Shown here: positions 1 through 64,000 of the stretch, in pieces | How the letters are laid out: each line of letters starts with the position of its first letter | Position numbering within the stretch: the stretch's first letter is position 1 | Assembly: GCA_009785325.1 (NCBI GenBank) | Contig: WQWN01000003.1 | Location: 24,450 to 88,449, forward strand | Length of the DNA stretch: 64,000 nucleotides | Direction: 5' to 3' | Source: Candidatus Saccharimonadota bacterium | Lineage (GTDB): Bacteria > Patescibacteriota > Saccharimonadia > Saccharimonadales > Saccharimonadaceae | Notes under the pieces: generated by a model | Databases searched by the model: none | Seen by the model: the letters and a program-made list of their open reading frames with translations, nothing else | Told to the model about the DNA's origin: nothing | Translations under genes and position numbers: made by a program

Positions 1-206
1 CCCTCATACCTTAGTTCCGCTAACTCATTATTCATCTCCGCAGCGAGTGTCCGCAAGCTCTCAACCTCATTCCTTTGATCTATAAACTTCCAAACAAAAA
101 CTCCTGTTGCCACCGCCAGACAAACTACTATAATACTTAAAACTGCCATCAATTTACACTTCTTACCCTCTTTTCTCCCTCGTATAGCTTGCTCTTCTTG
201 CACCAT
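1..206 (-). CDS. hypothetical small membrane-anchored protein; its 3' end runs off the window
   Basis: ATG (rc of 204-206) is preceded by GGAGG (rc of 210-214) and TATAAT (rc of 229-234). My translation is MVQEEQAIRGRKEGKKCKLMAVLSIIVVCLAVATGVFVWKFIDQRNEVESL..., with one hydrophobic helix. Not in the supplied ORF track. Confidence 0.35.
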   Translation of the reverse strand, partial: MVQEEQAIRGRKEGKKCKLMAVLSIIVVCLAVATGVFVWKFIDQRNEVESLRTLAAEMNNELAELRYE

Positions 207-356
207 TAACCTCCTTATACTTTTCTTCATTATACTTATAACTTCACTATACCCCTACACCTATTTTATTCAGTTCCTCAATTACCCGCGCCGTCCCTTC
301 AGGAAATACCCCAGCTCAGACAACTCCTCTCTCACCTCTACCTCCTCACCCATTAC

Positions 357-1316
357 CTAATCCCTCTTCAACATCACCATAAACGCCTCACTCGGAATAT
401 CCACCTTCCCAATCCTTTTCATCCGTTTCTTCCCCTTCGCCTGCTTCGCCAGCAACTTCTTCTTCCGCGAAACATCCCCACCGTACAGATACCCCGTCAC
501 ATCCTTCCGAAACGCCCCGAGCGTCTCCCGCGCAATAAATTTCCCCCCAATCGCCGCCTGCAACGCCACCTCGAAATTCTGCCGCGGAATCACTTCCTTC
601 AATTTCTTCGTCATCTCTCGTCCCAGCGCCAAAGTTTCCGACCGATGCGCCATCACAGATAATGCCGACACCATCTCGCCAGCCACATAAAAATCCACCC
701 TCACCAAATCCTCCGCCCGATAATCATCCAACTCATAATTAAACGTCCCATACCCACTCGTCACACTCTTCAGCTGATCATAAAAATCCGTCAACAAATT
801 CGCCATCGGCGCCTCAAAACTAACAAGCGCCCGCCCCTCAATATACCCCAAATTCTTCTGCACCCCCCGCTTCGCCACCACCAACTGTATAACTACGCCT
901 ACATATTCTTTCGGCACAATTATCTCACCCTTGATCCAAGGCTCACGAATCTCAGCCACCTTCGACACATCCGGCAGGTCCGACGCCGACTTAATATCCA
1001 ATTCCTCCCCGCTACTGAGAGTCACATGATAATCCGTCGAAGGATTCGTCACAATCAAATCCAGATCAAACTCCCGCTCCAGTCTCTCCTTAATTATATC
1101 CATATGCAAAAGCCCAAGGAAACCAATCCTCATCCCATATCCCAAAACTGGCGAATTCTCCGGCTCAAACTGTAGCGCCGAATCCGACAACGCCAACCTC
1201 TCCACCGCCTCCTTTAGGTCCTTATACTGATCATTCGACACCGTAAAAAACCCCGCATAAACAAACGGTTTAACTTCCTTATACCCCGGCAACGGCTCGA
1301 CAATTACTCTACCCAT
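357..1316 (-). CDS. lepA: elongation factor 4 (LepA), C-terminal half only (domains III, V and the LepA C-terminal domain)
   Basis: LPGYKEVKPFVYAGFF, GFLGLLHMDIIKERLEREFDLDLI and YGGDVSRKKKLLAKQAKGKKRMKRIGKVDIP match canonical LepA from about residue 290 to the C-terminus. It has its own ATG. Confidence 0.9.
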   Translation of the reverse strand: MGRVIVEPLPGYKEVKPFVYAGFFTVSNDQYKDLKEAVERLALSDSALQFEPENSPVLGYGMRIGFLGLLHMDIIKERLEREFDLDLIVTNPSTDYHVTLSSGEELDIKSASDLPDVSKVAEIREPWIKGEIIVPKEYVGVVIQLVVAKRGVQKNLGYIEGRALVSFEAPMANLLTDFYDQLKSVTSGYGTFNYELDDYRAEDLVRVDFYVAGEMVSALSVMAHRSETLALGREMTKKLKEVIPRQNFEVALQAAIGGKFIARETLGAFRKDVTGYLYGGDVSRKKKLLAKQAKGKKRMKRIGKVDIPSEAFMVMLKRD

Positions 1317-1325
1317 CTGACATCT

Positions 1326-1334
1326 ATTCTACCA
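1326..1334 (-). promoter_or_regulatory. extended -10 (TGGTAGAAT) 9 nt upstream of the lepA C-fragment ATG; leaderless-type
   Basis: The rc of attctacca at 1326-1334. The ATG is at 1316 with no SD between them. Confidence 0.5.
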
Positions 1335-1371
1335 CCTCTATTTCACCCCTACAACTCCACCAGGTGCGTTA

Positions 1372-1794
1372 TCACAACTCGAAATCTTCCAACGTCAGAT
1401 TACAATAATACTTCCCTCGCCTCGCCGTAAATTTCAACACACAATAATCAGGATCCGTCACTCCCTCCGCATAATAAATATGATCTCCCCTCTTCCACAC
1501 TTCCTTCTTCACCGCCTCATCCTCCAACACCTCCATTTTCCCCACCAACATCACCCCTTGATACTTCCACGGTCTCTGCTCATAAAAATAAATGCAAGCC
1601 TTCGGATTTTCTCGCCACTGCTTCACCCTCTCCGAACTCGTATTTGTCGTAAACCAAAACTCCCGCACACCACTCCGCTTTCTTGGTGGCAGCATCGCCT
1701 TCATATTCGGAAAACCCTCTCCGTCCACCGACCCCACAAAAGCCACCTTCGACTTCGCCACCAACTTCTCTACTTTCTTAATCACACTACTCAC
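1372..1794 (-). CDS. pyridoxamine 5'-phosphate oxidase-like FMN-binding split-barrel protein
   Basis: The 140-aa length and the pattern VAFVGSVDGEGFPNMKAM...CIYFY...GVMLVGKMEVLED are typical of the PNPOx / general-stress-26 family. Confidence 0.6.
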   Translation of the reverse strand: MSSVIKKVEKLVAKSKVAFVGSVDGEGFPNMKAMLPPRKRSGVREFWFTTNTSSERVKQWRENPKACIYFYEQRPWKYQGVMLVGKMEVLEDEAVKKEVWKRGDHIYYAEGVTDPDYCVLKFTARRGKYYCNLTLEDFEL

Positions 1795-2468
1795 TTCCTC
1801 ACCCCCAGCTCTTCCTCCACTTCACCCATCCGAATCCCCTCCTCCTTCAACCACTCTGCCATCTCCAAAAACACCCCTTCGAACTGCCCCTTCTCGATCC
1901 CATGTACCACCCACGCCTTCCCTAGTGTCAAATTCCCCGCCGCACGCATTTCCAACCTCCGCGACTCCATCCACTCTTCCTCCCGTGGCGTCTCATAATC
2001 CGTCCACCCCTCCTCATCAGCTACCTTCATCTGTAGCACATTCTCCAGTTTATCTATCTGATTACAGAACCTCGCCTCAGCCGACCTATTCTCCTCAAAC
2101 TCCAAAAACAACCCCATCAAATCCTCACCCACACCGAGCATCCCACGGATCTTATCCATCGCCGCATGCTCCATCGCAAATTTATCCTCCTCACTCACTC
2201 CACACCCAGGTGTAATATCCCCAGTAATCGCCTCGCATAATTCATGCGTCGCCAGCATCATCATCACCCGATTCAAATCCACTTCAATATCAAACTCACT
2301 CGCCATCGCAATCGCCAGCATCTGCGTCCCATAAACATGCTCCGCCACACTCTCCATTCGCGGCGCTTTCACACCCCAGACCACCGCACCACTCCGAATT
2401 ACCTCCTTCAATCTCGCCGCCAAAACCCAAAACTCCACCACTCGTCGCTTCTTATCCTTCATTTTCAT
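1791..2468 (-). CDS. HD-domain phosphohydrolase (YfbR-like 5'-deoxynucleotidase family)
   Basis: ESVAEHVYGTQMLA ... LATHELCEAITGDITP matches the metal-binding motif pattern of HD_3 proteins. Confidence 0.6.
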   Translation of the reverse strand: MKMKDKKRRVVEFWVLAARLKEVIRSGAVVWGVKAPRMESVAEHVYGTQMLAIAMASEFDIEVDLNRVMMMLATHELCEAITGDITPGCGVSEEDKFAMEHAAMDKIRGMLGVGEDLMGLFLEFEENRSAEARFCNQIDKLENVLQMKVADEEGWTDYETPREEEWMESRRLEMRAAGNLTLGKAWVVHGIEKGQFEGVFLEMAEWLKEEGIRMGEVEEELGVRK

Positions 2469-3066
2469 CCTTCCTCGCCGCGATCATCGCGCGATATTCT
2501 TTATTTGACACCAAACTCCCTTTCTCAATGAAATCCGTAAACAACTTCCCCTCCAAATGATCCACTTCATGCTGCAAAACATGCGCCACGAACCCACTCA
2601 CCACCTCCTCACATTCTTCTCCACCCCGATCCAAATACTTCACTTTCACCTTCTTAAATCTCATCACCTGCGCCATCGCTGGCTCACCATTCTCATCTTG
2701 CGCCGTACTTACACATCCTTCCCACATCAACTTCGGCTCTCCGTAAGTCTCCACGATCTCCGCATTCACCAGCACCTTCTCAAAAACCTTCCGATTCGGT
2801 CGCACAAGCGTCGGCTTGATCGCGATCACACTGATCGCCATCGATTCCCCCACTTGGTTCGCGCTCAGTCCCACTCCATACTCATTTTCATCGCACGTAA
2901 ACTTAATATCATCAATCAAGCTCTGAATCACCTCTGATCTCACTTCTTCCTCTGTCAACTTCCGACACTTTTGACGCAAAGCCTCATCCCCCGCACCCAC
3001 CAACTTCAACATCTTCGGCCCCCTTCTATCTTCAAAGCCTCCCTCTCTAGATTCTTCCAGCTTCAT
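2452..3066 (-). CDS. def: peptide deformylase
   Basis: All three Def motifs are present: GVGLSANQVG, EGCVS and QHEVDHLEG. Confidence 0.9.
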   Translation of the reverse strand: MKLEESREGGFEDRRGPKMLKLVGAGDEALRQKCRKLTEEEVRSEVIQSLIDDIKFTCDENEYGVGLSANQVGESMAISVIAIKPTLVRPNRKVFEKVLVNAEIVETYGEPKLMWEGCVSTAQDENGEPAMAQVMRFKKVKVKYLDRGGEECEEVVSGFVAHVLQHEVDHLEGKLFTDFIEKGSLVSNKEYRAMIAARKDENEG

Positions 3067-3073
3067 GCACTAC

Positions 3074-3079
3074 ATTATA
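3074..3079 (-). promoter_or_regulatory. -10 TATAAT 7 nt upstream of the def ATG (leaderless-type)
   Basis: The rc of attata at 3074-3079. It lies directly after the terminator at 3090-3122. Confidence 0.5.
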
Positions 3080-3089
3080 CACTCCTTCT

Positions 3090-3122
3090 ATAAAAATGAG
3101 CCGCATTTTTCGAATGCGGCTC
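3090..3122 (-). terminator. intrinsic terminator (10-bp perfect stem GAGCCGCATT/AATGCGGCTC, 5-nt loop, followed by a T-tract on the minus strand)
   Basis: Stem 3098-3107 pairs with 3113-3122. The minus-strand continuation is ATTTTTAT (rc of 3090-3097). Confidence 0.75.
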
Positions 3123-3514
3123 GATGCGTGTTTTTATGCAGAAACACACAAAACTTTTTCGGGAAAAGATTTCATCATCAACCTCATAGACGCAGCCAAC
3201 AAACCACGTTTTATCCATGAAACTATCCAACTTCCTGCTTCGCCCTCGCACGCCCTACTTCCGAACATTCCAGGCGCCGTTCCCGCTCTCCGATTTTCTT
3301 TTATATAGAAAACCTCGACCACGCGACCGCCCTACTCAACCCAACTCCAACATGTTGCTGCTAGTATCTTCCGACCAAGCCGTATCCGCTGTTCTATCGC
3401 AAAAAATCTCGTCAGACTCTTCACTTCTCCAACTTCAACGCAGACCGTAGAACCTCTCTAGCTACTAGAGTTTTCTTTGTAAAGCCTTTCACGCAGCTCC
3501 GGTACGCCGACAGA

Positions 3515-4138
3515 TTACGCTGATTCTTTGTTAAGTCTTTTCTGATGACACACAATCTCCGCGTCAATCACAACAGGATCGTGAACCGTCCCACGAAACA
3601 CTTTTCTCGTAGTCGTAACTCCAAATTCAGAAGTATTAAACCCATATCCTGAGGTATCAACACCCCCAAGCCCAATCAGGCCAAATTTACCACCTTTACT
3701 GACCTTACATAATGCCAATCTCGCTTGCGCCGGTCTTCTCGTGAAATGATCTTCCCGAATGAAGGGATCGTCTGTCGCCGACGCCCACACTATTTCGATA
3801 CTGTCGTAGTTCTTCAAAACAAACTTTCCCGCCCGACAGTCAAACAATCCTCTGTTTCCATTCGGCATTATCACAGGCACAAATTGCGCGCCTTCCTGTT
3901 CATGTAAAAACCTGAACTTACCAAACGGCAAAATAATCTTGTTAACAACCTCCGGGCCATCTTCAATTCTTATCACTCCTTGCAGCTCATCTCTCTGCAA
4001 AATCAGAAACTTCACATGTATCATAGTGCAGGATCTTTCGAACATCCCCCTTACGTCGATCTTGTTACGCGTTCCAGCACCTATTTCAGCAAGTACCCTC
4101 GTCCCTTCTGGCAGTTTCATCTCTTCCCTCCTTGTCAA
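3515..4138 (-). CDS. hypothetical protein (207 aa), no recognisable family
   Basis: Long ORF with an AGGAGGGAAGAG SD-like run before the ATG. Its G/C composition is balanced, unlike the flanking genes. Confidence 0.5.
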   Translation of the reverse strand: MTRREEMKLPEGTRVLAEIGAGTRNKIDVRGMFERSCTMIHVKFLILQRDELQGVIRIEDGPEVVNKIILPFGKFRFLHEQEGAQFVPVIMPNGNRGLFDCRAGKFVLKNYDSIEIVWASATDDPFIREDHFTRRPAQARLALCKVSKGGKFGLIGLGGVDTSGYGFNTSEFGVTTTRKVFRGTVHDPVVIDAEIVCHQKRLNKESA

Positions 4139-4325
4139 CGTGCAAATTTCTTCTGCCTCCAGAATACAGGTGACTTTATCTCAACGCAAGCACGAGCATC
4201 AATAGCAGAGATCCTTATTTGCGCCTATCTTTTCCGCTCTGACTACTCCGCCGTGACCTATTCACATACACAAACCCCACCGCTAACGCCCCCATGATCC
4301 CTAGCCACAAAACTCCCCACCACAT

Positions 4326-5012
4326 CTACTTCTCCTCCTTGTTTTGTTCCAAAATCTCTCCATTCCGCAATCTTGCCCAGTACTTACCCACCACTTTCAC
4401 ATCTTCACCATCAACGACCACTGCACTCCAATCCGACAAAGTATAAACATCCCAATCCACATTCCTAGAAATATCAAAAACTACCACATCTTTCTCATCT
4501 GCCATCAAATTCCCTCCTCGCAGATGCGGCAAAATCGAAAAATCTAACAATTCCAAATATCGCCCCACACCCCAGTCGTCAAACTCACCAAACACTTGCC
4601 TCTGCCATTCCGCACTCACCATCTTACCCAAAATCATCGACCCCGCCGAACTCCCACACCACACTTTTTCCTTTAATAGCTCCGGCAGAATCTCCGAAAA
4701 CCCCGTCTTGTCAAAAACCGTCTTCAGATACTCCGTATTTCCACCAAAACAAAAAATCGCATCGGCTTCACTAATGCGCTCTTGTACCTTATCCAGCGGC
4801 AATGCTAATAAGTTCACTAACTCAAACCCACCAAAACGATGCTTCAAAAAATGCATTCCATCCACAAAAAATGAATTGTCGCCATGCTCGACTGCCACTG
4901 CCTCATTTATCACTGCGAATCTTATCTTCTTCGCAGGTTTTCCGACCAGCTCCTCTAGCTCTCTCGTCTCATCCAGACCCGTAAAATCCGACGAAAACAA
5001 AATCGCCTTCAC
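4326..5012 (-). CDS. peptidase S51 (dipeptidase E-like) family protein
   Basis: FCFGGNTEYL ... CGSSAGSMILG matches the nucleophile-elbow pattern of S51. The GTG start is 2 nt after the lepA N-fragment stop, with the SD inside the lepA end. Confidence 0.7.
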   Translation of the reverse strand: MKAILFSSDFTGLDETRELEELVGKPAKKIRFAVINEAVAVEHGDNSFFVDGMHFLKHRFGGFELVNLLALPLDKVQERISEADAIFCFGGNTEYLKTVFDKTGFSEILPELLKEKVWCGSSAGSMILGKMVSAEWQRQVFGEFDDWGVGRYLELLDFSILPHLRGGNLMADEKDVVVFDISRNVDWDVYTLSDWSAVVVDGEDVKVVGKYWARLRNGEILEQNKEEK

Positions 5013-5014
5013 CC

Positions 5015-5983
5015 CTACTTCCCCTCTCCGAAATACTTCTTCAAACTCACCGTATCTCCCACTCGCGCATCCCGCGTCGTCTTCAAATTCGTCACGATAT
5101 ACCCAATTTCTCCTGTCCCTAACTCATCCATCGGCATCATCCCTGGGCTCAACTTCCCAATCTCCAACGCCAACCCTGAAACCTCCGCCGCCATCATCCG
5201 CACCGCATCCCCCTTTCTCAACTTCCCATCCACTACCCTCACATAAAGCACTACTCCGCGATAATCATCATAATACGAATCAAAAATCAACGCCCGTAAA
5301 GGCCCTTCCGTATCACCAGTAGGCGCAGGTACTCGCTCCACCACCGCATCCAACACCTCTTTCACCCCCATTCCCGTCTTCGCCGAAATCTTCAAAATCT
5401 CATCCTCCCCACACCCCAACAAATTCATCACCTCCTTCGAAATCTTCGGCACATCCGCCGCTGGCAGGTCAATTTTATTTAGCACAGGAATTATCTTCAA
5501 ATCCTGCTCCATCGCCAGATATACATTCGCCAAAGTCTGCGCCTGAATCCCCTGACTCGCATCCACCACCAGAATCGCCCCCTCGCACGCCTGCAAACTC
5601 CGACTCACTTCGTAACTAAAATCCACATGCCCTGGCGTATCAATCAAGTTCAGTTCATAACTACCATTCAACGATTTTATATCTTCGATACTATGCGAGG
5701 AATCAGGAGTAGCGGAGTGAGCGGTATTTGACATACCGCGATCGAGCAACGCATCTGATGACAAAGTAGAGTGCGAAGCTACGAAATCGTACTTCATCCT
5801 CACCGGCGTCAATTTTATCGTAATCCCCTTCTCCCTCTCCAGCTCCATCGAATCTAGTAGCTGCTCTTTCATCTCTCGCTTATCCACCGTTGACGTCATC
5901 TCCATCATTCTGTCCGCCAGCGTCGACTTCCCATGATCAATATGCGCAATTATGCAAAAATTTCTGATCCGATCCAAACTCAC
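5015..5983 (-). CDS. lepA: elongation factor 4 (LepA), N-terminal half only (GTPase domain plus domain II), carrying a ~35-aa insert
   Basis: [30 protein letters not shown] and LNKIDLP are present. It ends ...[17 protein letters not shown], at the domain II/III linker. Confidence 0.9.
5669..5773. repeat. in-frame, bias-breaking insert in the LepA GTPase domain (putative RPE/MITE-like coding insertion)
   Basis: Encodes [35 protein letters not shown] between conserved KYDF.. and ..[11 protein letters not shown]. It is G-rich on the + strand, unlike its surroundings. It shares AGCTACGAAA (5777-5786) with the insert at 36613-36750. Confidence 0.45.
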
Positions 5984-7608
5984 TTCGCTCTCCTCGCTAC
6001 AGCTTTTTTAACTCTATTCACCACCGGCACCATTTCTTCCAGCTTCAGCAACCAACTCAGTCCTACGTAAACCCCCAGACTCACTCCAGCAATCAACGCA
6101 AACCTCGGGAAAGTATCCCAAAAACTCGGCTCATCTGCAAGCAGCGGCATCATCCTCGTCATTCCATACGCCACCATTCCCGCCAGCGCACTAGCAATCA
6201 CCATCTTACTACCCGCTCGCCAAAACTCTTGATTCAAAAGTCCTCTTTCGCGCCGACCCAAAATCACCGCCAATATCACCACTTCCAATAGTGCCGTAAT
6301 CGATTGAGCTATCGCCATCCCATACACCCCCATTCCCCACCTCAGTGCAAAAGTTATCGCCAACCCGATATTAAGTGCGACGACAAACACCGACACAAGC
6401 AGCGGCGTCCGCGTATCCTGCCTTGCATAAAAACTCCTCGACAAAATATGATAGACCGACCTCGCAAACAAACTCACTACTAGCGCCCCCAAAATCCCCG
6501 CAATTACAGGATCACCGCCCACCACGATAAAGTTCACTACATACCCACGCGTAAAATAAGTAATTGCCGCTACAGGCATCGCGATCCAAATAATCGTCCG
6601 TATCGCCATCCGCACCGTCCGTCGAAACTCTTCAATTCTTCCCCCACTCAGATCCTCCGTCATCTTCGGGAAAAACGCCGTACTGATCGCCACCCCGACC
6701 AGATTCACAGGCATCATATGTAGCGCGAGCGCCTGCTGATACATCCTCACACTTCCACTTGCCATTCGACTCGCAATATTAATTTCCACCAGACCCTTCA
6801 CATAATCCAGTCCCTGATGCAAACTCCTCGCAGGCAACAACTTCAAAACCCGCCGAAAACCATGATTTCGCCAATTAATCACAAATTCATAATCAAATCC
6901 CAGCCCCACAAGTCCGATCACACTCACCACCAGCTGCATCGCCGCTCCCAAAACCACTCCTAACGCCACTCCCATAATTCCTCCCTCAAACACCTGCCAC
7001 CCAAAGATATTTATTCCCCCCGTAAACCAAACTATCCCGATGATAATCCCAATATTATAAATCGCCGGCGCCAACGCCGAAAATACAAACCTCCCCACCG
7101 CCTGTTGCATACTCGCAATCACCGTCGCTATAGCAAAAAGAAACGGATTGATCGCAATCACCCTCATCATACTAATCGCCAGCGCCCGCGTCGCCTCATC
7201 AAACCCCGCCCCTACCACATACGTCACCAGTGACTCCGCGAAAATAATAATCAAAACACTCGCCACTAGCGTAATGATCGCAAACAAATTCAGCAAACTC
7301 GACGACAATTCCCATGCCGCTCTCCGTTGCCCTGCTGCCATTCGCTGATTAAACACAGGTATGAACGTCACCGCCAGCGCCCCACTCACCAAAATAAAGA
7401 ACATAAAATCAGGAATCACAAACGCCGCAGTGTACGCATCTGCTCCTGTCGGATAAGTATGTAGATAGTTCGCGTTAAACAACCGATCTCGAAAAATCCC
7501 GAGAAGCGCCGAAACAAACGTCGAGCTCGCCAACACCATCGCCGCGACTTTAATCGATAGCTTTGCATTCGCCTTATCCACGACATTCTTAAGATTTACT
7601 TTCTGCAT
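5980..7608 (-). CDS. murJ: lipid II flippase MurJ/MviN
   Basis: 542-aa polytopic membrane protein. The N-terminal segment [21 protein letters not shown] and the overall architecture are typical of MurJ. Confidence 0.85.
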
Positions 7609-7617
7609 CCTCTTTTA

Positions 7618-7623
7618 ATTCTA
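7618..7623 (-). promoter_or_regulatory. -10 TAGAAT 9 nt upstream of the murJ ATG
   Basis: The rc of attcta at 7618-7623. Confidence 0.4.
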
Positions 7624-7674
7624 CACCAATCCACCCCCAGTTCAAAAAGCAAATCTTAGCTCTATAAAACTAGA

Positions 7675-8127
7675 CTATTTTGCCAAAACTCCCACCGCTT
7701 CAGGCGCCTCCATCTCATCCGCAAAAAACATACTATACCTCTCTGTATTGAACCTCAGTAAATAGAAATTCGGATCTTCAGGCCCACTCCACATCCCCGC
7801 CATCGGCTCAAACCAATTCTCCTTTTTCACATCCATATCCTCCACTACCTCCACTGTCCCTACGAGATTTATATTATACCCACTCGAACTCAGACAAATA
7901 CTCGCACGGTTATTCTTCGCGATTCGCTTTGCCTTGTTACTGTCTGGACTAGTAGCTAACGTAATCCACTTTATTCCGTCCGCCCTCGCAATCGTAAACG
8001 TCGAACTTGTCGGATACCCATCTTCGTCAATCAAAGAAATCACTGCGCACCCTTCCATCCCACCGCCAATATATCCCGACTTCGAACTAATCAATTCACT
8101 CGCTCGCTCAATCACTTTTTCACTCAT
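7675..8127 (-). CDS. pyridoxamine 5'-phosphate oxidase-like family protein
   Basis: A split-barrel-like pattern (ASICLSS..INLVGTVEVVEDMDVKKENW). The start was chosen at the ATG 5 nt after GGAGG (rc of 8133-8137) rather than the track start at 8148. Confidence 0.55.
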   Translation of the reverse strand: MSEKVIERASELISSKSGYIGGGMEGCAVISLIDEDGYPTSSTFTIARADGIKWITLATSPDSNKAKRIAKNNRASICLSSSGYNINLVGTVEVVEDMDVKKENWFEPMAGMWSGPEDPNFYLLRFNTERYSMFFADEMEAPEAVGVLAK

Positions 8128-8183
8128 ACTACTCCTCCTTTTTCTCAACTATATCACACCCCCTCCACCAGTTCCGAATCAAG

Positions 8184-8192
8184 TGGTATAAT
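8184..8192 (+). promoter_or_regulatory. extended -10 TGGTATAAT upstream of pfkA
   Basis: Motif seen directly in the sequence. It is followed by a ~40-nt leader with an AAAGG SD. Confidence 0.5.
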
Positions 8193-8233
8193 GTTCCTAG
8201 TTCATCAACCAACATAAACAGAAAGGTTCAGGA

Positions 8234-9355
8234 ATGACAAAATTCAAAATTGGCATACTCACAGGCGGCGGCGACGCACCAGGATTAAACGCCGCAATCT
8301 ACGGCATCGTCAAAACTTGCCTCACACGATTAGACTGTGAAGTCATCGGCTACAAGCTCGGCTATCGCGGACTCTACGAAAACGATTTCGTCACCCTCAC
8401 CGACGAACGCATTTCTGGCATCCTCCATCGCGGCGGCACCATCCTTCGCAACTCCAACAAAGACAATCTTTTCAACTTCCCCATCACTGACGAACACGGC
8501 AACACCACCTACCAAGACGTCTCCAGCGTAGCTGTTGAGAATCTTCAAAAAGAAGGTGTCGAAATCCTCATTGTCCTCGGCGGCGATGGTACTCTCACTT
8601 CCGCCCGCGACTTCGCCCGAAAAGGCGTTCGTGTCATCGGCGTTCCGAAAACCATAGACAATGACCTCGCCTCCACTGACATCACTTTTGGCTTCGACAC
8701 TGCAGTCAATATTGTCACCGAAGCCCTAGGTCGACTCCACACCACCGCCGAGTCCCACCACCGCGTCATCATCACTGAAGTCATGGGCCGCAACGCAGGC
8801 TGGATTCCTCTCCACGCAGGTATCGCAGGTAGTGCCGACGTCATTCTCCTCCCCGAATTCCCATACGACATCCAAAAAATTGTCGCCAAAGTAAAATCCC
8901 GCTCAGAACAGGGCAAACATTTCACTATCATCGTCGCAGGCGAGGGAGCAAAACCAAAAGACGGAGATATTGTCGTCTCCCAAATCGTCAAAGACAGTCC
9001 TGACTCCGTTCGTCTCGGCGGCATTGCAGCCAAACTTGCTTACGACCTCACTCCTCTCATAGATCACGAAGTCCGCAGCGTCGCCCTCGGCCACACCCAG
9101 CGCGGCGGCGAAACTTCCGCTTTTGACCGCATCCTTTCCCTCCGCTACGCCCATCACGTCGCTACTATGATCGAACAGCAACAGTTCGGCCAAATGGCTA
9201 CTCTCAGAAACGGTAAAATGTGTAGTGAAAGCCTCGAAGACGTAGTCGGCAGTTCCGCAACCGGCAGCACCTCAAAAGGCACCAGTAAACCCGTCACCCC
9301 CGACCACGAACTCGTCCAAGTCGCCCTGGGGCTCGGCATCACTTTCGCCGACTAA
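8234..9355 (+). CDS. pfkA: 6-phosphofructokinase
   Basis: ILTGGGDAPGLNAAI, LGGDGT, PKTIDNDL, MGRNAGW and GHTQRGG are present. Confidence 0.9.
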   Translation: MTKFKIGILTGGGDAPGLNAAIYGIVKTCLTRLDCEVIGYKLGYRGLYENDFVTLTDERISGILHRGGTILRNSNKDNLFNFPITDEHGNTTYQDVSSVAVENLQKEGVEILIVLGGDGTLTSARDFARKGVRVIGVPKTIDNDLASTDITFGFDTAVNIVTEALGRLHTTAESHHRVIITEVMGRNAGWIPLHAGIAGSADVILLPEFPYDIQKIVAKVKSRSEQGKHFTIIVAGEGAKPKDGDIVVSQIVKDSPDSVRLGGIAAKLAYDLTPLIDHEVRSVALGHTQRGGETSAFDRILSLRYAHHVATMIEQQQFGQMATLRNGKMCSESLEDVVGSSATGSTSKGTSKPVTPDHELVQVALGLGITFAD

Positions 9356-9365
9356 CATCTCCCAC

Positions 9366-10394
9366 CTACTCTATCCAAGCAAACCGGCTATCCTCAAACT
9401 CCAAATACCCTTCCAGCAACTCTCGACACACCTCACTCACTTCATCTAGCCTTGCCGCCTTCCCATCCACCTCCACTAGTGGAACCACATATCTTTTCTT
9501 CGCTTTAATTCCCCCGATAAAATACCCCTTCGCAGGCCTCTTACTACCCCTCTTCAGCACCTCCGCCCTCTCAAATCTCTCCCACTCACTCCTCAGCTCC
9601 GCATCCACCTTAATCAACTTTATAATCTCCGCTTCCGACTTCTCGTACAGATCTCCGTGCGTCAAAACTCCACTCTCGATCAGCCGCCTCACATTGTCCG
9701 CCACAAACTGCAACACGAACTTATCTTCGTTCGCATCCATCGCCAGACTATACTTAACACATCCATCATAAAACCTCTCCGCCACCTCCAGACTCCCGAA
9801 CCCAATCTCATCCTCACCGTCCTCATTCACCAGCACCACTACATCGCGGTAAATCTCCGCTACCTCCTCCAAACTCCAAAAACCACACCAAATCAGCCCC
9901 GTATGTAAAACCCCCTCCAGTCGATCCACACACAATTTCGGCTTCTTATTCTCCACCACCGTATACTTCTGAATCTCCGCCACCTCCTCCACACTGACCT
10001 TATCCTCACTCAAACACCGTAAAAGCTCCTCCGAACCCAACAAAATATCCTTTACATCTCTCTCTGCGCTCTCCTGATCCAGTGCATCTCCCAGCATAAA
10101 ATCAACACAATGACTAAAAGCAGGTGTCCCTAAGTCATGAAACAATGCACCCAGAGTCTGCGCCTTGTCCTGTGTAAAATTCCACGTCATCAACGCCGTC
10201 GCAACACTATGATCCAACCGCGAATACCAATACTTACAATTATGCAGCCTCGTATACTCACACCCACAAAACTGCCCTATCTTACTTAACCGCTTCAATA
10301 CCGACACCTCTAAATACTTATCGATAAATTTCGGCCATTCCTCACTCAAAACGTCAAAATACTCAGTAATCTCCTCATTCGAAACTGGACACAT
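9366..10394 (-). CDS. HD-domain-containing protein
   Basis: RLDHSVATAL ... ALFHDLGTPAFSH matches the H..HD motif. The ATG follows GGAGG. Confidence 0.6.
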   Translation of the reverse strand: MCPVSNEEITEYFDVLSEEWPKFIDKYLEVSVLKRLSKIGQFCGCEYTRLHNCKYWYSRLDHSVATALMTWNFTQDKAQTLGALFHDLGTPAFSHCVDFMLGDALDQESAERDVKDILLGSEELLRCLSEDKVSVEEVAEIQKYTVVENKKPKLCVDRLEGVLHTGLIWCGFWSLEEVAEIYRDVVVLVNEDGEDEIGFGSLEVAERFYDGCVKYSLAMDANEDKFVLQFVADNVRRLIESGVLTHGDLYEKSEAEIIKLIKVDAELRSEWERFERAEVLKRGSKRPAKGYFIGGIKAKKRYVVPLVEVDGKAARLDEVSEVCRELLEGYLEFEDSRFAWIE

Positions 10395-10404
10395 CACACC
10401 TCCC

Positions 10405-12261
10405 CTAATCGTGCAGTTTCACATCCTTCGGCAACACCGTCCCCGTCAACACCTTCTTCACCTCTTCTTCTTCGAGAGTCTCCTTCGCCAAAAGCTCTTT
10501 CGCGAGCGCATCTACGAACTTCTTATTCGCCGTCAATATCTTCTCCGCTCGCACTACCGCCTCCTTAATCAACCCTGCCACTTCTTTGTCGATCTCTTCC
10601 TGCGTCTTCTCGCTAAACGGTTTCGCAATCCCCGCGAAAAACCCTTCATCATCCCTGTGAAACACCTGATCTTTCAAGTTCACACTCATCCCTTCTTCCA
10701 CCACCATCGCCCGCGCCGTATCTGTCGCTATCCTTAGATCCGATCCTGCACCCGTAGTCACACCACCTTCACCGTATTTCATCTTCTCCGCCTGTCGACC
10801 ACCCATCGCCCGCGCCAACACATCCTTGAATTCATATATACTCTTGTAGCTTCGATCCTCAGGCGGGATAAACCAAGTTACACCACCAGTATGTCCTCGC
10901 GGAATGATCGTCACTTTATGTACAGGATCACTATCAGGCAATACATGTCCTACCACCGCATGTCCCGCTTCATGATACGCCGTCAACTCCTTCTCATGAT
11001 CACTCATAACTTTCGACTTCCGCTCTGGCCCGATCGCTACTTTCTCAAAAGCTTCCACCAAATCATCATTCGTAATCGTTTTTCGATTCCCGCGCGCCGC
11101 GATAATCGCCGCCTCATTCGCGATATTCGCGAGATCCGCACCAGACGATCCAGCCGTCTTCGCCGCCATCGCCTCGAGATCCACACTTGAATCCGCTGGT
11201 TTCTTTTTGAAATGCACCTTCAGAATCTCCAGTCGATCCACTCGCTCCGGCAGTGTCACTTTTATATGCCGATCAAATCGCCCAGGTCTGAGAAGCGCAG
11301 GATCCAACATATCCAATCGGTTCGTCGCCGCCATCACAATCACTCCCGTCTCATTCTCAAACCCATCCATCTCCACCAAAATCTGGTTCAAAGTCTGTTC
11401 ATGCTCCTCGCGCCCACCGCCACCACGCGACTCCCTTTTCCTCGCCACCGCATCAATCTCATCGATAAATATAATCGACGGCGCATTTTTCTTCGCCTTC
11501 TGAAACAGGTCTCTCACCCTCGACGCGCCCACCCCCGCAAACATCTCCACAAACTCAGACCCCGAAATTGAGAAAAACGGCACACCAGCCTCTCCCGCCA
11601 CAGCCCTCGCCATCATCGTCTTACCAGTTCCAGGATTTCCGACCAGCAGCACACCACTCGGAATCCTCGCCCCCAGCTGCTCATATTTCTTCGGATGCTT
11701 CAAAAAATCCACCACCTCATTCAAGTCCTGCTTAGCATTCTCATTTCCCGCAATATCCGTAAACAGCACTTTCTTCTTATCTGCCCCATACAACTTCGCT
11801 TTACTCTTCCCAAACGACATCGCCTGCGAATTCTGCCCCTGCGCCTGCCTCATCATAAACACAAAAAACCCAATAATTATCAGGGTAGGCAAAGCAAATA
11901 TCGCCACATTCCCAATTATCTCACCCGTATTCGACGGCTCGCTCACCGTAATCTCCACCGGCGCATCCAGTTCCAGTCCTTGATCGAAAATACTCGCGCT
12001 AGAATCCCGCCGCGCCATCTCTGTCGGATACTCCTCACCCCTCAGCGTCACGATCACTTCATTCCCACGGATCTCCAACTTCTCAACCTCTCCTGCATTC
12101 GCCCGCCGCACCACATCCGAGATCGGCACCGTCTCCAAATTTTGATTCGGCATAAACAACGAAATCAGAGCTAATCCGATCAAAAACATCATCACCCAAA
12201 AAACCGTCAACCTCGCGAAATTCAAATTTTTCTTCTTCTGCGCCTTACCACTTACAGCCAT
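10405..12261 (-). CDS. ftsH: ATP-dependent zinc metalloprotease FtsH
   Basis: [44 protein letters not shown] and N-terminal TM segments are present. Confidence 0.95.
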
Positions 12262-12288
12262 AAATTCATCATCCTTTCAAATCCATCA

Positions 12289-13428
12289 TTAACCTTCCAA
12301 TTCTATCACATCTCGCCCCAGTTTCACCAACACGTCACCAGGCAAATTAAACTTCTTCCCATTCTCATAATTTCTAATCGCATCCAAAAACCGCAAAATC
12401 TGCTCCCTCATCGCCCTCACACTATTCACCTCCAACCATCCACGCAAAATCTCCACCGCCACATCATCATCCATCCCTCGATAAGACTCCCGCTGCACCA
12501 CATCCTCACCCTCCACGATCAGCCCCACGATTTCATCAATCTCCCGCTTCAACTTCAGCTGATTCTCATATAAAGCGAAAATTTTATCTCGGCACAAGCC
12601 ACTCTCATTTGACTGGGATTTCGCCAAGAGTGACGACTGAACGAACTCCATTCCGCGCCCAGGCGGACGAGAGTGTCTTGAAGACGATCGTAACCTCTTT
12701 CTCACTCGATTCCTCAAATAATCCTGACTACTATTCGTCGAATCCTCCCGCCACTCCAGTCCATTCCTCATCGCATACTCCAAAATCTCTTCCTTCCACA
12801 CCCCCAGCATCGGCCGCACTACCCCAGGACTATCCAGCGGCACCAGCCCCCTCCACCCCGTCCCCCGGATCAAATTTATCGCAACCGTCTCCACTAAATC
12901 ATCCGCATGATGCCCCGTCCAAATCTCCCCATCCTCACCCGCCACTTCCCATAAAAATCTATATCTTCTCTCCCTCGCCAACTCCTCACTCGCCCCCGCA
13001 CCCAACTCCTCTTTCCGACTCACGAACTCCACTCCGTATCTCTCTGCCAGCCCCCTCACAAACTCCTCATCCTCATCGCTATCTTCCCTGATCCCATGGT
13101 TAAAATGCGCAATTATCAAATCTGATAATTTCTCGCACTCTAGACAAGCCGAGAAGCTTCTGTTGGTTGGATTCTGAGATGTTTTTAACCTGTCTGACGT
13201 CAAGCACTCTAAACTCGCCGAGAGACTTACGTTGCTTGAGTGAAGAAATGTCTTTAGCTTTTCTGAGCTCAGAACTTTAGTCTCATTGCGAGAGTTTACG
13301 TGCGAGAAGTCAGACAAATTACAGACACATGCTGCCGCCATATCCAGCATCACCACCGAATCCACCCCCCCACTCACCGCCAAAACCACCCTCCTTCTCT
13401 CCCTATCTTTCGCCAATTCATTCGTCAT
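12289..13428 (-). CDS. tilS: tRNA(Ile)-lysidine synthase, carrying two atypical inserts
   Basis: The PP-loop VLAVSGGVDSVVM, IIAHFNHGIR, GHHADDLVET and REDSTNSSQDYLRNRVR are present. Confidence 0.8.
   Translation of the reverse strand: MTNELAKDRERRRVVLAVSGGVDSVVMLDMAAACVCNLSDFSHVNSRNETKVLSSEKLKTFLHSSNVSLSASLECLTSDRLKTSQNPTNRSFSACLECEKLSDLIIAHFNHGIREDSDEDEEFVRGLAERYGVEFVSRKEELGAGASEELARERRYRFLWEVAGEDGEIWTGHHADDLVETVAINLIRGTGWRGLVPLDSPGVVRPMLGVWKEEILEYAMRNGLEWREDSTNSSQDYLRNRVRKRLRSSSRHSRPPGRGMEFVQSSLLAKSQSNESGLCRDKIFALYENQLKLKREIDEIVGLIVEGEDVVQRESYRGMDDDVAVEILRGWLEVNSVRAMREQILRFLDAIRNYENGKKFNLPGDVLVKLGRDVIELEG
12595..12690. repeat. in-frame bias-breaking insert in tilS (second, C-proximal)
   Basis: Encodes about SSSRHSRPPGRGMEFVQSSLLAKSQSNESG right after the conserved DYLRNRVRKRL. 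It is G-rich on the + strand and contains GTGACGAC. Confidence 0.35.
13126..13329. repeat. in-frame bias-breaking insert in the tilS PP-loop domain (~68 aa) with internal repeats
   Basis: Lies between MLDMAAA and DLIIAHFNHG. It has an internal direct repeat (13135-13157 vs 13204-13226, 18/23 identical) and a perfect 14-bp palindrome TTCTGAGCTCAGAA (13261-13274). It shares CCGAGAGACT (13218-13227) with the ABC-F insert. Confidence 0.45.
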
Positions 13429-13430
13429 TG

Positions 13431-13439
13431 TGCTACAAT
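13431..13439 (+). promoter_or_regulatory. extended -10 TGCTACAAT 8 nt upstream of the ATG at 13448 (leaderless-type)
   Basis: Seen directly. No SD lies between the motif and the ATG. Confidence 0.55.
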
Positions 13440-13443
13440 TATC
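13438..13443 (-). promoter_or_regulatory. -10 GATAAT 9 nt upstream of the tilS ATG, overlapping the divergent + strand -10
   Basis: The rc of attatc at 13438-13443. Confidence 0.4.
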
Positions 13444-13447
13444 TCAT

Positions 13448-14419
13448 ATGTCAGGTGGGCAAAAAACCAAATCAAATAATCTCGAGTCAAACGACGCCGA
13501 AACGCTGTTCCAGCAGCTCATCGACCTCGTCCGCACGCAGAACCTCCGCGACATCCACCTCGACCCCCGCGACGGCCACTACCTCATCCGCACCAAATCT
13601 TCCACCGCTCGCCTCGCTACTCACGCCGAGATTTCCAAAGTCCAAGCCACCGACCTCATCGACCTCCTCTTCATAAAATCTCACCTTCACCCCTCCAGTC
13701 GCCCCATCCCTCAGGACGCCCGCCTCTCCCACGCTAACTTCCTCATCCAACTCACCACTCTTCCAACTATCCTCGGACCAAAAATCTTCCTCCACTTCAC
13801 TGACCAGACCAAACTCACACGTGACCTCTCCAAACTCGGCTTCACCCCAGACCAACTCCCCATCGCCGAATCAATCACAAAACTCCCCTCCGGACTCATT
13901 CTCGTCCTCGGCGCCGGCAAAACCACCACGATGTTCTCTCTCCTCTCTCTTTTCGACGCAAGCAAGCTCAGCATCTCCACCGTCGAAACTCGCCACACCT
14001 ACCGCCTCCCAGGAGTCAACCAATTCATCGATACCACAGGTCAAATCTCCCGCCAAGAACAAGCCTTCGCCGCCGCCATGCGCCAGCATTCTGACGTCAT
14101 CCTCCTCAGTCAAATCGACTCGACTCGCCTCGCCGAACTCTCCCTCGACGCCGCCAGCAACCGCCGCATCATTATCACCTCACTCCCCATCACCGATCCT
14201 TACTCCGCCGCCGACTTCCTCACCCACCTCGGCACCACTCCGTTCCTCACCCTTCACAACCTCCGCCTCGTTATCTCTCAGCAACTCGTCCCCACCACCG
14301 ATTCCACCTCTTCTTTCACCGGTCGCTTCGACCTCCTCGAGATCAACGACCATTACCGTCAACTTTTCCTCGCTGGCCTCACCCCCACAGAGATCCGCCA
14401 CACCCTCAACTCCAAATAA
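13448..14419 (+). CDS. PilB/GspE-like secretion ATPase homolog with degenerate catalytic motifs (probable pseudo-ATPase)
   Basis: LILVLGAGKTTTMFSLL replaces the Walker A. MRQHSDVILLSQID replaces ..DPDVIMVGEIRD. NRRIIITSL replaces TGHLVLSTLH. The start is taken at the first ATG after the tilS start. Confidence 0.55.
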   Translation: MSGGQKTKSNNLESNDAETLFQQLIDLVRTQNLRDIHLDPRDGHYLIRTKSSTARLATHAEISKVQATDLIDLLFIKSHLHPSSRPIPQDARLSHANFLIQLTTLPTILGPKIFLHFTDQTKLTRDLSKLGFTPDQLPIAESITKLPSGLILVLGAGKTTTMFSLLSLFDASKLSISTVETRHTYRLPGVNQFIDTTGQISRQEQAFAAAMRQHSDVILLSQIDSTRLAELSLDAASNRRIIITSLPITDPYSAADFLTHLGTTPFLTLHNLRLVISQQLVPTTDSTSSFTGRFDLLEINDHYRQLFLAGLTPTEIRHTLNSK

Positions 14420-14442
14420 CCCCTTGCGTACCCATGCACACC

Positions 14443-14451
14443 TAGTATAAT
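14443..14451 (+). promoter_or_regulatory. -10 TAGTATAAT 7 nt upstream of the ABC-F ATG (leaderless-type)
   Basis: Seen directly. Confidence 0.55.
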
Positions 14452-14458
14452 CACACCC

Positions 14459-16243
14459 ATGCTCCTCCACGTCCAAATCACAGAAAAATCCTTCGGCTCC
14501 AAAAGCCTCTTTTCTCACATTAATTTTTCCGTCAACGACGGCGAAAAAATCGGTATCATCGGACGAAACGGTATCGGCAAAACCACTATCTTCAACATCC
14601 TCTCAGGCAAAGACACTGACTTCACAGGCGAAATCATCCAGCGCCGCGGCACCACTGCCGTCGCTACCTCCCAGGAATACCACGATGTCAAAAACCTCAC
14701 TACCACCCAGTACATCCTCTCCGGCCTCCCCGATTACGCCCGCCTCTCTGGGATCATCAACAACTTCTCCGAAATCACCACTCCCACTCACAAACAACTC
14801 ACCGAATTCTCCGACGCCCTCGAACTTTTTTCAAACAAAGACTACTACCACATCGAAGATCAAGTCCGCGAAGAACTCAAATCTTTCCAGCTCGAGTCAC
14901 ATGCCGACCAGCTTTTCTCCTCCCTCAGCGGCGGCCAAAAACGCCTCAGCGAAGTCATCAAAATCATGCACTCAAACGCCCATATCGCCCTCGTCGACGA
15001 ACCAACCAACTTCATGGACTACGTCGCCAAAAACCAATTCATCGAATGGATGAAGTCCGCCCCCGAAGCCATTCTCATCATCACCCACGACCGCGACGTA
15101 CTCCGCGAAGTCGACCGCATCATCGAAATCAAAGACCAAACAGCCATCAACTACAAAGGTAACTACGAATTTTATCTCCGCGAAAACACCTCCCGCACCT
15201 CAAACGCCATGACTGACTACGAGCTCGTCGAGCGCCGCATCGAGAATCTCAAACAAAAAATCCTCGACTACCAGCGCCTCAAAGAAAAAGCCCGCAACCC
15301 CGCCACTATTCAGCAGTTCAAACGCCTCGAAAACACCTCTCGAAAAGAACTCTCCGAACTCCAAAAAACCGAAAAACCCAACTTTTGGATCGACCGCAGT
15401 AGCGTCGAGCAGCTCGGCTACAAAGACACCGACCGCTACGACAAATACAAAGCCAAAAACGTCAAACTCGCCCTCAAATCCACCGAATCAAAATCTAAAA
15501 AGCTAATTGCCGAAGCCACCGACCTCTCCGTCGGCTACGACTCCCCCCTCTTCAAAAACATTAATTTCCAACTCCGCGAAGGCGAAGCTCTCGAAATCCG
15601 CGGCCGCAACGGAGCCGGCAAAACCACTCTAGTTCGCGCACTACTCTCGCTCAGCGATACAGACAGTAAGCGCAAGCTATTAGTTTCCGAGAGACTGGAA
15701 ACATCTGTGACGACAGATGTGGCTGAAATGGATGAGGCTACTCCGCATGACGATGCGCGAGTACCTCAGAATGCGCTCTCGGAAGCTAATGGGCTTAGCA
15801 GTCCGCTTACAATTTTCCACGGCGAATCCCACCTCGACCCTCACGTCCGCCTCGGCATCTACCACCAGGAAGTCGACACAAGGTACTTCGACCTCCTCCT
15901 CCCAGACGCCATCGACTGCCTCCACCAAGACGCAGGAATCATCATCAACGATCGCCGCATCCGCCAACTCATGTCCGACTATCTTTTCACCGACTCCGAC
16001 CGCGATGTTCTCGTCAAAAATCTCTCTGGTGGCCAAAAAGCCCGCCTCCAAATCATCGCCATGCTCGCCAACGACCCCACTCTCCTCATCCTCGACGAAC
16101 CCACCTCTCACCTCGACCTCCCAAGCATCGAGGAGCTCGAGCAAGCCCTCCTCCGCTACCACGGCGCCGTCCTCTACATTTCCCACGACAACTACTTCCG
16201 TCACGCCCTCCCCGCCCAAGTCCTCCAAATCCCCGACCGCTAA
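14459..16243 (+). CDS. ABC-F family ATPase (two ABC domains, no TM domain), with an insert in the second domain
   Basis: GIIGRNGIGKTT, LSGGQKRL and ALVDEPTN are in domain 1. IRGRNGAGKTT, LSGGQKARL and LILDEPTSHLD are in domain 2. Confidence 0.85.
   Translation: MLLHVQITEKSFGSKSLFSHINFSVNDGEKIGIIGRNGIGKTTIFNILSGKDTDFTGEIIQRRGTTAVATSQEYHDVKNLTTTQYILSGLPDYARLSGIINNFSEITTPTHKQLTEFSDALELFSNKDYYHIEDQVREELKSFQLESHADQLFSSLSGGQKRLSEVIKIMHSNAHIALVDEPTNFMDYVAKNQFIEWMKSAPEAILIITHDRDVLREVDRIIEIKDQTAINYKGNYEFYLRENTSRTSNAMTDYELVERRIENLKQKILDYQRLKEKARNPATIQQFKRLENTSRKELSELQKTEKPNFWIDRSSVEQLGYKDTDRYDKYKAKNVKLALKSTESKSKKLIAEATDLSVGYDSPLFKNINFQLREGEALEIRGRNGAGKTTLVRALLSLSDTDSKRKLLVSERLETSVTTDVAEMDEATPHDDARVPQNALSEANGLSSPLTIFHGESHLDPHVRLGIYHQEVDTRYFDLLLPDAIDCLHQDAGIIINDRRIRQLMSDYLFTDSDRDVLVKNLSGGQKARLQIIAMLANDPTLLILDEPTSHLDLPSIEELEQALLRYHGAVLYISHDNYFRHALPAQVLQIPDR
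15653..15815. repeat. in-frame bias-breaking insert in ABC-F domain 2, containing a perfect hairpin
   Basis: Encodes SDTDSKRKLLVSERLETSVTTDVAEMDEATPHDDARVPQNALSEANGLSSP between the Walker A and the conserved IYHQE. The hairpin is ACATCTGT-GACG-ACAGATGT at 15701-15720. I counted G=45 and C=35 over 15653-15808. Codons are G-ending, while the host gene uses C/A-ending codons. Confidence 0.5.
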
Positions 16244-16272
16244 CACCTCAATTCTTCACCATCCCCAATTTA

Positions 16273-16281
16273 TGCTACAAT
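16273..16281 (+). promoter_or_regulatory. extended -10 TGCTACAAT 8 nt upstream of the ATG at 16290 (leaderless-type)
   Basis: Seen directly. Confidence 0.55.
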
Positions 16282-16289
16282 AAAACCAT

Positions 16290-16883
16290 ATGCTACTTCT
16301 CGGATCAAAACTCCTCAACTACCCCGTCCTCAGTCTCCAAATCGGCGGCGAACTCGGTATTACCGCCACTCCCATCATTGATCCCGTCAAGCTCAAAATC
16401 ATCGCCTACCAACTCAGCGGCCCACTCGTCGACCGCGAACCAGCCAACACCCTCATGACAGACGACGTTCGTGAACTCAGCCCCATGGGCCTCATCATCG
16501 ACTCCGTTGACGATCTCGTCGACCCAAACGACGTCATCCGCGTCAAGCAAATCATCGACTACGATTTCCACCTCATAAATCACAAAGTCATCACGAAAAA
16601 AAAGCAAAATATCGGCCGCGTCGCTGACTACACCATCGACTCCGCCACATTCTCCATCTACCAACTCGTCGTCAAGCGCCCCTTCCTCTCCAGCCTCAAC
16701 GACCCCGAACTCACCATCAACCGCTCCCAAATTATCGAAATCGACGACGACAAAGTCATCATCAAAAACGACACTCAGACAGTCAAACTCGACCCCGTCC
16801 AGCTCGCATCATCCTCAAGCTACATCAACCCTTTCCGTAAAACCGAAACCCCAAAACCCGTCGAATCCTCCGACACCGAATAA
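16290..16883 (+). CDS. PRC-barrel-like domain protein (two tandem barrels), hypothetical
   Basis: Repeated pattern: L.NYPVLSLQIGGELG...IIDP and INHKVITKKKQNIGRVADYTIDS... Confidence 0.45.
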   Translation: MLLLGSKLLNYPVLSLQIGGELGITATPIIDPVKLKIIAYQLSGPLVDREPANTLMTDDVRELSPMGLIIDSVDDLVDPNDVIRVKQIIDYDFHLINHKVITKKKQNIGRVADYTIDSATFSIYQLVVKRPFLSSLNDPELTINRSQIIEIDDDKVIIKNDTQTVKLDPVQLASSSSYINPFRKTETPKPVESSDTE

Positions 16884-16888
16884 ACCCC

Positions 16889-16916
16889 AAAGAAAAGAGG
16901 CGCATTTCTGCGCCCC
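16889..16916 (-). terminator. intrinsic terminator (GGGGCGCA-GAAA-TGCGCCTC followed by TTTTCTTT on the minus strand)
   Basis: Stem 16897-16904 pairs with 16909-16916. It lies downstream of the CDS at 16933..17703. Confidence 0.7.
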
Positions 16917-16932
16917 AAATTGAACTTCATAG

Positions 16933-17703
16933 TTAGTTATCCTGCTCAGCCTGCCATCTTGCCAGTGCGTCTTCCAAGTAACGGAAGTTGCTCTTTTCGC
17001 CAGCACGCACCGTCGCCCAAAGCGGCAGTTCCGGGTTATCTCTATTCTCTTCGATCCACACTTCATACCGATCTCTCGGATCGACTACGATGCCATGGAT
17101 GATAGTGAGTGTCCCTGTCGCATCGTCAAAACCATACGACAAGATTACTCTGAGACCATCTCGCATGGCGGTCGTCACGGTTTCCTCATCTCCCGATCGA
17201 GTCGTCGTACGAATCAGATCGCGCATCTTCTGCGCGAACCACTCCGTATCCTCCGGAACTTGATGTGATTCATACCTCATATAGGCAGATCTCAGCGGCA
17301 CTTCCAATCCACCATCCATGAGCCAGTACTCTGGGCGCAAAAACCGCGCCTCGATGATACCGTCATAATGAATAATATTAACACTGGTCCCGCCTCCTGT
17401 TTTCGCAATGATCATTCCGTCCACCGGGCGAAGCAACAACGTGCCACGCTCGGTGTCATACCCGACAATCCTCAGATTGCCGAGGTTTCCCATTGCCCGT
17501 CCGTCACGGATACTGAGCGTATCCGCAATTTGCATGTAAACACAGTTTTGAGCCTCTTCCGCCACAGCCGGCGCCGACGGTATCTCCATCGTAACTCCAA
17601 CCGCATATACCGGCTGTCCTAAAGACACCATCCCCCATACACCCACACCGCCGAAAAGCACCAAACAAGCCAACATTACAGCCCCTACACGCCCTGCTTT
17701 CAT
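16933..17703 (-). CDS. hypothetical secreted protein (signal peptide), no recognisable family
   Basis: N-terminal MKAGRVGAVMLACLVLFGGVGVWG. Balanced G/C composition. Confidence 0.5.
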   Translation of the reverse strand: MKAGRVGAVMLACLVLFGGVGVWGMVSLGQPVYAVGVTMEIPSAPAVAEEAQNCVYMQIADTLSIRDGRAMGNLGNLRIVGYDTERGTLLLRPVDGMIIAKTGGGTSVNIIHYDGIIEARFLRPEYWLMDGGLEVPLRSAYMRYESHQVPEDTEWFAQKMRDLIRTTTRSGDEETVTTAMRDGLRVILSYGFDDATGTLTIIHGIVVDPRDRYEVWIEENRDNPELPLWATVRAGEKSNFRYLEDALARWQAEQDN

Positions 17704-17949
17704 AAGTAATTACCTCCTGAATAATAGTCGACTACCACAGGCAAAACGCCCTGAAGTAGATCCGCACGCCAACCTCTTACGATTAGCACACAAATCCACT
17801 TCAGGCCCCCAAACTAACTAAGTTCTAAAAGATCTAGCTCTCGCTCTTGTAAACATTCCTCATTTACAACTATCATTTTAGCATAAATAACCCCGCAAGT
17901 CAAGCTTAAACTTCTTTCAACCTCTGTCCACAATCTCAAAACAAAGATC

Positions 17950-17982
17950 AAAAGAAAAGGGACGCAGAAAAAACCGCGCCCC
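17950..17982 (-). terminator. intrinsic terminator related to the one at 16889-16916
   Basis: Stem GGGGCGC/GCGTCCC (17976-17982 / 17959-17965) followed by TTTTCTTTT on the minus strand. It shares the context ...GCGCCCCAAAT. Confidence 0.5.
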
Positions 17983-18000
17983 AAATCCCCACTCTCGCTA

Positions 18001-18651
18001 CTATCCAGCACCGCTGATCGCTGTGTTAATATCTTCCCCGTAGTAATCCCGATACCTCTCCCGAGCCCAGCGCTCATCACACATGTCTGCAACCCACTGT
18101 TTGAAGTCAAACTTCCATGGTCTAATTTGCAGAATTTCCAGTTCAGCTCCCGGTCTCCCGGTTATTGTGCCTTCCTCATCATACGCAAACCTTTCAGTCA
18201 CAACAAGGAGTGCCACGGTCATATTGTAGGAGGTGAGCATTGCAGTATTAATGATGTGTTCTTTGATGCTCTTGTTCCCATCATCTACACACTGCCTCCC
18301 GTTGAGTATAGTTTTCCCGCGTTTACGACGAAACCCATACACCTCAATGGCATAAACCGCCTGGCATATGCCTTCGCCTCCTTTTTCAGGCAGTGAGAAC
18401 TCCGGCTCCAGATCAAGCGCAGATTCAACCAAAACCTTCCTCTTGACTCCGAGAACATCCAGAAGATCTAAGTCCACCACAGCTTTTTCAGAGCCCTCCG
18501 CAGCTTCTCCGCTGCTCAGTTTTAAACTCCAGTACGGAGTTTCACTGTTTCTGTAGAAATACAGCCCAAACCGCCTCATTAACCGTTCTTCAGACCTCTT
18601 CAGTCCTTTCTTTCTTTTGCTATTACCGAAAATACCCAGCACAAAATCCAC
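18001..18651 (-). CDS. hypothetical protein (about 213-216 aa), no recognisable family
   Basis: Long ORF after GGAGGAGG. The start is ambiguous (GTG at 18651 or GTG at 18642). Confidence 0.5.
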   Translation of the reverse strand: MDFVLGIFGNSKRKKGLKRSEERLMRRFGLYFYRNSETPYWSLKLSSGEAAEGSEKAVVDLDLLDVLGVKRKVLVESALDLEPEFSLPEKGGEGICQAVYAIEVYGFRRKRGKTILNGRQCVDDGNKSIKEHIINTAMLTSYNMTVALLVVTERFAYDEEGTITGRPGAELEILQIRPWKFDFKQWVADMCDERWARERYRDYYGEDINTAISGAG

Positions 18652-18751
18652 CTCCTCCAGTCATTTATTTTGAATAGTAGTTTCTCAACGTCCCTAAACC
18701 GCCTTCTAGCGACAATTTACTACAGAACCATAGCACATTACATACAGGATG

Positions 18752-19396
18752 TCAATTATCACCCTTTGCATACTCCTCCACCGCCTCTTTCGCTTCATTC
18801 CATCCAAAACCTTGTCTCACCAGATACACCACTAGTTTCTCGTCATCATACTTCGCTCGCTTTCGCACGATCATCTTCCGCATCTCCTCCTTCTCGTCCC
18901 GCTCCGACCTCGCCAGAACGCTTTCAACCACCTTCACATCCACCCCCTTCTTCGCTAGCTCCATCCTTAGCCTCCTCCCACTCACTCCCTTTCGCCGCAT
19001 CCGATTCTCCACCCAGAACTCAGTAAACTTCTCATCATCCACATACCCACCATCCACCAACTTCTCCAACACCTCCTCCGTCATCCTCTCCGAAACACCT
19101 TTTTTCACTCCACCGTCCACAAGTTTCTTATCCAGCCTCTTCTTCCACAAGTACTCCTCCATCTCTCGCACGCTCCTCGGTCTCACCAGGCAATATTCCA
19201 ACACCCTCTGATAAACCTTCCCAAATTCACTCGTCTCCTCCCACCTTTCCAGCTCCAGCTCATCCATCTCCAATCCCACTCGCACTCCCAACTCCACCAC
19301 TTGTTCCAACCTCAGACTCAGCCGATACTTCCCATCCACAAACACATTCACTCGCCCCGCGTCTCTCTTTTGCTCCGTCAATTTTGTCACGATCAT
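18752..19396 (-). CDS. recX: recombination regulator RecX
   Basis: VFVDGKYRLSL...LEYCLVRPRSVREMEEYLWKK and a repeated three-helix pattern. Confidence 0.75.
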   Translation of the reverse strand: MIVTKLTEQKRDAGRVNVFVDGKYRLSLRLEQVVELGVRVGLEMDELELERWEETSEFGKVYQRVLEYCLVRPRSVREMEEYLWKKRLDKKLVDGGVKKGVSERMTEEVLEKLVDGGYVDDEKFTEFWVENRMRRKGVSGRRLRMELAKKGVDVKVVESVLARSERDEKEEMRKMIVRKRAKYDDEKLVVYLVRQGFGWNEAKEAVEEYAKGDN

Positions 19397-19397
19397 A

Positions 19398-19406
19398 TGC
19401 TACAAT
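19398..19406 (+). promoter_or_regulatory. extended -10 TGCTACAAT for rubrerythrin (leadered, with SD AGGAGG at 19420-19425)
   Basis: Seen directly. Confidence 0.55.
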
Positions 19407-19430
19407 TAAACCACAAAACAGGAGGACATC

Positions 19431-19973
19431 ATGCCAGAACTAAAAGGCTCAAAAACTGAGGAAAATCTAAAAGCAGCATTCGCAGGCGAATCCCAAGCTT
19501 GCGTCAAATACCAATACTACGCATCCCGAGCTAAAAGAGACGGCTACGAACGTATGGCCGCCATCTTCGAAGAAACTTCTCTCAACGAAAAAGAACACGC
19601 AAAACTTTGGTTCAAAGCCCTTAATGGCGGATCCGTACCTCCAACTCCCGACAACCTCCAAGACGCTGCAAACGGCGAACATCATGAATACTCCGAAATG
19701 TACCCAGATTTCGCCAAAACCGCCCGTGAAGAAGGCTTCGACGAGATCGCCGACCTCTTCGACATGGTCGCAAAAATCGAATCACAGCACGAAAAACGCT
19801 ACCTTACACTCGCAGATCGCATCGCAAAAGACGAAGTCTTCAAATCCGAAAAAACCGCCATCTGGCACTGTCGCAACTGCGGTCACACCCACATCGGCAA
19901 CAACGCCCCCGAAGAATGCCCTACTTGTGCCCACCCCCAGTCCTACTTCGAAATCAACGCTGAAAACTACTAG
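19431..19973 (+). CDS. rubrerythrin
   Basis: The ferritin-like EENLKAAFAGESQA..EKEHAKLW is followed by the C-terminal rubredoxin motif CRNCGH...CPTCAHP. Confidence 0.9.
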   Translation: MPELKGSKTEENLKAAFAGESQACVKYQYYASRAKRDGYERMAAIFEETSLNEKEHAKLWFKALNGGSVPPTPDNLQDAANGEHHEYSEMYPDFAKTAREEGFDEIADLFDMVAKIESQHEKRYLTLADRIAKDEVFKSEKTAIWHCRNCGHTHIGNNAPEECPTCAHPQSYFEINAENY

Positions 19974-19977
19974 TTCT

Positions 19978-20550
19978 TTATCGCGCCTTCAGCGCTTCTC
20001 TCACCCGCTCCGCCGTCCCTAACTTCTCATCTACTCCCTCCAGCGCCTTCATCGCATCCCCGATATTATACCCGAGCGCCATCAGCGCCTCGAGCGCTTC
20101 ATCGCCACGCCCCACCAGTTCCACCTGTTCTTTCTTGTCGTACGCTAGCGCCAGTCCCACTTTATCTTTCAAATCCACGATTACCCGCTCTGCCGACTTT
20201 TTCCCAACTCCAACAGCTTTCGCCACAAACACCGCATCCTCATTCGCAATCGCATTCCGCACCACCTCGCTCTCCCCGATCGACAAAATCGCCATCGCTG
20301 CTTTTGGCCCGATCCCTTGCACCGTAATCAACATCTCAAACAACCTCTTCCCCGCCAAATTCATAAATCCAAACAGCTCCTCACTCTGCTCCCGCACAGA
20401 GTGATACGTATAAACTTTCACCTCCGTCTCCAGCACTAGTCTCTCATATTCCAGCCCCGTCACCGTCACCTCATACCCAACTCCACCCACATCCACGATC
20501 ACACTAGACCCAAATTTCTCCACAACTTTTCCACATATATGCGCAATCAT
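19978..20550 (-). CDS. ruvA: Holliday junction helicase subunit RuvA
   Basis: MIAHICGKV...VDVGGVGYEV...LITVQGIGPKAAMAILS. Confidence 0.9.
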   Translation of the reverse strand: MIAHICGKVVEKFGSSVIVDVGGVGYEVTVTGLEYERLVLETEVKVYTYHSVREQSEELFGFMNLAGKRLFEMLITVQGIGPKAAMAILSIGESEVVRNAIANEDAVFVAKAVGVGKKSAERVIVDLKDKVGLALAYDKKEQVELVGRGDEALEALMALGYNIGDAMKALEGVDEKLGTAERVREALKAR

Positions 20551-20563
20551 AGCTCCTCCAATT

Positions 20564-22261
20564 CTACCACACCCACCACCTCCCTACTTGCACCAACTCC
20601 AGTCCTGAACTCTCAAAAATCGCCTCTACTAATCTTTCATCAACCGTCATATATAAATACTCCTCTCTCACCTCTCCTCGCATCAACTCTCCAACTATCT
20701 CCTCACGTCTTAGCTCAATCGCTCGCCAATCTTTCCGCGCAAAATACCCATCACTCAACGTCAGTCCACATACCACTCCCACATCAAACACATCAAAAGA
20801 TTCTGCATCTACCTCCTGTAAATTGATGTCGTCGAGAATCACCAAGTGTCTCCTCCCTTCACAAAACCCTTCCACCACCCCTCTCGTTCCATCGCTCAAT
20901 ACATACTCACGCTCGCTCGCCATCGCCATCACCTCACTTCGCCACCCCAGCACCATGTCTGACCTTACTACATCTTGTACTTGAACCAACACCGCCAACC
21001 CCAAAACCACTACCGTCGCCCACACTTTCACTTTCCTCATCCATATAATCACTCCAATTACTACACCGATCACTACCAAATAATAAATCGGCCAAAACAA
21101 CCTTTCCGTCGCCCGGAAAATCGACCATATCCGCTCCACCAACCCCGGTAGCTCCACTCTCACTAACTCATGTTGACCAAAAGCCACTACCGGACCCATT
21201 GCCAACACCACCAGCCCTACTATCGGCACCATCGCCAGCACTCTCTGCCATGTCACCCACTTCCTCCATCCTGAAGTCTTTTTGCGCTTTCGTGCCAGTT
21301 CCAAAATACCCACCCCTAGCAGTATCACCAAAACCCCAATCACCCCCATTCCCAAATAAGCCAGTCCACTATTCATTCCATCTTCCGGCATCGCAATCGG
21401 CCGTAGCATCCTGCTATACCCACCTCCGTTAAACATCGCCAGTAAATTAATCCCCATCTCCCCCAGCCCACCTGCTACCGCATTTCTCATAGGAATCGTA
21501 AAAGCCCCAATTAACCACATCCACACCCCCATAGCCGCCACCGAAACTCCTATTTTCAGTATCGACCCTCGCCAATTCACCCAGCTCAACACCAGCGCAC
21601 TCATCATCAACGCCCCCACCATCGGCACAAAGTACAAATGAACCCCCACCGCCAAAACCATCAACGCCCCCCAACTCAACACAAACTTCCTCCACTCCAT
21701 TCGCCGCCTATACGTTAACAACAAATACACCGCCAGCAAAACCACGAAGTGCGCCGCCAGCGCTGTATGTACAAACACTCTTGCAAACATCACTGGACTC
21801 ATCACTAGTAGAGCCGACCCAAAAATCACTACCCACATATTTTTCGTAAACAGTCCAAATATCTTCGCCGCCACAAACGCCATCAAAAAATAACACATCA
21901 ACCCAAACAACCCAAAATATTGAAAACTCTCTGGCAGCCACTCAGAAAAGATCTTAAAGAGTATCGCTACGATCGGAATACTATCGACAAACATCACACT
22001 CAGCCCATCTGGGTACGCCAAGCCATCAATCATCCCAATATGCGGAAAGTTCCAGCTCGACACTCGAAAATACTCCCATCCCACCTGATGCTGCGTCAGG
22101 TCCATATTACGATTCATTAACCACGCCGTATTTGTCACATCTACCACCTCCATTCCAAACATCGCCAGAAAATACACTACTCCAAAAACTCCGCACAACC
22201 ACGCCACCCAGTTCGCCCGCCAGTATCGCACCCACCACGCCTTTATTTTCACCAACTTCAC
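20564..22261 (-). CDS. polytopic membrane protein (DUF6311-like, possible glycan-related)
   Basis: About 12 hydrophobic segments. The N-terminal DLTQHQVGWEYFRVSSWNFPHIGMIDGLAYPDG..DSIP pattern is present. Confidence 0.5.
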   Translation of the reverse strand: MKLVKIKAWWVRYWRANWVAWLCGVFGVVYFLAMFGMEVVDVTNTAWLMNRNMDLTQHQVGWEYFRVSSWNFPHIGMIDGLAYPDGLSVMFVDSIPIVAILFKIFSEWLPESFQYFGLFGLMCYFLMAFVAAKIFGLFTKNMWVVIFGSALLVMSPVMFARVFVHTALAAHFVVLLAVYLLLTYRRRMEWRKFVLSWGALMVLAVGVHLYFVPMVGALMMSALVLSWVNWRGSILKIGVSVAAMGVWMWLIGAFTIPMRNAVAGGLGEMGINLLAMFNGGGYSRMLRPIAMPEDGMNSGLAYLGMGVIGVLVILLGVGILELARKRKKTSGWRKWVTWQRVLAMVPIVGLVVLAMGPVVAFGQHELVRVELPGLVERIWSIFRATERLFWPIYYLVVIGVVIGVIIWMRKVKVWATVVVLGLAVLVQVQDVVRSDMVLGWRSEVMAMASEREYVLSDGTRGVVEGFCEGRRHLVILDDINLQEVDAESFDVFDVGVVCGLTLSDGYFARKDWRAIELRREEIVGELMRGEVREEYLYMTVDERLVEAIFESSGLELVQVGRWWVW

Positions 22262-22737
22262 CTCAACTTCCCCATCATTACATGAGTAATCGCCGCCGCC
22301 AAAGCATCCGCCGCATCATCAGGTTTCGGCACTTCGCTCAGCCCCAGATGCACCCGCACCATTTCCTGCACCTGCTTCTTTTCCGCCCGCCCATACCCCG
22401 TCATCGTTTGCTTGATTTGTAGCGGCGTATATTCCGCGATTTTCACTCCAGCCTGCTTCGCCACCAGCATCGCTACACCTCTCGCATGCGCCACACTGAT
22501 CGCCGTCGTCACATTTTTCGCAAAAAACAACTTCTCAATCACCACCTCATCAGGCTTCGTCTCCTCCATCACTTCCCGTAAACTATCATAAATATCCAAC
22601 AACCGATCATCCAGCGGCGTATGCGCAGGACTTTTCACTACCCCCGCCGTCACCAGTTTCACCTTCCCCGACTTCTCGACATCCACCACCCCGAACCCCA
22701 AAATCCCCGTCCCCGGATCAATCCCCAAAATCCTCAC
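22258..22737 (-). CDS. ruvC: Holliday junction resolvase RuvC
   Basis: MRILGIDPGTGILGFGVV...EKLFFAKN...ADALAAAI. Confidence 0.9.
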   Translation of the reverse strand: MRILGIDPGTGILGFGVVDVEKSGKVKLVTAGVVKSPAHTPLDDRLLDIYDSLREVMEETKPDEVVIEKLFFAKNVTTAISVAHARGVAMLVAKQAGVKIAEYTPLQIKQTMTGYGRAEKKQVQEMVRVHLGLSEVPKPDDAADALAAAITHVMMGKLR

Positions 22738-23378
22738 CTGAGAACCTCTCGCTTATCGCCATCCACTACTAGAACTTCCTCATCCGTCAACCCCACAAAC
22801 TCTAATCCCAATTGCCGGAACACCTCCATTATCCTACCTACTAACTCACCAAAACGCCCATCTCCCACATGCGGCACCACTCTTACATCCGTCAGTCCCA
22901 TCCCCTCCCAAATCACTTCCCGTCGATACTTATCTGGCACCACATTCGGGTCGTCTGCAGCTTCAAAATACGCTAAACTCGGCCCCACCACGATCGCTCC
23001 CGCACTATCACCCGCACATACCATCCGCCCCGCTCGCACCTCCCGATTAATCACCGCATCCATTCCCGAGTATGCCAGCGCCTTTCTGAGGATAAACGTA
23101 TTTCCACCCGCCAAAACCACCGCCCCCGGCTTCCATTTCTTCACGAAATCCGCCATCTCTCCCACTTTTCCGAAATAATTCCTCAGATCCAACTCTTCCG
23201 CCTCCATCCCCATTTCTCTCAAAATCCCTAACTTCCTCTCTACACTCTCCGCTCGCTCTTCCGCCGACTTGTAATCCTTCGCATTCGAAACCAAAAGCAC
23301 CCGCCGATTCTCCCCGCACATCTCCACAAACCTCTCGTCAAACTTCCCATAATCCTGGCTCGCCAAAAACAACTTCAT
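22734..23378 (-). CDS. peptidase S51 family protein (second copy in the window)
   Basis: VVLAGGNTFILRKAL...CAGDSAGAIVVG. Confidence 0.7.
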   Translation of the reverse strand: MKLFLASQDYGKFDERFVEMCGENRRVLLVSNAKDYKSAEERAESVERKLGILREMGMEAEELDLRNYFGKVGEMADFVKKWKPGAVVLAGGNTFILRKALAYSGMDAVINREVRAGRMVCAGDSAGAIVVGPSLAYFEAADDPNVVPDKYRREVIWEGMGLTDVRVVPHVGDGRFGELVGRIMEVFRQLGLEFVGLTDEEVLVVDGDKREVLR

Positions 23379-23421
23379 ATCACCATCTTACCACACCAGT
23401 AACTAGCACTCTCTGCAGAAA

Positions 23422-24978
23422 TCACCCTTTAGAAATACTAGCCAAAACCTTCCGCCCCATCCCCGCGATTTCTTTTCTAAACTGGATCGCAGCCACCACC
23501 AAACCTCCACCCACCACGACCACCAGCCCCCACGTCCCTACAAAAACCGACCGCTCGTCCGATTCCATCGGATCAGTCCCAAAAGCCGCTCCTATATTCT
23601 CCCTAATCAACCTACACCGCCCCGTTTCAGGATTCCTCTCCCAACCAGGCGCGCAAGGCGCTGGCCCAGTATCTTCCTGAATCCTCCTACATCGATTCGT
23701 CTCAGGATTCCGATAATACCCCTCCCGACACGGCGCCAGCCCCACGATCACCGGGATATTTCGACATCGCCCCGTCTCTTCACTCCGATACCGCCCAGGC
23801 CCACAGTCCACCAGAGGCGTCGGCTCGTTCACACAATTCCCCGTCTCAGGATTTATCACTCTCCCAGGCTCGCAAATCCTAAATTCACTCCATATATTTT
23901 CCGCTCCCGGCGTTGGCACATAAGTCTCTTTCCATCCGTCTGCGAAAAGTGCCCAACTCGTCCCCGTCCTTTGCCTTGCATAAAACACCTCGTCCACAAA
24001 GTCATACTCATCACTGCTCGTCAAAATCCTCACAGGATTCCCCACAGCCGATGACGGACTCCGCGTCATCGTCAGCCCTCCATCATCAGCCCACACCACT
24101 AGATACCCATACATCCCGAGCACTCTCCCCTCATCAAATCTAACTGTCGTCCACGAATTTCCCGCCCTCACACTCACTCGACACCCCGACAGATCCACCA
24201 CCACACCTCTCGCATTATGTACCTCGACAAACTGCCGATCCAAATTCGCCCCGATCTCCGTGATAATCAGTCCTTCACACAAATTTACATCCTCCGGCCT
24301 GACCTCAACTTCTTCTCCTTCTTCCTCCACCTCATCCACCACAAAACCTCCACTCCTCAACTCCCAGCCTTCATACGTCAAAATCAACCAATCCCTCGCC
24401 GCCGACCCTTCACAGCTCACTCTCACCACCCCCACAAAACACCCTTCCAGCATCGCCGACCCACCGACCATATTCGTACTCCCCGTCGCATGCACCCCGC
24501 CACAATTAGCTATCGTCCCAAAACACAAACTATCCACCATCACCCCATCCACCCACAAGTCCACCGACCGATTCGCCACAATTTGATTTCCCACCCACCC
24601 CTGTCCTACAAAATCCTCCTGTAAAAACGTAAAGTACGAATCCGCCTCAAAAACCCCAGCTCCCACACCCACCCTCAGCCTATTCGCCCCACTCAACACC
24701 ACCGCCACAGACTCCACCCGCACACTTCCACCCGTATTCCTCACCTCTACAAAAGCCCTCCCTTCATCCATCCCGATCCTCGACAAGTAAATCCCGCCAT
24801 CTATATCCTCCCCCTCATCACCTCCCTCCTCTCCCAATCCTATCTCATCTTCAATCTCCTCCCACTCCGCCAAATCCTCCATCCCCATATCCGCACTCAC
24901 TACTCCCACCACTCCCAAATTCAAAATCATCCCGACCATCACCACTAGTGTCACAAAACGCTTAAACTTTTTCATCAC
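23422..24978 (-). CDS. surface-anchored protein with two lamin-tail-like domains, five Cys-pair NPETGxC repeats and a C-terminal TM anchor
   Basis: Signal peptide present. RAFVEVRNTGG and LIITEIGANLDRQFVEVHNARG are LTD-like. The repeats are C.PG...NPETG.C. The C-terminal helix is WGLVVVVGGGLVVAAIQF. Confidence 0.55.
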   Translation of the reverse strand: MMKKFKRFVTLVVMVGMILNLGVVGVVSADMGMEDLAEWEEIEDEIGLGEEGGDEGEDIDGGIYLSRIGMDEGRAFVEVRNTGGSVRVESVAVVLSGANRLRVGVGAGVFEADSYFTFLQEDFVGQGWVGNQIVANRSVDLWVDGVMVDSLCFGTIANCGGVHATGSTNMVGGSAMLEGCFVGVVRVSCEGSAARDWLILTYEGWELRSGGFVVDEVEEEGEEVEVRPEDVNLCEGLIITEIGANLDRQFVEVHNARGVVVDLSGCRVSVRAGNSWTTVRFDEGRVLGMYGYLVVWADDGGLTMTRSPSSAVGNPVRILTSSDEYDFVDEVFYARQRTGTSWALFADGWKETYVPTPGAENIWSEFRICEPGRVINPETGNCVNEPTPLVDCGPGRYRSEETGRCRNIPVIVGLAPCREGYYRNPETNRCRRIQEDTGPAPCAPGWERNPETGRCRLIRENIGAAFGTDPMESDERSVFVGTWGLVVVVGGGLVVAAIQFRKEIAGMGRKVLASISKG

Positions 24979-25121
24979 TAAATAATATCAACACCCCTAG
25001 TCCTCCACTAGTCTTTTTATTTACATTTTTCGTGTTTTTACTCATCTCCTTACCCACTCGCATCACCCCTGATAAAATCTCCAAATCACAACATAATCTG
25101 CCCCAAATCCCAAAAATCCTA

Positions 25122-25130
25122 TGCTAAAAT
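25122..25130 (+). promoter_or_regulatory. extended -10 TGCTAAAAT 6 nt upstream of the pduL ATG (leaderless-type)
   Basis: Seen directly. Confidence 0.55.
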
Positions 25131-25136
25131 AATTCT

Positions 25137-25706
25137 ATGAATAAAATCCCCGTCTCCATCTCCGCTCGCCACATCCATCTTTCCGAAAAAGACCGCATCG
25201 CCCTCTTCGGCGAAACCCCTCTCGAAAAACTCCGCGATCTCTCCCAGTCAGGTCAATTCGCCACTACCGCCACCGTCACCATTTCCACCGACGCAGGCGA
25301 AATTCCAAATGTCCGCATCCTCGGCCCTGACCGCCCCGAAACCCAAGTCGAAATCTCCAAAACCGACTCCTTCACACTCAAACTCCAACCCCCCGTCCGC
25401 CTCTCAGGCGACCTCACAAACACCTCAGGTATCAAAATCACCGCAGAAAACGGCAACTCCATCGCTATTCTCTACGGCGTCATCATTGCCGCCCGCCACC
25501 TACACTGTGACCCCATCTCAGCTCAAAAACTAAACTTCACCGACGGCCAAAAAATATCCGCCCGCTTCCATACTTCTCGCGGCGGCATATTAGAAGATAT
25601 CATCGTCCGCGTCTCCCCTGAAGCTACCCTCGACCTCCACCTCGACACCGACGAAGCTAACGCTCTCGACGCCACTTCTAACACACTCGCCGAAATAATC
25701 AACTAA
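25137..25706 (+). CDS. pduL: phosphate acyltransferase PduL
   Basis: Duplicated motif: PVSISARHIHLS and IIAARHLHC, plus HLDTDEANA. Confidence 0.8.
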   Translation: MNKIPVSISARHIHLSEKDRIALFGETPLEKLRDLSQSGQFATTATVTISTDAGEIPNVRILGPDRPETQVEISKTDSFTLKLQPPVRLSGDLTNTSGIKITAENGNSIAILYGVIIAARHLHCDPISAQKLNFTDGQKISARFHTSRGGILEDIIVRVSPEATLDLHLDTDEANALDATSNTLAEIIN

Positions 25707-26165
25707 CTACAATAACTCAAACCTAAAGAAATTCGTCTCTCGGATCTCCGCCCCTTGCTTCAGGTAAAACCCTACAGCCCCCGTCTTTTTATCTCCACCA
25801 GTCGACGTAAATTCCAGCCTCCTTGCGCCCTTTTCACGCCCCCACGCCACCACAGCCTCCCACAAAATCCCCCCGACCCCCTGCCCTTGCCTATCACCTT
25901 TCACTACACAGTCCTCCAAATACACATTTCTCCCCACATACGCTCCCAACACTACCGACACCGTCGCCATCCCGATCAATTCCTCCCCATCAAAAACCAA
26001 CAACTGATCGTGCAACTCCGACTCTACTATCATCTCGACCCACTCCTGACTCATTGCCCCGCCATCATACTTCGGCGTCAAATCCCTGAGCAGCCTCCCC
26101 ATCTCTCTCGCCAACCCCTCATCCCATCTCTCCAATCTCCTCACCTCGATCTTCTTCTCGCTCAT
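25707..26165 (-). CDS. GNAT family N-acetyltransferase
   Basis: VVKGDRQGQGVGGILWEAV matches the acetyl-CoA binding motif A (Q/RxxGxG/A). The start was chosen at MSEKKIEV. Confidence 0.7.
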   Translation of the reverse strand: MSEKKIEVRRLERWDEGLAREMGRLLRDLTPKYDGGAMSQEWVEMIVESELHDQLLVFDGEELIGMATVSVVLGAYVGRNVYLEDCVVKGDRQGQGVGGILWEAVVAWGREKGARRLEFTSTGGDKKTGAVGFYLKQGAEIRETNFFRFELL

Positions 26166-26178
26166 CCAATTTTCCTTT

Positions 26179-27276
26179 CTAACTATAAAGTCCGTGCCAT
26201 CTCCGCCCATCAAAGATCATCGTCGGGATCATCTTCGTCCGAATCACATTGTCCACCACGTTCATATTCGTTTCGATCGTCGCCCTTACCTCTCCCGACC
26301 TCGACCGATCCACGATCTGCTCCAATTCCTCCTCACTAAACCCCCACTCCCTCAGCCAACTCTGCAGTCTCTCCTCCGCCTCTTCTGCACTATAAGACGC
26401 ATTAAATGCATCCTGATATTGCCGCCCCATCTCATCAAACCCCGTAAACAGCCTATCAATAATCATCCAATCCGTTGCAAGCTCCGTCCTCAAAATCTCC
26501 CCCTCCCCCTCTTCCAACTCCAAAAACCATTCCAACTCCACGCTCCGCACCGCTTCGATATATCGCACAATCAAATACGAATTCCTAAACGCCCACTCCT
26601 CACCTTGCACTCCAGGAATCGGATACGCCAAAAACGCCAAATTATATCGATCCATAAACCCCGAATCTAGCTTATTCAAGTACGAATCTCGACAAACTCC
26701 ACATCCCGGATCCAAAATCTTCAACGCAATCGGCAACCCCCAATCGAAATCCCGATAAAAACTCGCATTCTCAGGGATATAATCCATCGCATCCCAATTC
26801 CTAAACCTCACTGGAATCCCACTAAACGCCTCTCCAAACTCTGAGAACCAATTCGTCACAAACCTATGCGGCTGCCCGGTCCTGATCGATTCAATAAACC
26901 CCAGCCTCTCTCCATCAATATTACACGCCTCGCCCGTCCCCAGTACACACGCACTCGGCTGTCTCACGTCACACGTCCCAAAAGCAATCATCGCCGCACC
27001 GCCCTTCACCACTTCCGCCACACTCCACACCATCACGATCACCAGCACCACCGCCAAAACTTCCATCGCTACCCCAAGTGGCTTCACCAGTTCAGGTCGC
27101 CGCATCACCACTCGTGCCAACACCGAATTTTTCACATCATCCTTAAACCCCGTCTCACACTTTTGCAGCCGCACTTTCTTCGTCAAACATGCCCACGCCT
27201 TTTTCAAAGGTCTACGGAATCTCGCCGAAAAAATCGACGTAATACACAGTATAAAAAACGCAACAATACAGACCAT
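26179..27276 (-). CDS. membrane-anchored thioredoxin-fold (DsbA-like) protein
   Basis: N-terminal TM segments, a CGVC (CxxC) motif in ILDPGCGVCRDS, and the C-terminal IPTMIFDG pattern. Confidence 0.45.
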   Translation of the reverse strand: MVCIVAFFILCITSIFSARFRRPLKKAWACLTKKVRLQKCETGFKDDVKNSVLARVVMRRPELVKPLGVAMEVLAVVLVIVMVWSVAEVVKGGAAMIAFGTCDVRQPSACVLGTGEACNIDGERLGFIESIRTGQPHRFVTNWFSEFGEAFSGIPVRFRNWDAMDYIPENASFYRDFDWGLPIALKILDPGCGVCRDSYLNKLDSGFMDRYNLAFLAYPIPGVQGEEWAFRNSYLIVRYIEAVRSVELEWFLELEEGEGEILRTELATDWMIIDRLFTGFDEMGRQYQDAFNASYSAEEAEERLQSWLREWGFSEEELEQIVDRSRSGEVRATIETNMNVVDNVIRTKMIPTMIFDGRRWHGLYS

Positions 27277-28475
27277 TAATTCAGTACTTTCTCCAGCGCT
27301 TCAATCGCCCTATCCACATCTTCCTCCCGCGTATGATACCCCAGCGAAAACCTCACTAGCGGCGGATATTTCTTCACGTGATCCAGATAATAGTGACAAC
27401 AGAAATACCCACTCCGCGCCATAATCCCCTTACTGCTCATCCCTGCCGCCAACAAGTGTCCATCGATCTTTTTATGATAAAACGAAATTACCGCATTCGC
27501 CTCCTTGTTCACCAACACCACCCCCTTCTTCGACTTCAGAAAATCAAACAATTTCTTACTCAGTCGCTTCAACTCCACCACTTGCGTCTTTTCTGTCTTC
27601 TTCAGCCACCTGATCGCCTCACCCAGCGCCACAATCTCCCCAAAAGCCTGCAGCCCCGGCTCAAACACCGTATGGATATGTTCATCATTTGTATATGATA
27701 ATTTATAATCATCTTCCCACGCATCATCCACCATTCCACCCCCCACAAACCCCAGATCAATCTTCTCCAATAAACCCCTCCCCACTACCATCACGCCTAG
27801 ACTTGGCGCATACATTTTATGTGCGGAAAAAACCACTACATCTGCCTCGCACCGCTCAATCACTCCTCGAGAATGCGCCATCGCTTGTGCCGCATCAAGC
27901 ACAACCACCCCTCCACCCTTCCTCACCCTATCCACCACCTCGTGCAAATTCTTCAAAACCCGCCCATCTATATTACTCACTGCGTTCACCACCACGAGCG
28001 CATCTTTAAAGTTTGCTTTCTTTAGATCGATCGATCCATCATCCTTCCGCGCAATCACCTCTCGCTCCACTCCATGCTTCTTCGCAAAAGCAATCGTCGC
28101 CAGCCCCACCGAATTATGTTCAATATCCGTCGTCACCACCTTTTTCACCACTCCCTCTTTCAGCTGGCTCAAAACCAAATTCACTCCATAAGTCGTATTC
28201 AACGTAAAACTCACAAAATACTTCCGCGGACTCATCTTTAGGAGCTTCAAAACCGCCCCTCTCGTATCTTCGATCCTCTCATCCACCTTCCTGCCCCACG
28301 CATATTTCACCCGCTCCCCACACGAATTAAATTCCTTATAATACTCAGTTAAAGCATCAATTACTGGTTGCGGCCTGAGACTTTGACACGCCGAGTCAAA
28401 ATAAACCGCCTCCGCATCTAAATAGCCAAATTCCCCACTATCCACCGCCTCTTTTTTACCTCGCAAAAACTTCAT
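27276..28475 (-). CDS. class V aminotransferase / cysteine desulfurase-like
   Basis: VVVFSAHKMYAPSLG contains the PLP lysine motif. The start is taken at MKFLRGKK after GGAGGAG, because the track start at 28502 overlaps a TATAAT box. Confidence 0.75.
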   Translation of the reverse strand: MKFLRGKKEAVDSGEFGYLDAEAVYFDSACQSLRPQPVIDALTEYYKEFNSCGERVKYAWGRKVDERIEDTRGAVLKLLKMSPRKYFVSFTLNTTYGVNLVLSQLKEGVVKKVVTTDIEHNSVGLATIAFAKKHGVEREVIARKDDGSIDLKKANFKDALVVVNAVSNIDGRVLKNLHEVVDRVRKGGGVVVLDAAQAMAHSRGVIERCEADVVVFSAHKMYAPSLGVMVVGRGLLEKIDLGFVGGGMVDDAWEDDYKLSYTNDEHIHTVFEPGLQAFGEIVALGEAIRWLKKTEKTQVVELKRLSKKLFDFLKSKKGVVLVNKEANAVISFYHKKIDGHLLAAGMSSKGIMARSGYFCCHYYLDHVKKYPPLVRFSLGYHTREEDVDRAIEALEKVLN

Positions 28476-28547
28476 ACTCCTCCAATCTGATCGTCTCTTC
28501 ATTATAACATGACGAACCTACCTATAGCATCAAAATTCCAGTTACTA

Positions 28548-28577
28548 TTGACTGCCAATCACCATATATGCTAATGT
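28548..28577 (+). promoter_or_regulatory. promoter of RCC1 paralog 1 (TTGACT, 18-nt spacer, TGCTAATGT)
   Basis: The same ATTGAC...ATGCTAATGTTT...GAGTGCAA block recurs at 32059-32105. Confidence 0.6.
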
Positions 28578-28638
28578 TTAATGATCGAGTGCAAGATATC
28601 ATTTTTATAATACGTGACAATAAAGGAGGATCATATCA

Positions 28639-30240
28639 ATGCGCACCACTAAATTTTTAACCCGACTACCTTTTATCGCCAGCACAGTAGCAGTAGTAAT
28701 CTTTTCCGCACAGGTAATCATCACTAATAATATCAAACCCGCGAAGACTACCGCCCTATCCATAGCCTCCATCACACCAAACCAAGGCCCAACTACTGGC
28801 GGTGAACTGATTACTGTCACTGGAAGTCTCAATCTCGCTATCACTACCCCACAAATAGCAACCGGATTCATACACTCTCTCGGTATTGACAACAATAACC
28901 AACTCTGGACATGGGGCAGTAACAACAGTAGTCAGCTCGGCAACGGCACCTCTGTCTTCCTCAGTGCCACCCCCACTCCCGTCGATATGTCAGGTGTACT
29001 TACGGGACGAGTCATTACTCAGATCTCAACGCAAGGTAATCACAACCTCGTTCTAGACAGCAAAGGACACGTCTTTGCCTGGGGCGCAAACGCTGCTGGG
29101 CAGCTCGGTGACGGCACAAATACCAGCAGTAATACCCCTGTAGCTGTTGACACCTCCGGAGTTCTCGCAGGGCGCGTCATTACTCAAATCTCAGCTGGAT
29201 CTTCTCATTCTATCGCTCTAGACGACGAGGGACGTATCTTTACTTGGGGGTTAAATAGCTCCGGACAGCTCGGTGACGGCACAACTACCGGCAGTAGCAC
29301 GCCTATCGCAGTAGACATGTCTGGAGTGCTTGATGGCAAAAACATTACACAGATAACAGCCGGAGGCTCCTTCTCTCTCGCGCTAGACGACGAAGGAACG
29401 GTCTTTGCCTGGGGATCTAACGGATCTGGTCAACTTGGCAACGGCACAACTACCAATAGTAGTGTACCTGTGGCTGTTGACGTTTCTGGGGTTCTCGCAG
29501 GACGCGTCATTACTCAGATCACAGCTGGACTTACCCACACCCTCGCCCTCGACTCTAACGGACAAGTCCTGTCTTGGGGAAATAATGAATCTGGCCGCCT
29601 TGGCAACGGCACAACTACCAATAGTAGTGTACCTGTGGCTGTTGACGTTTCTGGGGTTCTCGCAGGACGTGTCATTACCCAGATCACAGCTGGCACCAAC
29701 CAATCCGTCGTACTCGACACTACCGGCCGAGCCTTTTCCTGGGGGAATAACGAACGAGCCCATCTCGGCAATCATTCAACTACAAACAGTAGCGTACCTG
29801 TAGCTGTCGGCACCTCTGGCGTACTAGCAGATCGCACTATCACCCAGATCGCAACTGGAAGTCTCAGGTCTCTCGCACTAGATGACGAAGGCAGGGTTTT
29901 TGCGTGGGGAGCGGGCATGAGTGGCGAACTAGGCAATGGCTCAATAAACATCATTGGCACCAGCCCAGTTTCCTCTTTCGACCTTCTTGTATCCCTTAAC
30001 ACTATTATGTCGGTTACTATCGGTGGCCTTCCTTGTACAGACGTCACTATCGTCGACTCCGACACCATTACTTGCACCACTCCGGCACACCCTGCCGGCA
30101 AAGCAGACGTCACCATCAATACCTCTGACGGCAGCTCAGTCACACTCCACCAAGCTTACACATATATATCTACCCTAGAAGCACCAAATACCGAAACTCC
30201 AGACATACCCAATACCGGATATTTCCGCTACAATAACTAA
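28639..30240 (+). CDS. RCC1-repeat (7-blade beta-propeller) surface protein flanked by IPT/TIG-like domains, with a C-terminal IPNTG motif
   Basis: Repeated WG.N..GQLG.GT and a signal-anchor N-terminus. GGLPCTDVTIVDSDTITCTTPAHPAGKADVTI is IPT-like. The protein ends ...DIPNTGYFRYNN*. Confidence 0.8.
   Translation: MRTTKFLTRLPFIASTVAVVIFSAQVIITNNIKPAKTTALSIASITPNQGPTTGGELITVTGSLNLAITTPQIATGFIHSLGIDNNNQLWTWGSNNSSQLGNGTSVFLSATPTPVDMSGVLTGRVITQISTQGNHNLVLDSKGHVFAWGANAAGQLGDGTNTSSNTPVAVDTSGVLAGRVITQISAGSSHSIALDDEGRIFTWGLNSSGQLGDGTTTGSSTPIAVDMSGVLDGKNITQITAGGSFSLALDDEGTVFAWGSNGSGQLGNGTTTNSSVPVAVDVSGVLAGRVITQITAGLTHTLALDSNGQVLSWGNNESGRLGNGTTTNSSVPVAVDVSGVLAGRVITQITAGTNQSVVLDTTGRAFSWGNNERAHLGNHSTTNSSVPVAVGTSGVLADRTITQIATGSLRSLALDDEGRVFAWGAGMSGELGNGSINIIGTSPVSSFDLLVSLNTIMSVTIGGLPCTDVTIVDSDTITCTTPAHPAGKADVTINTSDGSSVTLHQAYTYISTLEAPNTETPDIPNTGYFRYNN
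29434..29693 (+). repeat. near-identical 95-nt duplication inside RCC1 paralog 1 (copies 29434-29528 and 29599-29693, period 165 nt)
   Basis: 93/95 identical by direct comparison. Both copies encode LGNGTTTNSSVPVAVDVSGVLAGRVITQITAG. Confidence 0.85.
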
Positions 30241-30249
30241 CACTTCACG

Positions 30250-30759
30250 ATGAAATCAACCAAAAAACCAAAACAAACCAAAACAAACCCAGTTAAACAT
30301 CGCCCTGCTATTTTCGCTTCAGTCGGTGTCGGTCTCACTCTCTTTGACTATATCACCTATATTCTCCTCACTACCTTCGTCCTCGCCAATCTCAGTAATT
30401 CGCACTCCATCGCCGTCGCTATCTCTGGTACTCTCGCTACTATCGCCGCCTATATCGCACATCGCCACATCACCTGGCGCGATCGCCACATCACTCGCCT
30501 CACCATCGTCAAATTTCTCATCGTAAACATCTTCGCCGTACTCATTCTCCGTCCATTCTCTGCCATCCTCTTCGCAGAGTTCACCCCCCTTTACCAGTTC
30601 GCCTACAACATTTCTTCCGCCTTATCTCTTCCGTTCACTCACGAGTTTATCATCAGCACTGGTATCTTCGGCTTCGCCACCCTCACTATGTTAGTTTTTC
30701 ACTATTTCGCCTACTCCCACTTCGTCTTCCCCAAGTCTTCCGAGAAGCCAAAAAGATGA
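30250..30759 (+). CDS. GtrA-like membrane protein
   Basis: About four TM helices. The FASVGVGLTLFDYITY...IAHRHITWRD pattern is present. Confidence 0.6.
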   Translation: MKSTKKPKQTKTNPVKHRPAIFASVGVGLTLFDYITYILLTTFVLANLSNSHSIAVAISGTLATIAAYIAHRHITWRDRHITRLTIVKFLIVNIFAVLILRPFSAILFAEFTPLYQFAYNISSALSLPFTHEFIISTGIFGFATLTMLVFHYFAYSHFVFPKSSEKPKR

Positions 30760-30765
30760 TACAAT
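30757..30765 (+). promoter_or_regulatory. extended -10 TGATACAAT 7 nt upstream of the murC ATG (leaderless-type), overlapping the gtrA-like stop codon
   Basis: Seen directly. Confidence 0.5.
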
Positions 30766-30772
30766 CTAATTC

Positions 30773-32047
30773 ATGAACATCTACTTTTCTGGCATCGCCG
30801 GATCTGGCATCGGTCCTCTCGCCCTCATCGCTCGTAGTGCCGGATATCAAGTCTCTGGCTCAGACCTCAATGCCACCATCACCCCTATCGTTGAAGAGTT
30901 AAAAACCGCCAGTGTCAATCTCTCCCTCGGCCCAGGTGCTCAGGATGGTGACTTCTTAAAATACACTCACGAAAACTCTCCTATCGATTGGTTCATCTAC
31001 ACTTCCGCACTTCCTGCCGACCACCCCGAACTCCTCGCTGCCCAACAACTCGGCATCAAAACCTCCAAACGCGACGAATTTCTCCCCGAGCTCCTCAAGC
31101 TTCAAAATTTCCGCCTCGTTGCCGTCGCAGGCACTCACGGCAAAACCACCACTACATCTATGCTTATCTGGGCTTTCCAGCAGCTCAACCTCCCTGCCTC
31201 TCACCTCGTCGGTACTACTCTCACTTTTGCTTCCAGCGGCCATTTCACCGATCAGTCCGACATCTTCCTCTATGAATGCTGTGAGTTCGACCGTCACTTC
31301 CTCCATTACTCTCCCTATCTCTCCCTCATTACCACTATCGAACATGACCATCCCGACACTTACCCTACCGAGATAGACTACCTCTCCGCCTTCACTCAAT
31401 TCATTTCCCAGAGCCAATCCACCATCACTTGGCTAGATCAAACCACCCAGCTCCCCCCACTTCAAAACGTCCAAACTCTCGACCAACCAAACCCCGCTAT
31501 TACTTTGCTTGGTGAACATAACCGCAAAAACGCCACTCTCGCCCTTGCTACTATTCAAAACCTCCACCCTGAAATCCCCGAGTCTCAAATTATCACCGCC
31601 CTCAACTCTTTCCCCGGCTCCGCCCGCCGCTTCGAACGCCTCGTCGACAATCTCTACACCGACTATGCTCACCATCCCAGCGAAGTCCGCGCCACTATCC
31701 AGCTCGCCCTAGAGAAAACTAAAAAAGAAGATAAAAAGCTCGCTATCATCTACCAGCCCCACCAAAACATCCGCCAGCACCAATCCCGCCACCTCTACTC
31801 ATCCGCCTTTAATGGCGTCGATCGTCTGCTCTGGCTTCCCACTTATCTCACCCGCGAAGACCCAAACCTCCCCATTATCACCCCGACCGAATTTATCTCT
31901 AGCCTCGAAAACCCCGAAGTCGCCACTCCCGCCGAGCTCGACAAAACCCTCATCTCCGAAATCAAATCTCTACTTGACCAAAACTATCTCGTCCTATTCT
32001 TCGGAGCAGGCGACGGCGACACCTTCCTCCGCACTCATCTATTATAA
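30773..32047 (+). CDS. murC: UDP-N-acetylmuramate--L-alanine ligase (MurC/Mpl-type Mur ligase)
   Basis: IYFSGIAGSGIGPLALIARSAGYQVSGSD, VAVAGTHGKTTTTSM, GEHNRKNA and DYAHHPSEV are present. Confidence 0.8.
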   Translation: MNIYFSGIAGSGIGPLALIARSAGYQVSGSDLNATITPIVEELKTASVNLSLGPGAQDGDFLKYTHENSPIDWFIYTSALPADHPELLAAQQLGIKTSKRDEFLPELLKLQNFRLVAVAGTHGKTTTTSMLIWAFQQLNLPASHLVGTTLTFASSGHFTDQSDIFLYECCEFDRHFLHYSPYLSLITTIEHDHPDTYPTEIDYLSAFTQFISQSQSTITWLDQTTQLPPLQNVQTLDQPNPAITLLGEHNRKNATLALATIQNLHPEIPESQIITALNSFPGSARRFERLVDNLYTDYAHHPSEVRATIQLALEKTKKEDKKLAIIYQPHQNIRQHQSRHLYSSAFNGVDRLLWLPTYLTREDPNLPIITPTEFISSLENPEVATPAELDKTLISEIKSLLDQNYLVLFFGAGDGDTFLRTHLL

Positions 32048-32059
32048 TTTCAACTCCTA

Positions 32060-32088
32060 TTGACCTCTCCCCTTAATCATGCTAATGT
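32060..32088 (+). promoter_or_regulatory. promoter of RCC1 paralog 2 (TTGACC, 17-nt spacer, TGCTAATGT)
   Basis: Paralogous to the promoter at 28548-28577. Confidence 0.6.
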
Positions 32089-32139
32089 TTCTATATAGAG
32101 TGCAAAATAATTTTTAACCTGCGAGAGAAATAATTTTCA

Positions 32140-33681
32140 ATGCAAACAACCCACAAATTTTTAAGTAGATTGTCATTTTTTGCGACCGTCGCAGTCGTGG
32201 CAGTTTTTTCGGTACAAGCAATAATTCTTAACACACTTAATCCATCAGAAACAGTAACTGCTCTTTCTATTACATCTATCACATCAAACGTTGGGCCGAC
32301 TTCTGGCAACGAACTTGTTACTATTACTGGGTATTTTGGAACTCAGGTATACATTACGCAGATTTCAGCAGGACGCGACCATTCTCTCGCACTTGACTCC
32401 ACTGGTCAAATTTGGGCATGGGGAGTTGGAGGAGCTGGTCAGCTCGGCAACGGGACTAATGAAAACAGTAATGTCCCCGTTGAAGTCGATACGACTGGCG
32501 TACTCGCTAATCGACAAATTATCCAAGTATCAGCTGGCGGCATTCATTCTTTAGCTCTCGACAGCGAAGGAAATGTATTCGCTTGGGGGATGGGTTTAAA
32601 TGGTCAACTTGGCAATGGAGTAAGTGAAAGTAGCAATGTCCCTGTTGAGGTAGATATGACTGGCGTACTCGCAGGAAATCCGATTATACAAATCTCGGCT
32701 GGCCTCAATTACTCATTAGCGCTTAGTGAAAGTAACAGGGTCTTCTCGTGGGGACTTGGTATGACTGGCCAACTCGGTAATGGCGGAAACGACAACCACA
32801 ATACACCTGTCGAAGTTCTGGATAAACCTGATATTATCCAGATCTCAGCTGGCGCAAACCATGCTTTAGCACTAAGTAGTGACGGTGCAGTTTTCGCATG
32901 GGGGCTAGGCATAGGTGGCCAGTTAGGAAATGGTATAAATACCTCTAGTAATGTTCCAGTTCCAGTAGGTGTTCCTGAACTTTTATCCGGAATTATACAA
33001 GTATCAGCTGGCCTCAATTACTCCTTAGCGCTTAGCGAGGATGGCAGTATCTTCGCATGGGGAGTTGGAGGATTTGGCCAACTCGGTAATGGCGTGAACA
33101 CCCCTAGTAATATCCCAGTCCTAGTAGATCTTTCTAGCGTACCAGCAGAGCGTAACATGGTTCAAATATCCGCTGGCTGGGGACACTCTCTCGCACTTGA
33201 CTCCACTGGTCAAATTTGGGCATGGGGACTAGGCATAGGTGGCCAGCTCGGCAACGGCACAAACGAAAGTAGCAACACACCAGTTGCAGTAAACATGAGC
33301 GAATTTATCGCAAAACAAGATATCGTACAGATATCAGCCGGTGGTAGCTTCTCTCTAGCCCTAGACTCCGCAGGTAATGTTTTCGCATGGGGACTAGGCA
33401 TAGGTGGCCAGTTAGGAAACGACACAAACGAGAATACCAATATACCCGTCTTCTCTTTTGGACTCAATACTCCACACATCACCTCCATCACACTCGGCGG
33501 CCTCCCATGTACAGATATCCAAATCATTAATCCAACTACTGTCACTTGTATCACTCCAGTACATCCGGCAGGAGTAGTAGATGTTACTGTAACTACTGTA
33601 AGCGGATCAGTCACCCTATATCAATCATACACTTTCATAGACCTACCAGACGTGCCGAATACGGGACACGAGAGGATCTAA
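32140..33681 (+). CDS. RCC1-repeat surface protein, paralog 2, with a C-terminal VPNTG motif
   Basis: Same architecture as 28639..30240. It ends ...LPDVPNTGHERI*. Confidence 0.8.
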   Translation: MQTTHKFLSRLSFFATVAVVAVFSVQAIILNTLNPSETVTALSITSITSNVGPTSGNELVTITGYFGTQVYITQISAGRDHSLALDSTGQIWAWGVGGAGQLGNGTNENSNVPVEVDTTGVLANRQIIQVSAGGIHSLALDSEGNVFAWGMGLNGQLGNGVSESSNVPVEVDMTGVLAGNPIIQISAGLNYSLALSESNRVFSWGLGMTGQLGNGGNDNHNTPVEVLDKPDIIQISAGANHALALSSDGAVFAWGLGIGGQLGNGINTSSNVPVPVGVPELLSGIIQVSAGLNYSLALSEDGSIFAWGVGGFGQLGNGVNTPSNIPVLVDLSSVPAERNMVQISAGWGHSLALDSTGQIWAWGLGIGGQLGNGTNESSNTPVAVNMSEFIAKQDIVQISAGGSFSLALDSAGNVFAWGLGIGGQLGNDTNENTNIPVFSFGLNTPHITSITLGGLPCTDIQIINPTTVTCITPVHPAGVVDVTVTTVSGSVTLYQSYTFIDLPDVPNTGHERI

Positions 33682-33684
33682 ATA

Positions 33685-34542
33685 GTGACAAACTTCACCA
33701 ACTGGCTCACCGAAAACTTCACATACATCACCAACGGTATCGCCGATTGGTTCTCGGATCACTTCCTCAACATCATCATAACTATCATAATTGGTATCCT
33801 GATCGCCAAAATCGGCGCCAAAATCCTTCATGTCATAGTTCACCTCTTCGTCCGCGCCGCTCATTCTCACGACTGGAGTAAAAAAGACATCCATAAACGC
33901 TCTTGCACCCTCTCCGCTCTTGCTGCCGCTATCTGGAAGTGTCTCGTTATCGTCATCACACTCATCACCGTCAGTGAAAGTATCTTCCCCGCTGTCAGCT
34001 TTTCCGCCCTTGTCGCCAGCCTTGGTGTAGTCGGCGTAGCCATCGGTTTCGGCTCTCAGACTCTCGTCCGAGACTTCCTCAGCGGCATCTTCATCATCAC
34101 CGAAAACCAATACCGCGTCGGTGACATCATCGAGCTGAACGGCAATTCTACAGGAAAAGTCGAACGTCTCGGCGCCCGTTCCACCACTATCCGCGACTTA
34201 GAGGGTAATATACATTTCGTCCCCAACGGCGCCATCAACCGCGTCATCAACAAGACTATGGGCTACAGCAACTGCCACTTCGACATCCGCATTAGCTACG
34301 ACAGCGATATTAAAGAAGCCATGAAAATCATCAACAGAGTCGGTCAAAAACTCGCCAAAGACCCCGAGTGGGAAAAGAAAATAACCGACCCTCCGCGCGT
34401 TGAACGCGTTTCCGACTTCACCGGACCAAATGTCACTATCTCCATTATCGGTGGTACTGTCCCATCAGAACAATGGAATGTCGCCAGCGAGATGCGCATT
34501 CGCCTCATCTCCGAACTCAAAAAACACGAAATCAAAGTTTAA
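33685..34542 (+). CDS. small-conductance mechanosensitive channel (MscS family)
   Basis: NQYRVGDIIELNGNSTGKVERLGARSTTIRDLEGNIHFVPNG. GTG start after an AGAGGA SD. Confidence 0.85.
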   Translation: MTNFTNWLTENFTYITNGIADWFSDHFLNIIITIIIGILIAKIGAKILHVIVHLFVRAAHSHDWSKKDIHKRSCTLSALAAAIWKCLVIVITLITVSESIFPAVSFSALVASLGVVGVAIGFGSQTLVRDFLSGIFIITENQYRVGDIIELNGNSTGKVERLGARSTTIRDLEGNIHFVPNGAINRVINKTMGYSNCHFDIRISYDSDIKEAMKIINRVGQKLAKDPEWEKKITDPPRVERVSDFTGPNVTISIIGGTVPSEQWNVASEMRIRLISELKKHEIKV

Positions 34543-34556
34543 CTACAGACACATCC

Positions 34557-35051
34557 CTACCGATAATTCCCAAACCCCACCGCAAACCCCAACTCTTGCC
34601 CCTTCAGAAACATCATCACCGCCTGTAAATCATCCTTCGACCCGCTCATCACCCTTACTTCCTGCCCTTGGATCTGCGTCTTCACCTTCGGAAACTCATC
34701 TCGGATCAACTTCGTCACTTTCTTCGCCTTCTCCGCATCCAGCCCCTCCACAAACGACACTTCTTTCGACACCTTCATATTATTCGTATGATTTTCCTTC
34801 GACTGGTCGAGAAATAAACTCGGCACACCTCTTTTCGAGATATTCTTGATAAAAATATCCAACACCGATTCCACCTGCCAATCACTATTCCCAAAAACCT
34901 TCACACCTTTTTTATCTTCCATCCACTCTAGGTCAGCAGGCGTCCCCTTGAAATCAAACCTCTGCCCGATCTCTCGCTTCGCCGACTCAAACCCATTATT
35001 CATCTCCGCCTTGTCGTATTCGCTCGTTATATCAAAACTAAAATTTGCCAT
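34557..35051 (-). CDS. YajQ family nucleotide-binding protein (UPF0234)
   Basis: SFDITSEYDKAEMNNGFESAKREIGQRFDFKG. Confidence 0.85.
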   Translation of the reverse strand: MANFSFDITSEYDKAEMNNGFESAKREIGQRFDFKGTPADLEWMEDKKGVKVFGNSDWQVESVLDIFIKNISKRGVPSLFLDQSKENHTNNMKVSKEVSFVEGLDAEKAKKVTKLIRDEFPKVKTQIQGQEVRVMSGSKDDLQAVMMFLKGQELGFAVGFGNYR

Positions 35052-35057
35052 ACCCTA

Positions 35058-35066
35058 ATTCTACCA
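35058..35066 (-). promoter_or_regulatory. extended -10 TGGTAGAAT 6 nt upstream of the yajQ-like ATG (leaderless-type)
   Basis: The rc of attctacca. Confidence 0.55.
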
Positions 35067-35073
35067 CACCCAC

Positions 35074-35853
35074 CTAGAGCGCCAACATCAACACTACTGC
35101 CACTAAATTATTCACAAAATGCACCAAAATCGCCGCCATCAAATTTTTTCCACTCGCCAAATAAACTCCCGCAAACATCGCCCCGATCAAAATATATGAC
35201 AACGTAGCCACCCCACTCCAGTGCAACAATCCAAATACTAGTCCCGACAAAATCACAAATACCACTGGATTCTTCACTACGTCATGAAGCGCCCGCCGGA
35301 AAACCACCTCCTCCCACACAGGTGCCGCCACCACGATACTAAACATCCCAATCACCATCGCCGACTCCAGTGCCGCTCCCGCCACCTCTTGATTCGCCAC
35401 GTCAACATCCAACGCATAAAACAACGCTGACAATGCGAAATTCACCGCCAAGATCCCAACCGACCCCAGCGCAACCACCACCCACGTCTTCTTCGTCATT
35501 TTCTTCGCATCACCCTTGATCACACTCCAGTACATCAGCCCAAAAACCACCAAAAGCACCACATGCGGCAAAAACAACACCCATCCCGGCACAGCCTCCA
35601 TTAACGCCGCTTCGTCCATCCCCATGATATCCGTCCCGCTCGCCACCAACCACACTACCATCGCCACAACCCCCACACCAAAATAAACCCCCAGCGCCGT
35701 CACTAGCGCAACTACACCCTTCGTCCGATCTGACATCTTCGGCTTCTGTGTCATTGGTGGCGCCATCGGCACACCATGCATCGGATATCCTTGCGCATTC
35801 ACACCTCCCGCAACTTGTTCGTCTATCTGATTTGAGTGTGATTGATTTTCCAT
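35074..35853 (-). CDS. CPBP family intramembrane glutamic endopeptidase (CAAX protease-like)
   Basis: APVWEEVVFRRAL, GLVFGLLHW and HFVNNLV are present. Confidence 0.8.
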   Translation of the reverse strand: MENQSHSNQIDEQVAGGVNAQGYPMHGVPMAPPMTQKPKMSDRTKGVVALVTALGVYFGVGVVAMVVWLVASGTDIMGMDEAALMEAVPGWVLFLPHVVLLVVFGLMYWSVIKGDAKKMTKKTWVVVALGSVGILAVNFALSALFYALDVDVANQEVAGAALESAMVIGMFSIVVAAPVWEEVVFRRALHDVVKNPVVFVILSGLVFGLLHWSGVATLSYILIGAMFAGVYLASGKNLMAAILVHFVNNLVAVVLMLAL

Positions 35854-35859
35854 ACCTAC

Positions 35860-35868
35860 ATTCTACCA
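35860..35868 (-). promoter_or_regulatory. extended -10 TGGTAGAAT 6 nt upstream of the CPBP ATG (leaderless-type)
   Basis: The rc of attctacca. Confidence 0.55.
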
Positions 35869-35943
35869 CTCCACCAACCAAAAGCAATTTCACCCCCGTC
35901 AAACTTCCCAATTCTCCCATAATCCCCTACAATTAATCTCACT

Positions 35944-37416
35944 GTGACCAAACCAAAGACACCCACTAATTCAACCTCCTCACCCACAAAAATAGTGAAT
36001 TTTTTGATAATTTCCACCTGTATCATCCTCTTCGGCCTCGCAATCCACACCCCTATCATGGTCTTTCTATCTTCACAATTCCCCGCTGCTACTATCTTCT
36101 TCCAAGCATGGAAAGAAATTCTCCTCGGCGCAAACACCATCCTCGCCATCTACCTCATCACTCGCCAAAAACTCTGGCACACCTTCCTCCACCACGCTGT
36201 CTTCCGCGCCTCCGTCATCTTCTGTGTCTTTGGTCTCGTCGTCGCCCTCCTCACTTTCCAAAACTTTCATTCATTCGCCGCCGGCCTCATGATCGGCTTC
36301 CGCTTTATCCTAATTTTCCTCCTCATCTTCACTATCCTCCACCTCTATCCATCCGCCAAAAACCTTTTCCTGAAAACTATCATCGCTGGTGCCACTCTCA
36401 TCCTCACCTTCGGTACACTCCAAGCTCTCATCCTTCCGCACGACGTCTTATCCCACATCGGCTACTCCGAATCCACCATCCTCCCCTACCAAACCGTCGA
36501 CCAGAACTACGATTTCATCCGCATCAACTCCACCCTCCGCGGCCCCAACCCTCTCGGCGCCTTCGCTCTCATCACCCTCACCTTCGCCACTACGTACCTA
36601 TTATATTCATGGGTACAGAGACACAAAAACACACGTTCAGCACGCAATTCATCCTGTCGTATTACGCAGGACGGCGAGTACTTAGCTACGAAACCTGTGA
36701 CGACAGGATTGAGGAGCGGCGACGGGATGGATGGAGTGTTGAAATTACGTGTATTTTCTACCTTCCTCATCCTCACCTCTCTCATCTGCATCTATTATAG
36801 CTTTTCTCGCGCTGCTCTCCTCGCCTCTGTCATCTCTACCGCCACAGCCGCCTTCATCACTCTCTTCCACTTACGTCCCCAACTCATCAAAATCCTCCTC
36901 CCTACCATTCTCCTCCCTATCGCCCTTATCGCAACCACGATATTCATCCACCGCGACCACGCCTTCGTCCAAAACGTCTTTTTCCGCACCAACTACTATT
37001 CCACCAGTCCCGAAACCTCCGACGAACAGCGCATCGACTCACTCCAGCACGGCATTACTCAGATCTTCCAAAACCCTCTCGGCGTAGGTGTCGGCACCAC
37101 CGGATCTGCCTCACTTTACACCGACCACCCCATCATCCTCGAAAACCAGTTCCTCTTCGTCTCTCACGAAATCGGCATCTTCGGTCTCGTCATCTTCCTA
37201 TATATTCTCACTCTCATCTTCATCCCTCTCGTCAGACGCCACGACCCACTATCTGTCGCTACCTCCTCCGCTCTTGTCGGCCTCCTTGTTATTGGTCTCT
37301 TCCTGCCCGTCTTCGCCGATGAAACCGTCTCTATGATCTTCTTCACCCTCGCCGCAATCGCACTAACTACAAAAGGAGTAAAGTATGCCCACAAAAAAGC
37401 AAAAAGAACTTCTTAA
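35944..37416 (+). CDS. O-antigen ligase/polymerase-like (Wzy_C family) membrane protein carrying an insert
   Basis: About 10-12 TM helices. The YYSFSRAALLA...HNQFL-like ENQFLFVSHEIG pattern is present. The start (GTG at 35944) is uncertain. Confidence 0.6.
   Translation: MTKPKTPTNSTSSPTKIVNFLIISTCIILFGLAIHTPIMVFLSSQFPAATIFFQAWKEILLGANTILAIYLITRQKLWHTFLHHAVFRASVIFCVFGLVVALLTFQNFHSFAAGLMIGFRFILIFLLIFTILHLYPSAKNLFLKTIIAGATLILTFGTLQALILPHDVLSHIGYSESTILPYQTVDQNYDFIRINSTLRGPNPLGAFALITLTFATTYLLYSWVQRHKNTRSARNSSCRITQDGEYLATKPVTTGLRSGDGMDGVLKLRVFSTFLILTSLICIYYSFSRAALLASVISTATAAFITLFHLRPQLIKILLPTILLPIALIATTIFIHRDHAFVQNVFFRTNYYSTSPETSDEQRIDSLQHGITQIFQNPLGVGVGTTGSASLYTDHPIILENQFLFVSHEIGIFGLVIFLYILTLIFIPLVRRHDPLSVATSSALVGLLVIGLFLPVFADETVSMIFFTLAAIALTTKGVKYAHKKAKRTS
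36613..36750. repeat. in-frame bias-breaking insert in the O-antigen-ligase-like gene, colinear with the ABC-F insert
   Basis: Encodes VQRHKNTRSARNSSCRITQDGEYLATKPVTTGLRSGDGMDGVLKLR in a loop between TM helices. Shared words: CTGTGACGACAG (36695-36706; stem CCTGT/ACAGG), GCGAGTAC (36674-36681) and AGCTACGAAA (36684-36693). Confidence 0.5.
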
Positions 37417-37711
37417 TTTTATCGAAAAATTCCTCGCAACCAACGACTACTCTCCCAGTTACCGCGAAATCATGACCGCCCTCGGCTACCGCTCCGTCTC
37501 CACCGTCGCTGAACACATCAACAACCTCGTCGCCCAAAACCTCCTGATTAAAGACGAATCCAACCCTCGCTCCCTCACTCTCTCCTCCGCCGAAGACCCC
37601 CATCATGCATGGTTCCGCACCAAATACCAAGAACTCAAGTCCCAAAACCCCAACCCCACCACCCTCGCCGCCATCGAAAAAACCGCCACTGCTTTCGATA
37701 TTTCACTATAA
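37385..37711 (+). CDS. LexA-like winged-helix DNA-binding protein lacking the S24 peptidase domain
   Basis: KKQKELLNFIEKFLATNDYSPSYREIMTALGYRSVSTVAEHINNLVAQNLL matches the LexA N-terminal domain. It is only 108 aa and overlaps the upstream gene by 32 nt. Confidence 0.6.
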   Translation: MPTKKQKELLNFIEKFLATNDYSPSYREIMTALGYRSVSTVAEHINNLVAQNLLIKDESNPRSLTLSSAEDPHHAWFRTKYQELKSQNPNPTTLAAIEKTATAFDISL

Positions 37712-37779
37712 TTAAACCCTTGCAAACACCCAGATCTTGTGCTTAAATAAACCCATAAAAGATATAGAGCGAGCACCTC

Positions 37780-38295
37780 ATGAAAAACAAAAAGTCAAAA
37801 AAACCACTCATATTAACTATTATCTGCGTCGCCATCGCCGCTTTCGCGGTCACGGCTTTCTTCGTTTTACGTAACAGCGAGGAAGAACCAAACCCTTACG
37901 CAAACCCCGAAGACTCCTTCCTCAATCGTCCAGACCAACCATCAGATGAGCCTTCACACGTCCCCGATAATCAACTACCCGAACAGCCCACTACTCCCGC
38001 TCCAGGTGAGTCTCTATCTGTCACCATTACTCAAGCCTCCACCACCCCAGACGGCATCCTACACATTACAAGTCGCATATCTAGCATTCTCGAATCCGGC
38101 ACTTGCCACCTCACACTCACTCATGGCAACACCACCATCACCCGCGAAGCCGACATCTTCAACAACCCCCAGAGTGCTACCTGTCAAGGTTTCGCTATCC
38201 CCACAGACGAACTTTCATCGGGTACTTGGCAGATAAACTTACGAGTCACATCAGGAGATAGTACAGGATTAGCCAACACGGAGGTGTCAATATGA
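37780..38295 (+). CDS. hypothetical membrane-anchored/secreted protein
   Basis: N-terminal KKSKKPLILTIICVAIAAFAVTAFFVL helix. No recognisable family. Confidence 0.45.
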   Translation: MKNKKSKKPLILTIICVAIAAFAVTAFFVLRNSEEEPNPYANPEDSFLNRPDQPSDEPSHVPDNQLPEQPTTPAPGESLSVTITQASTTPDGILHITSRISSILESGTCHLTLTHGNTTITREADIFNNPQSATCQGFAIPTDELSSGTWQINLRVTSGDSTGLANTEVSI

Positions 38296-40214
38296 AACTC
38301 AAGTCCCGCCTAATAGTCCAAAATCCACCCAAGTTCATATTCTTCACTAGTCTCGCCATTATTTTTGCTACTACTGCATTTGCGATCACTTCACTTCTCG
38401 TCCTACACGCTGACCGTGCCGAAGCCGTCGACCTTTCAGGATGGCGCGCCGGCAACATTATCGACGATTTCACCATGACCAACTACCGCACCATGACTGC
38501 CGCCGACATCCAGAACTTCCTCAATGCCCGCAACCCCAATTGTTTACCAGGCGCTACTTGTCTTCGTAACTTCACCGAAAACGGTCGCACTGCCGCCCAG
38601 ATTCTCTTCGACGCCTCCCAAGAATTCCGTATCAACCCCCAAGTCCTCATCGTTAAACTCGAAAAAGAGCAAGGCCTAGTCACCCACCGAAGCCCCGAAG
38701 CTTGGCGCTTCCGCACCGCCATGGGCTACGGCTGCCCCGACTCCACCCCTGGCGTTTGCGACGGTCAATTCTGGGGCTTCACAAACCAAACTACTTGGGC
38801 CGCTCGCATGATGCGCGCCATCATGAACCAATCCCCCACCTGGTGGGTTCCATTCCGTCTCGGCTGGAACAGCATCCACTACCACCAAGACCTTCAACGT
38901 TGCGGTCACAGCCCCGTCTACATAGAAAATCTCGCCACTCTCGCTCTCTACTCTTATACTCCTTATCAACCAAACGCCGCAACTCTAGCTGCTGGCATCG
39001 GTGGAATCGGCAACGCCCGCTGTGGCGCCTACGGCAACCGCAATTTTTACATTTTCTTCAACGCCTGGTTTGGCCCCACCCGCCAGGACGATCATATCTG
39101 GCGCAATATGGACGAACCTCGCTGGCTCGAAGCCACAGGAAGCACGTGGAAAATCGACATCGAAACAAACCAACGAATCGGATCACAGATCACCGAAGGT
39201 CATCAAATCTTTTTTTCCACTCGCCTCAACCGCCCCAATACCCTCTGTCTCCGTACTGAATTTGATGAACTACACGACATCCCTCATTGCATCCTCCTCT
39301 CCGATTTACGTCCAGTCGTCATCAATTACGACCCAATTAACCTTGTCATTGAGGCTCGCGAGCCTGTCAGTAAAGAAGCTTTCATCAATCGCCGAAATGT
39401 CCCCAAGTCTACCGTTTCACGTTATCGCCAGATCGAAGTTGTCGAACGCTTCACTCTAGGAAAAGGGACCTTTGCCGAGCGTACTTTTTACCGCACTCGC
39501 TTCGACCAGACTAATGGCAATCTTCATGCATTTCCTGCTGAGGCATTTGCCATCGTCAATTACAACTTCGAGTCCATCGACACACTCTCGCTCTCAGTAA
39601 TCCCTGGCGCTCAAAAACGCGCTCTTACATTTAACTCTTATGACACTTGGATCAACCCAAATCTCAACACATTAACTTTCGCTTCTCGTATCTCCCGTGA
39701 CGGGCGTAACTTCTATCGCACTACTCATGACACAGATAGACTGCTTGGTCTAGCTATTCCCGCCAATTACCTCCGCATACACACCCTTGACCTCCAACAT
39801 CCTCGCTGGATGTCCACAATAAGATCCACTCAAAAAATAAACCTCCTAACTGGCGAAGTCGTCGCCACTATACCAGCAAATACCGCTATTTATTTCTCCC
39901 ATCAAATCTGGTTCAACGATGTTCGTTATTTTCAAGCTCGCGAAGACATCAATACAAACTATGTTATTATCGCCCAAGATATCAGCGAAATCCCATTCAC
40001 TAACCTAGACACTCCTCGAATTATGACGCTCGCCGAAGACGCTTTCAAAATCGACCCCACCCTACACCAACCAACACAACACGGACCATACCAGGCCAAT
40101 ACATCCATACAGTTCACGAGCCGTATCGTAATAGATGGGCAGATATTCTATCGCTCTGCATTCGATCAAGCCCGCAACAACCGACTCACATTTCCAGCGA
40201 GCGCACTCAGATGA
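38292..40214 (+). CDS. secreted protein with a conserved N-terminal module and five ~65-aa repeats (possible cell-wall binding/hydrolase-associated)
   Basis: Signal anchor present. The N-terminal module is GNIIDDFTMTN..MTAADIQNFLN...INPQVLIVKLEKEQGLV...GYGCPD. The repeats match ..F.SR....DG..FYR...D......PA..L. Confidence 0.55.
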   Translation: MKLKSRLIVQNPPKFIFFTSLAIIFATTAFAITSLLVLHADRAEAVDLSGWRAGNIIDDFTMTNYRTMTAADIQNFLNARNPNCLPGATCLRNFTENGRTAAQILFDASQEFRINPQVLIVKLEKEQGLVTHRSPEAWRFRTAMGYGCPDSTPGVCDGQFWGFTNQTTWAARMMRAIMNQSPTWWVPFRLGWNSIHYHQDLQRCGHSPVYIENLATLALYSYTPYQPNAATLAAGIGGIGNARCGAYGNRNFYIFFNAWFGPTRQDDHIWRNMDEPRWLEATGSTWKIDIETNQRIGSQITEGHQIFFSTRLNRPNTLCLRTEFDELHDIPHCILLSDLRPVVINYDPINLVIEAREPVSKEAFINRRNVPKSTVSRYRQIEVVERFTLGKGTFAERTFYRTRFDQTNGNLHAFPAEAFAIVNYNFESIDTLSLSVIPGAQKRALTFNSYDTWINPNLNTLTFASRISRDGRNFYRTTHDTDRLLGLAIPANYLRIHTLDLQHPRWMSTIRSTQKINLLTGEVVATIPANTAIYFSHQIWFNDVRYFQAREDINTNYVIIAQDISEIPFTNLDTPRIMTLAEDAFKIDPTLHQPTQHGPYQANTSIQFTSRIVIDGQIFYRSAFDQARNNRLTFPASALR

Positions 40215-41080
40215 GTTTCGTTGTAGATCTTAAAATTGCTAAGTTCTTCCGCAAAAACCGTAAAAAACTCCCTCAAGTTCAAGACGCACTAACCACCATA
40301 GATCACATCCTAAAAACTCATCCGTCTGTCACACGTTTCGGGGATGGCGAGTTTGACCTTATTCATGGACTCGACATAAAATTCCAAAAAGCCACTCCCG
40401 ACCTATCAGATAGACTCGCTCAAGTCCTCAACTCTCCGCAAAACGACTCTCTACTAGTCTGCGTGCCTAGCACGTTCGATCAGACCGGATATAGGCATCT
40501 CACTACAGCCTCTAAAGAATACTGGTTCACTTACTTAAATAATCGCATTGACAAGATCGTCATCCCAAAGAACAAACTTTATTATGACGCTAACTTTACG
40601 CGCTTTCACCTTCGCAATCGCGATCGCACATATAGTCAAAAACTTATAGGCGGCATCAAGCAGATCTGGAAAGATCGTAATATTGTCATTATTGAGGGCG
40701 CGAAAAGCCGCCTCGGCCTTGGTAACGACCTTTTCCACAACACCACCAACGTGCGCCGCATTCTCTGCCCTACATCAAACGCCTTTTCTAAGTACCCCGA
40801 AATCCTAGGTACTGCCAAAACATACCCCCGCAATACACTATTCCTCATCTCTCTAGGCCCCACTGCCACCCTGCTTTCCTATGATCTTCATCATGCTGGA
40901 TACCAAGCCCTCGACATTGGACATATCGACCAAGAGTACGAATGGTTTATTAGTGGTAACAGTTCGCGCACTCCTATCAAAAACAAAGTAGTCACCGAAT
41001 TAGGTCAATCTGAATCTGATGCCCCTGATCACATTACTGACACAAAATACCTCTCCGAAATCGACTCTGAAATCTCCTAG
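40211..41080 (+). CDS. GT-D fold glycosyltransferase (DUF1792-like)
   Basis: VTRFGDGEFDLIHG ... IVIIEGAKSRLG ... LISLGPTATLL pattern. Confidence 0.55.
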   Translation: MSFVVDLKIAKFFRKNRKKLPQVQDALTTIDHILKTHPSVTRFGDGEFDLIHGLDIKFQKATPDLSDRLAQVLNSPQNDSLLVCVPSTFDQTGYRHLTTASKEYWFTYLNNRIDKIVIPKNKLYYDANFTRFHLRNRDRTYSQKLIGGIKQIWKDRNIVIIEGAKSRLGLGNDLFHNTTNVRRILCPTSNAFSKYPEILGTAKTYPRNTLFLISLGPTATLLSYDLHHAGYQALDIGHIDQEYEWFISGNSSRTPIKNKVVTELGQSESDAPDHITDTKYLSEIDSEIS

Positions 41081-41090
41081 TGTAATAGAT

Positions 41091-43064
41091 CTACTTTAGA
41101 GTATCTTTCACTTTTCGTCGAACATTTTTCACAAGCTGCCTAGACGCCCCCTTGATCGATTTCACGCGCGCCACTTCCTCCTCCACTCGCCGCAAGTCCT
41201 CCTCTAGCTCTTTCACTCGTTCTCGTAAGCCACTATTTTCAACAGCACTCACAAAAGCCTTCACTCCCACACTATTCAATACTTGCATCCTAGTAAATTG
41301 CATCTCCGTCAGCACATCTTCCGCACTCATTTTTGGTACATCTGTCCAAGCAAACGATTTCTCATTATTAAACCCCGTAAATTCCTCGCAACGCCTTATT
41401 AGATCCTCACGCAACTTCAAATAATCTTTCTTGTTTTTCGGAGGCTTATTCACATCAAACACTCTACCGTCCCTCACAAACTCTTCTTCAGTATGTAATC
41501 TTACTAGTTCTTCCAACCCAGAGAATCTATCTCTCTTCTTGTCGATAGTATCTTGAGTATTTAATAGAAGTACCGGCGTTTCTAGCGCCAAACACGGCAG
41601 TGACGTGTGAAGTCTCGATGTCACTACGCAATGTGCTGCTTGATATAAATACAGATACAACTCCGCCTGCCTCATCTTTGCCTCATTACTAAGTGTGTGA
41701 TCTGCTGTATTTGTTAGGTAAACCACATGTCGCTTCGTCCTAGCTTTCACCGCCTCTAGCACTTGCTTATTCGTGTCTGTTAGCAATATGAAATCCTGCT
41801 TTCTAATACGCTGATCTCTCTGTAATGTCAAGGTCACACAGCCAGAAAAGTACGTATCCACTCCATTTTTCTCAAAATACTCCTTTGCGCCCAAACTCCT
41901 AGCTCCCACTGGACCATTTCTATTCAAGTACATAATGCTCTCTTCTTGCACAAACACTTCACCCGCCGCCATATCAGTATCTACATACATAGATATCAGC
42001 AGGGCATCTAGATTATTGTACTTCGGCGGCCATATCACGGGATGATGCATATACCAACCATTCGCAATTAACTTAACATCTTCTCCATCACTCCCAGCTC
42101 TCCATCCACCGATTCTGTCCCGATCAATATAATAATTAATAAACGGCAAAAAACGTCGTGCCGCAATCGCCTGTATCTCGTCTCCTACATTCTCAGTCGA
42201 AAACTTATATAGTGCAAACTTACACTTAGTACCATACGCCACTTCTCTATATTCATCCAAATAATCTCGATATGTCTCCACAGCTCCTTTTTGCTCCACT
42301 CCAAACTCTTTGTCTTCCCACGGCTTATCTGTACCTGTATAATGAACAATTACAGCATCCCCCAGCCCCTCACCATCATCTTCAGACCTATGGTGTCTCG
42401 TATAGTTATACTCTTTTCCCAAAAGCTCAATCTCATCACGAAACACAATATTCAACACGTCCTGATCTTGAAACTTTATTTGCCCGTGCATTTCACGCGT
42501 CATCCTAAATAACTCTTCACCCTTATTCTCGTCACGCATCTTCTTCAGATTCATTACTAACACGCCCGCATTCACATACCCTTCGCCCGATAAACCTATA
42601 CTCTCTAGATACCTCTCGCCTTCGCCGTCCATCCACGACGCAATCCATCCATCTTCTATACCCGCTAACGCTTTCCCCGTCAAATCCACACCCCAAAGTT
42701 TCTTTAGATCCCCCCGAACCACCAGATCTACATCCAAATAAATAACCTTATCCACCTTCGGCAATACCTCAGGCAACAAGTACCTAAAGTACGTCTCTCG
42801 CGTAATATACTCTATATTCAACGCTAGTGTATCAATTTTCTCACGCCATTCGCCCATCTCTACAAGCTTAAGAGTTATATTACTAAATCCCCCGAGAGTC
42901 TTCCTCATCTCACTAACTCTATCCTTTGACAGTTCGTCCCCTAGCACATAAATCTCGAACTTACTTTCTGGACCATTCTTCGCAAGCGAATAAATCGCCA
43001 CTCCTAAATTCTCCATATATGCATTATTAACCGCAAACGCAACTCTAATTAAGTCCGAATCCAT
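41091..43064 (-). CDS. fusion of a GT8 glycosyltransferase and a polysaccharide pyruvyl transferase, with a C-terminal coiled coil
   Basis: The N-terminal part has IRVAFAVNNAYMENLGVAIYSL, IYLDVDLVV and NAGVLVMN (GT8). The central part has YKFSTENVGDEIQAIAARRFLP...VVTSRLHTSLPCLALETPVLLL (PS_pyruv_trans). The start was chosen at the ATG at 43064. Confidence 0.7.
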   Translation of the reverse strand: MDSDLIRVAFAVNNAYMENLGVAIYSLAKNGPESKFEIYVLGDELSKDRVSEMRKTLGGFSNITLKLVEMGEWREKIDTLALNIEYITRETYFRYLLPEVLPKVDKVIYLDVDLVVRGDLKKLWGVDLTGKALAGIEDGWIASWMDGEGERYLESIGLSGEGYVNAGVLVMNLKKMRDENKGEELFRMTREMHGQIKFQDQDVLNIVFRDEIELLGKEYNYTRHHRSEDDGEGLGDAVIVHYTGTDKPWEDKEFGVEQKGAVETYRDYLDEYREVAYGTKCKFALYKFSTENVGDEIQAIAARRFLPFINYYIDRDRIGGWRAGSDGEDVKLIANGWYMHHPVIWPPKYNNLDALLISMYVDTDMAAGEVFVQEESIMYLNRNGPVGARSLGAKEYFEKNGVDTYFSGCVTLTLQRDQRIRKQDFILLTDTNKQVLEAVKARTKRHVVYLTNTADHTLSNEAKMRQAELYLYLYQAAHCVVTSRLHTSLPCLALETPVLLLNTQDTIDKKRDRFSGLEELVRLHTEEEFVRDGRVFDVNKPPKNKKDYLKLREDLIRRCEEFTGFNNEKSFAWTDVPKMSAEDVLTEMQFTRMQVLNSVGVKAFVSAVENSGLRERVKELEEDLRRVEEEVARVKSIKGASRQLVKNVRRKVKDTLK

Positions 43065-43070
43065 ATCAGT

Positions 43071-43076
43071 ATTATA
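43071..43076 (-). promoter_or_regulatory. -10 TATAAT 6 nt upstream of the ATG at 43064 (leaderless-type)
   Basis: The rc of attata. Confidence 0.5.
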
Positions 43077-43144
43077 TCTCAATCACCCCACATCGCAAAC
43101 GACAGACTTCCAGCCTCCTCTTTGTTTTCCATAGCAAAATCTTG

Positions 43145-43150
43145 TAAAAT
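43145..43150 (+). promoter_or_regulatory. -10 TAAAAT (preceded by TG) 8 nt upstream of the ATG at 43159 (leaderless-type)
   Basis: Seen directly. Confidence 0.45.
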
Positions 43151-43158
43151 ACCTTATT

Positions 43159-45387
43159 ATGAGTAGCTCAAAAAACACATACTGGCTTTTCACCACCGAA
43201 TTCCCTCCATACTATGGTGGCGGTATTAGCACATACTGCACGCATACCGTAGCTACACTAAAGGACTCTTTCGACCTCACTGTTTTCGTTCCTGACCTAA
43301 ATACCTCAGACTACATTATTAAACAAACTGGCGACTACCGCGTTATCGCGTTTCATCCCACCTTCGGCACCGCCGAAGAAATGGGCTACACAGCACGTCT
43401 TAGCCGTCGCTTCTACGACATATCTTCTCAGATTTCAGAAATCGACACAGTTCCACCAAACGTAATTGAGACCCAAGATTACAACGGCATCGGCTATTTC
43501 ACTATCCACAAAAAGCGCGAGCTCGCTCCACACCTCCAAAACACCCATATCATCCTCACCGCCCACAGTCCATCTTTCCTCTGTATGCAATTCGAAGAAG
43601 TCCCCATGTACACCTTCCCCGAATACTGGATTCACTACATGGAAAAATACTGCTATTTAAATGCCGATGCTGTCATCTACCCCAGCAAATTCATCCAGAC
43701 CGAAGTTCACAAACTCCTATCCCCAAATCAAAATGAGTCCGTCATTCCCCACCCATTCCAGCCCACCACATCCGATTTGTCAGAAATCAACTTCGACTCT
43801 CTCACCGAAATCGCCTACGTCGGCGCAATCAACAAACTTAAAGGCGTAGATAATCTCTGTGCCTGGATCAAAAACAACTTCTGGGATAAGGGTAACGAGC
43901 TCACTCTGCGTCTCATTGGCCGCGATGGCTACGCCGCCGCAAAGAATCTCCCCTACTCAAAACTTCTCGCTCAAAAATACTCTTCCCAAATAACCTCTAA
44001 TACCCTCATTTACGAAGGCTTAGTCGCCCCTGAACTAATCTCTCAAAAAACTACAAACTCAAAAATCTTCATCATCCCTAGTCTCTTTGAAAGTTTCTCC
44101 TACGCCGCCTGCGAGCAGCTCGCTTTAGGAAAAATCGTCATCGCCTCCACTACTGGTGGGCAGTCTGAGCTCATCCAAAACGACGAAACCGGATTCGTAT
44201 ACACGTCAGAATTCGAATTTACCAAAGCACTACAAAAATCCCTAGCCTTATCAAAAGAAGAATACCAAAACATCACTACCGCCGCCCAAAAATTCCTCAT
44301 CAAGCATTGTAGTTACAAAAATGTCCTTCGCCAAAAACAATCTTTCATCAATTCCCTCTCTGCACCCAGCTCGTCCAATATATATAACTTCGTCTTCGAC
44401 AATCGCCGTGATATCGATCCCCCAAAACCACTCGCAAAAACCCCCAGTACCAAAAAACTCCAAAAATCCCTCCTGTCCGTCATCGTTCCTTTCTATAATA
44501 TGGAAGAGTATGTCGACGAAACCATCGACAGCCTCCTAAACTCCACCTACACAAATCTCGAAATTCTCGTTGTCAACGACGGCTCCACTAGCCCCAACTC
44601 TCCCACCAAACTTCAGGAGCTAAAAACCAAATCTGATAAAATAAAGATTCTCGAAAAGCCAAACGGCGGACTTGCCAGTGCCCGGAATTTCGGATTCGAA
44701 CACGCTTCAGGCGAATTCGCCTGCATAATCGACTCCGACGACTACATTTCACCAGACTACCTCGAACACGCCGTCAAAATCCTCTCACACTACGAAAATA
44801 TTCATTTCGTCAGTTGCTATTCTCAAAGTTTCGGTGCAAATACAGAACAATGGTGTACATGGGACGCCGAACTACCTTACTTCCTCTATCACAACTCCTT
44901 TGTCACTTCATGCCTTGTCTACAAAACCTCCGCAGCCCTCACTGCCGCCACAAACGATCCCGCCATGACTTATGGTATGGAGGACTACGAAAGCGCCGTC
45001 AACATGCTAAACCACGGCTTCCGCGCTATCGTCATCACCGAGCCATACTTCCAGTATCGTGTCCGCCCCGACTCTATGTTTCGCCAATTCAACTTCAACT
45101 CTATCGCTTTTCTCACTGCCAAAATCGCCAACAAACACGCAAATCTTTTCTCTCCTTATGCCACCGAGCTCGCATGTCTCTACAACCAGAGCGGCTCATC
45201 ATTCCTCATGCACAACCCTACCTTCGAAACACAGTCCACCGCAAAAATGAGAGCAGTTCTCACAAACACTCCTCCCACTCTCCGTTCCGAACTAAAAAAC
45301 ATTGTCGTCAAAATCCTCATCAAATTCCACCTCCTCCCACTCGCAAAACTCTTCAAGCACAGCTTCGCAAAACTCTTTAATCGCTAA
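43159..45387 (+). CDS. bifunctional GT4 + GT2 glycosyltransferase
   Basis: SFSYAACEQLALGKIVIASTTGGQSELIQNDETGFVY is the GT4 EX7E region. LSVIVPFYNMEEYVDETIDSLLNSTYTNLEILVVNDGS...IDSDDY is GT2. Confidence 0.8.
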   Translation: MSSSKNTYWLFTTEFPPYYGGGISTYCTHTVATLKDSFDLTVFVPDLNTSDYIIKQTGDYRVIAFHPTFGTAEEMGYTARLSRRFYDISSQISEIDTVPPNVIETQDYNGIGYFTIHKKRELAPHLQNTHIILTAHSPSFLCMQFEEVPMYTFPEYWIHYMEKYCYLNADAVIYPSKFIQTEVHKLLSPNQNESVIPHPFQPTTSDLSEINFDSLTEIAYVGAINKLKGVDNLCAWIKNNFWDKGNELTLRLIGRDGYAAAKNLPYSKLLAQKYSSQITSNTLIYEGLVAPELISQKTTNSKIFIIPSLFESFSYAACEQLALGKIVIASTTGGQSELIQNDETGFVYTSEFEFTKALQKSLALSKEEYQNITTAAQKFLIKHCSYKNVLRQKQSFINSLSAPSSSNIYNFVFDNRRDIDPPKPLAKTPSTKKLQKSLLSVIVPFYNMEEYVDETIDSLLNSTYTNLEILVVNDGSTSPNSPTKLQELKTKSDKIKILEKPNGGLASARNFGFEHASGEFACIIDSDDYISPDYLEHAVKILSHYENIHFVSCYSQSFGANTEQWCTWDAELPYFLYHNSFVTSCLVYKTSAALTAATNDPAMTYGMEDYESAVNMLNHGFRAIVITEPYFQYRVRPDSMFRQFNFNSIAFLTAKIANKHANLFSPYATELACLYNQSGSSFLMHNPTFETQSTAKMRAVLTNTPPTLRSELKNIVVKILIKFHLLPLAKLFKHSFAKLFNR

Positions 45388-45438
45388 CTAAATTCTTCTG
45401 AAGTTTAACCAGAAACACCGGAACGGCGAATATAAACC

Positions 45439-46593
45439 TTATTTGAATTCACACTTCGCTGGTATCTTCCAGCTCGTCCCGTTCGTAATCTCTTTCGATA
45501 CAATCTCAAACTGAATCACCTCGCTAAACATCGCATATATCGTACTCTTGTCGCGCGACCGAACCGCCACTTGCACCTTGAATTCACCATCAGGTAAAAT
45601 ATTTTTCAACTCTACCTTCAAGCGATTCTGCTCACTCAAATCAATTACTTCACCATCAGCCTGTTCATTCGTCGCCCACCTAAACGCAGTCTCGCCACTA
45701 CTCCTATACACCGTAAATACCACTACGGGGTCTTTTATTTCCGTCTTCGAATTAATCCTCACATCGAACTTCAACTTATCTCCTGTATTCTCAAATTTCA
45801 CATCCAGCTTAATGTTTCGGTTCTCTACATTACTGATATTCTTATTCGCAGTATCGTCATTTAGCTCTTTGTATATTTGAGCGATCTCCATCGCACTGCC
45901 TTCTACAGTCTTATGCCCCTTATCGATCAATAGTACCCGATTACAAAACTGTTGTACCTGATCCATTGAGTGCGTAACTAAAATCACTGTCTTTCCACTA
46001 CTCCTAGCATCTGCAAAAAACTTAAAACACTTCCTCTGAAACGACTCATCCCCCACCGCTAGTACTTCATCCAACACTAAAATATCACTCTTCGCCCGTA
46101 TCGCAATTGAGAACGCCAGCCTCACCTGCATACCACTCGAGTAATTTTTCAGCTTCTGCTCCATAAACTCCTCTAGTTCCGCAAACTCAACAATTTCCTC
46201 ATACATCTCATCCACCTCTATCGTCGAGAACCCCAAGAGCGCCCCATTCAAATAAACATTCTCTCGCCCCGTTAGCTCCGGATTAAATCCTACTCCTAGC
46301 TCAATAAACGGCACCAGCGTCCCGTTCACTGTAATTTCACCACTATCAGGCACATAGATCTGAGAAATCAACTTCAAGAGTGTCGATTTTCCACTTCCAT
46401 TCCTTCCCACAATTCCATAAAAATCACCTTTGTATATTTTGAATGAAACATCTTTCAACACCTGCTGGCGACTATACCCCTTTACTCCCTTGAGTAAATT
46501 AATAACAGCCTGCTTAACCCCGCTTACTCTTTCATTCGGCAATCGAAAGCTCTTAAAAAGCCCCTTAACCTCCAACGCAACCTCTCTATTCAC
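45439..46593 (-). CDS. polysaccharide/teichoic-acid export ABC transporter ATP-binding protein (Wzt/TagH-like) with a C-terminal extension
   Basis: GIVGRNGSGKSTLLK, YSSGMQVRLAFS and LVLDEVLAVGD are present, plus a ~150-aa beta-rich C-terminal domain. The start is taken at the GTG at 46593, 7 nt after GGAGG. Confidence 0.85.
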   Translation of the reverse strand: MNREVALEVKGLFKSFRLPNERVSGVKQAVINLLKGVKGYSRQQVLKDVSFKIYKGDFYGIVGRNGSGKSTLLKLISQIYVPDSGEITVNGTLVPFIELGVGFNPELTGRENVYLNGALLGFSTIEVDEMYEEIVEFAELEEFMEQKLKNYSSGMQVRLAFSIAIRAKSDILVLDEVLAVGDESFQRKCFKFFADARSSGKTVILVTHSMDQVQQFCNRVLLIDKGHKTVEGSAMEIAQIYKELNDDTANKNISNVENRNIKLDVKFENTGDKLKFDVRINSKTEIKDPVVVFTVYRSSGETAFRWATNEQADGEVIDLSEQNRLKVELKNILPDGEFKVQVAVRSRDKSTIYAMFSEVIQFEIVSKEITNGTSWKIPAKCEFK

Positions 46594-46594
46594 A

Positions 46595-47416
46595 CTAAAT
46601 TTCCTCCGCAAATCGCTTAGAATTTTTCCGAAAAACCACCATTCCAAGCACAAAAGCCCCTATCGAAACTCCTACTGGAATTAATCTAATGAACGGATTT
46701 TCTATCATATTCCACACCGTCCCCGTCCCCTGCCAAATCAGATGATATCTCACATCCTGAATCACTTGCGCTACTGGACTCATCAGCATAATCTTCGCCC
46801 CAATCGGACTCATATAATAAATCATTGTAATCGGAAAAATGATTGGTGTTGCAAAAAATGCACCCTGCAGTAATACGTCCCAGATATGTTGCACATCCCG
46901 AAACTTCACATACAACGCACTCAAAAGAAACGCTAGACCCAGCGCCAAAAGATATAGCTGCAAAATAAACACCGGCAACAACAACACCCCCCAGCCAAAA
47001 CTCACACCATTAATCGCCGCAAATATCACTACTACTGTGAGATTGATCGTCAAATTTATCAACGCCGACACTGTCGCCGAAATCACCACAATATACTTTG
47101 GGAAATTGATCTTCCGAAGCAAATCTCCTCGCTCCATCACCGACTGCATCCCACGCCCTGTCGCTTCCGTAAAAAACGCCCAGAGCACATTTCCTGCCAG
47201 AAGTGCTACCGCAAAATGTGGTACATCAGCACCAAAACGCAAAAAATGCACAAACACCACATACATGATCGCAAACATCATAATTGGCTTCAAAACCGAC
47301 CACACCATTCCGAGCACCGAGCCCTGATAGCGCAGCTTAAAATCCGTCTTCACCAATTCCTTCAAGAGGATCATGGAATACCGATACTTCTCCGTCGCTT
47401 TTTTCATCTCCATCAT
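46595..47416 (-). CDS. ABC-2 type polysaccharide export permease (Wzm/TagG-like)
   Basis: DFKLRYQGSVLGMVWSVLKP and six TM helices. ATG at 47416 lies after GGAGG (rc of 47426-47430). Confidence 0.8.
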   Translation of the reverse strand: MMEMKKATEKYRYSMILLKELVKTDFKLRYQGSVLGMVWSVLKPIMMFAIMYVVFVHFLRFGADVPHFAVALLAGNVLWAFFTEATGRGMQSVMERGDLLRKINFPKYIVVISATVSALINLTINLTVVVIFAAINGVSFGWGVLLLPVFILQLYLLALGLAFLLSALYVKFRDVQHIWDVLLQGAFFATPIIFPITMIYYMSPIGAKIMLMSPVAQVIQDVRYHLIWQGTGTVWNMIENPFIRLIPVGVSIGAFVLGMVVFRKNSKRFAEEI

Positions 47417-47456
47417 TGTATCACACCTCCACTTTGCCAGATCGCCCAAATCACCA

Positions 47457-47462
47457 TATAAT
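47457..47462 (+). promoter_or_regulatory. -10 TATAAT 7 nt upstream of the ATG at 47470 (leaderless-type), back-to-back with the wzm promoter region
   Basis: Seen directly. Confidence 0.5.
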
Positions 47463-47469
47463 ATACCTA

Positions 47470-49731
47470 ATGAAAACTATCCTCCTCATCCGCACTGCCG
47501 CCACTACTGACTTCGGTGGCGCCGAAGTTTATCAACTCCATCTTGCTCACGATCTCACTAAACACAGCCTCCGTCCCATCATCGTCACCAACCAACCAAC
47601 TCTCTTAAACTACGCAAAGCAACAAAACCTCCCCACTACCCACGCACCATTCCTGCGTAAACGTAACTGGTCAGGCATCTCCACCCTTCTCTTCCCACTA
47701 TACCTACTCTGGCAGCTCCGCCTTTTCATCTTCTACACTCGCCTCATCATAAAAACCAAACCTTCCGCAGTCCATATTCAGTCAAAAGACGAGTTTATCG
47801 CCGCCACCTACGCCGCCCGCCTCTTCCGCAAGCAAACCATCTGGACCGACCACGCCGACCTCAAACACATCTTCCAAAATATCTTCAAACCTCTCAAAAA
47901 CCCCGTCGGCAAACTTATCTTCGGAGCTTCTCACAAAGCCCACGCTATCACGGTCGCCAGCCAATCCGAAATCGCCGAAATACACAAACAAACCGACGAC
48001 CAACTCTCTCTGACTTTAGTTCACAACACAATTCCCGACCGCTTTACCGAACTCAAATCCATCCAACCAAAAGCCAAAAACTTCATCATTATCTCCCGCA
48101 TCAATCACGAAAAAGGTATCGGCGAGGCTATCACTGCCTTCACCGCTGTCCACACCAAACACCCAGATACCACTCTCGACATCTTCGGCGACGGCGACGA
48201 CCTCAAGCATTTTCAATCTCTCACCACATCCATCCCCGCCATCACTTTCCACGGTCACATCTCCGACCCACTCACCGCATTAGCAAAAGGCGGTATCTTC
48301 CTCGCCCCGACTTATCACGACGCTTTCTCTCTCTCCATCCTCGAAGCCGCCATGATGCAAAAACCCATCATCGCTAGCGACATCCCTTCCGTCCGAGAAC
48401 TCCTCACCGACCACCAATCCGCCCTCCTTGTCTCTACAAAAGATCCAAAAAACTTCGAAAAAGCCATGCTCACTCTTCTCGAAAACTCCAGTCTCGCCAA
48501 AAACCTCGCCAAAAACGCTCGCAAAACCTACGAGCAAAAATTCAATTTCACCAACACTATCACCGATAGATTCATCAAACTCTACACTTCGGACCGCAAA
48601 ATAAAAATCCGCGTCGAAGCCTCCTGTCTCGCTAGTCCAGTCGTCTCCGGAGTCGGCGCTTACACCCAGCAACTCATCGACGCTCTCGCCGCCAGTCCAG
48701 ACGTCGACCTCGACATCTCCTACTTCAACTTCCTCGGCCGAAAACCCTACCCTACCACAAAACCCCCACACACCACTCACGCCATTCGCCTCTTCCCTCT
48801 CAAAATCTACGCTAAGCTCGCCTCCTACCGCCTCGCTCTCCCTTTCGACCTCTTTCTTCCCCGCGTCGATCTTACCATCTTCCCAAATTTTCATCGCTTC
48901 CCTACGATAAAATCCAAAAAAACTGCCACTACCATCCACGACCTCACTCACATCTTTCACCCCGAAGTCGTCGAGTCCAAAAACCTCACTCACCTCAACC
49001 GCGTAGTTCCTCGCGCCCTCATCCAATCTGACCTCATCCTCACCGTCTCCGAAACATCCCGTTACGCCATCACAAAAAACTACCACACCGACCCAAGCAA
49101 AATCCTCGTCACCCACATCGCTCCCGACCCCATGTATACCCACAAATCCACCATAAACATCCACAAAAAATACCAGATCCCCTTCAGTAACTTCATTCTC
49201 TTCATCGGCAATTTCGAACCTCGCAAAAACCTATCCGTCCTCATCAAAGCCTATCAACTCCTCCCCACTAAATTCAAAGTTCAGTACGGCCTAATCCTCG
49301 TCGGTGGCAACTCTTGGAAAAACGAGAAAACCAAAAAACTCCTCGACCGAGCCGTTGAGTCCGGCGAAAAAATCCTCCACATCGACCATGTTCCTAGGCA
49401 AGAAACCGCTGCCTTCTACCGGTCCGCTTCTCTCTTCGTCATGCCATCTATTTACGAGGGATTCGGCATGCCTATCGTCGAAGCCGCCGCCTCACAAATC
49501 CCCACTCTCGCCAGCGATATTCCCGTCCTCCGAGAAGTAGGCGCCGACGGCTGCCTCTACGCCGACCCTAAAAAACCTCAAGATTTCGCCGACCAAATCC
49601 AAAAAATCCTCACCAACAAAAAACTCCAGAATCAACTCACTAAATTCGCCACCAAAAACCTTACTCGCTTCAGCTGGGACAACAACATCAAGAACCTCCT
49701 CGCCCACCTCGCCAGCGAATCGCAGTCGTGA
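47470..49731 (+). CDS. double GT4 glycosyltransferase (two GT-B modules fused)
   Basis: Module 1 has FGGAEVYQLHL...SLSILEAAMMQKPIIASDIPSVRELL. Module 2 has EGFGMPIVEAAASQIPTLASDIPVLREVG. Confidence 0.8.
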   Translation: MKTILLIRTAATTDFGGAEVYQLHLAHDLTKHSLRPIIVTNQPTLLNYAKQQNLPTTHAPFLRKRNWSGISTLLFPLYLLWQLRLFIFYTRLIIKTKPSAVHIQSKDEFIAATYAARLFRKQTIWTDHADLKHIFQNIFKPLKNPVGKLIFGASHKAHAITVASQSEIAEIHKQTDDQLSLTLVHNTIPDRFTELKSIQPKAKNFIIISRINHEKGIGEAITAFTAVHTKHPDTTLDIFGDGDDLKHFQSLTTSIPAITFHGHISDPLTALAKGGIFLAPTYHDAFSLSILEAAMMQKPIIASDIPSVRELLTDHQSALLVSTKDPKNFEKAMLTLLENSSLAKNLAKNARKTYEQKFNFTNTITDRFIKLYTSDRKIKIRVEASCLASPVVSGVGAYTQQLIDALAASPDVDLDISYFNFLGRKPYPTTKPPHTTHAIRLFPLKIYAKLASYRLALPFDLFLPRVDLTIFPNFHRFPTIKSKKTATTIHDLTHIFHPEVVESKNLTHLNRVVPRALIQSDLILTVSETSRYAITKNYHTDPSKILVTHIAPDPMYTHKSTINIHKKYQIPFSNFILFIGNFEPRKNLSVLIKAYQLLPTKFKVQYGLILVGGNSWKNEKTKKLLDRAVESGEKILHIDHVPRQETAAFYRSASLFVMPSIYEGFGMPIVEAAASQIPTLASDIPVLREVGADGCLYADPKKPQDFADQIQKILTNKKLQNQLTKFATKNLTRFSWDNNIKNLLAHLASESQS

Positions 49732-49737
49732 TATAAT
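49729..49737 (+). promoter_or_regulatory. extended -10 TGATATAAT for glmS (~75-nt leader, SD AGGAGG at 49807-49812)
   Basis: Seen directly. Confidence 0.5.
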
Positions 49738-49817
49738 AAAAATTCATAAGCAACTCACCGGTTTCGCGCTCTGGCGCACCTAATCCGCCACCTGCAAACC
49801 ACTAATAGGAGGTATAA

Positions 49818-51650
49818 ATGTGCGGAATCGTAGGCTACATCGGCAACAAAAAAGCTAGTGACATTCTCGTCAGTGGCCTCAAACGCCTCGAATACAGAGG
49901 ATACGACTCTTCAGGAATCGTCACTATCAACCCCGAAAACAACCCAACCCTCCTCCGCTCCACCGGCAAAATCATCGAGCTCGAAAAACTCGTCGACCAA
50001 AACCCGACCCCAGACCAGATCGGCATCGGCCATACTCGCTGGGCCACTCACGGTGCCCCCGCCGAACGAAACGCCCACCCGCACCGCGCAGGCGATATTT
50101 TCCTCGTCCATAACGGCATTATCGAAAATTACAAAGAGCTCAAATCCCAACTCTCCGACTACGAGTTCACTTCCGACACTGATACTGAAGTACTCGCCGC
50201 CCTCATCAACTCTTTTTACGACCCAGACACCACTCTCCAATCCGCCGTTACTCAAGCCTTGAATCTCGTTCACGGCACCTACGGTATCGCCGTCCTCTCC
50301 ATCCGCGAACCCGACCAAATCATCGTCGCCCGCCTCGGCAGCCCCCTCCTCATCGGCGTCGGCAAAGATAAAGATAACCCCGAAAATATCGTCGCGTCAG
50401 ACGCTTCCGCCCTTCTCGGACATACAAAAAACGCCATCTACCTAAACAATGGTGAACTCGCCATCATCACAAAAACCGAAGTCAAACTCCTCGACCTAGC
50501 CGCCCAAGAGCTCACTCCAAAAGTCGAAAAAATCACCGCCGAACTCGCTGAAATCCAGAAACAGGGCTATGAACATTTCCTACTCAAAGAAATCATGGAA
50601 CAATCCACCACTCTCAGATCCACCATCTCCGGTCGCGTCGACCCAGAAAAAGGCACCATGAAACTCGGCGGACTCAATCTCTCCGACCAAGAACTCCGCG
50701 GAATCAAACACATCGTCATCGTCGGCTGCGGCACCGCCTACTACGCCGGCATGCTCGCCGCTTACTACATCGAACAAGTCCTCGACGACGTCACCACCGA
50801 AGTCGTCATCGCCAGCGAATACCGCTATCGCGCCTTCAATCTCCCTGAAGCTTCCGTCGCCCTCATCGTCTCCCAGTCCGGCGAAACCGCCGACACTCTA
50901 GCTTGTCTCCGCGAGATAAAAGCCCGCGGCGTCAAAACTCTAGGTATCATAAATGTTGTAGGATCTACAATAGCCAGAGAAGTCGACGGCGGTACCTACG
51001 TCCACGCCGGCCCCGAAATCTCCGTCGCCAGCACAAAAGCCTTCACTTCACAGGTCGCCACCATGATCATGTTCGCCGGCACAGTAGCAAAAGCAAAAGA
51101 CATAAATCCTCAAATAATCGCCAAATTTGCCCGTGAACTCTCGCTCCTTCCCGACGAAATCGCCAAAACTCTACAAACCCACCAGCCCGAAATCCAAGCT
51201 CTCGCCAGACATTACTCCAAATACGATCACGCCCTCTACTTAGGTCGCGACACCGCCTATCCCGTCGCCCTCGAAGGCGCCCTCAAACTCAAAGAAATCT
51301 CCTACATCCACGCCGAAGGATACGCCGCCGGCGAACTCAAACACGGCCCCTTCGCCCTCGTCGACGACCGCTTTTTCGAACTTTTCCTCATCATCGACGG
51401 TTGGCTCATCGACAAATCCCTCTCCGCCCTCCAAGAAGTAAAAGCCCGTGGTGGCCACACTGTCGTCTTCACAAACAGCACAAAAGAAATTGAATCAGAC
51501 CACCTAGTCCGCATCACTACCCAGCTCGACCTCCTCACCCCTATCCTCCTAAACGTCCTTCAGCAACTCTTCGCCTACTACATGGCCGTAGAAAAAGGCG
51601 GCGACGTCGACCAACCCCGCAACCTAGCCAAATCCGTCACCGTGGAATAG
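49818..51650 (+). CDS. glmS: glutamine--fructose-6-phosphate aminotransferase
   Basis: MCGIVGYIG, two SIS domains, and the C-terminal DQPRNLAKSVTVE. Confidence 0.95.
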   Translation: MCGIVGYIGNKKASDILVSGLKRLEYRGYDSSGIVTINPENNPTLLRSTGKIIELEKLVDQNPTPDQIGIGHTRWATHGAPAERNAHPHRAGDIFLVHNGIIENYKELKSQLSDYEFTSDTDTEVLAALINSFYDPDTTLQSAVTQALNLVHGTYGIAVLSIREPDQIIVARLGSPLLIGVGKDKDNPENIVASDASALLGHTKNAIYLNNGELAIITKTEVKLLDLAAQELTPKVEKITAELAEIQKQGYEHFLLKEIMEQSTTLRSTISGRVDPEKGTMKLGGLNLSDQELRGIKHIVIVGCGTAYYAGMLAAYYIEQVLDDVTTEVVIASEYRYRAFNLPEASVALIVSQSGETADTLACLREIKARGVKTLGIINVVGSTIAREVDGGTYVHAGPEISVASTKAFTSQVATMIMFAGTVAKAKDINPQIIAKFARELSLLPDEIAKTLQTHQPEIQALARHYSKYDHALYLGRDTAYPVALEGALKLKEISYIHAEGYAAGELKHGPFALVDDRFFELFLIIDGWLIDKSLSALQEVKARGGHTVVFTNSTKEIESDHLVRITTQLDLLTPILLNVLQQLFAYYMAVEKGGDVDQPRNLAKSVTVE

Positions 51651-52595
51651 TTAAATCCCCCGCGACCCCTCCCGATCCAAAATATAAAGCGGCCGCCCCT
51701 GCGTCTCCGCATAAATATGCGAAATATAAAGCGCCACCACCGCCTGCGAAATCAAAACCATCCCGACGAGAAACGTAATAAATATTGCCAGCATCGTCGG
51801 CCCCGTCCAATTCAGCCCCAACGGATCCCCCATAATCAACTGTTGCACAATCACAAACACCCCTAGCACGCCTGATAAAAACGTAATTATCATCCCCATC
51901 CATCCCAAAAACAGTAGCGGCCTGATACTTAGTGAAATAAAACTATCAATCGCCAGCTTCGCCAGCTTCCAAAACTTATAATTCGCCTTCCCCGCATGTC
52001 GATTCCCATAAACATAGTAAACATACTCTTGCGGAAAACCCATCCAGTCGATCAACCCCCGCGTAATCCTATTCCTCTCTGTTAAACGACAATATTCTTC
52101 CTTCACAACCTTATCAATCAGCCGAAAATCCGTAGATCCAGGCACCGTCTCAGTCCCCATCCTTTTCATCAAAAAATAAAATAATTTCGACCCCAACTTC
52201 GCCACCAGCCCATGCTTTTGAAAATGTTTTCGCACACCTGTTACCACCTTCGCTCCCGCCTCCCACTTCTCCACAAACTCCGGGATAATCTCCGGTGGCT
52301 GCTGTCCATCCGCGTCAATCGTCAACACCGCATCACCACTTGCCGCCTCAATCCCTGCCGCCAACGCCACCTCTTTTCCGAAGTTCCGAACAAACGATAC
52401 TACTTTCACTCGCTCGTCTTTCTTCGCCATTCTCTGAAGTTTCTCGAGAGTCCTATCTCGACTCCCGTCATTCACATAAATCACCTCTACGCTTTTCACT
52501 TCCAAGTTCTTCACCACCGGCATTAACATCTCATCGTGAAAATGTTCAATCCCCGCCTCCTCGTTAAATACTGGCACCACTACAGATAATTTCAT
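51651..52595 (-). CDS. GT2 polyprenol-phosphate glycosyltransferase (GtrB/ArnC-like)
   Basis: KLSVVVPVFNEEAGI...VIYVNDGSRDRT...IDADGQ and two C-terminal TM helices. The start was chosen at MKLSVV. Confidence 0.85.
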   Translation of the reverse strand: MKLSVVVPVFNEEAGIEHFHDEMLMPVVKNLEVKSVEVIYVNDGSRDRTLEKLQRMAKKDERVKVVSFVRNFGKEVALAAGIEAASGDAVLTIDADGQQPPEIIPEFVEKWEAGAKVVTGVRKHFQKHGLVAKLGSKLFYFLMKRMGTETVPGSTDFRLIDKVVKEEYCRLTERNRITRGLIDWMGFPQEYVYYVYGNRHAGKANYKFWKLAKLAIDSFISLSIRPLLFLGWMGMIITFLSGVLGVFVIVQQLIMGDPLGLNWTGPTMLAIFITFLVGMVLISQAVVALYISHIYAETQGRPLYILDREGSRGI

Positions 52596-52601
52596 AGTCA
52601 A

Positions 52602-52610
52602 ATAATACCA
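52602..52610 (-). promoter_or_regulatory. extended -10 TGGTATTAT 6 nt upstream of the ATG at 52595 (leaderless-type)
   Basis: The rc of ataatacca. Confidence 0.5.
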
Positions 52611-52636
52611 CCCTCGCGTCAAATTCACCAGCACCC

Positions 52637-52666
52637 TTGACTCTCCCCGCCTGTAATCAGTATAAT
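52637..52666 (+). promoter_or_regulatory. tRNA-Asn promoter (TTGACT, 18-nt spacer, TATAAT)
   Basis: Consensus hexamers end 11 nt before the tRNA 5' end. Confidence 0.7.
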
Positions 52667-52677
52667 CATTCAAGTAT

Positions 52678-52752
52678 TCCCCGGTAGCTCAATGGTGGAG
52701 CAAGAAGCTGTTAACTTCGAGGTTACTGGTTCGAGTCCAGTCCGGGGAGCCA
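52678..52752 (+). tRNA. tRNA-Asn (anticodon GTT) with encoded CCA
   Basis: Folded by hand. Acceptor TCCCCGG/CCGGGGA; D arm GCTC..GAGC; anticodon loop CTGTTAA; T arm ACTGG-TTCGAGT-CCAGT; discriminator G followed by CCA. Confidence 0.93.
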
Positions 52753-52763
52753 TACTGAATTCT

Positions 52764-52785
52764 GGTGCTGCGAAGCACCTTTTTA
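52764..52785 (+). terminator. intrinsic terminator after tRNA-Asn (GGTGCT-GCGA-AGCACC followed by TTTTTA)
   Basis: Seen directly. Confidence 0.8.
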
Positions 52786-52885
52786 TATTGAGAATTGACT
52801 CTAACCATACTTCCAGCTGATATTACCTCGTCCATTTTTACTATTGGAATGAAGTACTTATTGGGCTACAATTTAACTTCGGAGA

Positions 52886-53341
52886 ATGGCACGACTAACA
52901 CACCACGAGGTTAAGATGTATATAGTAAAAATTAAAGTCGATAAATCAGAAATAGACGGCAGGGGAGTTTTCGCATCGGAAAGGATTAAGAAAGGTAAAA
53001 CGGTTTGGGTTTACGACCCAGAACATGATCTTTCATTTGACCAAGAAGAATTCGATAGGCTTGACTCCGACGAGAAAGAGCGGCTTCATCATTCAGCATA
53101 CCTGTCGCCATGGACAGGCTTGCGGATCAGCCCGCCAGCAGGTGATCCAGCCAACTACACGAACCATAGCACCGAGAATAATTTATCAGTACGTTACGAT
53201 AAAAGCGTTTCGCCAGAACTATATTTCGTAGCAAATCGAGATATTGAAGTCGGCGAAGAACTTACGAATAACTATCATGAGTTCGATGAAATAACTAGAA
53301 AGACGAAACCAGGCTGGGCAAAGGAAGTGGATGCGAATTAA
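52886..53341 (+). CDS. SET-domain protein (putative lysine methyltransferase)
   Basis: IDGRGVFASERIKKGKTV, ANYTNHSTENN (NHS motif) and VGEELTNNYHEF (ELxxxY motif) are present. The start may instead be the ATG at 52916. Confidence 0.65.
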   Translation: MARLTHHEVKMYIVKIKVDKSEIDGRGVFASERIKKGKTVWVYDPEHDLSFDQEEFDRLDSDEKERLHHSAYLSPWTGLRISPPAGDPANYTNHSTENNLSVRYDKSVSPELYFVANRDIEVGEELTNNYHEFDEITRKTKPGWAKEVDAN

Positions 53342-53546
53342 CGATTATTCTATAAGCGTGCAGGCAAAAGAAATCAAAGAAATGTCAGCTCGCACCGAGC
53401 CATTTGAAACAAATCTTGCTGGCGTCAACGTAACGGTTTTACCCAAGGTTTATCCAGGTGGAGTAGATAGCGAGCTAACAAGTAAGGCTATTGGCGATAT
53501 GGTTAATATGATTCATGTCAATTCACCTAAACACGGCTGCAAATAG
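53331..53546 (+). pseudogene. N-terminal remnant of a class I SAM methyltransferase (truncated before the GxGxG motif)
   Basis: LAGVNVTVLPKVYPGGVDSELTSKAIGD resembles the segment that precedes the SAM-binding motif in small-domain methyltransferases. The ORF stops after 71 aa. Confidence 0.3.
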
Positions 53547-53561
53547 AAACTAAGCGAGTTT

Positions 53562-55451
53562 ATGCCAAAACAAAAATCTAAAAACCTAGACTTAATCACT
53601 CTTTACACAAAACCCCTCGCCGCCCTCACGACGCTTTTTAATAATACTGAATACATCTCCCACACCGACCTCCAAACCACCCTAAAACCTTTCAAATCTC
53701 TCAACCTCTCCCGCTCCCACATCCTAAAACTCTCTCTACTCCACCTCAAAAAACTCCAACCCCGCCAAGCCCTCACCCTCCTAAAAACCACCCACCAAAT
53801 CAAGAAATTCCTAGCTCGTCGCGACCATCACAACAAAAACTTCATCACCCGCGAACAACAAAAACCCCACGTCTACACAAACCATGCCCTCGACTCCCAG
53901 CAGATCGAAGCAATCGTCGCATGCGAAGACGCCACTCTCGTCCTCGCCTCCGCCGGCAGCGGCAAAACCCTCACCCTCCTCGCTAAAATTACCTACCTTC
54001 ACGATCACCTAAAAATCCCCGCACACGAAATCCTCGCCATCTCTTTCACCAAAAAAACCGTCCAAGAATTAAAACAGCGCATCTCCCTCAAAAACGTCCA
54101 AGTCCATACTTTCCACTCCCTCGGCAACAAGATCCTCAGAGAATCCTCCACCCAAACCCCCACGCTCGCTGACGAAACCGAAATCCGCAAACTCCTCAAA
54201 TCCACACTCGATCACCATATCAAAACCAACAAATCCTACACCCCAAAATACACTGACTTCACCCACAGCACCACCGACACCCCTGCTTTCGACGACCTCG
54301 TCCACACCTTCCTCCTACTCCAGAAAAACGCCAACCTCTCACTCGCCGACGTCCAGCATAGAATCGAATCCATCCGCGGCCCTTCCCTCCGACTCCACGC
54401 CAAAACCTTCCTCGACCTCTACTCTCCCATCTACCGCACCTACCAAAAACATCTCAAATCCACCAATCAAATCGATTTCGCCGACATGATTAATAGTGCC
54501 ACAAAAATCCTCAAAACCAAAACTCCTACCACTTTCTCAAACCTCAAATACATCCTCATCGACGAAGTCCAAGACCTCTCCCTTAACCGCTACAAACTCA
54601 TCCGCACCCTCCTCGACCAGAACCCCACCGCCAAACTCTTCGCAGTCGGTGACGACTGGCAATCCATTTACCGTTTCGCCGGCAGCGACCTCTCGCTCAT
54701 CCAAGACTTCGAACGAACTTTCGCTCGAAAGACTCATCACACCACCATCGAATCTACTTATCGTTTCGGCTCACCCACCACTCGTATCAGTAGCAACTTC
54801 ATCCTCAAAAACCCCTCTCAGTCCCGCAAAAAAGTTACATCTCCCTCCCAAAAACAAACTTCCATCGAAATCCACCTCCACTCATCCCAAACCCCACAGT
54901 CCAACAGTCCTCACCCCGAAGCTCAAAAAGTCCACGAAATCCTCACCAGCCTCCACGACCAAATCGACCTATCAAGTCAACAAATTCAAATCATCTCCCG
55001 CTACAACCAAGACATCGAAACCGTCCTCGGTAATAAACAGAAGAAAATCCCCAATCACCCCGCTTTCCAAAAACTCACCACCAAAAACCCCAAATCAGCC
55101 CCATCAAACAAAGAAATCTCCATCAAATGGTATGCTCACCCCAGAGCAAAACCCATCCACCTCGCATTTTGTTCCATTCACAAAGCTAAAGGCATCACTC
55201 GCGACATCGTCATCGTCCTCAATATGAATTCTAAAAACAAAAGTATGCCTGCCTCCCAGTCAAACAACTCTATCACCGAACTCCTCCTCGCTCACCCAAA
55301 CCCATACCCTCACGCCGAAGAACGCCGCTTATTCTACGTAGCCATCACTCGCGCTCGTCGCGCCACTTATCTCATCGCCAATCAAAAACACCCATCCTCT
55401 TTCTTGCTCGAAATATCCCCCGACCTCGCCCGCGAATTCTCCGCCCCCTAA
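53562..55451 (+). CDS. UvrD/Rep-family (helicase IV-like) DNA helicase
   Basis: VLASAGSGKTLTLLAKI, ILIDEVQDLS, VGDDWQSIYRFAGS, IHKAKGITRD and RRLFYVAITRARR are present. Confidence 0.85.
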   Translation: MPKQKSKNLDLITLYTKPLAALTTLFNNTEYISHTDLQTTLKPFKSLNLSRSHILKLSLLHLKKLQPRQALTLLKTTHQIKKFLARRDHHNKNFITREQQKPHVYTNHALDSQQIEAIVACEDATLVLASAGSGKTLTLLAKITYLHDHLKIPAHEILAISFTKKTVQELKQRISLKNVQVHTFHSLGNKILRESSTQTPTLADETEIRKLLKSTLDHHIKTNKSYTPKYTDFTHSTTDTPAFDDLVHTFLLLQKNANLSLADVQHRIESIRGPSLRLHAKTFLDLYSPIYRTYQKHLKSTNQIDFADMINSATKILKTKTPTTFSNLKYILIDEVQDLSLNRYKLIRTLLDQNPTAKLFAVGDDWQSIYRFAGSDLSLIQDFERTFARKTHHTTIESTYRFGSPTTRISSNFILKNPSQSRKKVTSPSQKQTSIEIHLHSSQTPQSNSPHPEAQKVHEILTSLHDQIDLSSQQIQIISRYNQDIETVLGNKQKKIPNHPAFQKLTTKNPKSAPSNKEISIKWYAHPRAKPIHLAFCSIHKAKGITRDIVIVLNMNSKNKSMPASQSNNSITELLLAHPNPYPHAEERRLFYVAITRARRATYLIANQKHPSSFLLEISPDLAREFSAP

Positions 55452-55463
55452 TTAGACTTACTC

Positions 55464-56468
55464 TCAAACCTCACTTTGCCACTTCCATACACCCTCGATC
55501 GCTTCTTCCACTGTCCTCTCCGTTCTCCACCCTAGTTCCTCGCTAGCCCGATCCGCACTCGCATACAACACCGGCACATCCGCACCACCCACTCGTCGCG
55601 CCACCACTTCATATGCCAATTCTCTCCCCACTACATCCGAAAATATCCCAATCATCTCCAAAACCGTCTTCCCCGCCCCTGTACTTAGATTATAAGTCTG
55701 CATCCCCTTCTTCATCTTCCCTAGCGCCGCCAAATGCCCAGATACCACATCCGTAATATGAATATAATCTCGCACACACGTCCCATCAGGCGTCTCATAA
55801 TCATCTCCAAAAACCTTCACTACTCCCAATTTCCCCGCCGCCGATTGCGCGATAAACGGCACTAAGTTATTCGGTACTCCGTTCGGATCTTCTCCGAGCA
55901 ATCCACTCTCATGCGCCCCGATCGGATTAAAATACCTCAAACTCGTCACCTCTACCTCCGCATCCACCATACACCAGTCTCCCAGCACCTGCTCCACCAT
56001 ATATTTCGACCGCCCATACGGACTCGTAATCCCTACTCCTACTCTCGCATCATCCCGAATCGGCAAACTCTCCGGCTCACCATACACAGAAGCCGACGAA
56101 CTAAACACTATTCGCTTCACTCCAAATTTTTTCATTACCATTAGCAAATTTACCGTCCCCGCCACATTTGCTTCGTAGTATTCCAGTGGCTTTTCCATCG
56201 ACTCTCCCACCGCCTTCAACCCCGCAAAGTGCATCACCGCATCAAACTGCCACTCCGCAAAAACCTCTCGCACTCCCTCCGCATCCATCAGATCTACCTG
56301 TCGAAACTCCGGCCTCACACCAGCAATCCTCTTAATCCTATCCAACACTTCCACTTTACTGTTACTTAGATTATCAATCACCACAACTTCATATCCACCC
56401 CGAATCAATTCCACTACCGTATGCGACCCGATATACCCCGTTCCTCCAGTCACTAAAATCCTCTTCAT
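55464..56468 (-). CDS. galE: UDP-glucose 4-epimerase
   Basis: MKRILVTGGTGYIGSH...YGRSKYM...NLSTGAG. The start was chosen 5 nt after the AAGGAG SD. Confidence 0.9.
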   Translation of the reverse strand: MKRILVTGGTGYIGSHTVVELIRGGYEVVVIDNLSNSKVEVLDRIKRIAGVRPEFRQVDLMDAEGVREVFAEWQFDAVMHFAGLKAVGESMEKPLEYYEANVAGTVNLLMVMKKFGVKRIVFSSSASVYGEPESLPIRDDARVGVGITSPYGRSKYMVEQVLGDWCMVDAEVEVTSLRYFNPIGAHESGLLGEDPNGVPNNLVPFIAQSAAGKLGVVKVFGDDYETPDGTCVRDYIHITDVVSGHLAALGKMKKGMQTYNLSTGAGKTVLEMIGIFSDVVGRELAYEVVARRVGGADVPVLYASADRASEELGWRTERTVEEAIEGVWKWQSEV

Positions 56469-56570
56469 CAATTCTCCTTTCATCAATTCCCTTTTGCCAT
56501 ATACCACCATTCTACTACGAATTCCCTCTCAGCGACACACTCACTCTGCCTACCATTTCCGCTCAAACTA

Positions 56571-56579
56571 TGGTATAGT
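56571..56579 (+). promoter_or_regulatory. extended -10 TGGTATAGT 8 nt upstream of the ATG at 56588 (leaderless-type)
   Basis: Seen directly. Confidence 0.5.
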
Positions 56580-56587
56580 ATGTCTCA

Positions 56588-58012
56588 ATGCCAGCCAAAA
56601 ACCACTCTCTATTTTCACTTATACTCGTCCTTAGTGACTTCGTAGTTCTTCTCGCAGCTTTCACCGCTGCCTACATTCTCCGTGTCCAGTTCGACTACCG
56701 CCCCCTCGTCAATGAAATCACCTCCATCGACTACTTCCTATCTTTTCTCGCTATCGTACCCTTTTGGATCATCATTTTTGCCTGCCTCGGCCTATATTCA
56801 CCCTCCACCTACAACCGCCGCTTCTCCTCGCTCACTCGTCTTCTCCTCGGTTGTACCATCGGTATCATGCTCGTCATCACCTGGGAGTACGTCGGCAACA
56901 ACCCAATCTTCCCCGCCCGCCTAGTCGCTGCTTATGCCCTCGTCGCTTCTTTTGTTCTCATCGCCCTCTCCCGTGAACTCACTAAATTCTTACACACTCT
57001 CCTCCATCGCCGCGGTCGCGGCACCGAACGCATCCTTCTTATCGGTTCTTCTCCTATCGCTCGCGATCTTATTGACTCCATTCATGAAAACCCCGACCAC
57101 GAGATCATCGCCGTCACCAGCACCAAAAAACCAAAGGACAAATCCATTAAATATTTCCCCGACACTAGCGCCGCACTTGCCGCTATCAAACGTCTCCGTA
57201 TCAACCACATCATCCAAGCTGACCTCTACGAAAACTCTCTCGCAAACCAGTCTATCCTCGCCGCCAGCCAAAAACATCATATCCGCTACTCTTTCATTCC
57301 TGGCGAACCAGAATTCTACTCAGGCAAAAACACTCTCGACTTCTTTTTCGGATATCCTCGCCTCACCGTCTTCCAAACTCCTCTCGTCGGCTGGAGTGTC
57401 TTTTTCAAACGCGCCTTCGATCTCCTCCTCCTTCTTCTTCTCTCTCCACTCCTACTTCCTCTTTTCCTCCTCCTAGTCATCTGCCAGCGCCTCTTCAACC
57501 CTGGCCCTATCTTCTTCAAACAAACTCGCCTCTCCCGCTACAAAAAACGTTTTCAAGTCTATAAATTCCGCTCTATGAAATCCGAATATTGCGGCCAAGA
57601 CGCTATATCTATCTTCAAAAACATGGGTCGCCCCGACCTCGCCCGTGAATACTCAAAAACCCGCAAAATCAAAAATGACCCACGCATCTCCACTTTCGGT
57701 CGCATCCTCCGCCGCACTTCTCTCGACGAACTCGCCCAGATTCTCAACGTCCTCCGCGGCGAGATGTCTCTCGTCGGCCCCCGTCCCATCCTCCCTGACG
57801 AACTCGAATTTTACAAAAATCGCTCCCCACTCCTCCTTTCCATCAAACCCGGCCTCACTTCACTCGCTTCAGTCTCCGGCCGCAGCACCCTCAGTTTCGA
57901 ACGTCGCGTCAATATCGAGCTTCACTACGCTCAAAACTGGTCATTTCTCCTCGACCTCAAAATTATTGCAAAAACCATCCAAGTTGTCCTCTCTCGTTCA
58001 GGCGCCGAGTAG
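56588..58012 (+). CDS. polyprenyl-phosphate sugar phosphotransferase (WbaP/CpsE-type initiating enzyme)
   Basis: KRAFDLLLLLLLSP...GPIFFKQTRLSRYKKRFQVYKFRSM...DELAQILNVLRGEMSLVGPRP. Confidence 0.85.
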   Translation: MPAKNHSLFSLILVLSDFVVLLAAFTAAYILRVQFDYRPLVNEITSIDYFLSFLAIVPFWIIIFACLGLYSPSTYNRRFSSLTRLLLGCTIGIMLVITWEYVGNNPIFPARLVAAYALVASFVLIALSRELTKFLHTLLHRRGRGTERILLIGSSPIARDLIDSIHENPDHEIIAVTSTKKPKDKSIKYFPDTSAALAAIKRLRINHIIQADLYENSLANQSILAASQKHHIRYSFIPGEPEFYSGKNTLDFFFGYPRLTVFQTPLVGWSVFFKRAFDLLLLLLLSPLLLPLFLLLVICQRLFNPGPIFFKQTRLSRYKKRFQVYKFRSMKSEYCGQDAISIFKNMGRPDLAREYSKTRKIKNDPRISTFGRILRRTSLDELAQILNVLRGEMSLVGPRPILPDELEFYKNRSPLLLSIKPGLTSLASVSGRSTLSFERRVNIELHYAQNWSFLLDLKIIAKTIQVVLSRSGAE

Positions 58013-58369
58013 TTATTCGTCTATATCCAACCCAAAAACACTATCACTCAAAAGTTCCGCTCGAAAAGCGTCCATCCCTACAATCGCTTCTTGCCTGATT
58101 TCAAACAACTCTCGAAACTCCCGCATCACCTCCTCGTTAATCGCCCCAGTTGCTGGAAATTCCCGCTCTCCTTCTCGACTACTTATCGTCACATTTTCTC
58201 TTATATATCCAGGACGACTCAAATCCAACTGCTCCGCTCCACTCTCACGATACAAATGCATACTCAATACCAGCAGCCCACTCGCAATCACCAAACTTAC
58301 TGTCAACATTACCATCAGATTCAATCGCCCACGCCGGATCAGCTTTTTCTCTTTCTTATCCGTTACCAC
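58013..58369 (-). CDS. hypothetical single-pass membrane protein
   Basis: One TM helix (LNLMVMLTVSLVIASGLLVL). It overlaps the upstream ORF by 7 nt. Confidence 0.45.
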   Translation of the reverse strand: MVTDKKEKKLIRRGRLNLMVMLTVSLVIASGLLVLSMHLYRESGAEQLDLSRPGYIRENVTISSREGEREFPATGAINEEVMREFRELFEIRQEAIVGMDAFRAELLSDSVFGLDIDE

Positions 58370-58875
58370 AGCTCCTCCTCGATTCGCGTTAACTCCGCCA
58401 TATACTCCTCCATAATCTGATTCAGCATCGTATAATTAAACCTTACCTCCCCACGCATCCACCGCGCCGCCACTAATTTCTCGTAAAACTCCTCTGGTCG
58501 CCTCGTACAATCAATCGCCAGAAGGTCACTAATCAACCGGTCATAGATGATATAATTCCGCCGAAAATATCCCAAGTTCTCCCGAAAACTCGCCGTGATC
58601 GCCAGTAGATTCCCTGCATCCATCTGATTTTGCGCCAAGCGACTATTCATATTTGTCATCAGTCGCCCCAACACAAACTCATAATTCCTACCAAGCCCCA
58701 CTCGCGTCAGCGCGTCGCTCGTCTGTAGCTGCCTCACATCCAGCCGGATCATCTCACAATTAAATCTCACTAGAGCGATCTTCGACTCCACCACTTGTGC
58801 TGCTCGCGTATCACTCACCAGCAAAACCCCCACCAGAGCCACAAATCCAGCAGTTGTCAGTATCTTCATCATCAT
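58363..58875 (-). CDS. hypothetical secreted protein
   Basis: Signal peptide MMMKILTTAGFVALVGVLLVS. No recognisable family. Confidence 0.45.
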   Translation of the reverse strand: MMMKILTTAGFVALVGVLLVSDTRAAQVVESKIALVRFNCEMIRLDVRQLQTSDALTRVGLGRNYEFVLGRLMTNMNSRLAQNQMDAGNLLAITASFRENLGYFRRNYIIYDRLISDLLAIDCTRRPEEFYEKLVAARWMRGEVRFNYTMLNQIMEEYMAELTRIEEELW

Positions 58876-58934
58876 AACACCTCTTAGTATACGCCAGTTC
58901 CTCTCACCTTAAAACACTCAAAAGCTACAGAGCC

Positions 58935-61853
58935 CTAATACCTACACCGCGCTCGCCGCCAAACCACTCTTCCAAACACTCCAATCACCAACGCCCCCAC
59001 AGCAACTATCAACATCCCCATACTTTCTAGCACTAGCCTACCTCCATGCCCCGTATTTGGCGGCAACGGTACACCAGCGCCAGGTATATCCTCGACATAA
59101 ACAAGCTCCCACTGTGCAAACAACACCACATCCATTCCATATATAACAATAGTATCACCAGGAGAATATATACTTCCACTACCATCAACCTCCATACTCC
59201 ATCCAGTAAAATCATATCCTGGCTTCTCAATCTCAGTAGCAGGTAACGTCAATACTGTATGCCCAGTACCATTTACAAACAGTCCTACTGTATGACTACC
59301 CACACCCCCATTAGCGTCATAAGTCACCCTAAACAGCTCAAATTCATCCTCACTAAGCCCTACGAAGTTAATATCATAATTATTGATGAGATGAACGTAT
59401 CCGCTACCTCCAATGATACTACTGCTGGCAAATTCTATGTTGGTATATGTACCAGCGATAGCTGGAGGATTAAACGCACCTAGCCCCGCACTATTACCAG
59501 AAAACACCGTATCGACGCCTATAGTTAGGTTTTGATAGCAGTCACTAGTTAGATCTGAGTAATCATTACTACCACCCCATCCAAAGCCGTTGAAGTACTC
59601 AGTGAAAATACCTCCGCCTTCACGACCTGCAGAGTTGCCAGCTATATTGCCACCTGAGACATATACGACAGAATACATAGAAACATAAATGCCGCCGCCA
59701 TAAGTAGACGCTATATTATTAGTGATACTGCCATTGTGCATATTGAAGATTCCACCATCGCTGTTCCGCACACCAGCTCCGTGATTTGCGGTATTGCCAC
59801 TGATCTCCCCACCATACATATTAAATGCGCCACCCTCGTCATTCCCTACGCCACTTCCGATATTCTCACTAATCTCACCTCCATACATAGTGAACACTCC
59901 CTCCCAGCCCCCGTTCCATACACCACCAATATTTCCAGTGTTCTCGTTAATCTGACCATCATACATATTAAATATACTTACGTTCCTTACACCTCCACTA
60001 CTACTCCATCCGCTAGCTGTATTCTCACTAATTTCACCTCCATACATAGTGAACACTCCCTCCCAGCCCCCGTTCCATACACCACCGCCAACCTCCCAGC
60101 CAGTAGCGATATTTTCACTAATCTCACCCCCATGCATGGTAAACGTACCCATATAATTCCCTACACCGCCCCCATTTTCCCAGCCACCTCCAGTATTCCC
60201 GGTAATCTCACCATCCCGCATAATAAACGTACCACTATTACTCACGCCTCCACTTTCTCCGGTATTCTCACTAATCTCCCCATCGTACATAGTAAACGTA
60301 CCCCTATTCCCTACACCGCCTCCACCCTCACTACATACTCCAGTATTCCCGATAATCTCACCATCCCGCATAATAAACGTACCACTATTACTCACGCCTC
60401 CACTTTCTCCGGTATTCTCACTAATCTCCCCATCGTACATAGTAAACGTACCCCTATTCCCTACACCACCTCCATTTTCCCAGCTGCCTCCAGTGTTCCC
60501 TCTAATTTCCCCATAATACATAGTAAACATACCCCAGTTAGTCACACCGCCACCGCCATCCCCGTCACTATTCTCATTAATCTCACCACTATACATAGTG
60601 AAAGTACCACTATTTTCTACACCACCCACGCCATTCCTATTAATTTCTCCGTCATACATAGTAAATGTACCCCCGTTAGTCACACCGCCAGCAAAGAATG
60701 AATCCCCCATATTCTCATTAATCTCACCGTCCTTCATAATAAAAGTACCGTCATTTACTACTCCGCCACCCCAATTTCCGATAATTTCACCACTATACAT
60801 AGTAAACTCACCTCTATTCCCTACACCTCCTATCCCACGTCCGCCACTATTTTCACTTATCCTGCCAGCATACATAGTAAATATACTAGTAGCATCATTC
60901 TCTATACCACCAGCGTCATGATCACCATGATTCCTAACGATCTCCCCGCCACGCATAGTAAACGTACTTCCACTAACATTCCTTACGCCACCAGCCGCGT
61001 TGAGGTCATCAGTAATATTACCCGCAATACTACCTCCATACATGGTGAATATACCACCCCAATTCCACACACCACCACCCCACGTAGATCTATTACTGCT
61101 AATCTCACCGCCACGCATAGTAAGCACTCCTCCTCCATTCCATAAACCATGAGCATTACGACTTATCTCACCTCCATATATATTTATTGTGCCACCCTCA
61201 CTCCACACACCATAAGTATTCCGTATAATCTCACCCCCACGCATGACAAAAGTACCACTATTCCGCACACCATACTCACTCCCCCAAATACCTCCTCCAT
61301 CGATCACGCCATCATACATTACAAACACGCCTTCATTCCACACACCATAGCCCCCACCACTTCCACTCCCCCTAATCTCGCCACTCCTCATAGTAAACAC
61401 ACCTCCATCATTCACAGTAACTCCCCTTCTCCTCCAAAGCGTAGGTCCATCTAGCGTAAAGTGTCCATCTACTATAATCTGCAAAGACCAACCCCCAATC
61501 ATACCAATACTAATGCTATGAGTACCCGAAATCGTAATATTTGCCCCATCTGGAATAATTATTGAGGAGGTTGTGTGAATATTGCCTAGTAGCTGTATAT
61601 TTGTAGCTACGGTTCCCGCATCCACGATAGCCTGCTCAAGCTCCGAGAAAGTAGAAACTAGTACAAGAGCTGACGGAGTAATAGATTCATAGGTAGGCTC
61701 AAAAATAGCATCATATTCCGAAGCTATAGCATATTCCGAAAAATCATACACATTGGAAACAATCACCCGCGCCGAAAACGCAAGTACCATAGCAAAAATA
61801 ACCAAAAACGATACCCTACTCATAGAGCCACCAAACCTACTAATCCTTAGCAT
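58935..61853 (-). CDS. large surface protein: ~25 degenerate beta-helix-type repeats (G.F.M..GEI..N), a Listeria-Bacteroides (Flg_new) repeat and an LPxTG-like sorting signal
   Basis: Signal peptide present. The repeats match GGV.N.GTFTMY.GEIS.NTG. FRVTYDANGG...PGYDFTGWS is Flg_new-like. The C-terminus is LPPNTG (rc of 59049-59066), followed by a hydrophobic helix and RRARCRY. The start is ambiguous (61889, 61853 or 61823). Confidence 0.7.
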   Translation of the reverse strand: MLRISRFGGSMSRVSFLVIFAMVLAFSARVIVSNVYDFSEYAIASEYDAIFEPTYESITPSALVLVSTFSELEQAIVDAGTVATNIQLLGNIHTTSSIIIPDGANITISGTHSISIGMIGGWSLQIIVDGHFTLDGPTLWRRRGVTVNDGGVFTMRSGEIRGSGSGGGYGVWNEGVFVMYDGVIDGGGIWGSEYGVRNSGTFVMRGGEIIRNTYGVWSEGGTINIYGGEISRNAHGLWNGGGVLTMRGGEISSNRSTWGGGVWNWGGIFTMYGGSIAGNITDDLNAAGGVRNVSGSTFTMRGGEIVRNHGDHDAGGIENDATSIFTMYAGRISENSGGRGIGGVGNRGEFTMYSGEIIGNWGGGVVNDGTFIMKDGEINENMGDSFFAGGVTNGGTFTMYDGEINRNGVGGVENSGTFTMYSGEINENSDGDGGGGVTNWGMFTMYYGEIRGNTGGSWENGGGVGNRGTFTMYDGEISENTGESGGVSNSGTFIMRDGEIIGNTGVCSEGGGGVGNRGTFTMYDGEISENTGESGGVSNSGTFIMRDGEITGNTGGGWENGGGVGNYMGTFTMHGGEISENIATGWEVGGGVWNGGWEGVFTMYGGEISENTASGWSSSGGVRNVSIFNMYDGQINENTGNIGGVWNGGWEGVFTMYGGEISENIGSGVGNDEGGAFNMYGGEISGNTANHGAGVRNSDGGIFNMHNGSITNNIASTYGGGIYVSMYSVVYVSGGNIAGNSAGREGGGIFTEYFNGFGWGGSNDYSDLTSDCYQNLTIGVDTVFSGNSAGLGAFNPPAIAGTYTNIEFASSSIIGGSGYVHLINNYDINFVGLSEDEFELFRVTYDANGGVGSHTVGLFVNGTGHTVLTLPATEIEKPGYDFTGWSMEVDGSGSIYSPGDTIVIYGMDVVLFAQWELVYVEDIPGAGVPLPPNTGHGGRLVLESMGMLIVAVGALVIGVFGRVVWRRARCRY
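60191..60490 (-). repeat. two near-identical 150-bp tandem units inside the surface-protein gene
   Basis: 60191-60318 and 60341-60468 differ at about 2 positions by direct comparison. Both encode GGVGNRGTFTMYDGEISENTGESGGVSNSGTFIMRDGEI. Confidence 0.85.
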
Positions 61854-61996
61854 TAAAACCTCTTCTCTCGCAGGATTTCGCACACGCACAACAGCTCACA
61901 GCTACGCACGATTACATTTTTATAATATTATTTATTTTGAGAATTCCACGACTCTATACACCAAACATTAGCATACTTCTTACTGAAAGGCAAAAT

Positions 61997-63304
61997 TTAC
62001 GGTGTCAATCTGTTCAAATCTCGTGGGAACAATTGCGCTTCTTTGATATTCGCTAGCCCCATCGTCTTCTGTACTAGTCGATCCACCCCAAAACCACATC
62101 CACCATGCATCGGCAGCCCAAACCTAAACGCCTGCAAATAGTATTTATATCCGGGCTTCTCTACATCCAGCCCTGCCGCTTTCATCTGCTCGATCATCTT
62201 CTCGTAGTTATTCTCTCGCAAAGGACATGTCGCAATTTCGAGACCTCGATACAGCAGATCCGCCCACATCGTCACACCTCTCTCCGCATCTACCTTGTGA
62301 TAAAACTTCGCCGCTTCAATCGGAAATTCCGTCGCAAACACCAGATCACTCCCTAGTTCCTTCCGCGCATATTCACAAATAAACCTCTCTTCATCTGGTG
62401 TCAAATCTTTCTCGCCAATCGTATCTGTTCCCGTCTTTTTTGTATACATCTCATGGATCTCCGCAATCGTAAACTCCGGAATTTCATCTGTCAATTTTAG
62501 CTCGGGCGCCTGCAAACTCTTCAGCTCTTCTGCATACTTCTCATATGTCTCTCTGAGCACAAACTTCGTCATATCTCCCACCATCTTCCTCACCTCCGCA
62601 TGATCCTTCACAAACCCCATCTCAATATCTAACATCGTCAATTCCGTCACGTGCCGCGTCGTCGCACTCGGCTCTGCCCGATACGCATGCCCGATCTCAA
62701 ACACCCGCTCAAAAGCCCCCACCATGATCTGTTTATAAAATTGTGGACTCTGCGCCAACGTCGCTTCTTTTCCGAAATAATCCAGCGTAAACACTTCCGC
62801 TCCACCCTCCGTCGCTGCTCCGAGAAGTTTCGGCGTATCAATTTCCACAAATTCTTTATCAATCAAAAATTCACGAATCTTCTGCGTCATCCCCGCACGG
62901 ATCTTAAAGATTTTCTGCTCCTGCAAGTTTCGCACGTTCAACACTCGCGTCTCAAACAGCGTATCTAAATGCTCCGGTTTGTGACTGATCGGCTTATCGA
63001 TCTCAATGATCGGCTCCTCCGTCACTGATGCCAACACCTCCACTTTCACATCGTGCAGTTCCACTCCACCAGGCGCCCGCGCATCTTCACACACTTTACC
63101 CGTAAACTCCACTACCGTGCCTATCTGCATCCCACGCAATTTTTCCATTTCGTCTTTATCTTCGATTAGCGACTGTACCAGTCCACTCCTATCTCGCACT
63201 GAGATAAAGTTCAACCCTCCTAGCAGCCTCTTCTTATGCAACCACCCCTGCACACTTACTTCCTTGCCGACTTTCTCAGCTAGCTCTCGTACTAATGTCC
63301 TCAT
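61997..63304 (-). CDS. aspS: aspartate--tRNA ligase, archaeal/type-2 form (possibly non-discriminating)
   Basis: Class IIb motifs are present: FEIGHAYRAEPSATTRHVTELTMLDIEM, GLPMHGGCGFGVDRL and the C-terminal LFPRDLNRLTP. It is 435 aa. Confidence 0.8.
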   Translation of the reverse strand: MRTLVRELAEKVGKEVSVQGWLHKKRLLGGLNFISVRDRSGLVQSLIEDKDEMEKLRGMQIGTVVEFTGKVCEDARAPGGVELHDVKVEVLASVTEEPIIEIDKPISHKPEHLDTLFETRVLNVRNLQEQKIFKIRAGMTQKIREFLIDKEFVEIDTPKLLGAATEGGAEVFTLDYFGKEATLAQSPQFYKQIMVGAFERVFEIGHAYRAEPSATTRHVTELTMLDIEMGFVKDHAEVRKMVGDMTKFVLRETYEKYAEELKSLQAPELKLTDEIPEFTIAEIHEMYTKKTGTDTIGEKDLTPDEERFICEYARKELGSDLVFATEFPIEAAKFYHKVDAERGVTMWADLLYRGLEIATCPLRENNYEKMIEQMKAAGLDVEKPGYKYYLQAFRFGLPMHGGCGFGVDRLVQKTMGLANIKEAQLFPRDLNRLTP

Positions 63305-63450
63305 GATTCTCTCCTAATTTTAAGTCTGATTCTTTGGCTTTTGTCTCGGCTAATTATGGGTCGTTCGTCACTAGTCCGCCGCCTAGCGACCGACCCCGCA
63401 ATTTCTATCGTTATTTTGCCAAAAAAATCTCATGACCACATCATACTATA

Positions 63451-63843
63451 TTAGTGTAATTTCTTCCACTCCCGATCCCACTTCCGCACCACTCCGAACA
63501 CCATCTTCATTTCTTTTAGATAATCGTTATCCATCACTCTCCCCACCTCCTTCAGATCATCCTTCATTTTCCGCTTAATTACCTCTAGTTCTTTGTCACT
63601 CGCATAGAACATCCTCTGTCCACCATACATCATCCACCCATAATACTTGTTCTCCCACCACTCATCATGCCAAAACACAGTTCTCGGCTGCCTTGCACCT
63701 ATGTTATCCCAGATCAACTTCTCCAGTACAGGAATCAAGTCGTCCAGTTCCTTCTTTAATTCCTCTGTGTATTCTCTCTCGAAATTAAACCCAATCGTTA
63801 ACCGCGCTTTTTTGCACGGACTCTTTTTCATTTTCTTCTTCAT
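63451..63843 (-). CDS. hypothetical protein (130 aa, Trp/Lys-rich)
   Basis: ORF after an AAAGGAGAG SD. No recognisable family. Confidence 0.45.
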   Translation of the reverse strand: MKKKMKKSPCKKARLTIGFNFEREYTEELKKELDDLIPVLEKLIWDNIGARQPRTVFWHDEWWENKYYGWMMYGGQRMFYASDKELEVIKRKMKDDLKEVGRVMDNDYLKEMKMVFGVVRKWDREWKKLH

Positions 63844-63904
63844 AATCTCTCCTTTGAAATTGAGCAGTTTTCGACATACTCAGGTCGCGATAGTGTATTC
63901 TCAA

Positions 63905-64000
63905 CTACCTCTTCCAACTCCCACGCACTCCCCATCCAAAGTTCACCCTCACTCGCCTCAAGTTCTCATCATTCAACCGTCGCTGCAGCTCTTTAAACTG
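63905..64000 (-). CDS. C-terminal end of an unknown CDS entering from beyond the window
   Basis: The open frame ...QFKELQRRLNDENLRRVRVNFGWGVRGSWKR* uses the G-ending codons typical of minus-strand genes. Confidence 0.25.
   Translation of the reverse strand, partial: QFKELQRRLNDENLRRVRVNFGWGVRGSWKR

Follow-up and report, generated by a model that had tools for sequence, protein, structure and literature searches.

In the 678 kb Saccharibacteria (TM7) MAG from which the 64,000-nt stretch analysed here (the window) derives, G is enriched on one DNA strand and C on the other, and this bias follows the DNA strand, peaks at 4-fold sites, reaches into protein composition, keeps its polarity across both the predicted oriC and the fossil terminus, runs towards G and is found in one clade. 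The explanation favoured, with moderate confidence and as a reading of sequence, is that replication of the chromosome is effectively one-directional and is combined with a strong mutation pressure towards G.

The presented strand of the window contains 22516 C, 8910 G, 17187 A and 15387 T, corresponding to a GC skew of −0.433, an AT skew of +0.055 and, read on the G-rich strand, a G/C ratio of about 2.5. GC skew was negative in 63 of the 64 1-kb windows, the sole exception (at 32001) being +0.01, and only 3.2% of the 150-bp windows over the whole stretch exceeded zero. The extreme bias claimed in a preliminary description was thereby borne out, and its counts (C=42, G=14 at 1-120; C=23, G=7 at 47521-47580) were exact. 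About 38 genes are located on the minus strand and about 24 on the plus strand. Read on their own coding strands, plus-strand genes had GC3 skews of about −0.6 to −0.97 and minus-strand genes +0.7 to +0.93, and as these values are opposite by orientation, the plus strand is C-rich under both, in agreement with the earlier view that it is the DNA strand, and not transcription direction, on which the bias depends. In scaffold S1 (described below) the window occupies ~22-86 kb rightward of the predicted oriC, in support of the claim that it falls within a single replication arm. Its minus strand, G-rich, carries the greater number of genes and has the same orientation as forks departing from the predicted origin. 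Stop trinucleotides occur at 25 per kb on the C-rich plus strand versus 54 per kb on the minus strand, and frames open over 100 codons or more numbered 130 on the plus strand versus 63 on the minus strand; the bias therefore generates spurious long ORFs, as had been supposed for the long stop-free antisense frames.

The features of the window, compared where relevant with G012, a complete relative of 778 kb, are as follows.

1..64000, no strand: resident strand bias, plus strand C-rich and minus strand G-rich (window skew, per-gene GC3 skew).
5622..5830, minus strand: bias-breaking stretch in the LepA GTPase-half gene, a ~41-codon insertion absent from the G012 orthologue (local skew to +0.10; 41-residue alignment gap).
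13095..13334, minus strand: bias-breaking stretch, N-terminal part of tilS (G=52, C=48; 150-bp skew maximum +0.16).
13286..14419, plus strand: genuine PilT/T2SSE-type ATPase gene on the C-rich strand (Pfam T2SSE, 1.2e-27).
15591..15838, plus strand: bias-breaking stretch inside the 594-aa ORF 14459-16243, a putative ABC-F ATPase (150-bp skew maximum +0.16).
16933..18651, minus strand: two weakly biased ORFs (GC3 skew +0.32 and +0.23), neither with a Pfam match.
28639..30240, plus strand: RCC1-propeller/TIG surface-protein paralogue (Pfam WD40_RLD, RCC1, TIG; overall skew −0.16, GC3 skew −0.63).
32140..33681, plus strand: second RCC1-propeller paralogue (Pfam RCC1, TIG; GC3 0.37, GC3 skew −0.43, overall skew −0.01).
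36582..36815, plus strand: insertion that breaks the bias, within a membrane-protein ORF of 490 aa at 35944-37416, putatively O-antigen-ligase/Wzy_C-like (maximum skew +0.18; largely a gap against the G012 orthologue).
52678..52752, plus strand: tRNA-Asn (GTT), found by ARAGORN and Rfam.
52886..53341, plus strand: SET-domain gene without strand bias, directly 3' of tRNA-Asn (Pfam SET, 5.7e-16; GC3 skew 0.00, GC3 0.41).
58935..61889, minus strand: repeat surface protein of 984 aa, its GC3 low (0.37) and its bias weak (Flg_new/Listeria-Bacteroides repeat).

The idea that the bias serves as a built-in clock, with unbiased segments being recent arrivals, held only in qualitative form. The stretches in lepA and wzy, both alignment gaps against G012, are lineage-specific insertions and plausibly newer DNA, and the zero-skew SET-domain gene beside tRNA-Asn, which has no G012 match covering >60% of the gene, is a candidate recent acquisition. 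For tilS, the G012 alignment starts only at the C-terminal end of the stretch (own residue 96 of 32-112), and the ORF 14459-16243 has no full-length orthologue in G012. The clock reading is weakened by the RCC1 genes, of which the one at 32140..33681 is the large gene with the least bias in the window and overlies the sole non-negative 1-kb window: since their GC3 skews are still clearly negative, their low overall skew is partly attributed to a Gly-rich protein constraint. The gene of the 984-aa repeat protein has a GC3 skew of +0.32 versus ~+0.8 in its neighbours. Separately, the PilT/T2SSE-type gene overlaps longer spurious frames, a place where gene calling by the longest ORF is misled by the bias.

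The same pattern extends over the assembled genome, which is 76% complete. All 7 contigs are single-signed, with |skew| of 0.27-0.41 each, and with every contig oriented G-rich the composition is 32.5% G, 15.8% C, 25.6% A and 26.1% T, giving a GC skew of 0.346 and an AT skew of −0.011, so that the A/T disparity is not comparable to that of G/C. Over 80 Saccharibacteria loci, |skew| had a median of 0.14 and a maximum of 0.347. The G/C disparity is not accounted for by the distribution of genes between the strands, since the GC3-skew sign follows the DNA strand both in the 367 ORFs called on the G-rich strand and in the 250 of the C-rich strand.

Exact terminal overlaps of 96 bp (reverse complement of C6 to C7) and 109 bp (C7 to reverse complement of C3) joined three contigs, both pairs of which are adjacent in G012 too (721 to 729 kb; 94 to 95 kb), into scaffold S1 of 199,180 bp, where 40 of 40 5-kb windows were positive (0.15-0.54). 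A DnaA-box cluster (TTTTCCACA, TGTGGATAA and TGTGGAAAA) between dnaA (minus strand) and rpmH (plus strand), ~89 kb into S1, represents the predicted oriC. No sign change of skew was observed there, as the 1-kb windows around C7 22.3-22.5 kb had values of +0.25 to +0.39 on both sides and all 89 kb left of the cluster was positive. G012 shows a classical two-arm skew with one switch near 750 kb and another at 380-480 kb. Contig C1 is collinear with 368-567 kb of G012, and its gene orientation flips from 40:9 to 8:32 at about 100-120 kb (about 480 kb in G012), marking the ancestral terminus; its skew is positive throughout, passing from 0.33 to 0.23 with +0.20 to +0.26 at the flip, and no sign change was found. 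The expectation that a full-genome cumulative skew would reveal origin and terminus was therefore not realized, and as the skew keeps its sign in every contig, across the predicted oriC and the ancestral terminus alike, the description as one replichore seems to apply to all assembled DNA. The genome is a draft whose circle is not closed, so this monotonic skew refers to the 199-kb scaffold across oriC and to synteny-ordered contigs, the relative orientation of S1, the block C4-C2-C1 (408 kb) and C5, which have no physical links, being taken from synteny with one relative.

Genes on the G-rich strand of the studied genome correspond to the plus strand of G012 in 263 of 292 cases, and the right arm has the leading-strand polarity of the classical relatives. 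The C-rich strand encodes ~70% of the conserved genes of the former left arm, and 57 of the 62 orthologues that are on the minus strand in the left arm of G012, while 21 of 28 such genes are still on the G-rich strand of G041, a high-skew genome serving as control. In the sister and intermediate lineages, the left-arm genes for SecA and DnaG are likewise on the C-rich strand (GC3 skew −0.35 to −0.77), and a normal relative had a locus skew of +0.07. An FtsH tree united the studied lineage with P0002, P0003 and P0004 in one clade (support 100/97), whose local skews are.43,.47,.38 and.35, respectively, versus.09-.12 in lineages outside it. The trait is thus confined to a single four-lineage clade and graded in strength, with the G fraction at 4-fold sites climbing across lineages from.155 to.525,.64 and.81.

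Under the favoured explanation, replication in the four-lineage clade would be effectively one-directional, with a single fork, the one departing from oriC on the side of rpmH and the window, rounding the circle; as a single travelling fork always has the same strand as leading strand, the G-rich strand would be the leading strand everywhere. A very strong strand-specific mutation pressure would drive unconstrained sites to G on this strand and to C on the other, and a leading-strand G excess, already high in an order without detected MutS, would have been amplified several-fold in the clade. Replication direction is then the probable cause of polarity, and some biochemical source of the pressure towards G would have to be supposed in addition, because one-directional replication alone accounts for neither the magnitude of the bias nor the shift towards G. 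Cytosine deamination is expected to enrich G+T, unlike the 4-fold sites read on the G-rich strand, where T is no commoner than A (G.48-.54, A.24-.30, T.167, C.05); the sister lineage (G.81, A = T =.084) likewise has no T excess. Gene content gave no change that accounts for the trait among the genes examined: a search of 26 genomes of the order found MutS in none, both UDG and a DnaQ-like exonuclease occur, and Fpg was not found in the studied genome, in which the Fpg neighbourhood is unassembled, and is present in the high-skew G041.

A whole-chromosome asymmetry that is real, with the strand chosen by a process other than the fork, is rather unlikely; rolling-circle or strand-displacement replication, in which one strand would stay single-stranded over extended times, or a strand-specific bias of repair or insertion (e.g., one nucleotide preferred opposite lesions), would be the candidates. 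The trend towards G only, so different from deamination, and a magnitude like that of organelle genomes speak for such a process, and skew patterns of this kind were labelled 'rolling circle' by Chen et al. 2020 (PMC7111523). However, canonical dnaA, dnaN, primase and Pol III alpha are kept together with the DnaA-box oriC, and the right-arm polarity described above is that expected of a leading strand in the classical relatives. Moreover, the 4-fold skew forms two plateaus that fit the former arms, somewhat lower on the left (about.72 vs.87), instead of changing smoothly away from the origin. The lower left-arm value could mean incomplete equilibration or residual leftward fork activity.

Classical bidirectional replication with both switch points hidden at unassembled junctions is decidedly improbable. 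It would place the block C4-C2-C1 in inverted orientation relative to S1 as compared with G012, for which room is left by the missing physical joins among S1, this block and C5, by the 76% completeness and by the absence from the assembly of a region equivalent to 567-682 kb of G012 (about 115 kb). Nevertheless, the origin would then be no less than 89 kb away from the DnaA-box cluster at dnaA/rpmH, whereas G012 switches at its dnaA orthologue, and in both the ~89 kb left of dnaA and the second half of C1 most genes would remain on the C-rich strand. The large inversion required is also at odds with contigs that follow the G012 order, and two random switch points would both fall outside the assembled 76% with a chance of about 0.06.

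Transcription or selection, acting through coding-strand asymmetry, translational codon preference or amino-acid selection, is scarcely credible as the driving force and had already been refuted by the per-gene GC3 analysis. A small transcription component does exist (~0.03 in genome-wide GC3 skew), and the highly expressed ribosomal-protein genes have a lower 4-fold skew (bin 350 kb). In contrast, the strand component is ~0.58, and the coding-strand GC3 skew is +0.61 for genes on the G-rich strand versus −0.55 for those on the C-rich strand, so its sign reverses with orientation while the G-rich DNA strand stays constant; the equal coding-strand sign of transcription-coupled asymmetry was not found. 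The bias is also strongest at 4-fold sites and present in intergenic DNA (+0.29). Principal component analysis of RSCU in 256 homology-verified genes gave a PC1 with 62% of the variance that splits genes by DNA strand with an AUC of 0.999, and PC1 of amino-acid usage in the same genes separates the strands at an AUC of 0.97. The G excess on one strand thus imposes opposite codons and different amino acids on genes of opposite strands. All codons listed in the preliminary description divide by strand (GGC 0.47 vs GGG 0.40; GTC 0.50 vs GTG 0.59; AAA 0.82 vs AAG 0.60), and the amino-acid split proposed there is largely reproduced, G-strand genes being rich in M, V, E, G, W and R and C-strand genes in H, P, T, Q, I, S and N, with the exception of Leu, which differs weakly.

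An artefact of assembly, binning or sequencing is a negligible prospect and was already refuted: although composition-based binning could in principle gather contigs of like skew in a MAG, 20 kb of the sequence recurs with 1 mismatch in ENA and Logan assemblies from other runs, so that two independent public assemblies of one strain speak against an assembly artefact, the contamination estimate is 0.22%, the proteins are conserved orthologues in the Saccharibacteria order (e.g., FtsH with 68-84% identity), and the pattern recurs in three more lineages from other samples.

Among known systems, the classical skew with G exceeding C on the leading strand, as in G012 and oral Nanosynbacter, is similarly tied to the strand and not to transcription, the G-rich strand being the gene-rich one on the right arm and codon and amino-acid usage differing by strand. 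The present bias is different in being 3-7 times higher (GC4 skew 0.8-0.9), in changing sign neither at the predicted oriC nor at the ancestral terminus, and in having most conserved genes of the former left arm on the C-rich strand. Mitochondrial genomes of animals and Galdieria are comparable in magnitude, single polarity and strand-dependent rewriting of protein composition. The usual organelle pattern is an enrichment of G+T on one strand, of the deamination type, in contrast to the trend towards G alone, with A at least as common as T at 4-fold sites, observed here. Single-polarity GC skew, seen here in all assembled DNA, was read on large circular replicons as a sign of one-directional theta replication in work on Pseudoalteromonas chromids and on 77 large replicons predicted to be unidirectional (Xie et al. 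2021, PMC7858055); most of those are secondary replicons derived from plasmids, have origins of plasmid type and show modest skew, whereas the replicon studied here is the sole, dnaA-dependent chromosome and its skew is extreme.

The closest precedent is the Microgenomates member Candidatus Chazhemtobacterium aquaticus Ch65, with 29.83% C and 14.97% G on one strand (Kadnikov et al. 2020, PMC7143001), for which, together with related UBA1400 Microgenomates (Collierbacteria, Beckwithbacteria), unidirectional replication was proposed. Both are small CPR genomes with genes on both strands, a ~2-fold G/C disparity, almost no A/T disparity and a trait restricted to a clade; the cumulative skew of Ch65 has no turning point, and here, on a draft only, no contig changes sign. 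The studied genome differs in belonging to the class Saccharimonadia and in its more extreme local values (−0.43 in the window, 0.47 in the sister lineage). It would thus represent a second, stronger bacterial example of a rare one-strand pattern suggesting single-direction copying of the chromosome, and one in which, in distinction from Ch65, the change can be placed on a tree, thanks to classical close relatives, an intermediate lineage and a fossil terminus.

The strand bias of the window is confirmed by base counting. With C = 22,516 and G = 8,910 on the plus strand, the GC skew amounts to -0.433 while A and T are nearly equal (AT skew +0.055), negative GC skew prevails in 63 of 64 1-kb windows, and only 3.2% of 150-bp windows rise above zero. 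The counts of the preliminary description for positions 1-120 (C 42, G 14) and 47521-47580 (C 23, G 7) were exact. GC3 skew per gene, measured on its own coding strand, ranged from about -0.6 to -0.97 in plus-strand genes and from about +0.7 to +0.93 in minus-strand genes, and these opposite signs mean that the plus strand is C-rich regardless of gene orientation. Every codon pair listed in support of opposite codon sets indeed splits between the strand classes, including GCC 0.42 versus GCG 0.62, GTC 0.50 versus GTG 0.59 and AAA 0.82 versus AAG 0.60. Principal component analysis of relative synonymous codon usage (RSCU) in 256 homology-verified genes placed 62% of the variance on PC1, which separated the strand classes with an AUC of 0.999. 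Protein composition follows in the direction originally claimed: genes on the G strand show a 1.2-2.1-fold enrichment in M, V, E, G, W and R, genes on the C strand are enriched in H, P, T, Q, I, S and N, and amino-acid PC1 of the same 256 genes reached an AUC of 0.97.

The window (C3:24450-88449) belongs to a 678-kb metagenome-assembled genome of seven contigs, C1 to C7, with 76% completeness and 0.22% contamination, the sole species of its genus among the genomes compared. Its FtsH shares 65-71% identity with those of Saccharimonadaceae, and among 80 Saccharibacteria loci around the same gene the median |skew| was 0.14 and the highest 0.347. All seven contigs are one-signed, with |skew| of 0.27-0.41 and no switch inside any of them.

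The contigs were ordered by tblastn of 292 conserved genes along G012, a complete 778-kb relative whose skew is classical and modest, its sign changing near 750 kb and again within 380-480 kb. Once the contigs were turned to the G012 orientation, the G-rich strand always corresponded to the G012 plus strand, and placement of genes on the two strands agreed in 263 of 292 cases. Of the 62 minus-strand orthologues on the left arm of G012 (480-755 kb), 57 are carried by the C-rich strand in the window genome. Gene order in C1 follows G012 368-567 kb, and at the terminus position of G012 the ratio of gene orientations turns from 40:9 to 8:32, the skew going from ~0.33 to 0.23 with its sign kept throughout.

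G041 (labelled 'Nomurabacteria' Hs463_bin113), a high-skew metagenome-assembled genome (0.2-0.35), was ruled out as a second single-polarity case, as it retains two-arm classical polarity with 21 of 28 left-arm minus-strand orthologues on its G-rich strand. It thus served as a control, and the synteny test distinguishes the two patterns. This genome (L079, JAISJL01) groups with Saccharibacteria FtsH on a long branch, and its gene order is strongly rearranged relative to G012.

Closer relatives were found by searching a large protein collection. In the FtsH tree, in which the branch of the window genome is long, the window genome plus P0002 and P0003 plus P0004 form one clade with support of 100/97. 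The marker query and the skew at the locus are given below.

Window 10405-12261, FtsH gene, marker query

Table. GC skew at the FtsH locus
Window genome: 0.43
P0002: 0.47
P0003: 0.38
P0004: 0.35
P0005 (outside the clade): 0.12
P0008 (outside the clade): 0.09

Ancestral left-arm genes of the sister and intermediate lineages also reside on the C-rich strand, with GC3 skews of -0.73 and -0.35 for SecA and -0.77 and -0.46 for DnaG, respectively, and a locus skew of +0.07 in a normal relative, indicating that the clade shares the reversed left arm as a derived trait.

[quoted passage not shown] The fuller statement, that the sole dnaA-dependent chromosome has been made one-directional (or follows another one-strand mode) and that an undescribed towards-G process operates in a Saccharibacteria clade, is held more tentatively, slightly short of even confidence. 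If true, such a process pushes silent sites to ~80% G on one strand and remodels proteins according to the encoding strand. As classical sisters and an intermediate lineage exist, the genetic switch could be mappable by comparison.

The pressure itself drives all bases towards G on one strand, unlike cytosine deamination, for which enrichment in G+T would be expected. At fourfold-degenerate sites read on the G-rich strand, frequencies were G.48-.54, A.24-.30, T.167 and C.05, and intergenic DNA has a skew of +0.29. Across lineages, GC4 climbs from 0.28-0.42 to ~0.8, and left-arm genes give a mirror image with C of.56-.76.

Table. Fourfold-site composition across lineages
Normal relative: G.155, A.33, C.13, T.38
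Intermediate lineage: G.525
Window genome: G.64
Sister lineage: G.81, A = T =.084, C.022

On the former right arm, fourfold skew is ~.87; on the former left arm it is ~.72, the lower value being compatible with incomplete equilibration after a polarity change. Amino-acid replacement fluxes relative to G012 revealed that the G-rich strand loses C by all three routes and gains G; as net fluxes, run to infer the mutation type, they did not discriminate between mechanisms. A strand-specific process unconnected with the replication fork is the strongest alternative to one-directional replication under towards-G pressure, albeit a doubtful one. In a search for polymorphism, the strain's other assemblies differed by just 1 base in 20 kb.

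Less likely still are hidden switch points combined with an inverted scaffold block. Exact terminal overlaps join the reverse complement (rc) of C6 to C7 (96 bp) and C7 to rc(C3) (109 bp), and both pairs adjoin in G012 too. The resulting scaffold rc(C6)-C7-rc(C3) of 199,180 bp has positive skew in 40 of 40 5-kb windows (0.15-0.54), so the overlaps furnish evidence for single polarity that does not rely on G012 orientation. At ~89 kb, the scaffold contains a canonical origin region with the following features.

C7:20935-22272, minus strand, dnaA
C7:22328-22454, DnaA-box cluster (TTTTCCACA, TGTGGATAA, TGTGGAAAA), predicted oriC
C7, predicted origin region, plus strand, rpmH

The window begins ~22 kb to the right of this predicted origin, which agrees with the earlier proposal of a single arm whose G-rich leading strand is the minus strand. 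That interpretation stands for the window and proved too conventional for the genome: cumulative skew had been expected to locate origin and terminus, and the sign changes in no contig, nor at the predicted origin within the forty 5-kb windows of the scaffold. A generic-consensus search for a dif site in G012 and the window genome returned no convincing match. C1 and C2 begin with an identical 123 bp, and C2 and rc(C4) end with an identical 123 bp, which suggests that an unbinned element is present twice between C4, C2 and C1, in the G012 order and in the same orientation with respect to the G-rich strand. Three 9-mers resembling DnaA boxes (TTTGGATAA, TGTGGAAAA, TGTGGAAAA) occur outside the window, within 110 bp at C1:120995-121105, in a synteny gap exactly at the fossil terminus, the ancestral terminus position where gene orientation flips; they could be a chance group, or a regulatory or titration site.

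Transcription or selection as the source of the bias is highly improbable, given that the sign tracks the DNA strand when skew is split by strand as the preliminary description had proposed, the genome-wide GC3 skew having a strand component of ~0.58 and a transcription component of only ~0.03. An assembly artefact is least credible of all, since two other public assemblies, from ENA and Logan, reproduce 20 kb of the sequence with a single mismatch.

No gene-content cause of the bias was identified among the repair and replication genes examined. A search of 26 Saccharimonadales genomes for MutS (PF00488) found it in none, which suggests an order without mismatch repair, and this absence may lie behind the generally high GC skew of Saccharibacteria. 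The window genome encodes a uracil-DNA glycosylase (UDG) of a type shared with several normal-skew relatives, DnaQ-like exonucleases and one Pol III alpha. HhH-GPD was not found in it, and 15 of 25 relatives lack it too. The N-terminal domain of Fpg/MutM (PF01149), present in 30 of 30 relatives searched, was not found in the draft window genome; loss of Fpg was not accepted as the cause, because its neighbourhood (G012 668-682 kb) is largely unassembled and the high-skew G041 retains Fpg. What looked like a fragment of Fpg at the beginning of C1 is in fact ribosomal protein S13.

The bias also accounts for the many spurious long ORFs, as had been suggested. Stop trinucleotides in the window number 25 per kb on the C-rich strand versus 54 per kb on the other, and the C-rich strand holds 130 open frames of at least 100 codons, the other strand 63. 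Longest-ORF gene calling is consequently unreliable on the C-rich strand and missed a genuine gene.

Window 13286-14419, T2SSE ATPase gene, missed when calling by longest ORF

As greedy longest-ORF calls carry some errors, key statistics were redone on 256-292 homology-verified genes. HGT detection, phylogeny and binning by codon usage or amino acids will likewise be misled.

A few segments of the window escape the bias.

Short in-frame stretches in lepA, tilS, an ORF called ABC-F in the preliminary description, and a wzy-like gene: bias-free
Two RCC1-propeller paralogues: low-bias
An island of two ORFs without assigned function: low-bias
A SET-domain gene beside tRNA-Asn: bias-free
A 984-aa repeat protein: low-bias

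The lepA and wzy stretches coincide with gaps in alignments to the G012 orthologues and are read from these alignments as lineage-specific insertions. For tilS, the G012 alignment begins only where the bias-free stretch ends, implying a candidate insertion there as well. Local loss of bias is a handy marker of inserted DNA, and the idea of the bias as a clock for recent arrivals holds qualitatively; it is uncalibrated, and Gly-rich constraint gives part of the RCC1 signal. The RCC1-propeller/TIG surface-protein paralogues (window 28639-30240 and 32140-33681, also on C4 and C5) are the least biased large genes; there are several copies, matching between contigs at 77-91% on the DNA level, and gene conversion between opposite-strand copies could keep their skew low. 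The SET-domain gene has a GC3 skew of zero and sits directly 3' of tRNA-Asn (the two together at 52678-53341); a gene placed right after a tRNA is a layout typical of an integration site. lepA itself, on the minus strand, is in two pieces, the C-terminal half at window 357-1316 and the GTPase half at 5015-5983, separated by ~3.7 kb with Peptidase_S51, def, HD_3 and PNPOx. The split recurs in relatives with 71-84% identical FtsH (loci L153, L154/L155, L156 and L192), the cargo varying among one DNA_alkylation gene, an acetyltransferase, or DUF2726/HD/T5orf172, and both halves map side by side in G012.

Related patterns have been described elsewhere in bacteria. Genomes with 'rolling circle' skew patterns were mentioned by Chen et al. 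2020 (PMC7111523), and Xie et al. 2021 predicted unidirectional replication for 77 large replicons, the chromids of Pseudoalteromonas forming the main group (PMC7858055). The nearest known case is that of Ca. Chazhemtobacterium aquaticus Ch65, together with related UBA1400 Microgenomates. Ch65 contains 29.83% C and 14.97% G with A close to T and genes on both strands, its cumulative skew is monotonic, and unidirectional replication has been proposed for it (Kadnikov 2020, PMC7143001); a 2024 survey singled out this complete genome as an example of strong G/C disparity (PMC11514846). Oriented G-rich, the window genome has 32.5% G and 15.8% C, equal to Ch65 in global composition and more extreme locally, and it is assigned to the same kind on a single polarity known from draft contigs rather than from a closed circle. 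No report of the pattern in Saccharibacteria was found in the literature searched. The window genome adds a second, independent CPR lineage with strong G/C disparity and a stronger effect than in Ch65. The lineage differs from Ch65 in offering a recognisable dnaA-oriC and a fossil terminus, along with close relatives of classical pattern and an intermediate lineage, through which the cause of one-sided replication and mutation becomes approachable by comparison.

What the first reader, a model, noticed from the sequence alone, without database searches (positions are those of the whole stretch)
357..5983. lepA (EF4) is split at the domain II/III linker into two ORFs separated by 3.7 kb of other genes
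The ORF at 5015..5983 carries the complete GTPase domain ([21 protein letters not shown]) and domain II. It stops at ...[17 protein letters not shown].

The ORF at 357..1316, on the same strand and downstream, starts MGRVIVEPLPGYKEVKPFVYAGFF... This is the next segment of canonical EF4 (E. coli ...[31 protein letters not shown]...). It runs to the normal C-terminus (KKRMKRIGKVDIP).

Between the halves lie an S51 peptidase, an unknown ORF, a ~400-nt non-coding stretch with its own terminator, def, an HD hydrolase and a PNPOx-like protein. The C-half has its own TGGTAGAAT box 9 nt before its ATG. The N-half stop is translationally coupled to the next gene.

Most intervening genes carry the resident strand bias, so the split is not recent. 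Either EF4 works here as two polypeptides or it is decaying. I do not know of a described split EF4.
Basis: partly seen in the sequence, partly recalled or inferred. Interest (0 to 1): 0.65.

Follow-up and report, generated by a model that had tools for sequence, protein, structure and literature searches.

The report
Naturally split EF4 (lepA) in Saccharibacteria
The ribosome factor EF4 (lepA) is encoded here as two separate, well-conserved genes with a fast-changing set of accessory genes between them, and the same split occurs in many Saccharibacteria, including the cultured strains TM7x and Southlakia, where I found no published description of it.

Summary
lepA-N (5015..5983, G domain + domain II) and lepA-C (357..1316, domains III, V and the C-terminal domain) together cover all of EF4. 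They break at E. coli residues ~279/283.

It is neither an assembly artefact nor decay.
- The same break at the same codon occurs in 32 of 80 Saccharibacteria species representatives, counting 7 where only the C-half lies in the fetched flank.
- It is also present in the complete genomes of Nanosynbacter lyticus TM7x and Southlakia epibionticum.
- Both halves are under purifying selection (dN/dS 0.005-0.18).
- The new ends are conserved (…TL-K-K-Y-F tail; M..IV-E-PLPGYK head).
- The C-half has its own TGnTAnAAT box or is translationally coupled to the gene before it.

The most likely reading is a two-chain EF4 that reassembles on the ribosome. This is inferred, not shown.

- The gap (0.4 to ≥10 kb) is an accessory-gene hotspot. 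Its content differs even between close relatives.
- The split state is patchy on a flanking-gene tree, and one lineage shows signs of acquiring it by recombination.
- A second, independent fission (G domain | II-CTD, TAATG overlap) exists in another clade.

Each half scores below the TIGR01393 cutoff. My literature searches found no description of a split EF4.

The parts
5980..7608 (-). murJ (lipid II flippase). It lies upstream of lepA-N, and its stop overlaps the lepA-N start (GTGA). The order ftsH-murJ-lepA is conserved across Saccharibacteria.
   Evidence: Pfam MurJ; synteny in 70 loci
5015..5983 (-). lepA-N: EF4 G domain + domain II, 322 aa, with G1-G5 motifs and the catalytic His of DTPGH intact
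   Evidence: TIGR01393 score 411 bits over profile positions 1-276.
5666..5788 (-). Low-complexity insertion of about 40 aa in the G domain between beta2 and beta3 (residues ~66-106). It has no counterpart in solved EF4 structures and varies among relatives.
   Evidence: Alignment gap against 2YWE; pLDDT below 50; N-half lengths of 277-329 aa in relatives
5015..5044 (-). New C-terminal tail of lepA-N (L-K-K-Y-F-GEGK-stop). The L-x-[KR]-Y-[F] motif is conserved in all split alleles and absent from fused ones.
4326..5012 (-). Cargo gene 1: S51 peptidase. Its GTG start lies one base after the lepA-N stop (translational coupling).
3515..4138 (-). Cargo gene 2: 207-aa ORF with no family match. Its GC skew is weaker than that of its neighbours.
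3067..3514 (-). Non-coding stretch with a terminator-like hairpin (3098-3122) and a TATAAT box just before def. It probably separates the lepA-N and lepA-C transcription units.
   Evidence: no Rfam match
2452..3066 (-). Cargo gene 3: peptide deformylase
1791..2468 (-). Cargo gene 4: HD_3 / YfbR-like hydrolase
1372..1794 (-). Cargo gene 5: PNPOx-like protein
1326..1334 (-). TGGTAGAAT, an extended -10-like box 9 nt before the lepA-C ATG. Equivalent boxes precede the C-half in 23 of 38 split loci.
   Evidence: consensus match only
357..1316 (-). lepA-C: EF4 domains III, V and the LepA-specific C-terminal domain, 319 aa. The new N-terminal head is MGRVIVE, before PLPGYK.
   Evidence: TIGR01393 score 423 bits over profile positions 281-594.

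Best explanation
lepA has undergone a true gene fission at the domain II/III linker, and selection maintains both parts.

lepA-N encodes the G domain and domain II. It is translated as part of a tightly coupled murJ-lepA-N-S51 unit. lepA-C encodes domains III, V and the C-terminal domain. It is translated separately, from its own extended -10 promoter with a very short leader, or by read-through from the PNPOx gene.

The two polypeptides most likely come together non-covalently on the ribosome and act as a two-chain EF4. The conserved new ends (the ...L-K-K-Y-F tail and the M..I-V-E head) possibly help them dock.

The DNA between the halves is not part of the factor. It is an accessory-gene hotspot whose content turns over quickly. 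The highly conserved lepA halves probably serve as homology arms that let cargo, and the split allele itself, move between Saccharibacteria by recombination after natural transformation.

Shown: the two ORFs, their completeness, their conservation and purifying selection, the variable cargo, and the patchy distribution.

Inferred: expression of both halves, their physical association, EF4 activity, and the recombination mechanism.
For: 1. The two ORFs are collinear with full-length EF4 and lose only about 4 linker residues.
2. The break is at the same codon in 25 species representatives with the N-half upstream on the same strand. Seven more have a C-half ORF starting at the junction. The same holds in TM7x CP007496 and in S. 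epibionticum ML1, genes SEML1_0727/0725.
3. dN/dS in split lineages is 0.025-0.18 for the N-half and 0.005-0.09 for the C-half, with dS 0.2 to above 1. Fused lineages give 0.003-0.07.
4. The tail is L (21/21), x, K/R (20/21), Y (21/21), F (16/21), with synonymous DNA variation. Fused alleles lack it.
5. A -10-like hexamer ends 6-13 nt before the C-half start in 23 of 38 split loci, 22 of them with the TGn extension. The remaining loci abut the previous ORF with a purine-rich SD-like sequence.
6. In E. coli EF4, the C-terminal domain is needed for efficient ribosome-dependent GTPase activity (PMC4339808). The halves are therefore expected to need each other.
7. In the Southlakia Tn-seq data, both halves are non-essential, as lepA is in E. 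coli. Insertion reads in both fall by a similar ~30-33% from T0 to T2, while reads in the gene between them rise. This is from PMC10633639 Table S1 and is not statistically tested.
8. Cargo differs among close relatives:
   - window: S51, unknown ORF, def, HD, PNPOx;
   - L081 (C-half 92% identical): DUF2726, HD_3, two unknown ORFs, PNPOx, T5orf172;
   - L084 (88%): GrpB only;
   - L092 (93%): at least 10 kb of small genes.
9. Direct repeats of the lepA-N 3' end lie at cassette boundaries in L021 (48 bp), L005 (36 bp) and L017 (26 bp).
10. On an FtsH+MurJ tree, split L044 is sister to fused L076 (100% bootstrap) and sits inside a 15-member clade that is otherwise fused (100%). Split L080 is sister to fused L066 (100%).
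11. Near the junction, L044 shares more sites with the split allele L034 than with its sister L076 (49:26). Elsewhere the ratio is 107:220.
12. Saccharibacteria are naturally competent and recombine DNA that carries homologous arms (PMC10633639).
Against: - There is no direct evidence that either half is expressed in this organism, that the two chains bind each other, or that they act on the ribosome.
- Promoter and SD assignments are consensus matches only.
- Both halves are dispensable in laboratory co-culture of Southlakia, so the fitness contribution is subtle.
- dN/dS in the window's own clade (N-half 0.16-0.18) is higher than in fused lineages. This may reflect some relaxation, or the extreme compositional skew of this clade.
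- The AF2 models of the separate halves were of low confidence and say nothing about the new ends.
- The trees are neighbour-joining trees on two linked genes.
- The junction-proximal window used for the Fisher test was chosen after looking at the data.
- The 80 loci are the best matches to this window's C-half, so the prevalence figures are biased.
- In some genomes (L025, L051, L092) the N-half is not within 10 kb, and I could not confirm that it exists elsewhere.
Confidence: 0.75

Rival explanations
1. The halves have become functionally independent. lepA-N acts alone as a small ribosome-associated GTPase, and lepA-C acts alone as a tRNA- or A-site-binding protein. They do not reassemble into EF4.
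For: - The two halves lie in different transcription units in the window: a terminator and a separate promoter lie between them.
- In some genomes the halves are at least 10 kb apart.
- A distant lineage encodes a 406-aa LepA lacking the G domain, with no G-domain ORF nearby.
Against: - The halves keep the same order and strand and stay close together in nearly all loci.
- Both remain as conserved as in fused EF4.
- The E. coli EF4 GTPase depends on the C-terminal domain (PMC4339808).
- Tn-seq read trends for the two halves in Southlakia run in parallel.
Confidence: 0.15
2. lepA is a decaying pseudogene, broken by insertion of foreign genes.
For: - lepA is non-essential in E. coli (abstracts listed) and in Southlakia.
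- Saccharibacteria genomes are reduced.
- dN/dS is somewhat higher in the window's clade.
Against: - Both ORFs are intact in more than 30 species-level genomes.
- dN/dS is well below 1 while dS is close to saturation.
- All G motifs are invariant.
- The new termini and expression signals are conserved.
Confidence: 0.02
3. The intact gene or protein is restored. This could happen by excision of the intervening DNA (as with the skin element in sigK), by RNA trans-splicing, or by a split intein.
For: Interrupted genes that are restored by excision are known in other bacteria (from my own knowledge). T5orf172/GIY-YIG-like genes occur in some gaps.
Against: - No recombinase domain was found in the window's gap.
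- No direct or inverted repeats flank the gap.
- There is no intron or other Rfam match.
- There is no Hint/intein domain, and the new ends add only about 7-9 residues.
- The stop codon, start codon and tail motif are themselves conserved.
- Gap content is unrelated between lineages.
Confidence: 0.03
4. The split is an assembly or binning artefact at one of the two junctions.
For: The window comes from a metagenome-type contig seen only once.
Against: - The same architecture is found in three independent assemblies of the nearest species (L081, L082, L083).
- It is found in two complete genomes of cultured strains.
- It is found in many other metagenome-assembled genomes.
Confidence: 0.01

Closest known systems
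Canonical single-chain EF4/LepA (E. coli 3CB4; T. thermophilus 4W2E/5IMQ; Aquifex 2YWE)
   Same: All five domains are present and collinear. The G1-G5 motifs, the catalytic His and the LepA-specific C-terminal domain are conserved. E-values against PDB chains are 1e-88 to 1e-102.
   Different: It is encoded as two polypeptides cut in the II/III linker, each with a new conserved terminus. Each half scores below the TIGR01393 cutoff. There is an extra low-complexity loop in the G domain.
Split genes of reduced-genome episymbionts, e.g. Nanoarchaeum equitans split genes (from my own knowledge) and the split Dph1/2 of DPANN (PMC6143161)
   Same: The fission is at a domain boundary, in an ultrasmall episymbiont, and both parts are retained.
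   Different: Here the halves stay syntenic and co-oriented. The split is polymorphic among related species, and the space between the halves is a cargo hotspot. I found no report of a split translational GTPase.
Variable loci flanked by conserved genes and exchanged by homologous recombination in naturally transformable bacteria, e.g. the pneumococcal capsule locus between dexB and aliA (from my own knowledge)
   Same: Conserved flanks surround unrelated cargo in close relatives. The host group is naturally competent. Fragments of one flank are duplicated at cassette boundaries.
   Different: The two flanks are the two halves of what was once a single gene. The cargo is a mix of small housekeeping and repair-type enzymes, not one pathway.
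Genes interrupted by excisable elements (sigK skin element, nifD element)
   Same: A conserved gene is interrupted by several kb of unrelated genes.
   Different: There is no recombinase and there are no flanking repeats. Each half has its own conserved stop or start.

Membership tests
EF4/LepA (TIGR01393; Pfam LepA_C PF06421) | Translational-GTPase G domain with G1-G5 motifs and the catalytic His (DTPGH) | tested here: met
   [23 protein letters not shown] and SAK are present and invariant in 59 N-half sequences.
EF4/LepA (TIGR01393; Pfam LepA_C PF06421) | Domain II, domains III/V and the LepA-specific C-terminal domain | tested here: met
   GTP_EFTU_D2 in the N-half; EFG_C and LepA_C in the C-half. 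The C-half aligns to 3CB4 residues 283-592.
EF4/LepA (TIGR01393; Pfam LepA_C PF06421) | One polypeptide of about 600 aa scoring above the curated equivalog cutoff (533.9 bits) | tested here: not met
   The N-half scores 411.3 bits (profile 1-276) and the C-half 422.8 bits (profile 281-594). Each is below the cutoff.
EF4/LepA (TIGR01393; Pfam LepA_C PF06421) | Ribosome-dependent GTPase / back-translocase activity | not testable with these tools
   Needs biochemistry.
Maintained gene fission (two-subunit version of a single-chain protein) | Two ORFs jointly collinear with the full-length homologue, with no domain missing | tested here: met
Maintained gene fission (two-subunit version of a single-chain protein) | Both parts under purifying selection and conserved in many genomes | tested here: met
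   dN/dS 0.005-0.18; 32 of 80 species representatives plus TM7x and Southlakia
Maintained gene fission (two-subunit version of a single-chain protein) | Each part has its own translation and transcription signals | tested here: inconclusive
   Start and stop codons are conserved. A TGnTAnAAT box or SD-like coupling precedes the C-half. These are consensus matches without expression data.
Maintained gene fission (two-subunit version of a single-chain protein) | The products associate physically | not testable with these tools
   No multimer modelling was available. The single-chain AF2 models were poor.
Gene interrupted by an excisable element (skin-like) | Site-specific recombinase inside the element, and direct repeats at both junctions | tested here: not met
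   No recombinase domain; no flanking repeats
Split intein or intron trans-splicing | Hint/intein halves at the new termini, or group I/II intron RNA | tested here: not met
   The new termini are only about 7-9 residues and there is no Hint domain. No Rfam match at E<=1.
Recombination-exchanged accessory hotspot between conserved flanks | Unrelated gene content at the same site in close relatives | tested here: met
Recombination-exchanged accessory hotspot between conserved flanks | Phylogenetic incongruence or recombination tracts at the flanks | tested here: inconclusive
   The split state is patchy on the FtsH+MurJ tree. One clear case is L044 (49:26 against 107:220 sites), but the window was chosen post hoc. 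There is no clear signal for L080.

The most novel reading that the evidence does not exclude
The split lepA allele is a horizontally spreading landing pad. Because lepA is so conserved, its two halves act as universal homology arms. Cargo cassettes, and the fission itself, can then move between Saccharibacteria species by natural transformation. On this reading the split has been gained repeatedly by introgression, not inherited from one ancestor. The two-chain EF4 is tolerated because the two structural blocks (I-II and III-V-CTD) dock independently on the ribosome.
Probability: 0.4. Interest if true: 0.75.

Novelty: new variant of a known kind. Interest (0 to 1): 0.6.

Why it matters
[quoted passage not shown] A natural two-chain version would show that the covalent link between the GTPase block (I-II) and the tRNA-side block (III-V-CTD) is dispensable. 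It is conserved under selection and present in genetically tractable strains (TM7x, Southlakia), so it offers a ready-made system to study how the two blocks communicate.
- It has practical consequences. TIGR01393 (lepA) is one of the marker genes identified by GTDB-Tk, and each half falls below the model's cutoff. In these lineages lepA may therefore be scored as missing or fragmentary.
- The gap is a compact site of accessory-gene turnover in very small genomes. It is a candidate neutral insertion site for genetic engineering of Saccharibacteria.
- A second, independent fission in a neighbouring clade suggests that lepA is unusually tolerant of being cut at domain linkers.

Tried and rejected
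- AF2 models of each half alone, from alignments of 58-59 close relatives, gave mean pLDDT of 52.6 and 64.1. The new tail and head scored below 50. The models were uninformative, so I did not run fold searches on them.
- I looked for expression data for the TM7x lepA halves in three TM7x physiology or transcriptome papers and their held supplements. Nothing could be found by name.
- Five literature searches for a described split lepA/EF4 found nothing. Apparent 'lepA' hits in Saccharibacteria papers were the surname Lepage.
- Repeat search in window 300-6100: only short, low-identity matches and no inverted repeats. No copy of the N-half tail lies in the window's own gap.
- Rfam at E<=1 over window 1-6100: no match.
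- PHROGs and NCBIfam gave no match for the 207-aa ORF or for the 136-aa cargo ORF.
- Candidate C-half-only proteins in distant lineages, from the 50%-identity representative library:
  - P0368 is a contig-end truncation of a normal lepA-lepB operon;
  - P0439 lies on a 1.2-kb contig and cannot be judged.
  I therefore make no claim that the II/III split exists outside Saccharibacteria.
- I could not locate the N-half in genomes where it is not within 10 kb (L025, L051, L092).


Full report
**1. The observation**

The ORF list and Pfam scans confirm the finding exactly.
- ORF 5015..5983 (-) is 322 aa. It carries the GTP_EFTU domain and domain II and ends ...[17 protein letters not shown].
- ORF 357..1316 (-) is 319 aa. 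It starts MGRVIVEPLPGYK... and carries EFG_C and the LepA-specific C-terminal domain.
- Against solved EF4 structures, the N-half covers E. coli EF4 up to residue 278 and the C-half starts at residue 283.
- Against NCBIfam TIGR01393, the halves cover profile positions 1-276 and 281-594.

Nothing but about four linker residues is missing.

The genes in between are an S51 peptidase, an unknown 207-aa ORF, 448 nt of non-coding DNA with a terminator-like hairpin, def, an HD_3 hydrolase and a PNPOx-like gene. The TGGTAGAAT box lies 9 nt before the C-half ATG. The lepA-N stop is followed one base later by the S51 start, and the murJ stop overlaps the lepA-N start. None of the ten other large ORFs of the window that I scanned has a lepA or translational-GTPase match.

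**2. It is not a one-off**

A search with the C-half returned about 8000 relatives. Nearly all of the best 120 are 316-322 aa with only EFG_C + LepA_C, and they are labelled Saccharibacteria. The N-half search gave the mirror image: the best 120 are 277-329 aa with only the G domain and domain II.

I fetched 80 species-representative genome loci around C-half homologues and located the N-half in each. They fall into four groups:
- 40 have one fused ORF.
- 25 have the N-half upstream on the same strand, separated from the C-half by 0.41 to 9.9 kb.
- 7 have a C-half ORF that starts at the junction, but no N-half in the fetched flank.
- 8 are intact at the II/III linker but broken elsewhere (section 7).

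The split is also present in two complete genomes of cultured strains:
- Nanosynbacter lyticus TM7x: ftsH-murJ-lepA-N (309 aa), a 160-aa ORF, then lepA-C (320 aa).
[quoted passage not shown] No other gene in that genome is named LepA (PMC10633639 Tables S1/S2).

An assembly artefact is therefore excluded.

**3. One breakpoint, with conserved new ends**

Every split allele ends ...VGDTV[TS]-L-x-[KR]-Y-[F/Y/V/I/M/L], followed by 0-6 residues and a stop. (L010/L020 carry a longer, frameshift-extended tail.) Every split allele restarts with M, then 2-6 residues, then [IV]-x-[EQK]-PLPGYK. Fused relatives read ...VGDTVT[VT][RK]R..A...LPGYK instead.

Across 21 tails, L and Y are invariant, K/R occurs in 20 and F in 16. 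The DNA differs at synonymous positions, so the peptide is what is conserved.

**4. Both halves are under selection**

Pairwise Nei-Gojobori estimates are as follows.

| Comparison | N-half dN/dS | C-half dN/dS |
|---|---|---|
| Nanosynbacter group (split), dS 0.2-1.9 | 0.025-0.16 | 0.005-0.04 |
| Window vs its relatives L081/L084 (split), dS ~0.85-1.3 | 0.16-0.18 | ~0.09 |
| Fused lineages | 0.024-0.07 | 0.003-0.04 |

All G motifs are invariant in 59 N-halves. Decay is therefore rejected. The somewhat higher values in the window's clade may reflect its extreme compositional skew (section 8).

**5. How the halves are probably expressed and used**

This section is inference.

lepA-N sits in a tightly coupled murJ-lepA-N-S51 string. 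A terminator-like hairpin and a separate def-HD-PNPOx unit follow.

lepA-C has an extended -10-like box. In 23 of 38 split loci a TAnAAT/TATAnT hexamer ends 6-13 nt before the start codon, 22 of them with the TGn extension. This predicts a very short leader. The other loci abut or overlap the preceding ORF with purine-rich SD-like sequences.

No intein, intron, recombinase or flanking repeat exists that could rejoin the halves.

In E. coli EF4, truncating the C-terminal domain impairs ribosome-dependent GTPase activity (PMC4339808). A working factor should therefore need both chains on the ribosome.

In the Southlakia Tn-seq data both halves are called non-essential at all passages. Normalised insertion reads fall in parallel: 5009 to 3341 for the N-half and 2895 to 2020 for the C-half. 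Reads in the gene between them rise from 2571 to 3535. This is suggestive only.

**6. The gap is a cargo hotspot and the split state is patchy**

Gap contents are unrelated between lineages.

| Locus or group | Genes between the halves |
|---|---|
| L034, L044, L080 | a single 135-136-aa ORF |
| L048 | GNAT acetyltransferase |
| L001, L019 | DNA-alkylation-repair protein |
| L059 | DUF218 |
| L017 | AAA_33 kinase + GNAT |
| L003 | two methyltransferases |
| Nanosynbacter group | SemiSWEET + MazG-like + a 164-aa ORF |
| L084 | GrpB |
| L087 | SET, NUDIX, His_Phos_1, the 136-aa family, Ham1, Exo_endo_phos |
| L004, L018, L024, L064 | islands of 6-10 kb |
| L025, L092 | at least 10 kb upstream of the C-half with no N-half found |

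Even the window's nearest relatives differ from it. L081 (C-half 92% identical) and L084 (88%) carry other genes. L092 (93%) has at least 10 kb of small genes that include def, S51 and PNPOx homologues, but these are only 46-66% identical to the window's copies.

The 136-aa cargo family has 1282 homologues. Some are Clostridiales proteins at 62% identity that sit next to a dCMP deaminase gene.

Copies of the lepA-N 3' end lie at cassette boundaries:
- L021 has a 48-bp direct repeat, 96% identical.
- L005 has a 36-bp repeat.
- L017 has a 26-bp repeat.
- L021 reads as an L011-like left cassette, then the repeat, then an L005-like right cassette.

This pattern fits recombination anchored in the conserved lepA flanks, with an illegitimate join on the other side. 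Saccharibacteria are naturally competent.

I built a neighbour-joining tree of the flanking FtsH+MurJ proteins (1143 columns, 100 bootstraps). It shows:
- split L044 is sister to fused L076 (100%), inside a 15-member clade that is otherwise fused (100%);
- split L080 is sister to fused L066 (100%);
- the window's group is sister to the clade that is intact at II/III (100%).

For L044, informative nucleotide sites in the last ~80 codons of the N-half and the first 20 of the C-half favour the split allele L034 over the sister L076 by 49:26. Elsewhere the ratio is 107:220. Fisher's exact test gives p = 3e-7, but the window was chosen after inspecting the data.

I read this as introgression of the split allele in at least one lineage. 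The overall history of gains and losses is not resolved.

**7. A second fission**

Eight species representatives (L029, L033, L035, L036, L038, L042, L045, L047) encode the G domain as a 183-aa ORF ending ...PAPKEI*. The rest (domain II to the C-terminal domain, 408 aa) starts in the overlap ...AAGGAGATTTAATGAAACC, which is an SD followed by a TAATG stop/start. Both ORFs have dN/dS of 0.016-0.05. This explains cluster P0085 (408 aa, 221 member sequences).

More distant lineages have 406-408-aa LepA proteins without a G domain. In one case (L094/L095) the gene follows ftsA directly and has no G-domain ORF nearby. In another (L097) a 162-aa GTP_EFTU ORF lies 90 nt upstream. I did not pursue these.

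**8. Composition**

The whole window has a GC skew of about -0.43 on the + strand. This holds whichever way the genes run. Only its closest relatives share the skew: L081 0.48 and L084 0.29, measured on the lepA coding strand. Other Saccharibacteria loci range from 0.03 to 0.19. The unknown ORF plus the non-coding stretch (3067-4138) has a weaker skew (-0.35) than its neighbours. That would be consistent with a later arrival.

**9. Comparison with what is known, and novelty**

The parts are unambiguously EF4. However, the defining single-chain equivalog criterion is not met: each half scores 411 and 423 bits against a cutoff of 533.9.

Gene fission in reduced-genome episymbionts is a known kind of event. 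Searches of about 8 million papers found no report of a split lepA/EF4 or of any split translational GTPase. The Southlakia paper lists both genes without comment.

I rate the finding a new variant of a known kind. The added points of interest are the cargo hotspot, the patchy and possibly horizontally spread distribution, a second independent fission, and its presence in tractable cultured strains.

**10. Limits**

- No expression or interaction data were available.
- Promoter and SD calls are consensus matches.
- The trees are neighbour-joining trees on two linked genes.
- The sample of 80 loci is biased towards relatives of this window.
- The AF2 models of the halves were poor.
- The location of the N-half in three genomes is undetermined.

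Noticed in passing
window 1-64000 (also L081, L082, L084): GC skew is extreme across the whole strand: mean -0.43 on the + strand in 600-nt windows, down to -0.74. It does not follow gene orientation. Only the closest relatives share it (0.48 and 0.29 on the lepA strand). Other Saccharibacteria loci range from 0.03 to 0.19.
   Followed up: partly
L029, L033, L035, L036, L038, L042, L045, L047 (e.g. L036:9165-10942): A second, independent lepA fission at the G-domain/domain II boundary. A 183-aa G-domain ORF and a 408-aa II-CTD ORF are joined by AAGGAGATTTAATG (SD plus overlapping stop/start). Both have dN/dS of 0.016-0.05. The II/III linker is intact in these genomes.
   Followed up: yes
window 5666-5788 (-): A low-complexity, Ser/Thr/Ala-rich insertion of about 40 aa lies in the G domain between beta2 and beta3 of lepA-N. 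Solved EF4 structures lack it, its length varies among relatives (N-halves of 277-329 aa), and AF2 predicts it as disordered.
   Followed up: partly
L094:1666-2886, L095:2316-3536; L097:3422-5224: Distant lineages (about 51% identity) encode a 406-407-aa LepA that lacks the G domain. In L094/L095 it directly follows ftsA, with no G-domain ORF nearby. In L097 a 162-aa GTP_EFTU ORF lies 90 nt upstream.
   Followed up: partly
L021:7316-7363 and 8519-8566; L005:8108-8143 and 8530-8565; L017:8886-8911 and 9434-9459: Direct repeats of the lepA-N 3' end (48, 36 and 26 bp) lie inside the gap at cassette boundaries. In L017 the repeat forms the C-terminus of the inserted AAA_33 kinase ORF (...DTVILAKYFTKDTK*).
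   Followed up: yes
window 3067-4138: The unknown 207-aa ORF and the adjacent 448-nt non-coding stretch have a weaker GC skew (-0.35) than the flanking cargo genes (-0.54 to -0.63). This may mark a more recent arrival. There is no Pfam, NCBIfam, PHROGs or Rfam match.
   Followed up: partly
window 1372-1794 and 7675-8148; 1791-2468; L081, L087, L092 gaps: Cargo in and around the lepA gap is rich in small nucleotide or cofactor house-cleaning enzymes: HD_3/YfbR-like, MazG-like, NUDIX, Ham1, dCMP deaminase, PNPOx-like and an NDT-like 136-aa family. The window has two PNPOx-like paralogues, one on each side of lepA-N.
   Followed up: no
window 2452-3066; L092:1520-2074: A peptide deformylase gene sits inside the variable gap, both here and in L092 (66% identical). 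I did not check whether it is the genome's only def.
   Followed up: no
L010 and L020, N-half 3' end (L010:8217-8268): In two Nanosynbacter species a frameshift extends the N-half tail from ...GRYFN* to ...GRYLIKIKKGNHESTNNKLN*. This suggests that sequence beyond the conserved Tyr is tolerant to change.
   Followed up: no
Southlakia epibionticum SEML1_0725-0727 (PMC10633639 Table S1): Tn-seq normalised reads fall in parallel for the two lepA halves: by 33% for the N-half and 30% for the C-half from T0 to T2. Reads in the intervening gene rise by 37%. All three genes are called non-essential.
   Followed up: partly

Follow-up and report, generated by a model that had tools for sequence, protein, structure and literature searches.

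The tilS gene in the stretch of Candidatus Saccharimonadota DNA analyzed here (the window; 64,000 nucleotides of contig WQWN01000003.1) carries two in-frame, lineage-specific inserts. The larger one, Insert 1, consists of a full copy and a tandem partial copy of T, a ~130-nt repeat that probably behaves like the Rickettsia palindromic elements and is tolerated in permissive protein loops. The T family comprises three full copies plus a partial one. It occurs once in tilS (together with the partial copy) and twice in mnmA, a gene that is insert-bearing at two sites and lies on another contig than tilS, and all copies are in frame. The features of the tilS region are collected in Table 1.

Table 1. 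Features of tilS and its inserts, in window coordinates
Feature	Position	Strand	Basis
tilS CDS, 379 aa, insert-bearing host gene	12289..13428	minus	ORF list, Pfam, structure matches
PP-loop motif SGGVDS, aa 19-24, 10 residues upstream of Insert 1	13357..13374	minus	Translation and alignments
Insert 1, entire, spanning about aa 34-103, each boundary to within 3 codons	13120..13329	minus	Ortholog gap, skew, pLDDT 41-51
Full T-repeat copy, 130-nt imperfect palindrome/hairpin, apex near 13251-13257	13189..13318	minus	Fold, blastn, nhmmer, covariance model
14-bp perfect palindrome TTCTGAGCTCAGAA, within left arm of T hairpin	13261..13274		Single exact match in window
Diverged tandem partial T copy, right arm only, adjoining full copy	13128..13202	minus	nhmmer model positions 65-139, E = 6e-6
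Insert 2, adds about 26 residues, spanning about aa 254-279, each boundary to within 7 aa	12592..12680	minus	Ortholog gap, inverted repeat

Two inserts in an apparently intact TilS

The host protein is a short, Aquifex-type tRNA(Ile)-lysidine synthetase. It matches the Pfam PP-loop family PF01171 (E = 8.7e-39, residues 101-244) and no other Pfam domain, and the best structural matches of its AlphaFold model in Foldseek were the Aquifex structures 2E21, 2E89, and 1WY5, E. coli 1NI5, and Geobacillus 3A2K. Insert 1 lies in the PP-loop domain between helix alpha-1 (MLDMAAA) and strand beta-2 (IIAHFNHG) and adds about 66 to 70 residues relative to 29 TilS orthologs (family and order relatives) and 8 closer metagenomic homologs. 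In solved structures this stretch is about 8 residues long in Aquifex (1WY5) and about 16 in E. coli (1NI5), the latter close to the 14 or so residues initially put forward for E. coli. The Insert 1 sequence is absent from all related TilS proteins and is thus not conserved there. Insert 2 occupies the linker after RNRVRKRL, where all orthologs, the nearest included, have a gap.

Both inserts interrupt the strand bias of the gene. Outside them, the + strand of tilS contains 75 G and 354 C (GC skew, -0.65), compared with 45 G and 42 C in Insert 1 (13126-13329; skew, +0.03) and 26 G and 27 C in Insert 2 (12595-12690; skew, -0.02); Fisher tests of G and C in the insert versus the rest of the gene gave P values of 1e-10 for Insert 1 and 1e-6 for Insert 2. 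The original prediction, that tilS holds two bias-breaking inserts, is borne out by the ortholog gaps (29 + 8 sequences) and by this skew contrast. The accompanying description of the inserts as G-rich on the + strand is correct relative to the rest of the gene but not in absolute terms. The skew is zero mostly because the inserted DNA is self-complementary, and a palindrome forces equal G and C even in a genome of extreme skew.

In the AlphaFold model, pLDDT exceeds 90 in the TilS core and is 41 to 51 in Insert 1 and about 48 to 52 in Insert 2; structural modelling of the kind originally suggested thus depicts both inserts as low-confidence loops off an intact core. A check for pseudogene status found a single tilS and no second intact copy in the assembly, which is 76% complete, and all family-invariant residues (the invariant columns of a 60-sequence alignment) are retained. 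Three tRNA(CAU) genes are present in the assembly. Judged by sequence and model, the enzyme looks intact despite its inserts, and lysidine-forming activity on tRNA-Ile2(CAU) is predicted. An independent Logan assembly encodes an identical TilS protein with both inserts present; because the sequence is identical there, the inserts are not an assembly artefact.

A palindromic repeat family shared by tilS and mnmA

A genome-wide repeat search, as had been proposed, identified two clear relatives of Insert 1, both in mnmA. The tilS copy matched them in blastn with E values of 2e-14 and 4e-13 and is 75% identical to them, identities among the copies ranging from 75 to 91%. It scored E = 3e-38 in nhmmer and 133 bits against the T covariance model, and its DNA fold has a predicted energy of -24.3 kcal/mol. 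The T hairpins are 115 to 130 nt long, with fold z scores of -3.3 (tilS), -3.6, and -4.9 for the three copies; 46 control windows taken from tilS cores had a mean of -0.32 and a minimum of -3.25. The partial copy alone has no hairpin fold (z = +0.6). It gives rise to a second ...LEC peptide and to a 69-nt-period direct repeat that had been noticed earlier; this repeat is real and longer than first described, extending over 68 nt with 71% identity (13135-13202 versus 13204-13271). The 14-bp perfect palindrome reported at the outset was also recovered; TTCTGAGCTCAGAA is private to the tilS copy, because the mnmA copies read TTCTGACTGCGGAA at that place. Peptide stretches encoded in the tilS insert regions include ...VLSSEK / TFLHSSNVSLSASLECLTSDR.

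The T consensus structure contains 52 pairs, which are 92% paired across the three copies, versus 31 to 43% in slid-partner controls. Both sides have changed in 22 of these 52 pairs (0 to 4 in the slid controls), and in the sequence-homologous core the tilS and mnmA copies differ by 7 to 8 compensated pairs with 0 G-T intermediates. The termini are the least conserved part of T, and each copy has outer stems of its own. Substitutions in the three copy pairs are distributed over the codon positions as 10/13/11, 11/15/11, and 6/4/4, and 18/20, 18/20, and 9/12 of the differing codons are non-synonymous. The length of T is a multiple of three, and one of the six frames is stop-free in all copies. 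Because the substitutions are even over codon positions and mostly non-synonymous and only one frame is open, the constraint on T appears to act on the DNA or RNA hairpin and not on the peptide.

All 3.5 copies are intragenic and lie in two PP-loop tRNA-modification genes, with 0 copies in spacers by nhmmer. This distribution speaks against a promiscuous mobile element, whose copies should be spread more widely. Two exact/gapped patterns for T gave 0 matches in GTDB species genomes and in JGI metagenomes, and BLAST against 400 family genomes returned only chance-level matches of 18 to 35 nt. The covariance model, run on 150 family genomes, yielded one borderline match (46.6 bits) in genome G130 of genus g52; it was rejected as a member of T, since a true copy gives more than this on its reverse strand (51.9 bits). 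Rfam families gave nothing above noise in the insert. No transposase of the Y1 (PF01797), rve (PF00665), DDE_Tnp_1 (PF01609), or DDE_3 (PF13358) family was detected in the 76%-complete assembly. By eye, the insert flanks show only weak repeats, and the nearest relative, at 53% protein identity, offers no empty site at the nucleotide level.

Insert 2 and the other inserts in the window

Insert 2 is bracketed by a 23-nt inverted repeat (12595-12617 and 12658-12680; 78% complementary) that was matched by 10 of 1,000 shuffles (P of about 0.01) and by 0 of 329 strongly skewed real windows. The fold of the whole segment is not significant (z = -1.6), and blastn found no copy of Insert 2 in the genome. 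It may be a further insert of the type represented by Insert 1, either independent of it or since decayed, an assignment that we make tentatively and place a little short of probable. The foreign or mobile origin implied by the original prediction is thus supported for Insert 1 by its two mnmA relatives and is unproven for Insert 2, which has no copy and a modest inverted repeat.

Insert 1 had also been linked to the 36.7-kb insert and, through a shared motif, to the ABC-F insert. In an all-versus-all blastn of 140 genome-wide hairpin candidates, three families without cross matches were obtained, and homology of Inserts 1 and 2 to the ABC-F and O-antigen-ligase inserts was rejected. Insert 1 and the 36.7-kb insert fall into separate sequence families, their shared 7- to 10-mers not amounting to demonstrable homology. 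Two occurrences of the motif CCGAGAGACT are indeed present in the window, one within Insert 1 and the other within the ABC-F insert, but these inserts, too, belong to separate families. GTGACGAC occurs 7 times in the window, including in Insert 2 and in the ABC-F and O-antigen-ligase inserts, versus 1.6 expected by shuffle, a null that for short motifs understates chance occurrence inside skew-neutral patches. As evidence of homology between families, CCGAGAGACT, AACCTGT, and GTGACGAC are too short to count.

Palindromes in the same loops of relatives

The two nearest TilS relatives (P0002 and P0003) have long palindromes in the same loop (z = -4.7 and -4.9), and no residual similarity was found among the three TilS-loop inserts of this genome, P0002, and P0003. 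At the mnmA insert-A site, unrelated palindromes are present in two other genera (G003 and G007; z = -13 and -4.8). Both insertion sites, the tilS loop and that in mnmA, vary in length among orthologs. The generalization that every insert in this TilS loop is palindromic was rejected, four shorter inserts having z scores of +1.5 to -1.6; since these non-hairpin inserts occur in other lineages, the TilS loop is also variable for ordinary reasons. The TilS-loop inserts of P0056 and P0014 are marginal (z of about -2.9, where controls reach -3.25).

Proposed origin of Insert 1

We propose that T is a palindromic repeat of the non-coding type that was copied, in this lineage, into three sites of two essential genes. 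Its copies probably survived because their length is divisible by three, because they lie in the sole stop-free frame, and because surface loops tolerate extra residues. The inserts would then be read through, so that an enzyme intact in other respects presumably gains a disordered loop. The arms of T co-evolve via Watson-Crick to Watson-Crick double changes. Most plausibly this reflects templated correction of one arm by the other, through quasipalindrome template switching at the replication fork; functional selection is a less likely cause. Template switching and arm conversion make inverted-repeat arms evolve in concert, and the large palindromes of the human Y chromosome undergo arm-to-arm gene conversion. 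Quasipalindrome template-switch mutagenesis was reportedly described by Ripley in 1982 and is said to underlie the thyA hotspot studied by the Lovett laboratory. Such mechanisms, which are a mutational process and not an element family, would yield the pattern seen in T, Watson-Crick double changes that bypass wobble intermediates, and we infer that they acted here.

A different history, which we consider unlikely, is a single old palindromic insertion into the TilS loop in the ancestor of an extreme-skew clade (this genome, P0002, and P0003), followed by divergence under arm correction that kept the insert palindromic and by transfer between tilS and mnmA, either by gene conversion or in one or two rounds of copying. 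GC skew magnitudes are 0.38 to 0.47 in the contigs that encode the three closest TilS proteins, each of which has a long palindrome at the identical loop, while more distant relatives have short non-palindromic inserts or none there. Complementarity persists in the outer stems even though these are private, and most changes are compensated, so that palindromy can outlive sequence identity. Against such descent, the three loop inserts retain no similarity, the 75% identity between the tilS and mnmA copies implies at least some copying between unrelated sites, and the mnmA insert-A palindromes are scattered over genera (G003 and G007) whose sister genera have none, a pattern that resembles independent gains. 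Still less probable, and taken together, are two further ideas. In one, the palindromes are not classical mobile elements at all; in this extreme-skew Saccharibacteria clade, long single-strand exposure at the fork would drive both the record G/C strand disparity and the birth, growth, and symmetrising of hairpins by template switching, with palindromes born and kept locally in the few permissive loops of essential genes and exchanged between them. If true, this process would be a replication-driven generator of new protein loops. In the other, a variant, the T hairpin shared by tilS and mnmA would act in cis, as RNA or DNA, to co-regulate the two modifiers of tRNA position 34.

That the conserved entity is instead a portable functional peptide, recruited by two tRNA position-34 enzymes for, e.g., tRNA or partner binding, is very unlikely. 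All copies are in tilS and mnmA, whose products are both PP-loop modifiers of the tRNA wobble base, all use one frame, and EKLKTF is invariant in the consensus ...HVN.RE.N.(V/I)L(S/T)(S/A)EKLKTF..S.N...SE.LEC...; but substitutions are even across codon positions and mostly non-synonymous, the common frame is explained by being the only open one, and EKLKTF is encoded at the apex of the hairpin, where conservation is at the DNA level. The low pLDDT of Insert 1 (41 to 51) and the structurally nonequivalent insertion positions in TilS and MnmA also argue against a peptide module, as does a search of the T peptide region against 5.8 billion proteins that returned the query itself and no other carrier. 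We give hardly any credence to an untranslated insert that is excised from mRNA or protein in the manner of an intron or intein, or that the ribosome skips as it does the "byp" elements of Magnusiomyces mitochondria. A strong hairpin in the message is in favor of this idea, but the copies are in frame, stop-free, and a multiple of three in length, none of which would be needed if the insert were removed or bypassed; there is no Rfam match, Pfam recognizes the PP-loop only, and 68 aa is far too small for an intein. An ordinary variable loop (a slippage-grown, low-complexity linker) or an artefact (a chimeric inverted repeat from amplification or assembly) is just as hard to credit. Loop length does vary in many TilS proteins, four inserts elsewhere are non-hairpin, and Insert 1 has a tandem duplication; against this stand a sequence family in common with mnmA by blastn (E = 1e-13 to 1e-15), covariation far above controls, and an identical sequence in an independent assembly, and the divergence of the copies (75 to 91% identity) is unlike the product of an artefact. 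We favor copies of a Rickettsia-palindromic-element-like repeat, accommodated by permissive loops, as the probable origin of Insert 1.

Comparison with known systems

Our literature search found no paper describing such in-frame palindromic repeats in this phylum (Saccharibacteria). Like T, intragenic repetitive extragenic palindromes (REPs) are palindromic, can reside inside genes, and in many cases have no dedicated transposase (PMC3733652). REPs are 20 to 40 nt long and have a conserved unpaired GTAG or CGTC end tag (Di Nocera et al. 2013, PMC3733652), whereas T is ~130 nt long, shows no consistent terminal tag in the copy alignment, and is not accompanied by a RAYT/Y1 transposase in the assembly. 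MITEs (ERIC, BOX, Nezha, and others) share with T a short, non-autonomous form with inverted-repeat ends and are sometimes open inside ORFs (PMC10969869). Their hallmarks are conserved terminal inverted repeats together with duplication of the target site and a cognate transposase (reviewed in PMC10969869); in T, the terminal inverted repeats are not conserved, the ends being its least conserved part, and the 76%-complete assembly yielded no transposase of the four families searched.

The closest behavioral parallel is provided by the Rickettsia palindromic elements RPE-1 to RPE-10 (Ogata et al. 2000, 2002), which are ~100 to 150 nt long and lie in frame in housekeeping genes, with about half of the copies intergenic in the outline given by the review (PMC10969869). 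As outlined there, RPEs resemble T in being self-complementary sequences of ~100 to 150 nt, repeated in the genome and inserted in frame into housekeeping genes that are unrelated to one another, in a host-dependent bacterium with a reduced genome, with one conserved reading frame, fold-compatible positions, and no transposase recognised in that account (PMC10969869). In-frame "protein-coding palindromes" have so far been treated as a Rickettsia curiosity. The same behavior in an unrelated, ultra-small, host-dependent phylum suggests that it is a general outcome of genome reduction: where few spacers are left, only intragenic safe sites remain. Selfish or replication-born DNA could in this way create new protein loops. 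For annotation, such inserts are not to be read as domains or their host genes as pseudogenes, and skew-neutral patches offer a cheap detector of these elements in extreme-skew genomes. The likeness between T and RPEs, which belong to another phylum, is one of behavior (T "works like" an RPE) and not a sequence-based membership. T differs in having 3.5 copies, all of them intragenic, in a host whose extreme strand skew is broken by the elements. Also particular to T are its private outer stems, the strong compensatory evolution of its arms, and the recurrent use of the same enzyme loops, which in sister lineages hold unrelated palindromes.

Two unskewed segments in a strongly skewed gene

The + strand of the window holds 22,516 C (35%) against 8,910 G (14%), a skew of -0.43, and all 7 contigs of the genome assembly (678 kb, 76% complete) are skewed contig-wide, by +0.28 to +0.40 or by -0.27 to -0.41. 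The skew tracks the DNA strand and is independent of gene direction. Some Microgenomates are known to have an extreme G/C strand disparity (PMC7143001); we found no published report of a comparable disparity in Saccharibacteria.

The original prediction of two bias-breaking inserts in tilS was borne out. Both contrast in composition with the remaining gene (Fisher p = 1e-10 for Insert 1 and 1e-6 for Insert 2), and both are missing from 29 of 29 TilS orthologs of the family and order, whose ORFs span 277 to 328 aa. Helix alpha-1 and strand beta-2 lie ~70 to 77 residues apart in this TilS, compared with ~8 in the solved Aquifex protein (1WY5) and ~16 in that of E. coli (1NI5). An independent Logan assembly encodes exactly the same protein, Insert 1 and Insert 2 included, so the inserts are not assembly artefacts. 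Within Insert 1, the predicted 14-bp perfect palindrome was located, and the direct repeat of 69-nt period proved longer than claimed.

Table. Features of the tilS inserts and of related hairpins
Feature	Location	Strand	Properties
tilS	window 12289-13428	minus	379 aa
Insert 1	window 13126-13329		G 45, C 42; + strand skew +0.03
Insert 2	window 12595-12690		G 26, C 27; + strand skew -0.02
Remainder of tilS			G 75, C 354; + strand skew -0.65
Direct repeat, Insert 1	window 13135-13202 and 13204-13271		68 nt, 71% identity
Perfect palindrome	window 13261-13274		14 bp
T copy, tilS	window 13189-13318
Partial T copy, right arm	window 13128-13202		directly downstream of tilS copy; profile E = 6e-6
Inverted repeat, Insert 2	window 12595-12617/12658-12680		23 nt, 78% complementary
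AGT-GACG-ACT, Insert 2	window 12627-12640
mnmA	C4 49594-50994 = L001:595-1995	minus	hosts both C4 T copies, in frame
T copies, mnmA	C4 50397-50529 and 49776-49908		in-frame hairpins
Borderline T-like hairpin	L059:1501-1648 = G130:C2:34857-35004		in frame, membrane-protein ORF >697 aa
CTGT-GACG-ACAG mini-hairpin apex	window 15700-15720 and 36690-36710 (ABC-F and O-antigen-ligase inserts)
Stable folds, C6	about 5650-5800, 26200-26300, 29850-30000, 55900-58800, 63450-63550
tRNA(CAU) genes	C5 14996-15072, 19906-19982, 44359-44434		aragorn

A palindromic repeat in tilS and mnmA

A blastn search of the whole genome with Insert 1 recovered two relatives, both in mnmA on contig C4 (73 to 76% identity over 98 to 119 nt; E = 2e-14 and 4e-13). 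The mnmA copies of this repeat, T, are 91% identical to each other and add ~50 residues each, one behind GHYAR and the other within the C-terminal barrel domain. The peptides of the T copies are alike (...HVN.RE.N.(V/I)L(S/T)(S/A)EKLKTF..S.N...SE.LEC...). A profile search of the genome gave four matches only: the tilS copy, the adjoining partial copy and the two mnmA copies.

Exact and gapped patterns had no match in GTDB genomes or JGI metagenomes, BLAST against 400 family genomes gave nothing convincing, and the peptide had no other carrier in a collection of 5.8 billion proteins. A covariance model returned one borderline match elsewhere (46.6 bits), a 150-nt hairpin (z = -8.2) in a genome of another genus, G130, that has the motifs TTCTGA and TCAATCAA(C/G)G in common with T. 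Since the reverse strand of a genuine T copy scores higher (51.9 bits), this match is at most a possible member.

Constraint on the T hairpin

The full T copies fold as long imperfect DNA hairpins of 115 to 130 nt (z = -3.3, -3.6 and -4.9); 46 control windows from tilS cores had a mean z of -0.32 and a minimum of -3.25. In the consensus structure of 52 pairs, 92% of cells are paired and 22 pairs are altered on both sides; controls with the 3′ partners shifted by 1 to 3 columns gave 31 to 43% of cells and 0 to 4 pairs, respectively. Between copies, the outer stems are wholly different, yet complementary; the 22 pairs thus partly reflect private stems, not homologous-column substitutions, and the count was therefore redone on the sequence-alignable core. 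There, tilS compared with each mnmA copy shows 7 to 8 pairs with Watson-Crick to Watson-Crick double changes, 5 pairs with single uncompensated changes and no G-T intermediates.

Differences between copies fall evenly across codon positions (10/13/11, 11/15/11 and 6/4/4), and 18/20, 18/20 and 9/12 of the differing codons are non-synonymous. A single frame of the six lacks stops in all three copies, which alone accounts for the same reading frame and similar peptide in every intragenic copy. These patterns indicate that constraint on the T repeat acts on nucleic acid, not protein.

Quasipalindrome template switching is a process of templated arm-to-arm correction. Such correction probably keeps the T arms complementary, as suggested by compensated changes that lack wobble intermediates; the alternative, selection on an RNA hairpin, is less likely. 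Self-complementarity largely explains the zero skew of the inserts. Palindromy does not account for all of the missing skew, however, because the partial T copy (window 13128-13188), ~30% diverged from its parent arm and not self-complementary, reaches +0.12 on the + strand although the gene around it stands at -0.65.

Palindromes in the same loops of relatives

The two TilS proteins closest to this one (53% identity), on metagenomic contigs L054 and L055 with GC skews of 0.38 and 0.47, each have a long palindrome of their own in the loop that bears Insert 1 (z = -4.7 and -4.9); no similarity was found among their inserts and ours. In two more lineages this loop holds marginal hairpins (z about -2.9), and in four it holds short, non-palindromic inserts.

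Unrelated inserts occupy the insert-A site of mnmA in four other genera, and two of these inserts are palindromes; insert B was found in this genome alone. In G003, one of the two genomes with a palindrome, the mnmA loop behind GHYAR/GHYAQ (L041) contains an in-frame, near-perfect hairpin of ~140 nt (-59.9 kcal/mol, z = -13), and the right arm seemingly enters the conserved LLRAVD codons. The same loop in the other, G007 (L042), contains an in-frame palindrome (z = -4.8).

Insert 2 and other hairpin families

Insert 2 is missing from every TilS ortholog compared, even the nearest ones, had no relatives in the genome by blastn, and does not fold significantly as a whole (z = -1.6). The arms of an inverted repeat nevertheless mark its two ends almost exactly; only 10 of 1,000 shuffles, and none of 329 real windows of strong skew, scored as well. 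Insert 2 may be a second palindromic insert, decayed or a singleton, a reading to which we give slightly under an even chance.

A whole-genome fold scan followed by all-versus-all blastn of 140 long-hairpin candidates gave three multi-copy families: T (one copy in tilS, two in mnmA), A (the ABC-F insert and one copy on contig C6) and O (the O-antigen-ligase insert and three copies). The blastn found no similarity between them, and on this comparison the tilS/mnmA family is separate from the other two. The motifs predicted to be common to several inserts are real strings that carry no evidence of homology. One, GTGACGAC, is present at 7 places in the window versus 1.6 expected. In the A and O inserts it forms the apex of a mini-hairpin, CTGT-GACG-ACAG, and Insert 2 has a weaker AGT-GACG-ACT; this mini-hairpin may hint at a deep link among the families. 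No Rfam family matched, and the 76%-complete assembly contained no Y1/RAYT, rve, DDE_Tnp_1 or DDE_3 transposase.

The genome's most stable 150-nt folds (-29 to -39 kcal/mol) lie on C6, apparently a hot spot of palindromic repeats, and several of them have a T-shaped side-hairpin like that of the ABC-F family.

Integrity of TilS

Pfam found the PP-loop domain alone in the tilS product, from residue 101 onward (PF01171, E = 8.7e-39). AlphaFold2, given 60 homologs, returned a model with a mean pLDDT of 82, the core above 90, Insert 1 at 41 to 51 and Insert 2 at about 48 to 52; in structure searches this model matched the solved TilS of Aquifex, E. coli and Geobacillus best. Every family-invariant residue is kept. 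A second intact tilS, which would have pointed to a pseudogene, is absent from the assembly, where tilS is single copy. The three tRNA(CAU) genes are the usual set, including the TilS substrate, and no tRNA-Ile(GAU) was among the 34 aragorn tRNAs of this 76%-complete assembly. The modelled enzyme thus looks intact, and both inserts are probably tolerated, disordered surface excursions, predicted to be read through.

The recX, tilS and ftsH genes are closely packed in the window, unlike on L055 (540-5790), the contig of the relative's TilS P0003, where strings of small ORFs (36 to 185 aa, none with a Pfam match) separate them.

Comparison with known palindromic elements

Rickettsia palindromic elements (RPEs) and intragenic REPs have been described (PMC10969869 and PMC3733652, respectively); the literature searched gave no account of elements of this kind for Saccharibacteria or for the Candidate Phyla Radiation. 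By analogy with RPE features as summarised in review (PMC10969869), the best-supported reading is that T is an RPE-like repeat: a short, self-complementary unit inserted into several genes as copies that would survive only if in frame, stop-free and within a permissive loop, the insert being read through as a floppy loop. T nevertheless differs from RPEs in that its copy number is very low and all copies are intragenic, its outer stems are private to each copy, its arms evolve strongly in concert, and the same loops are occupied repeatedly in sister lineages of its host.
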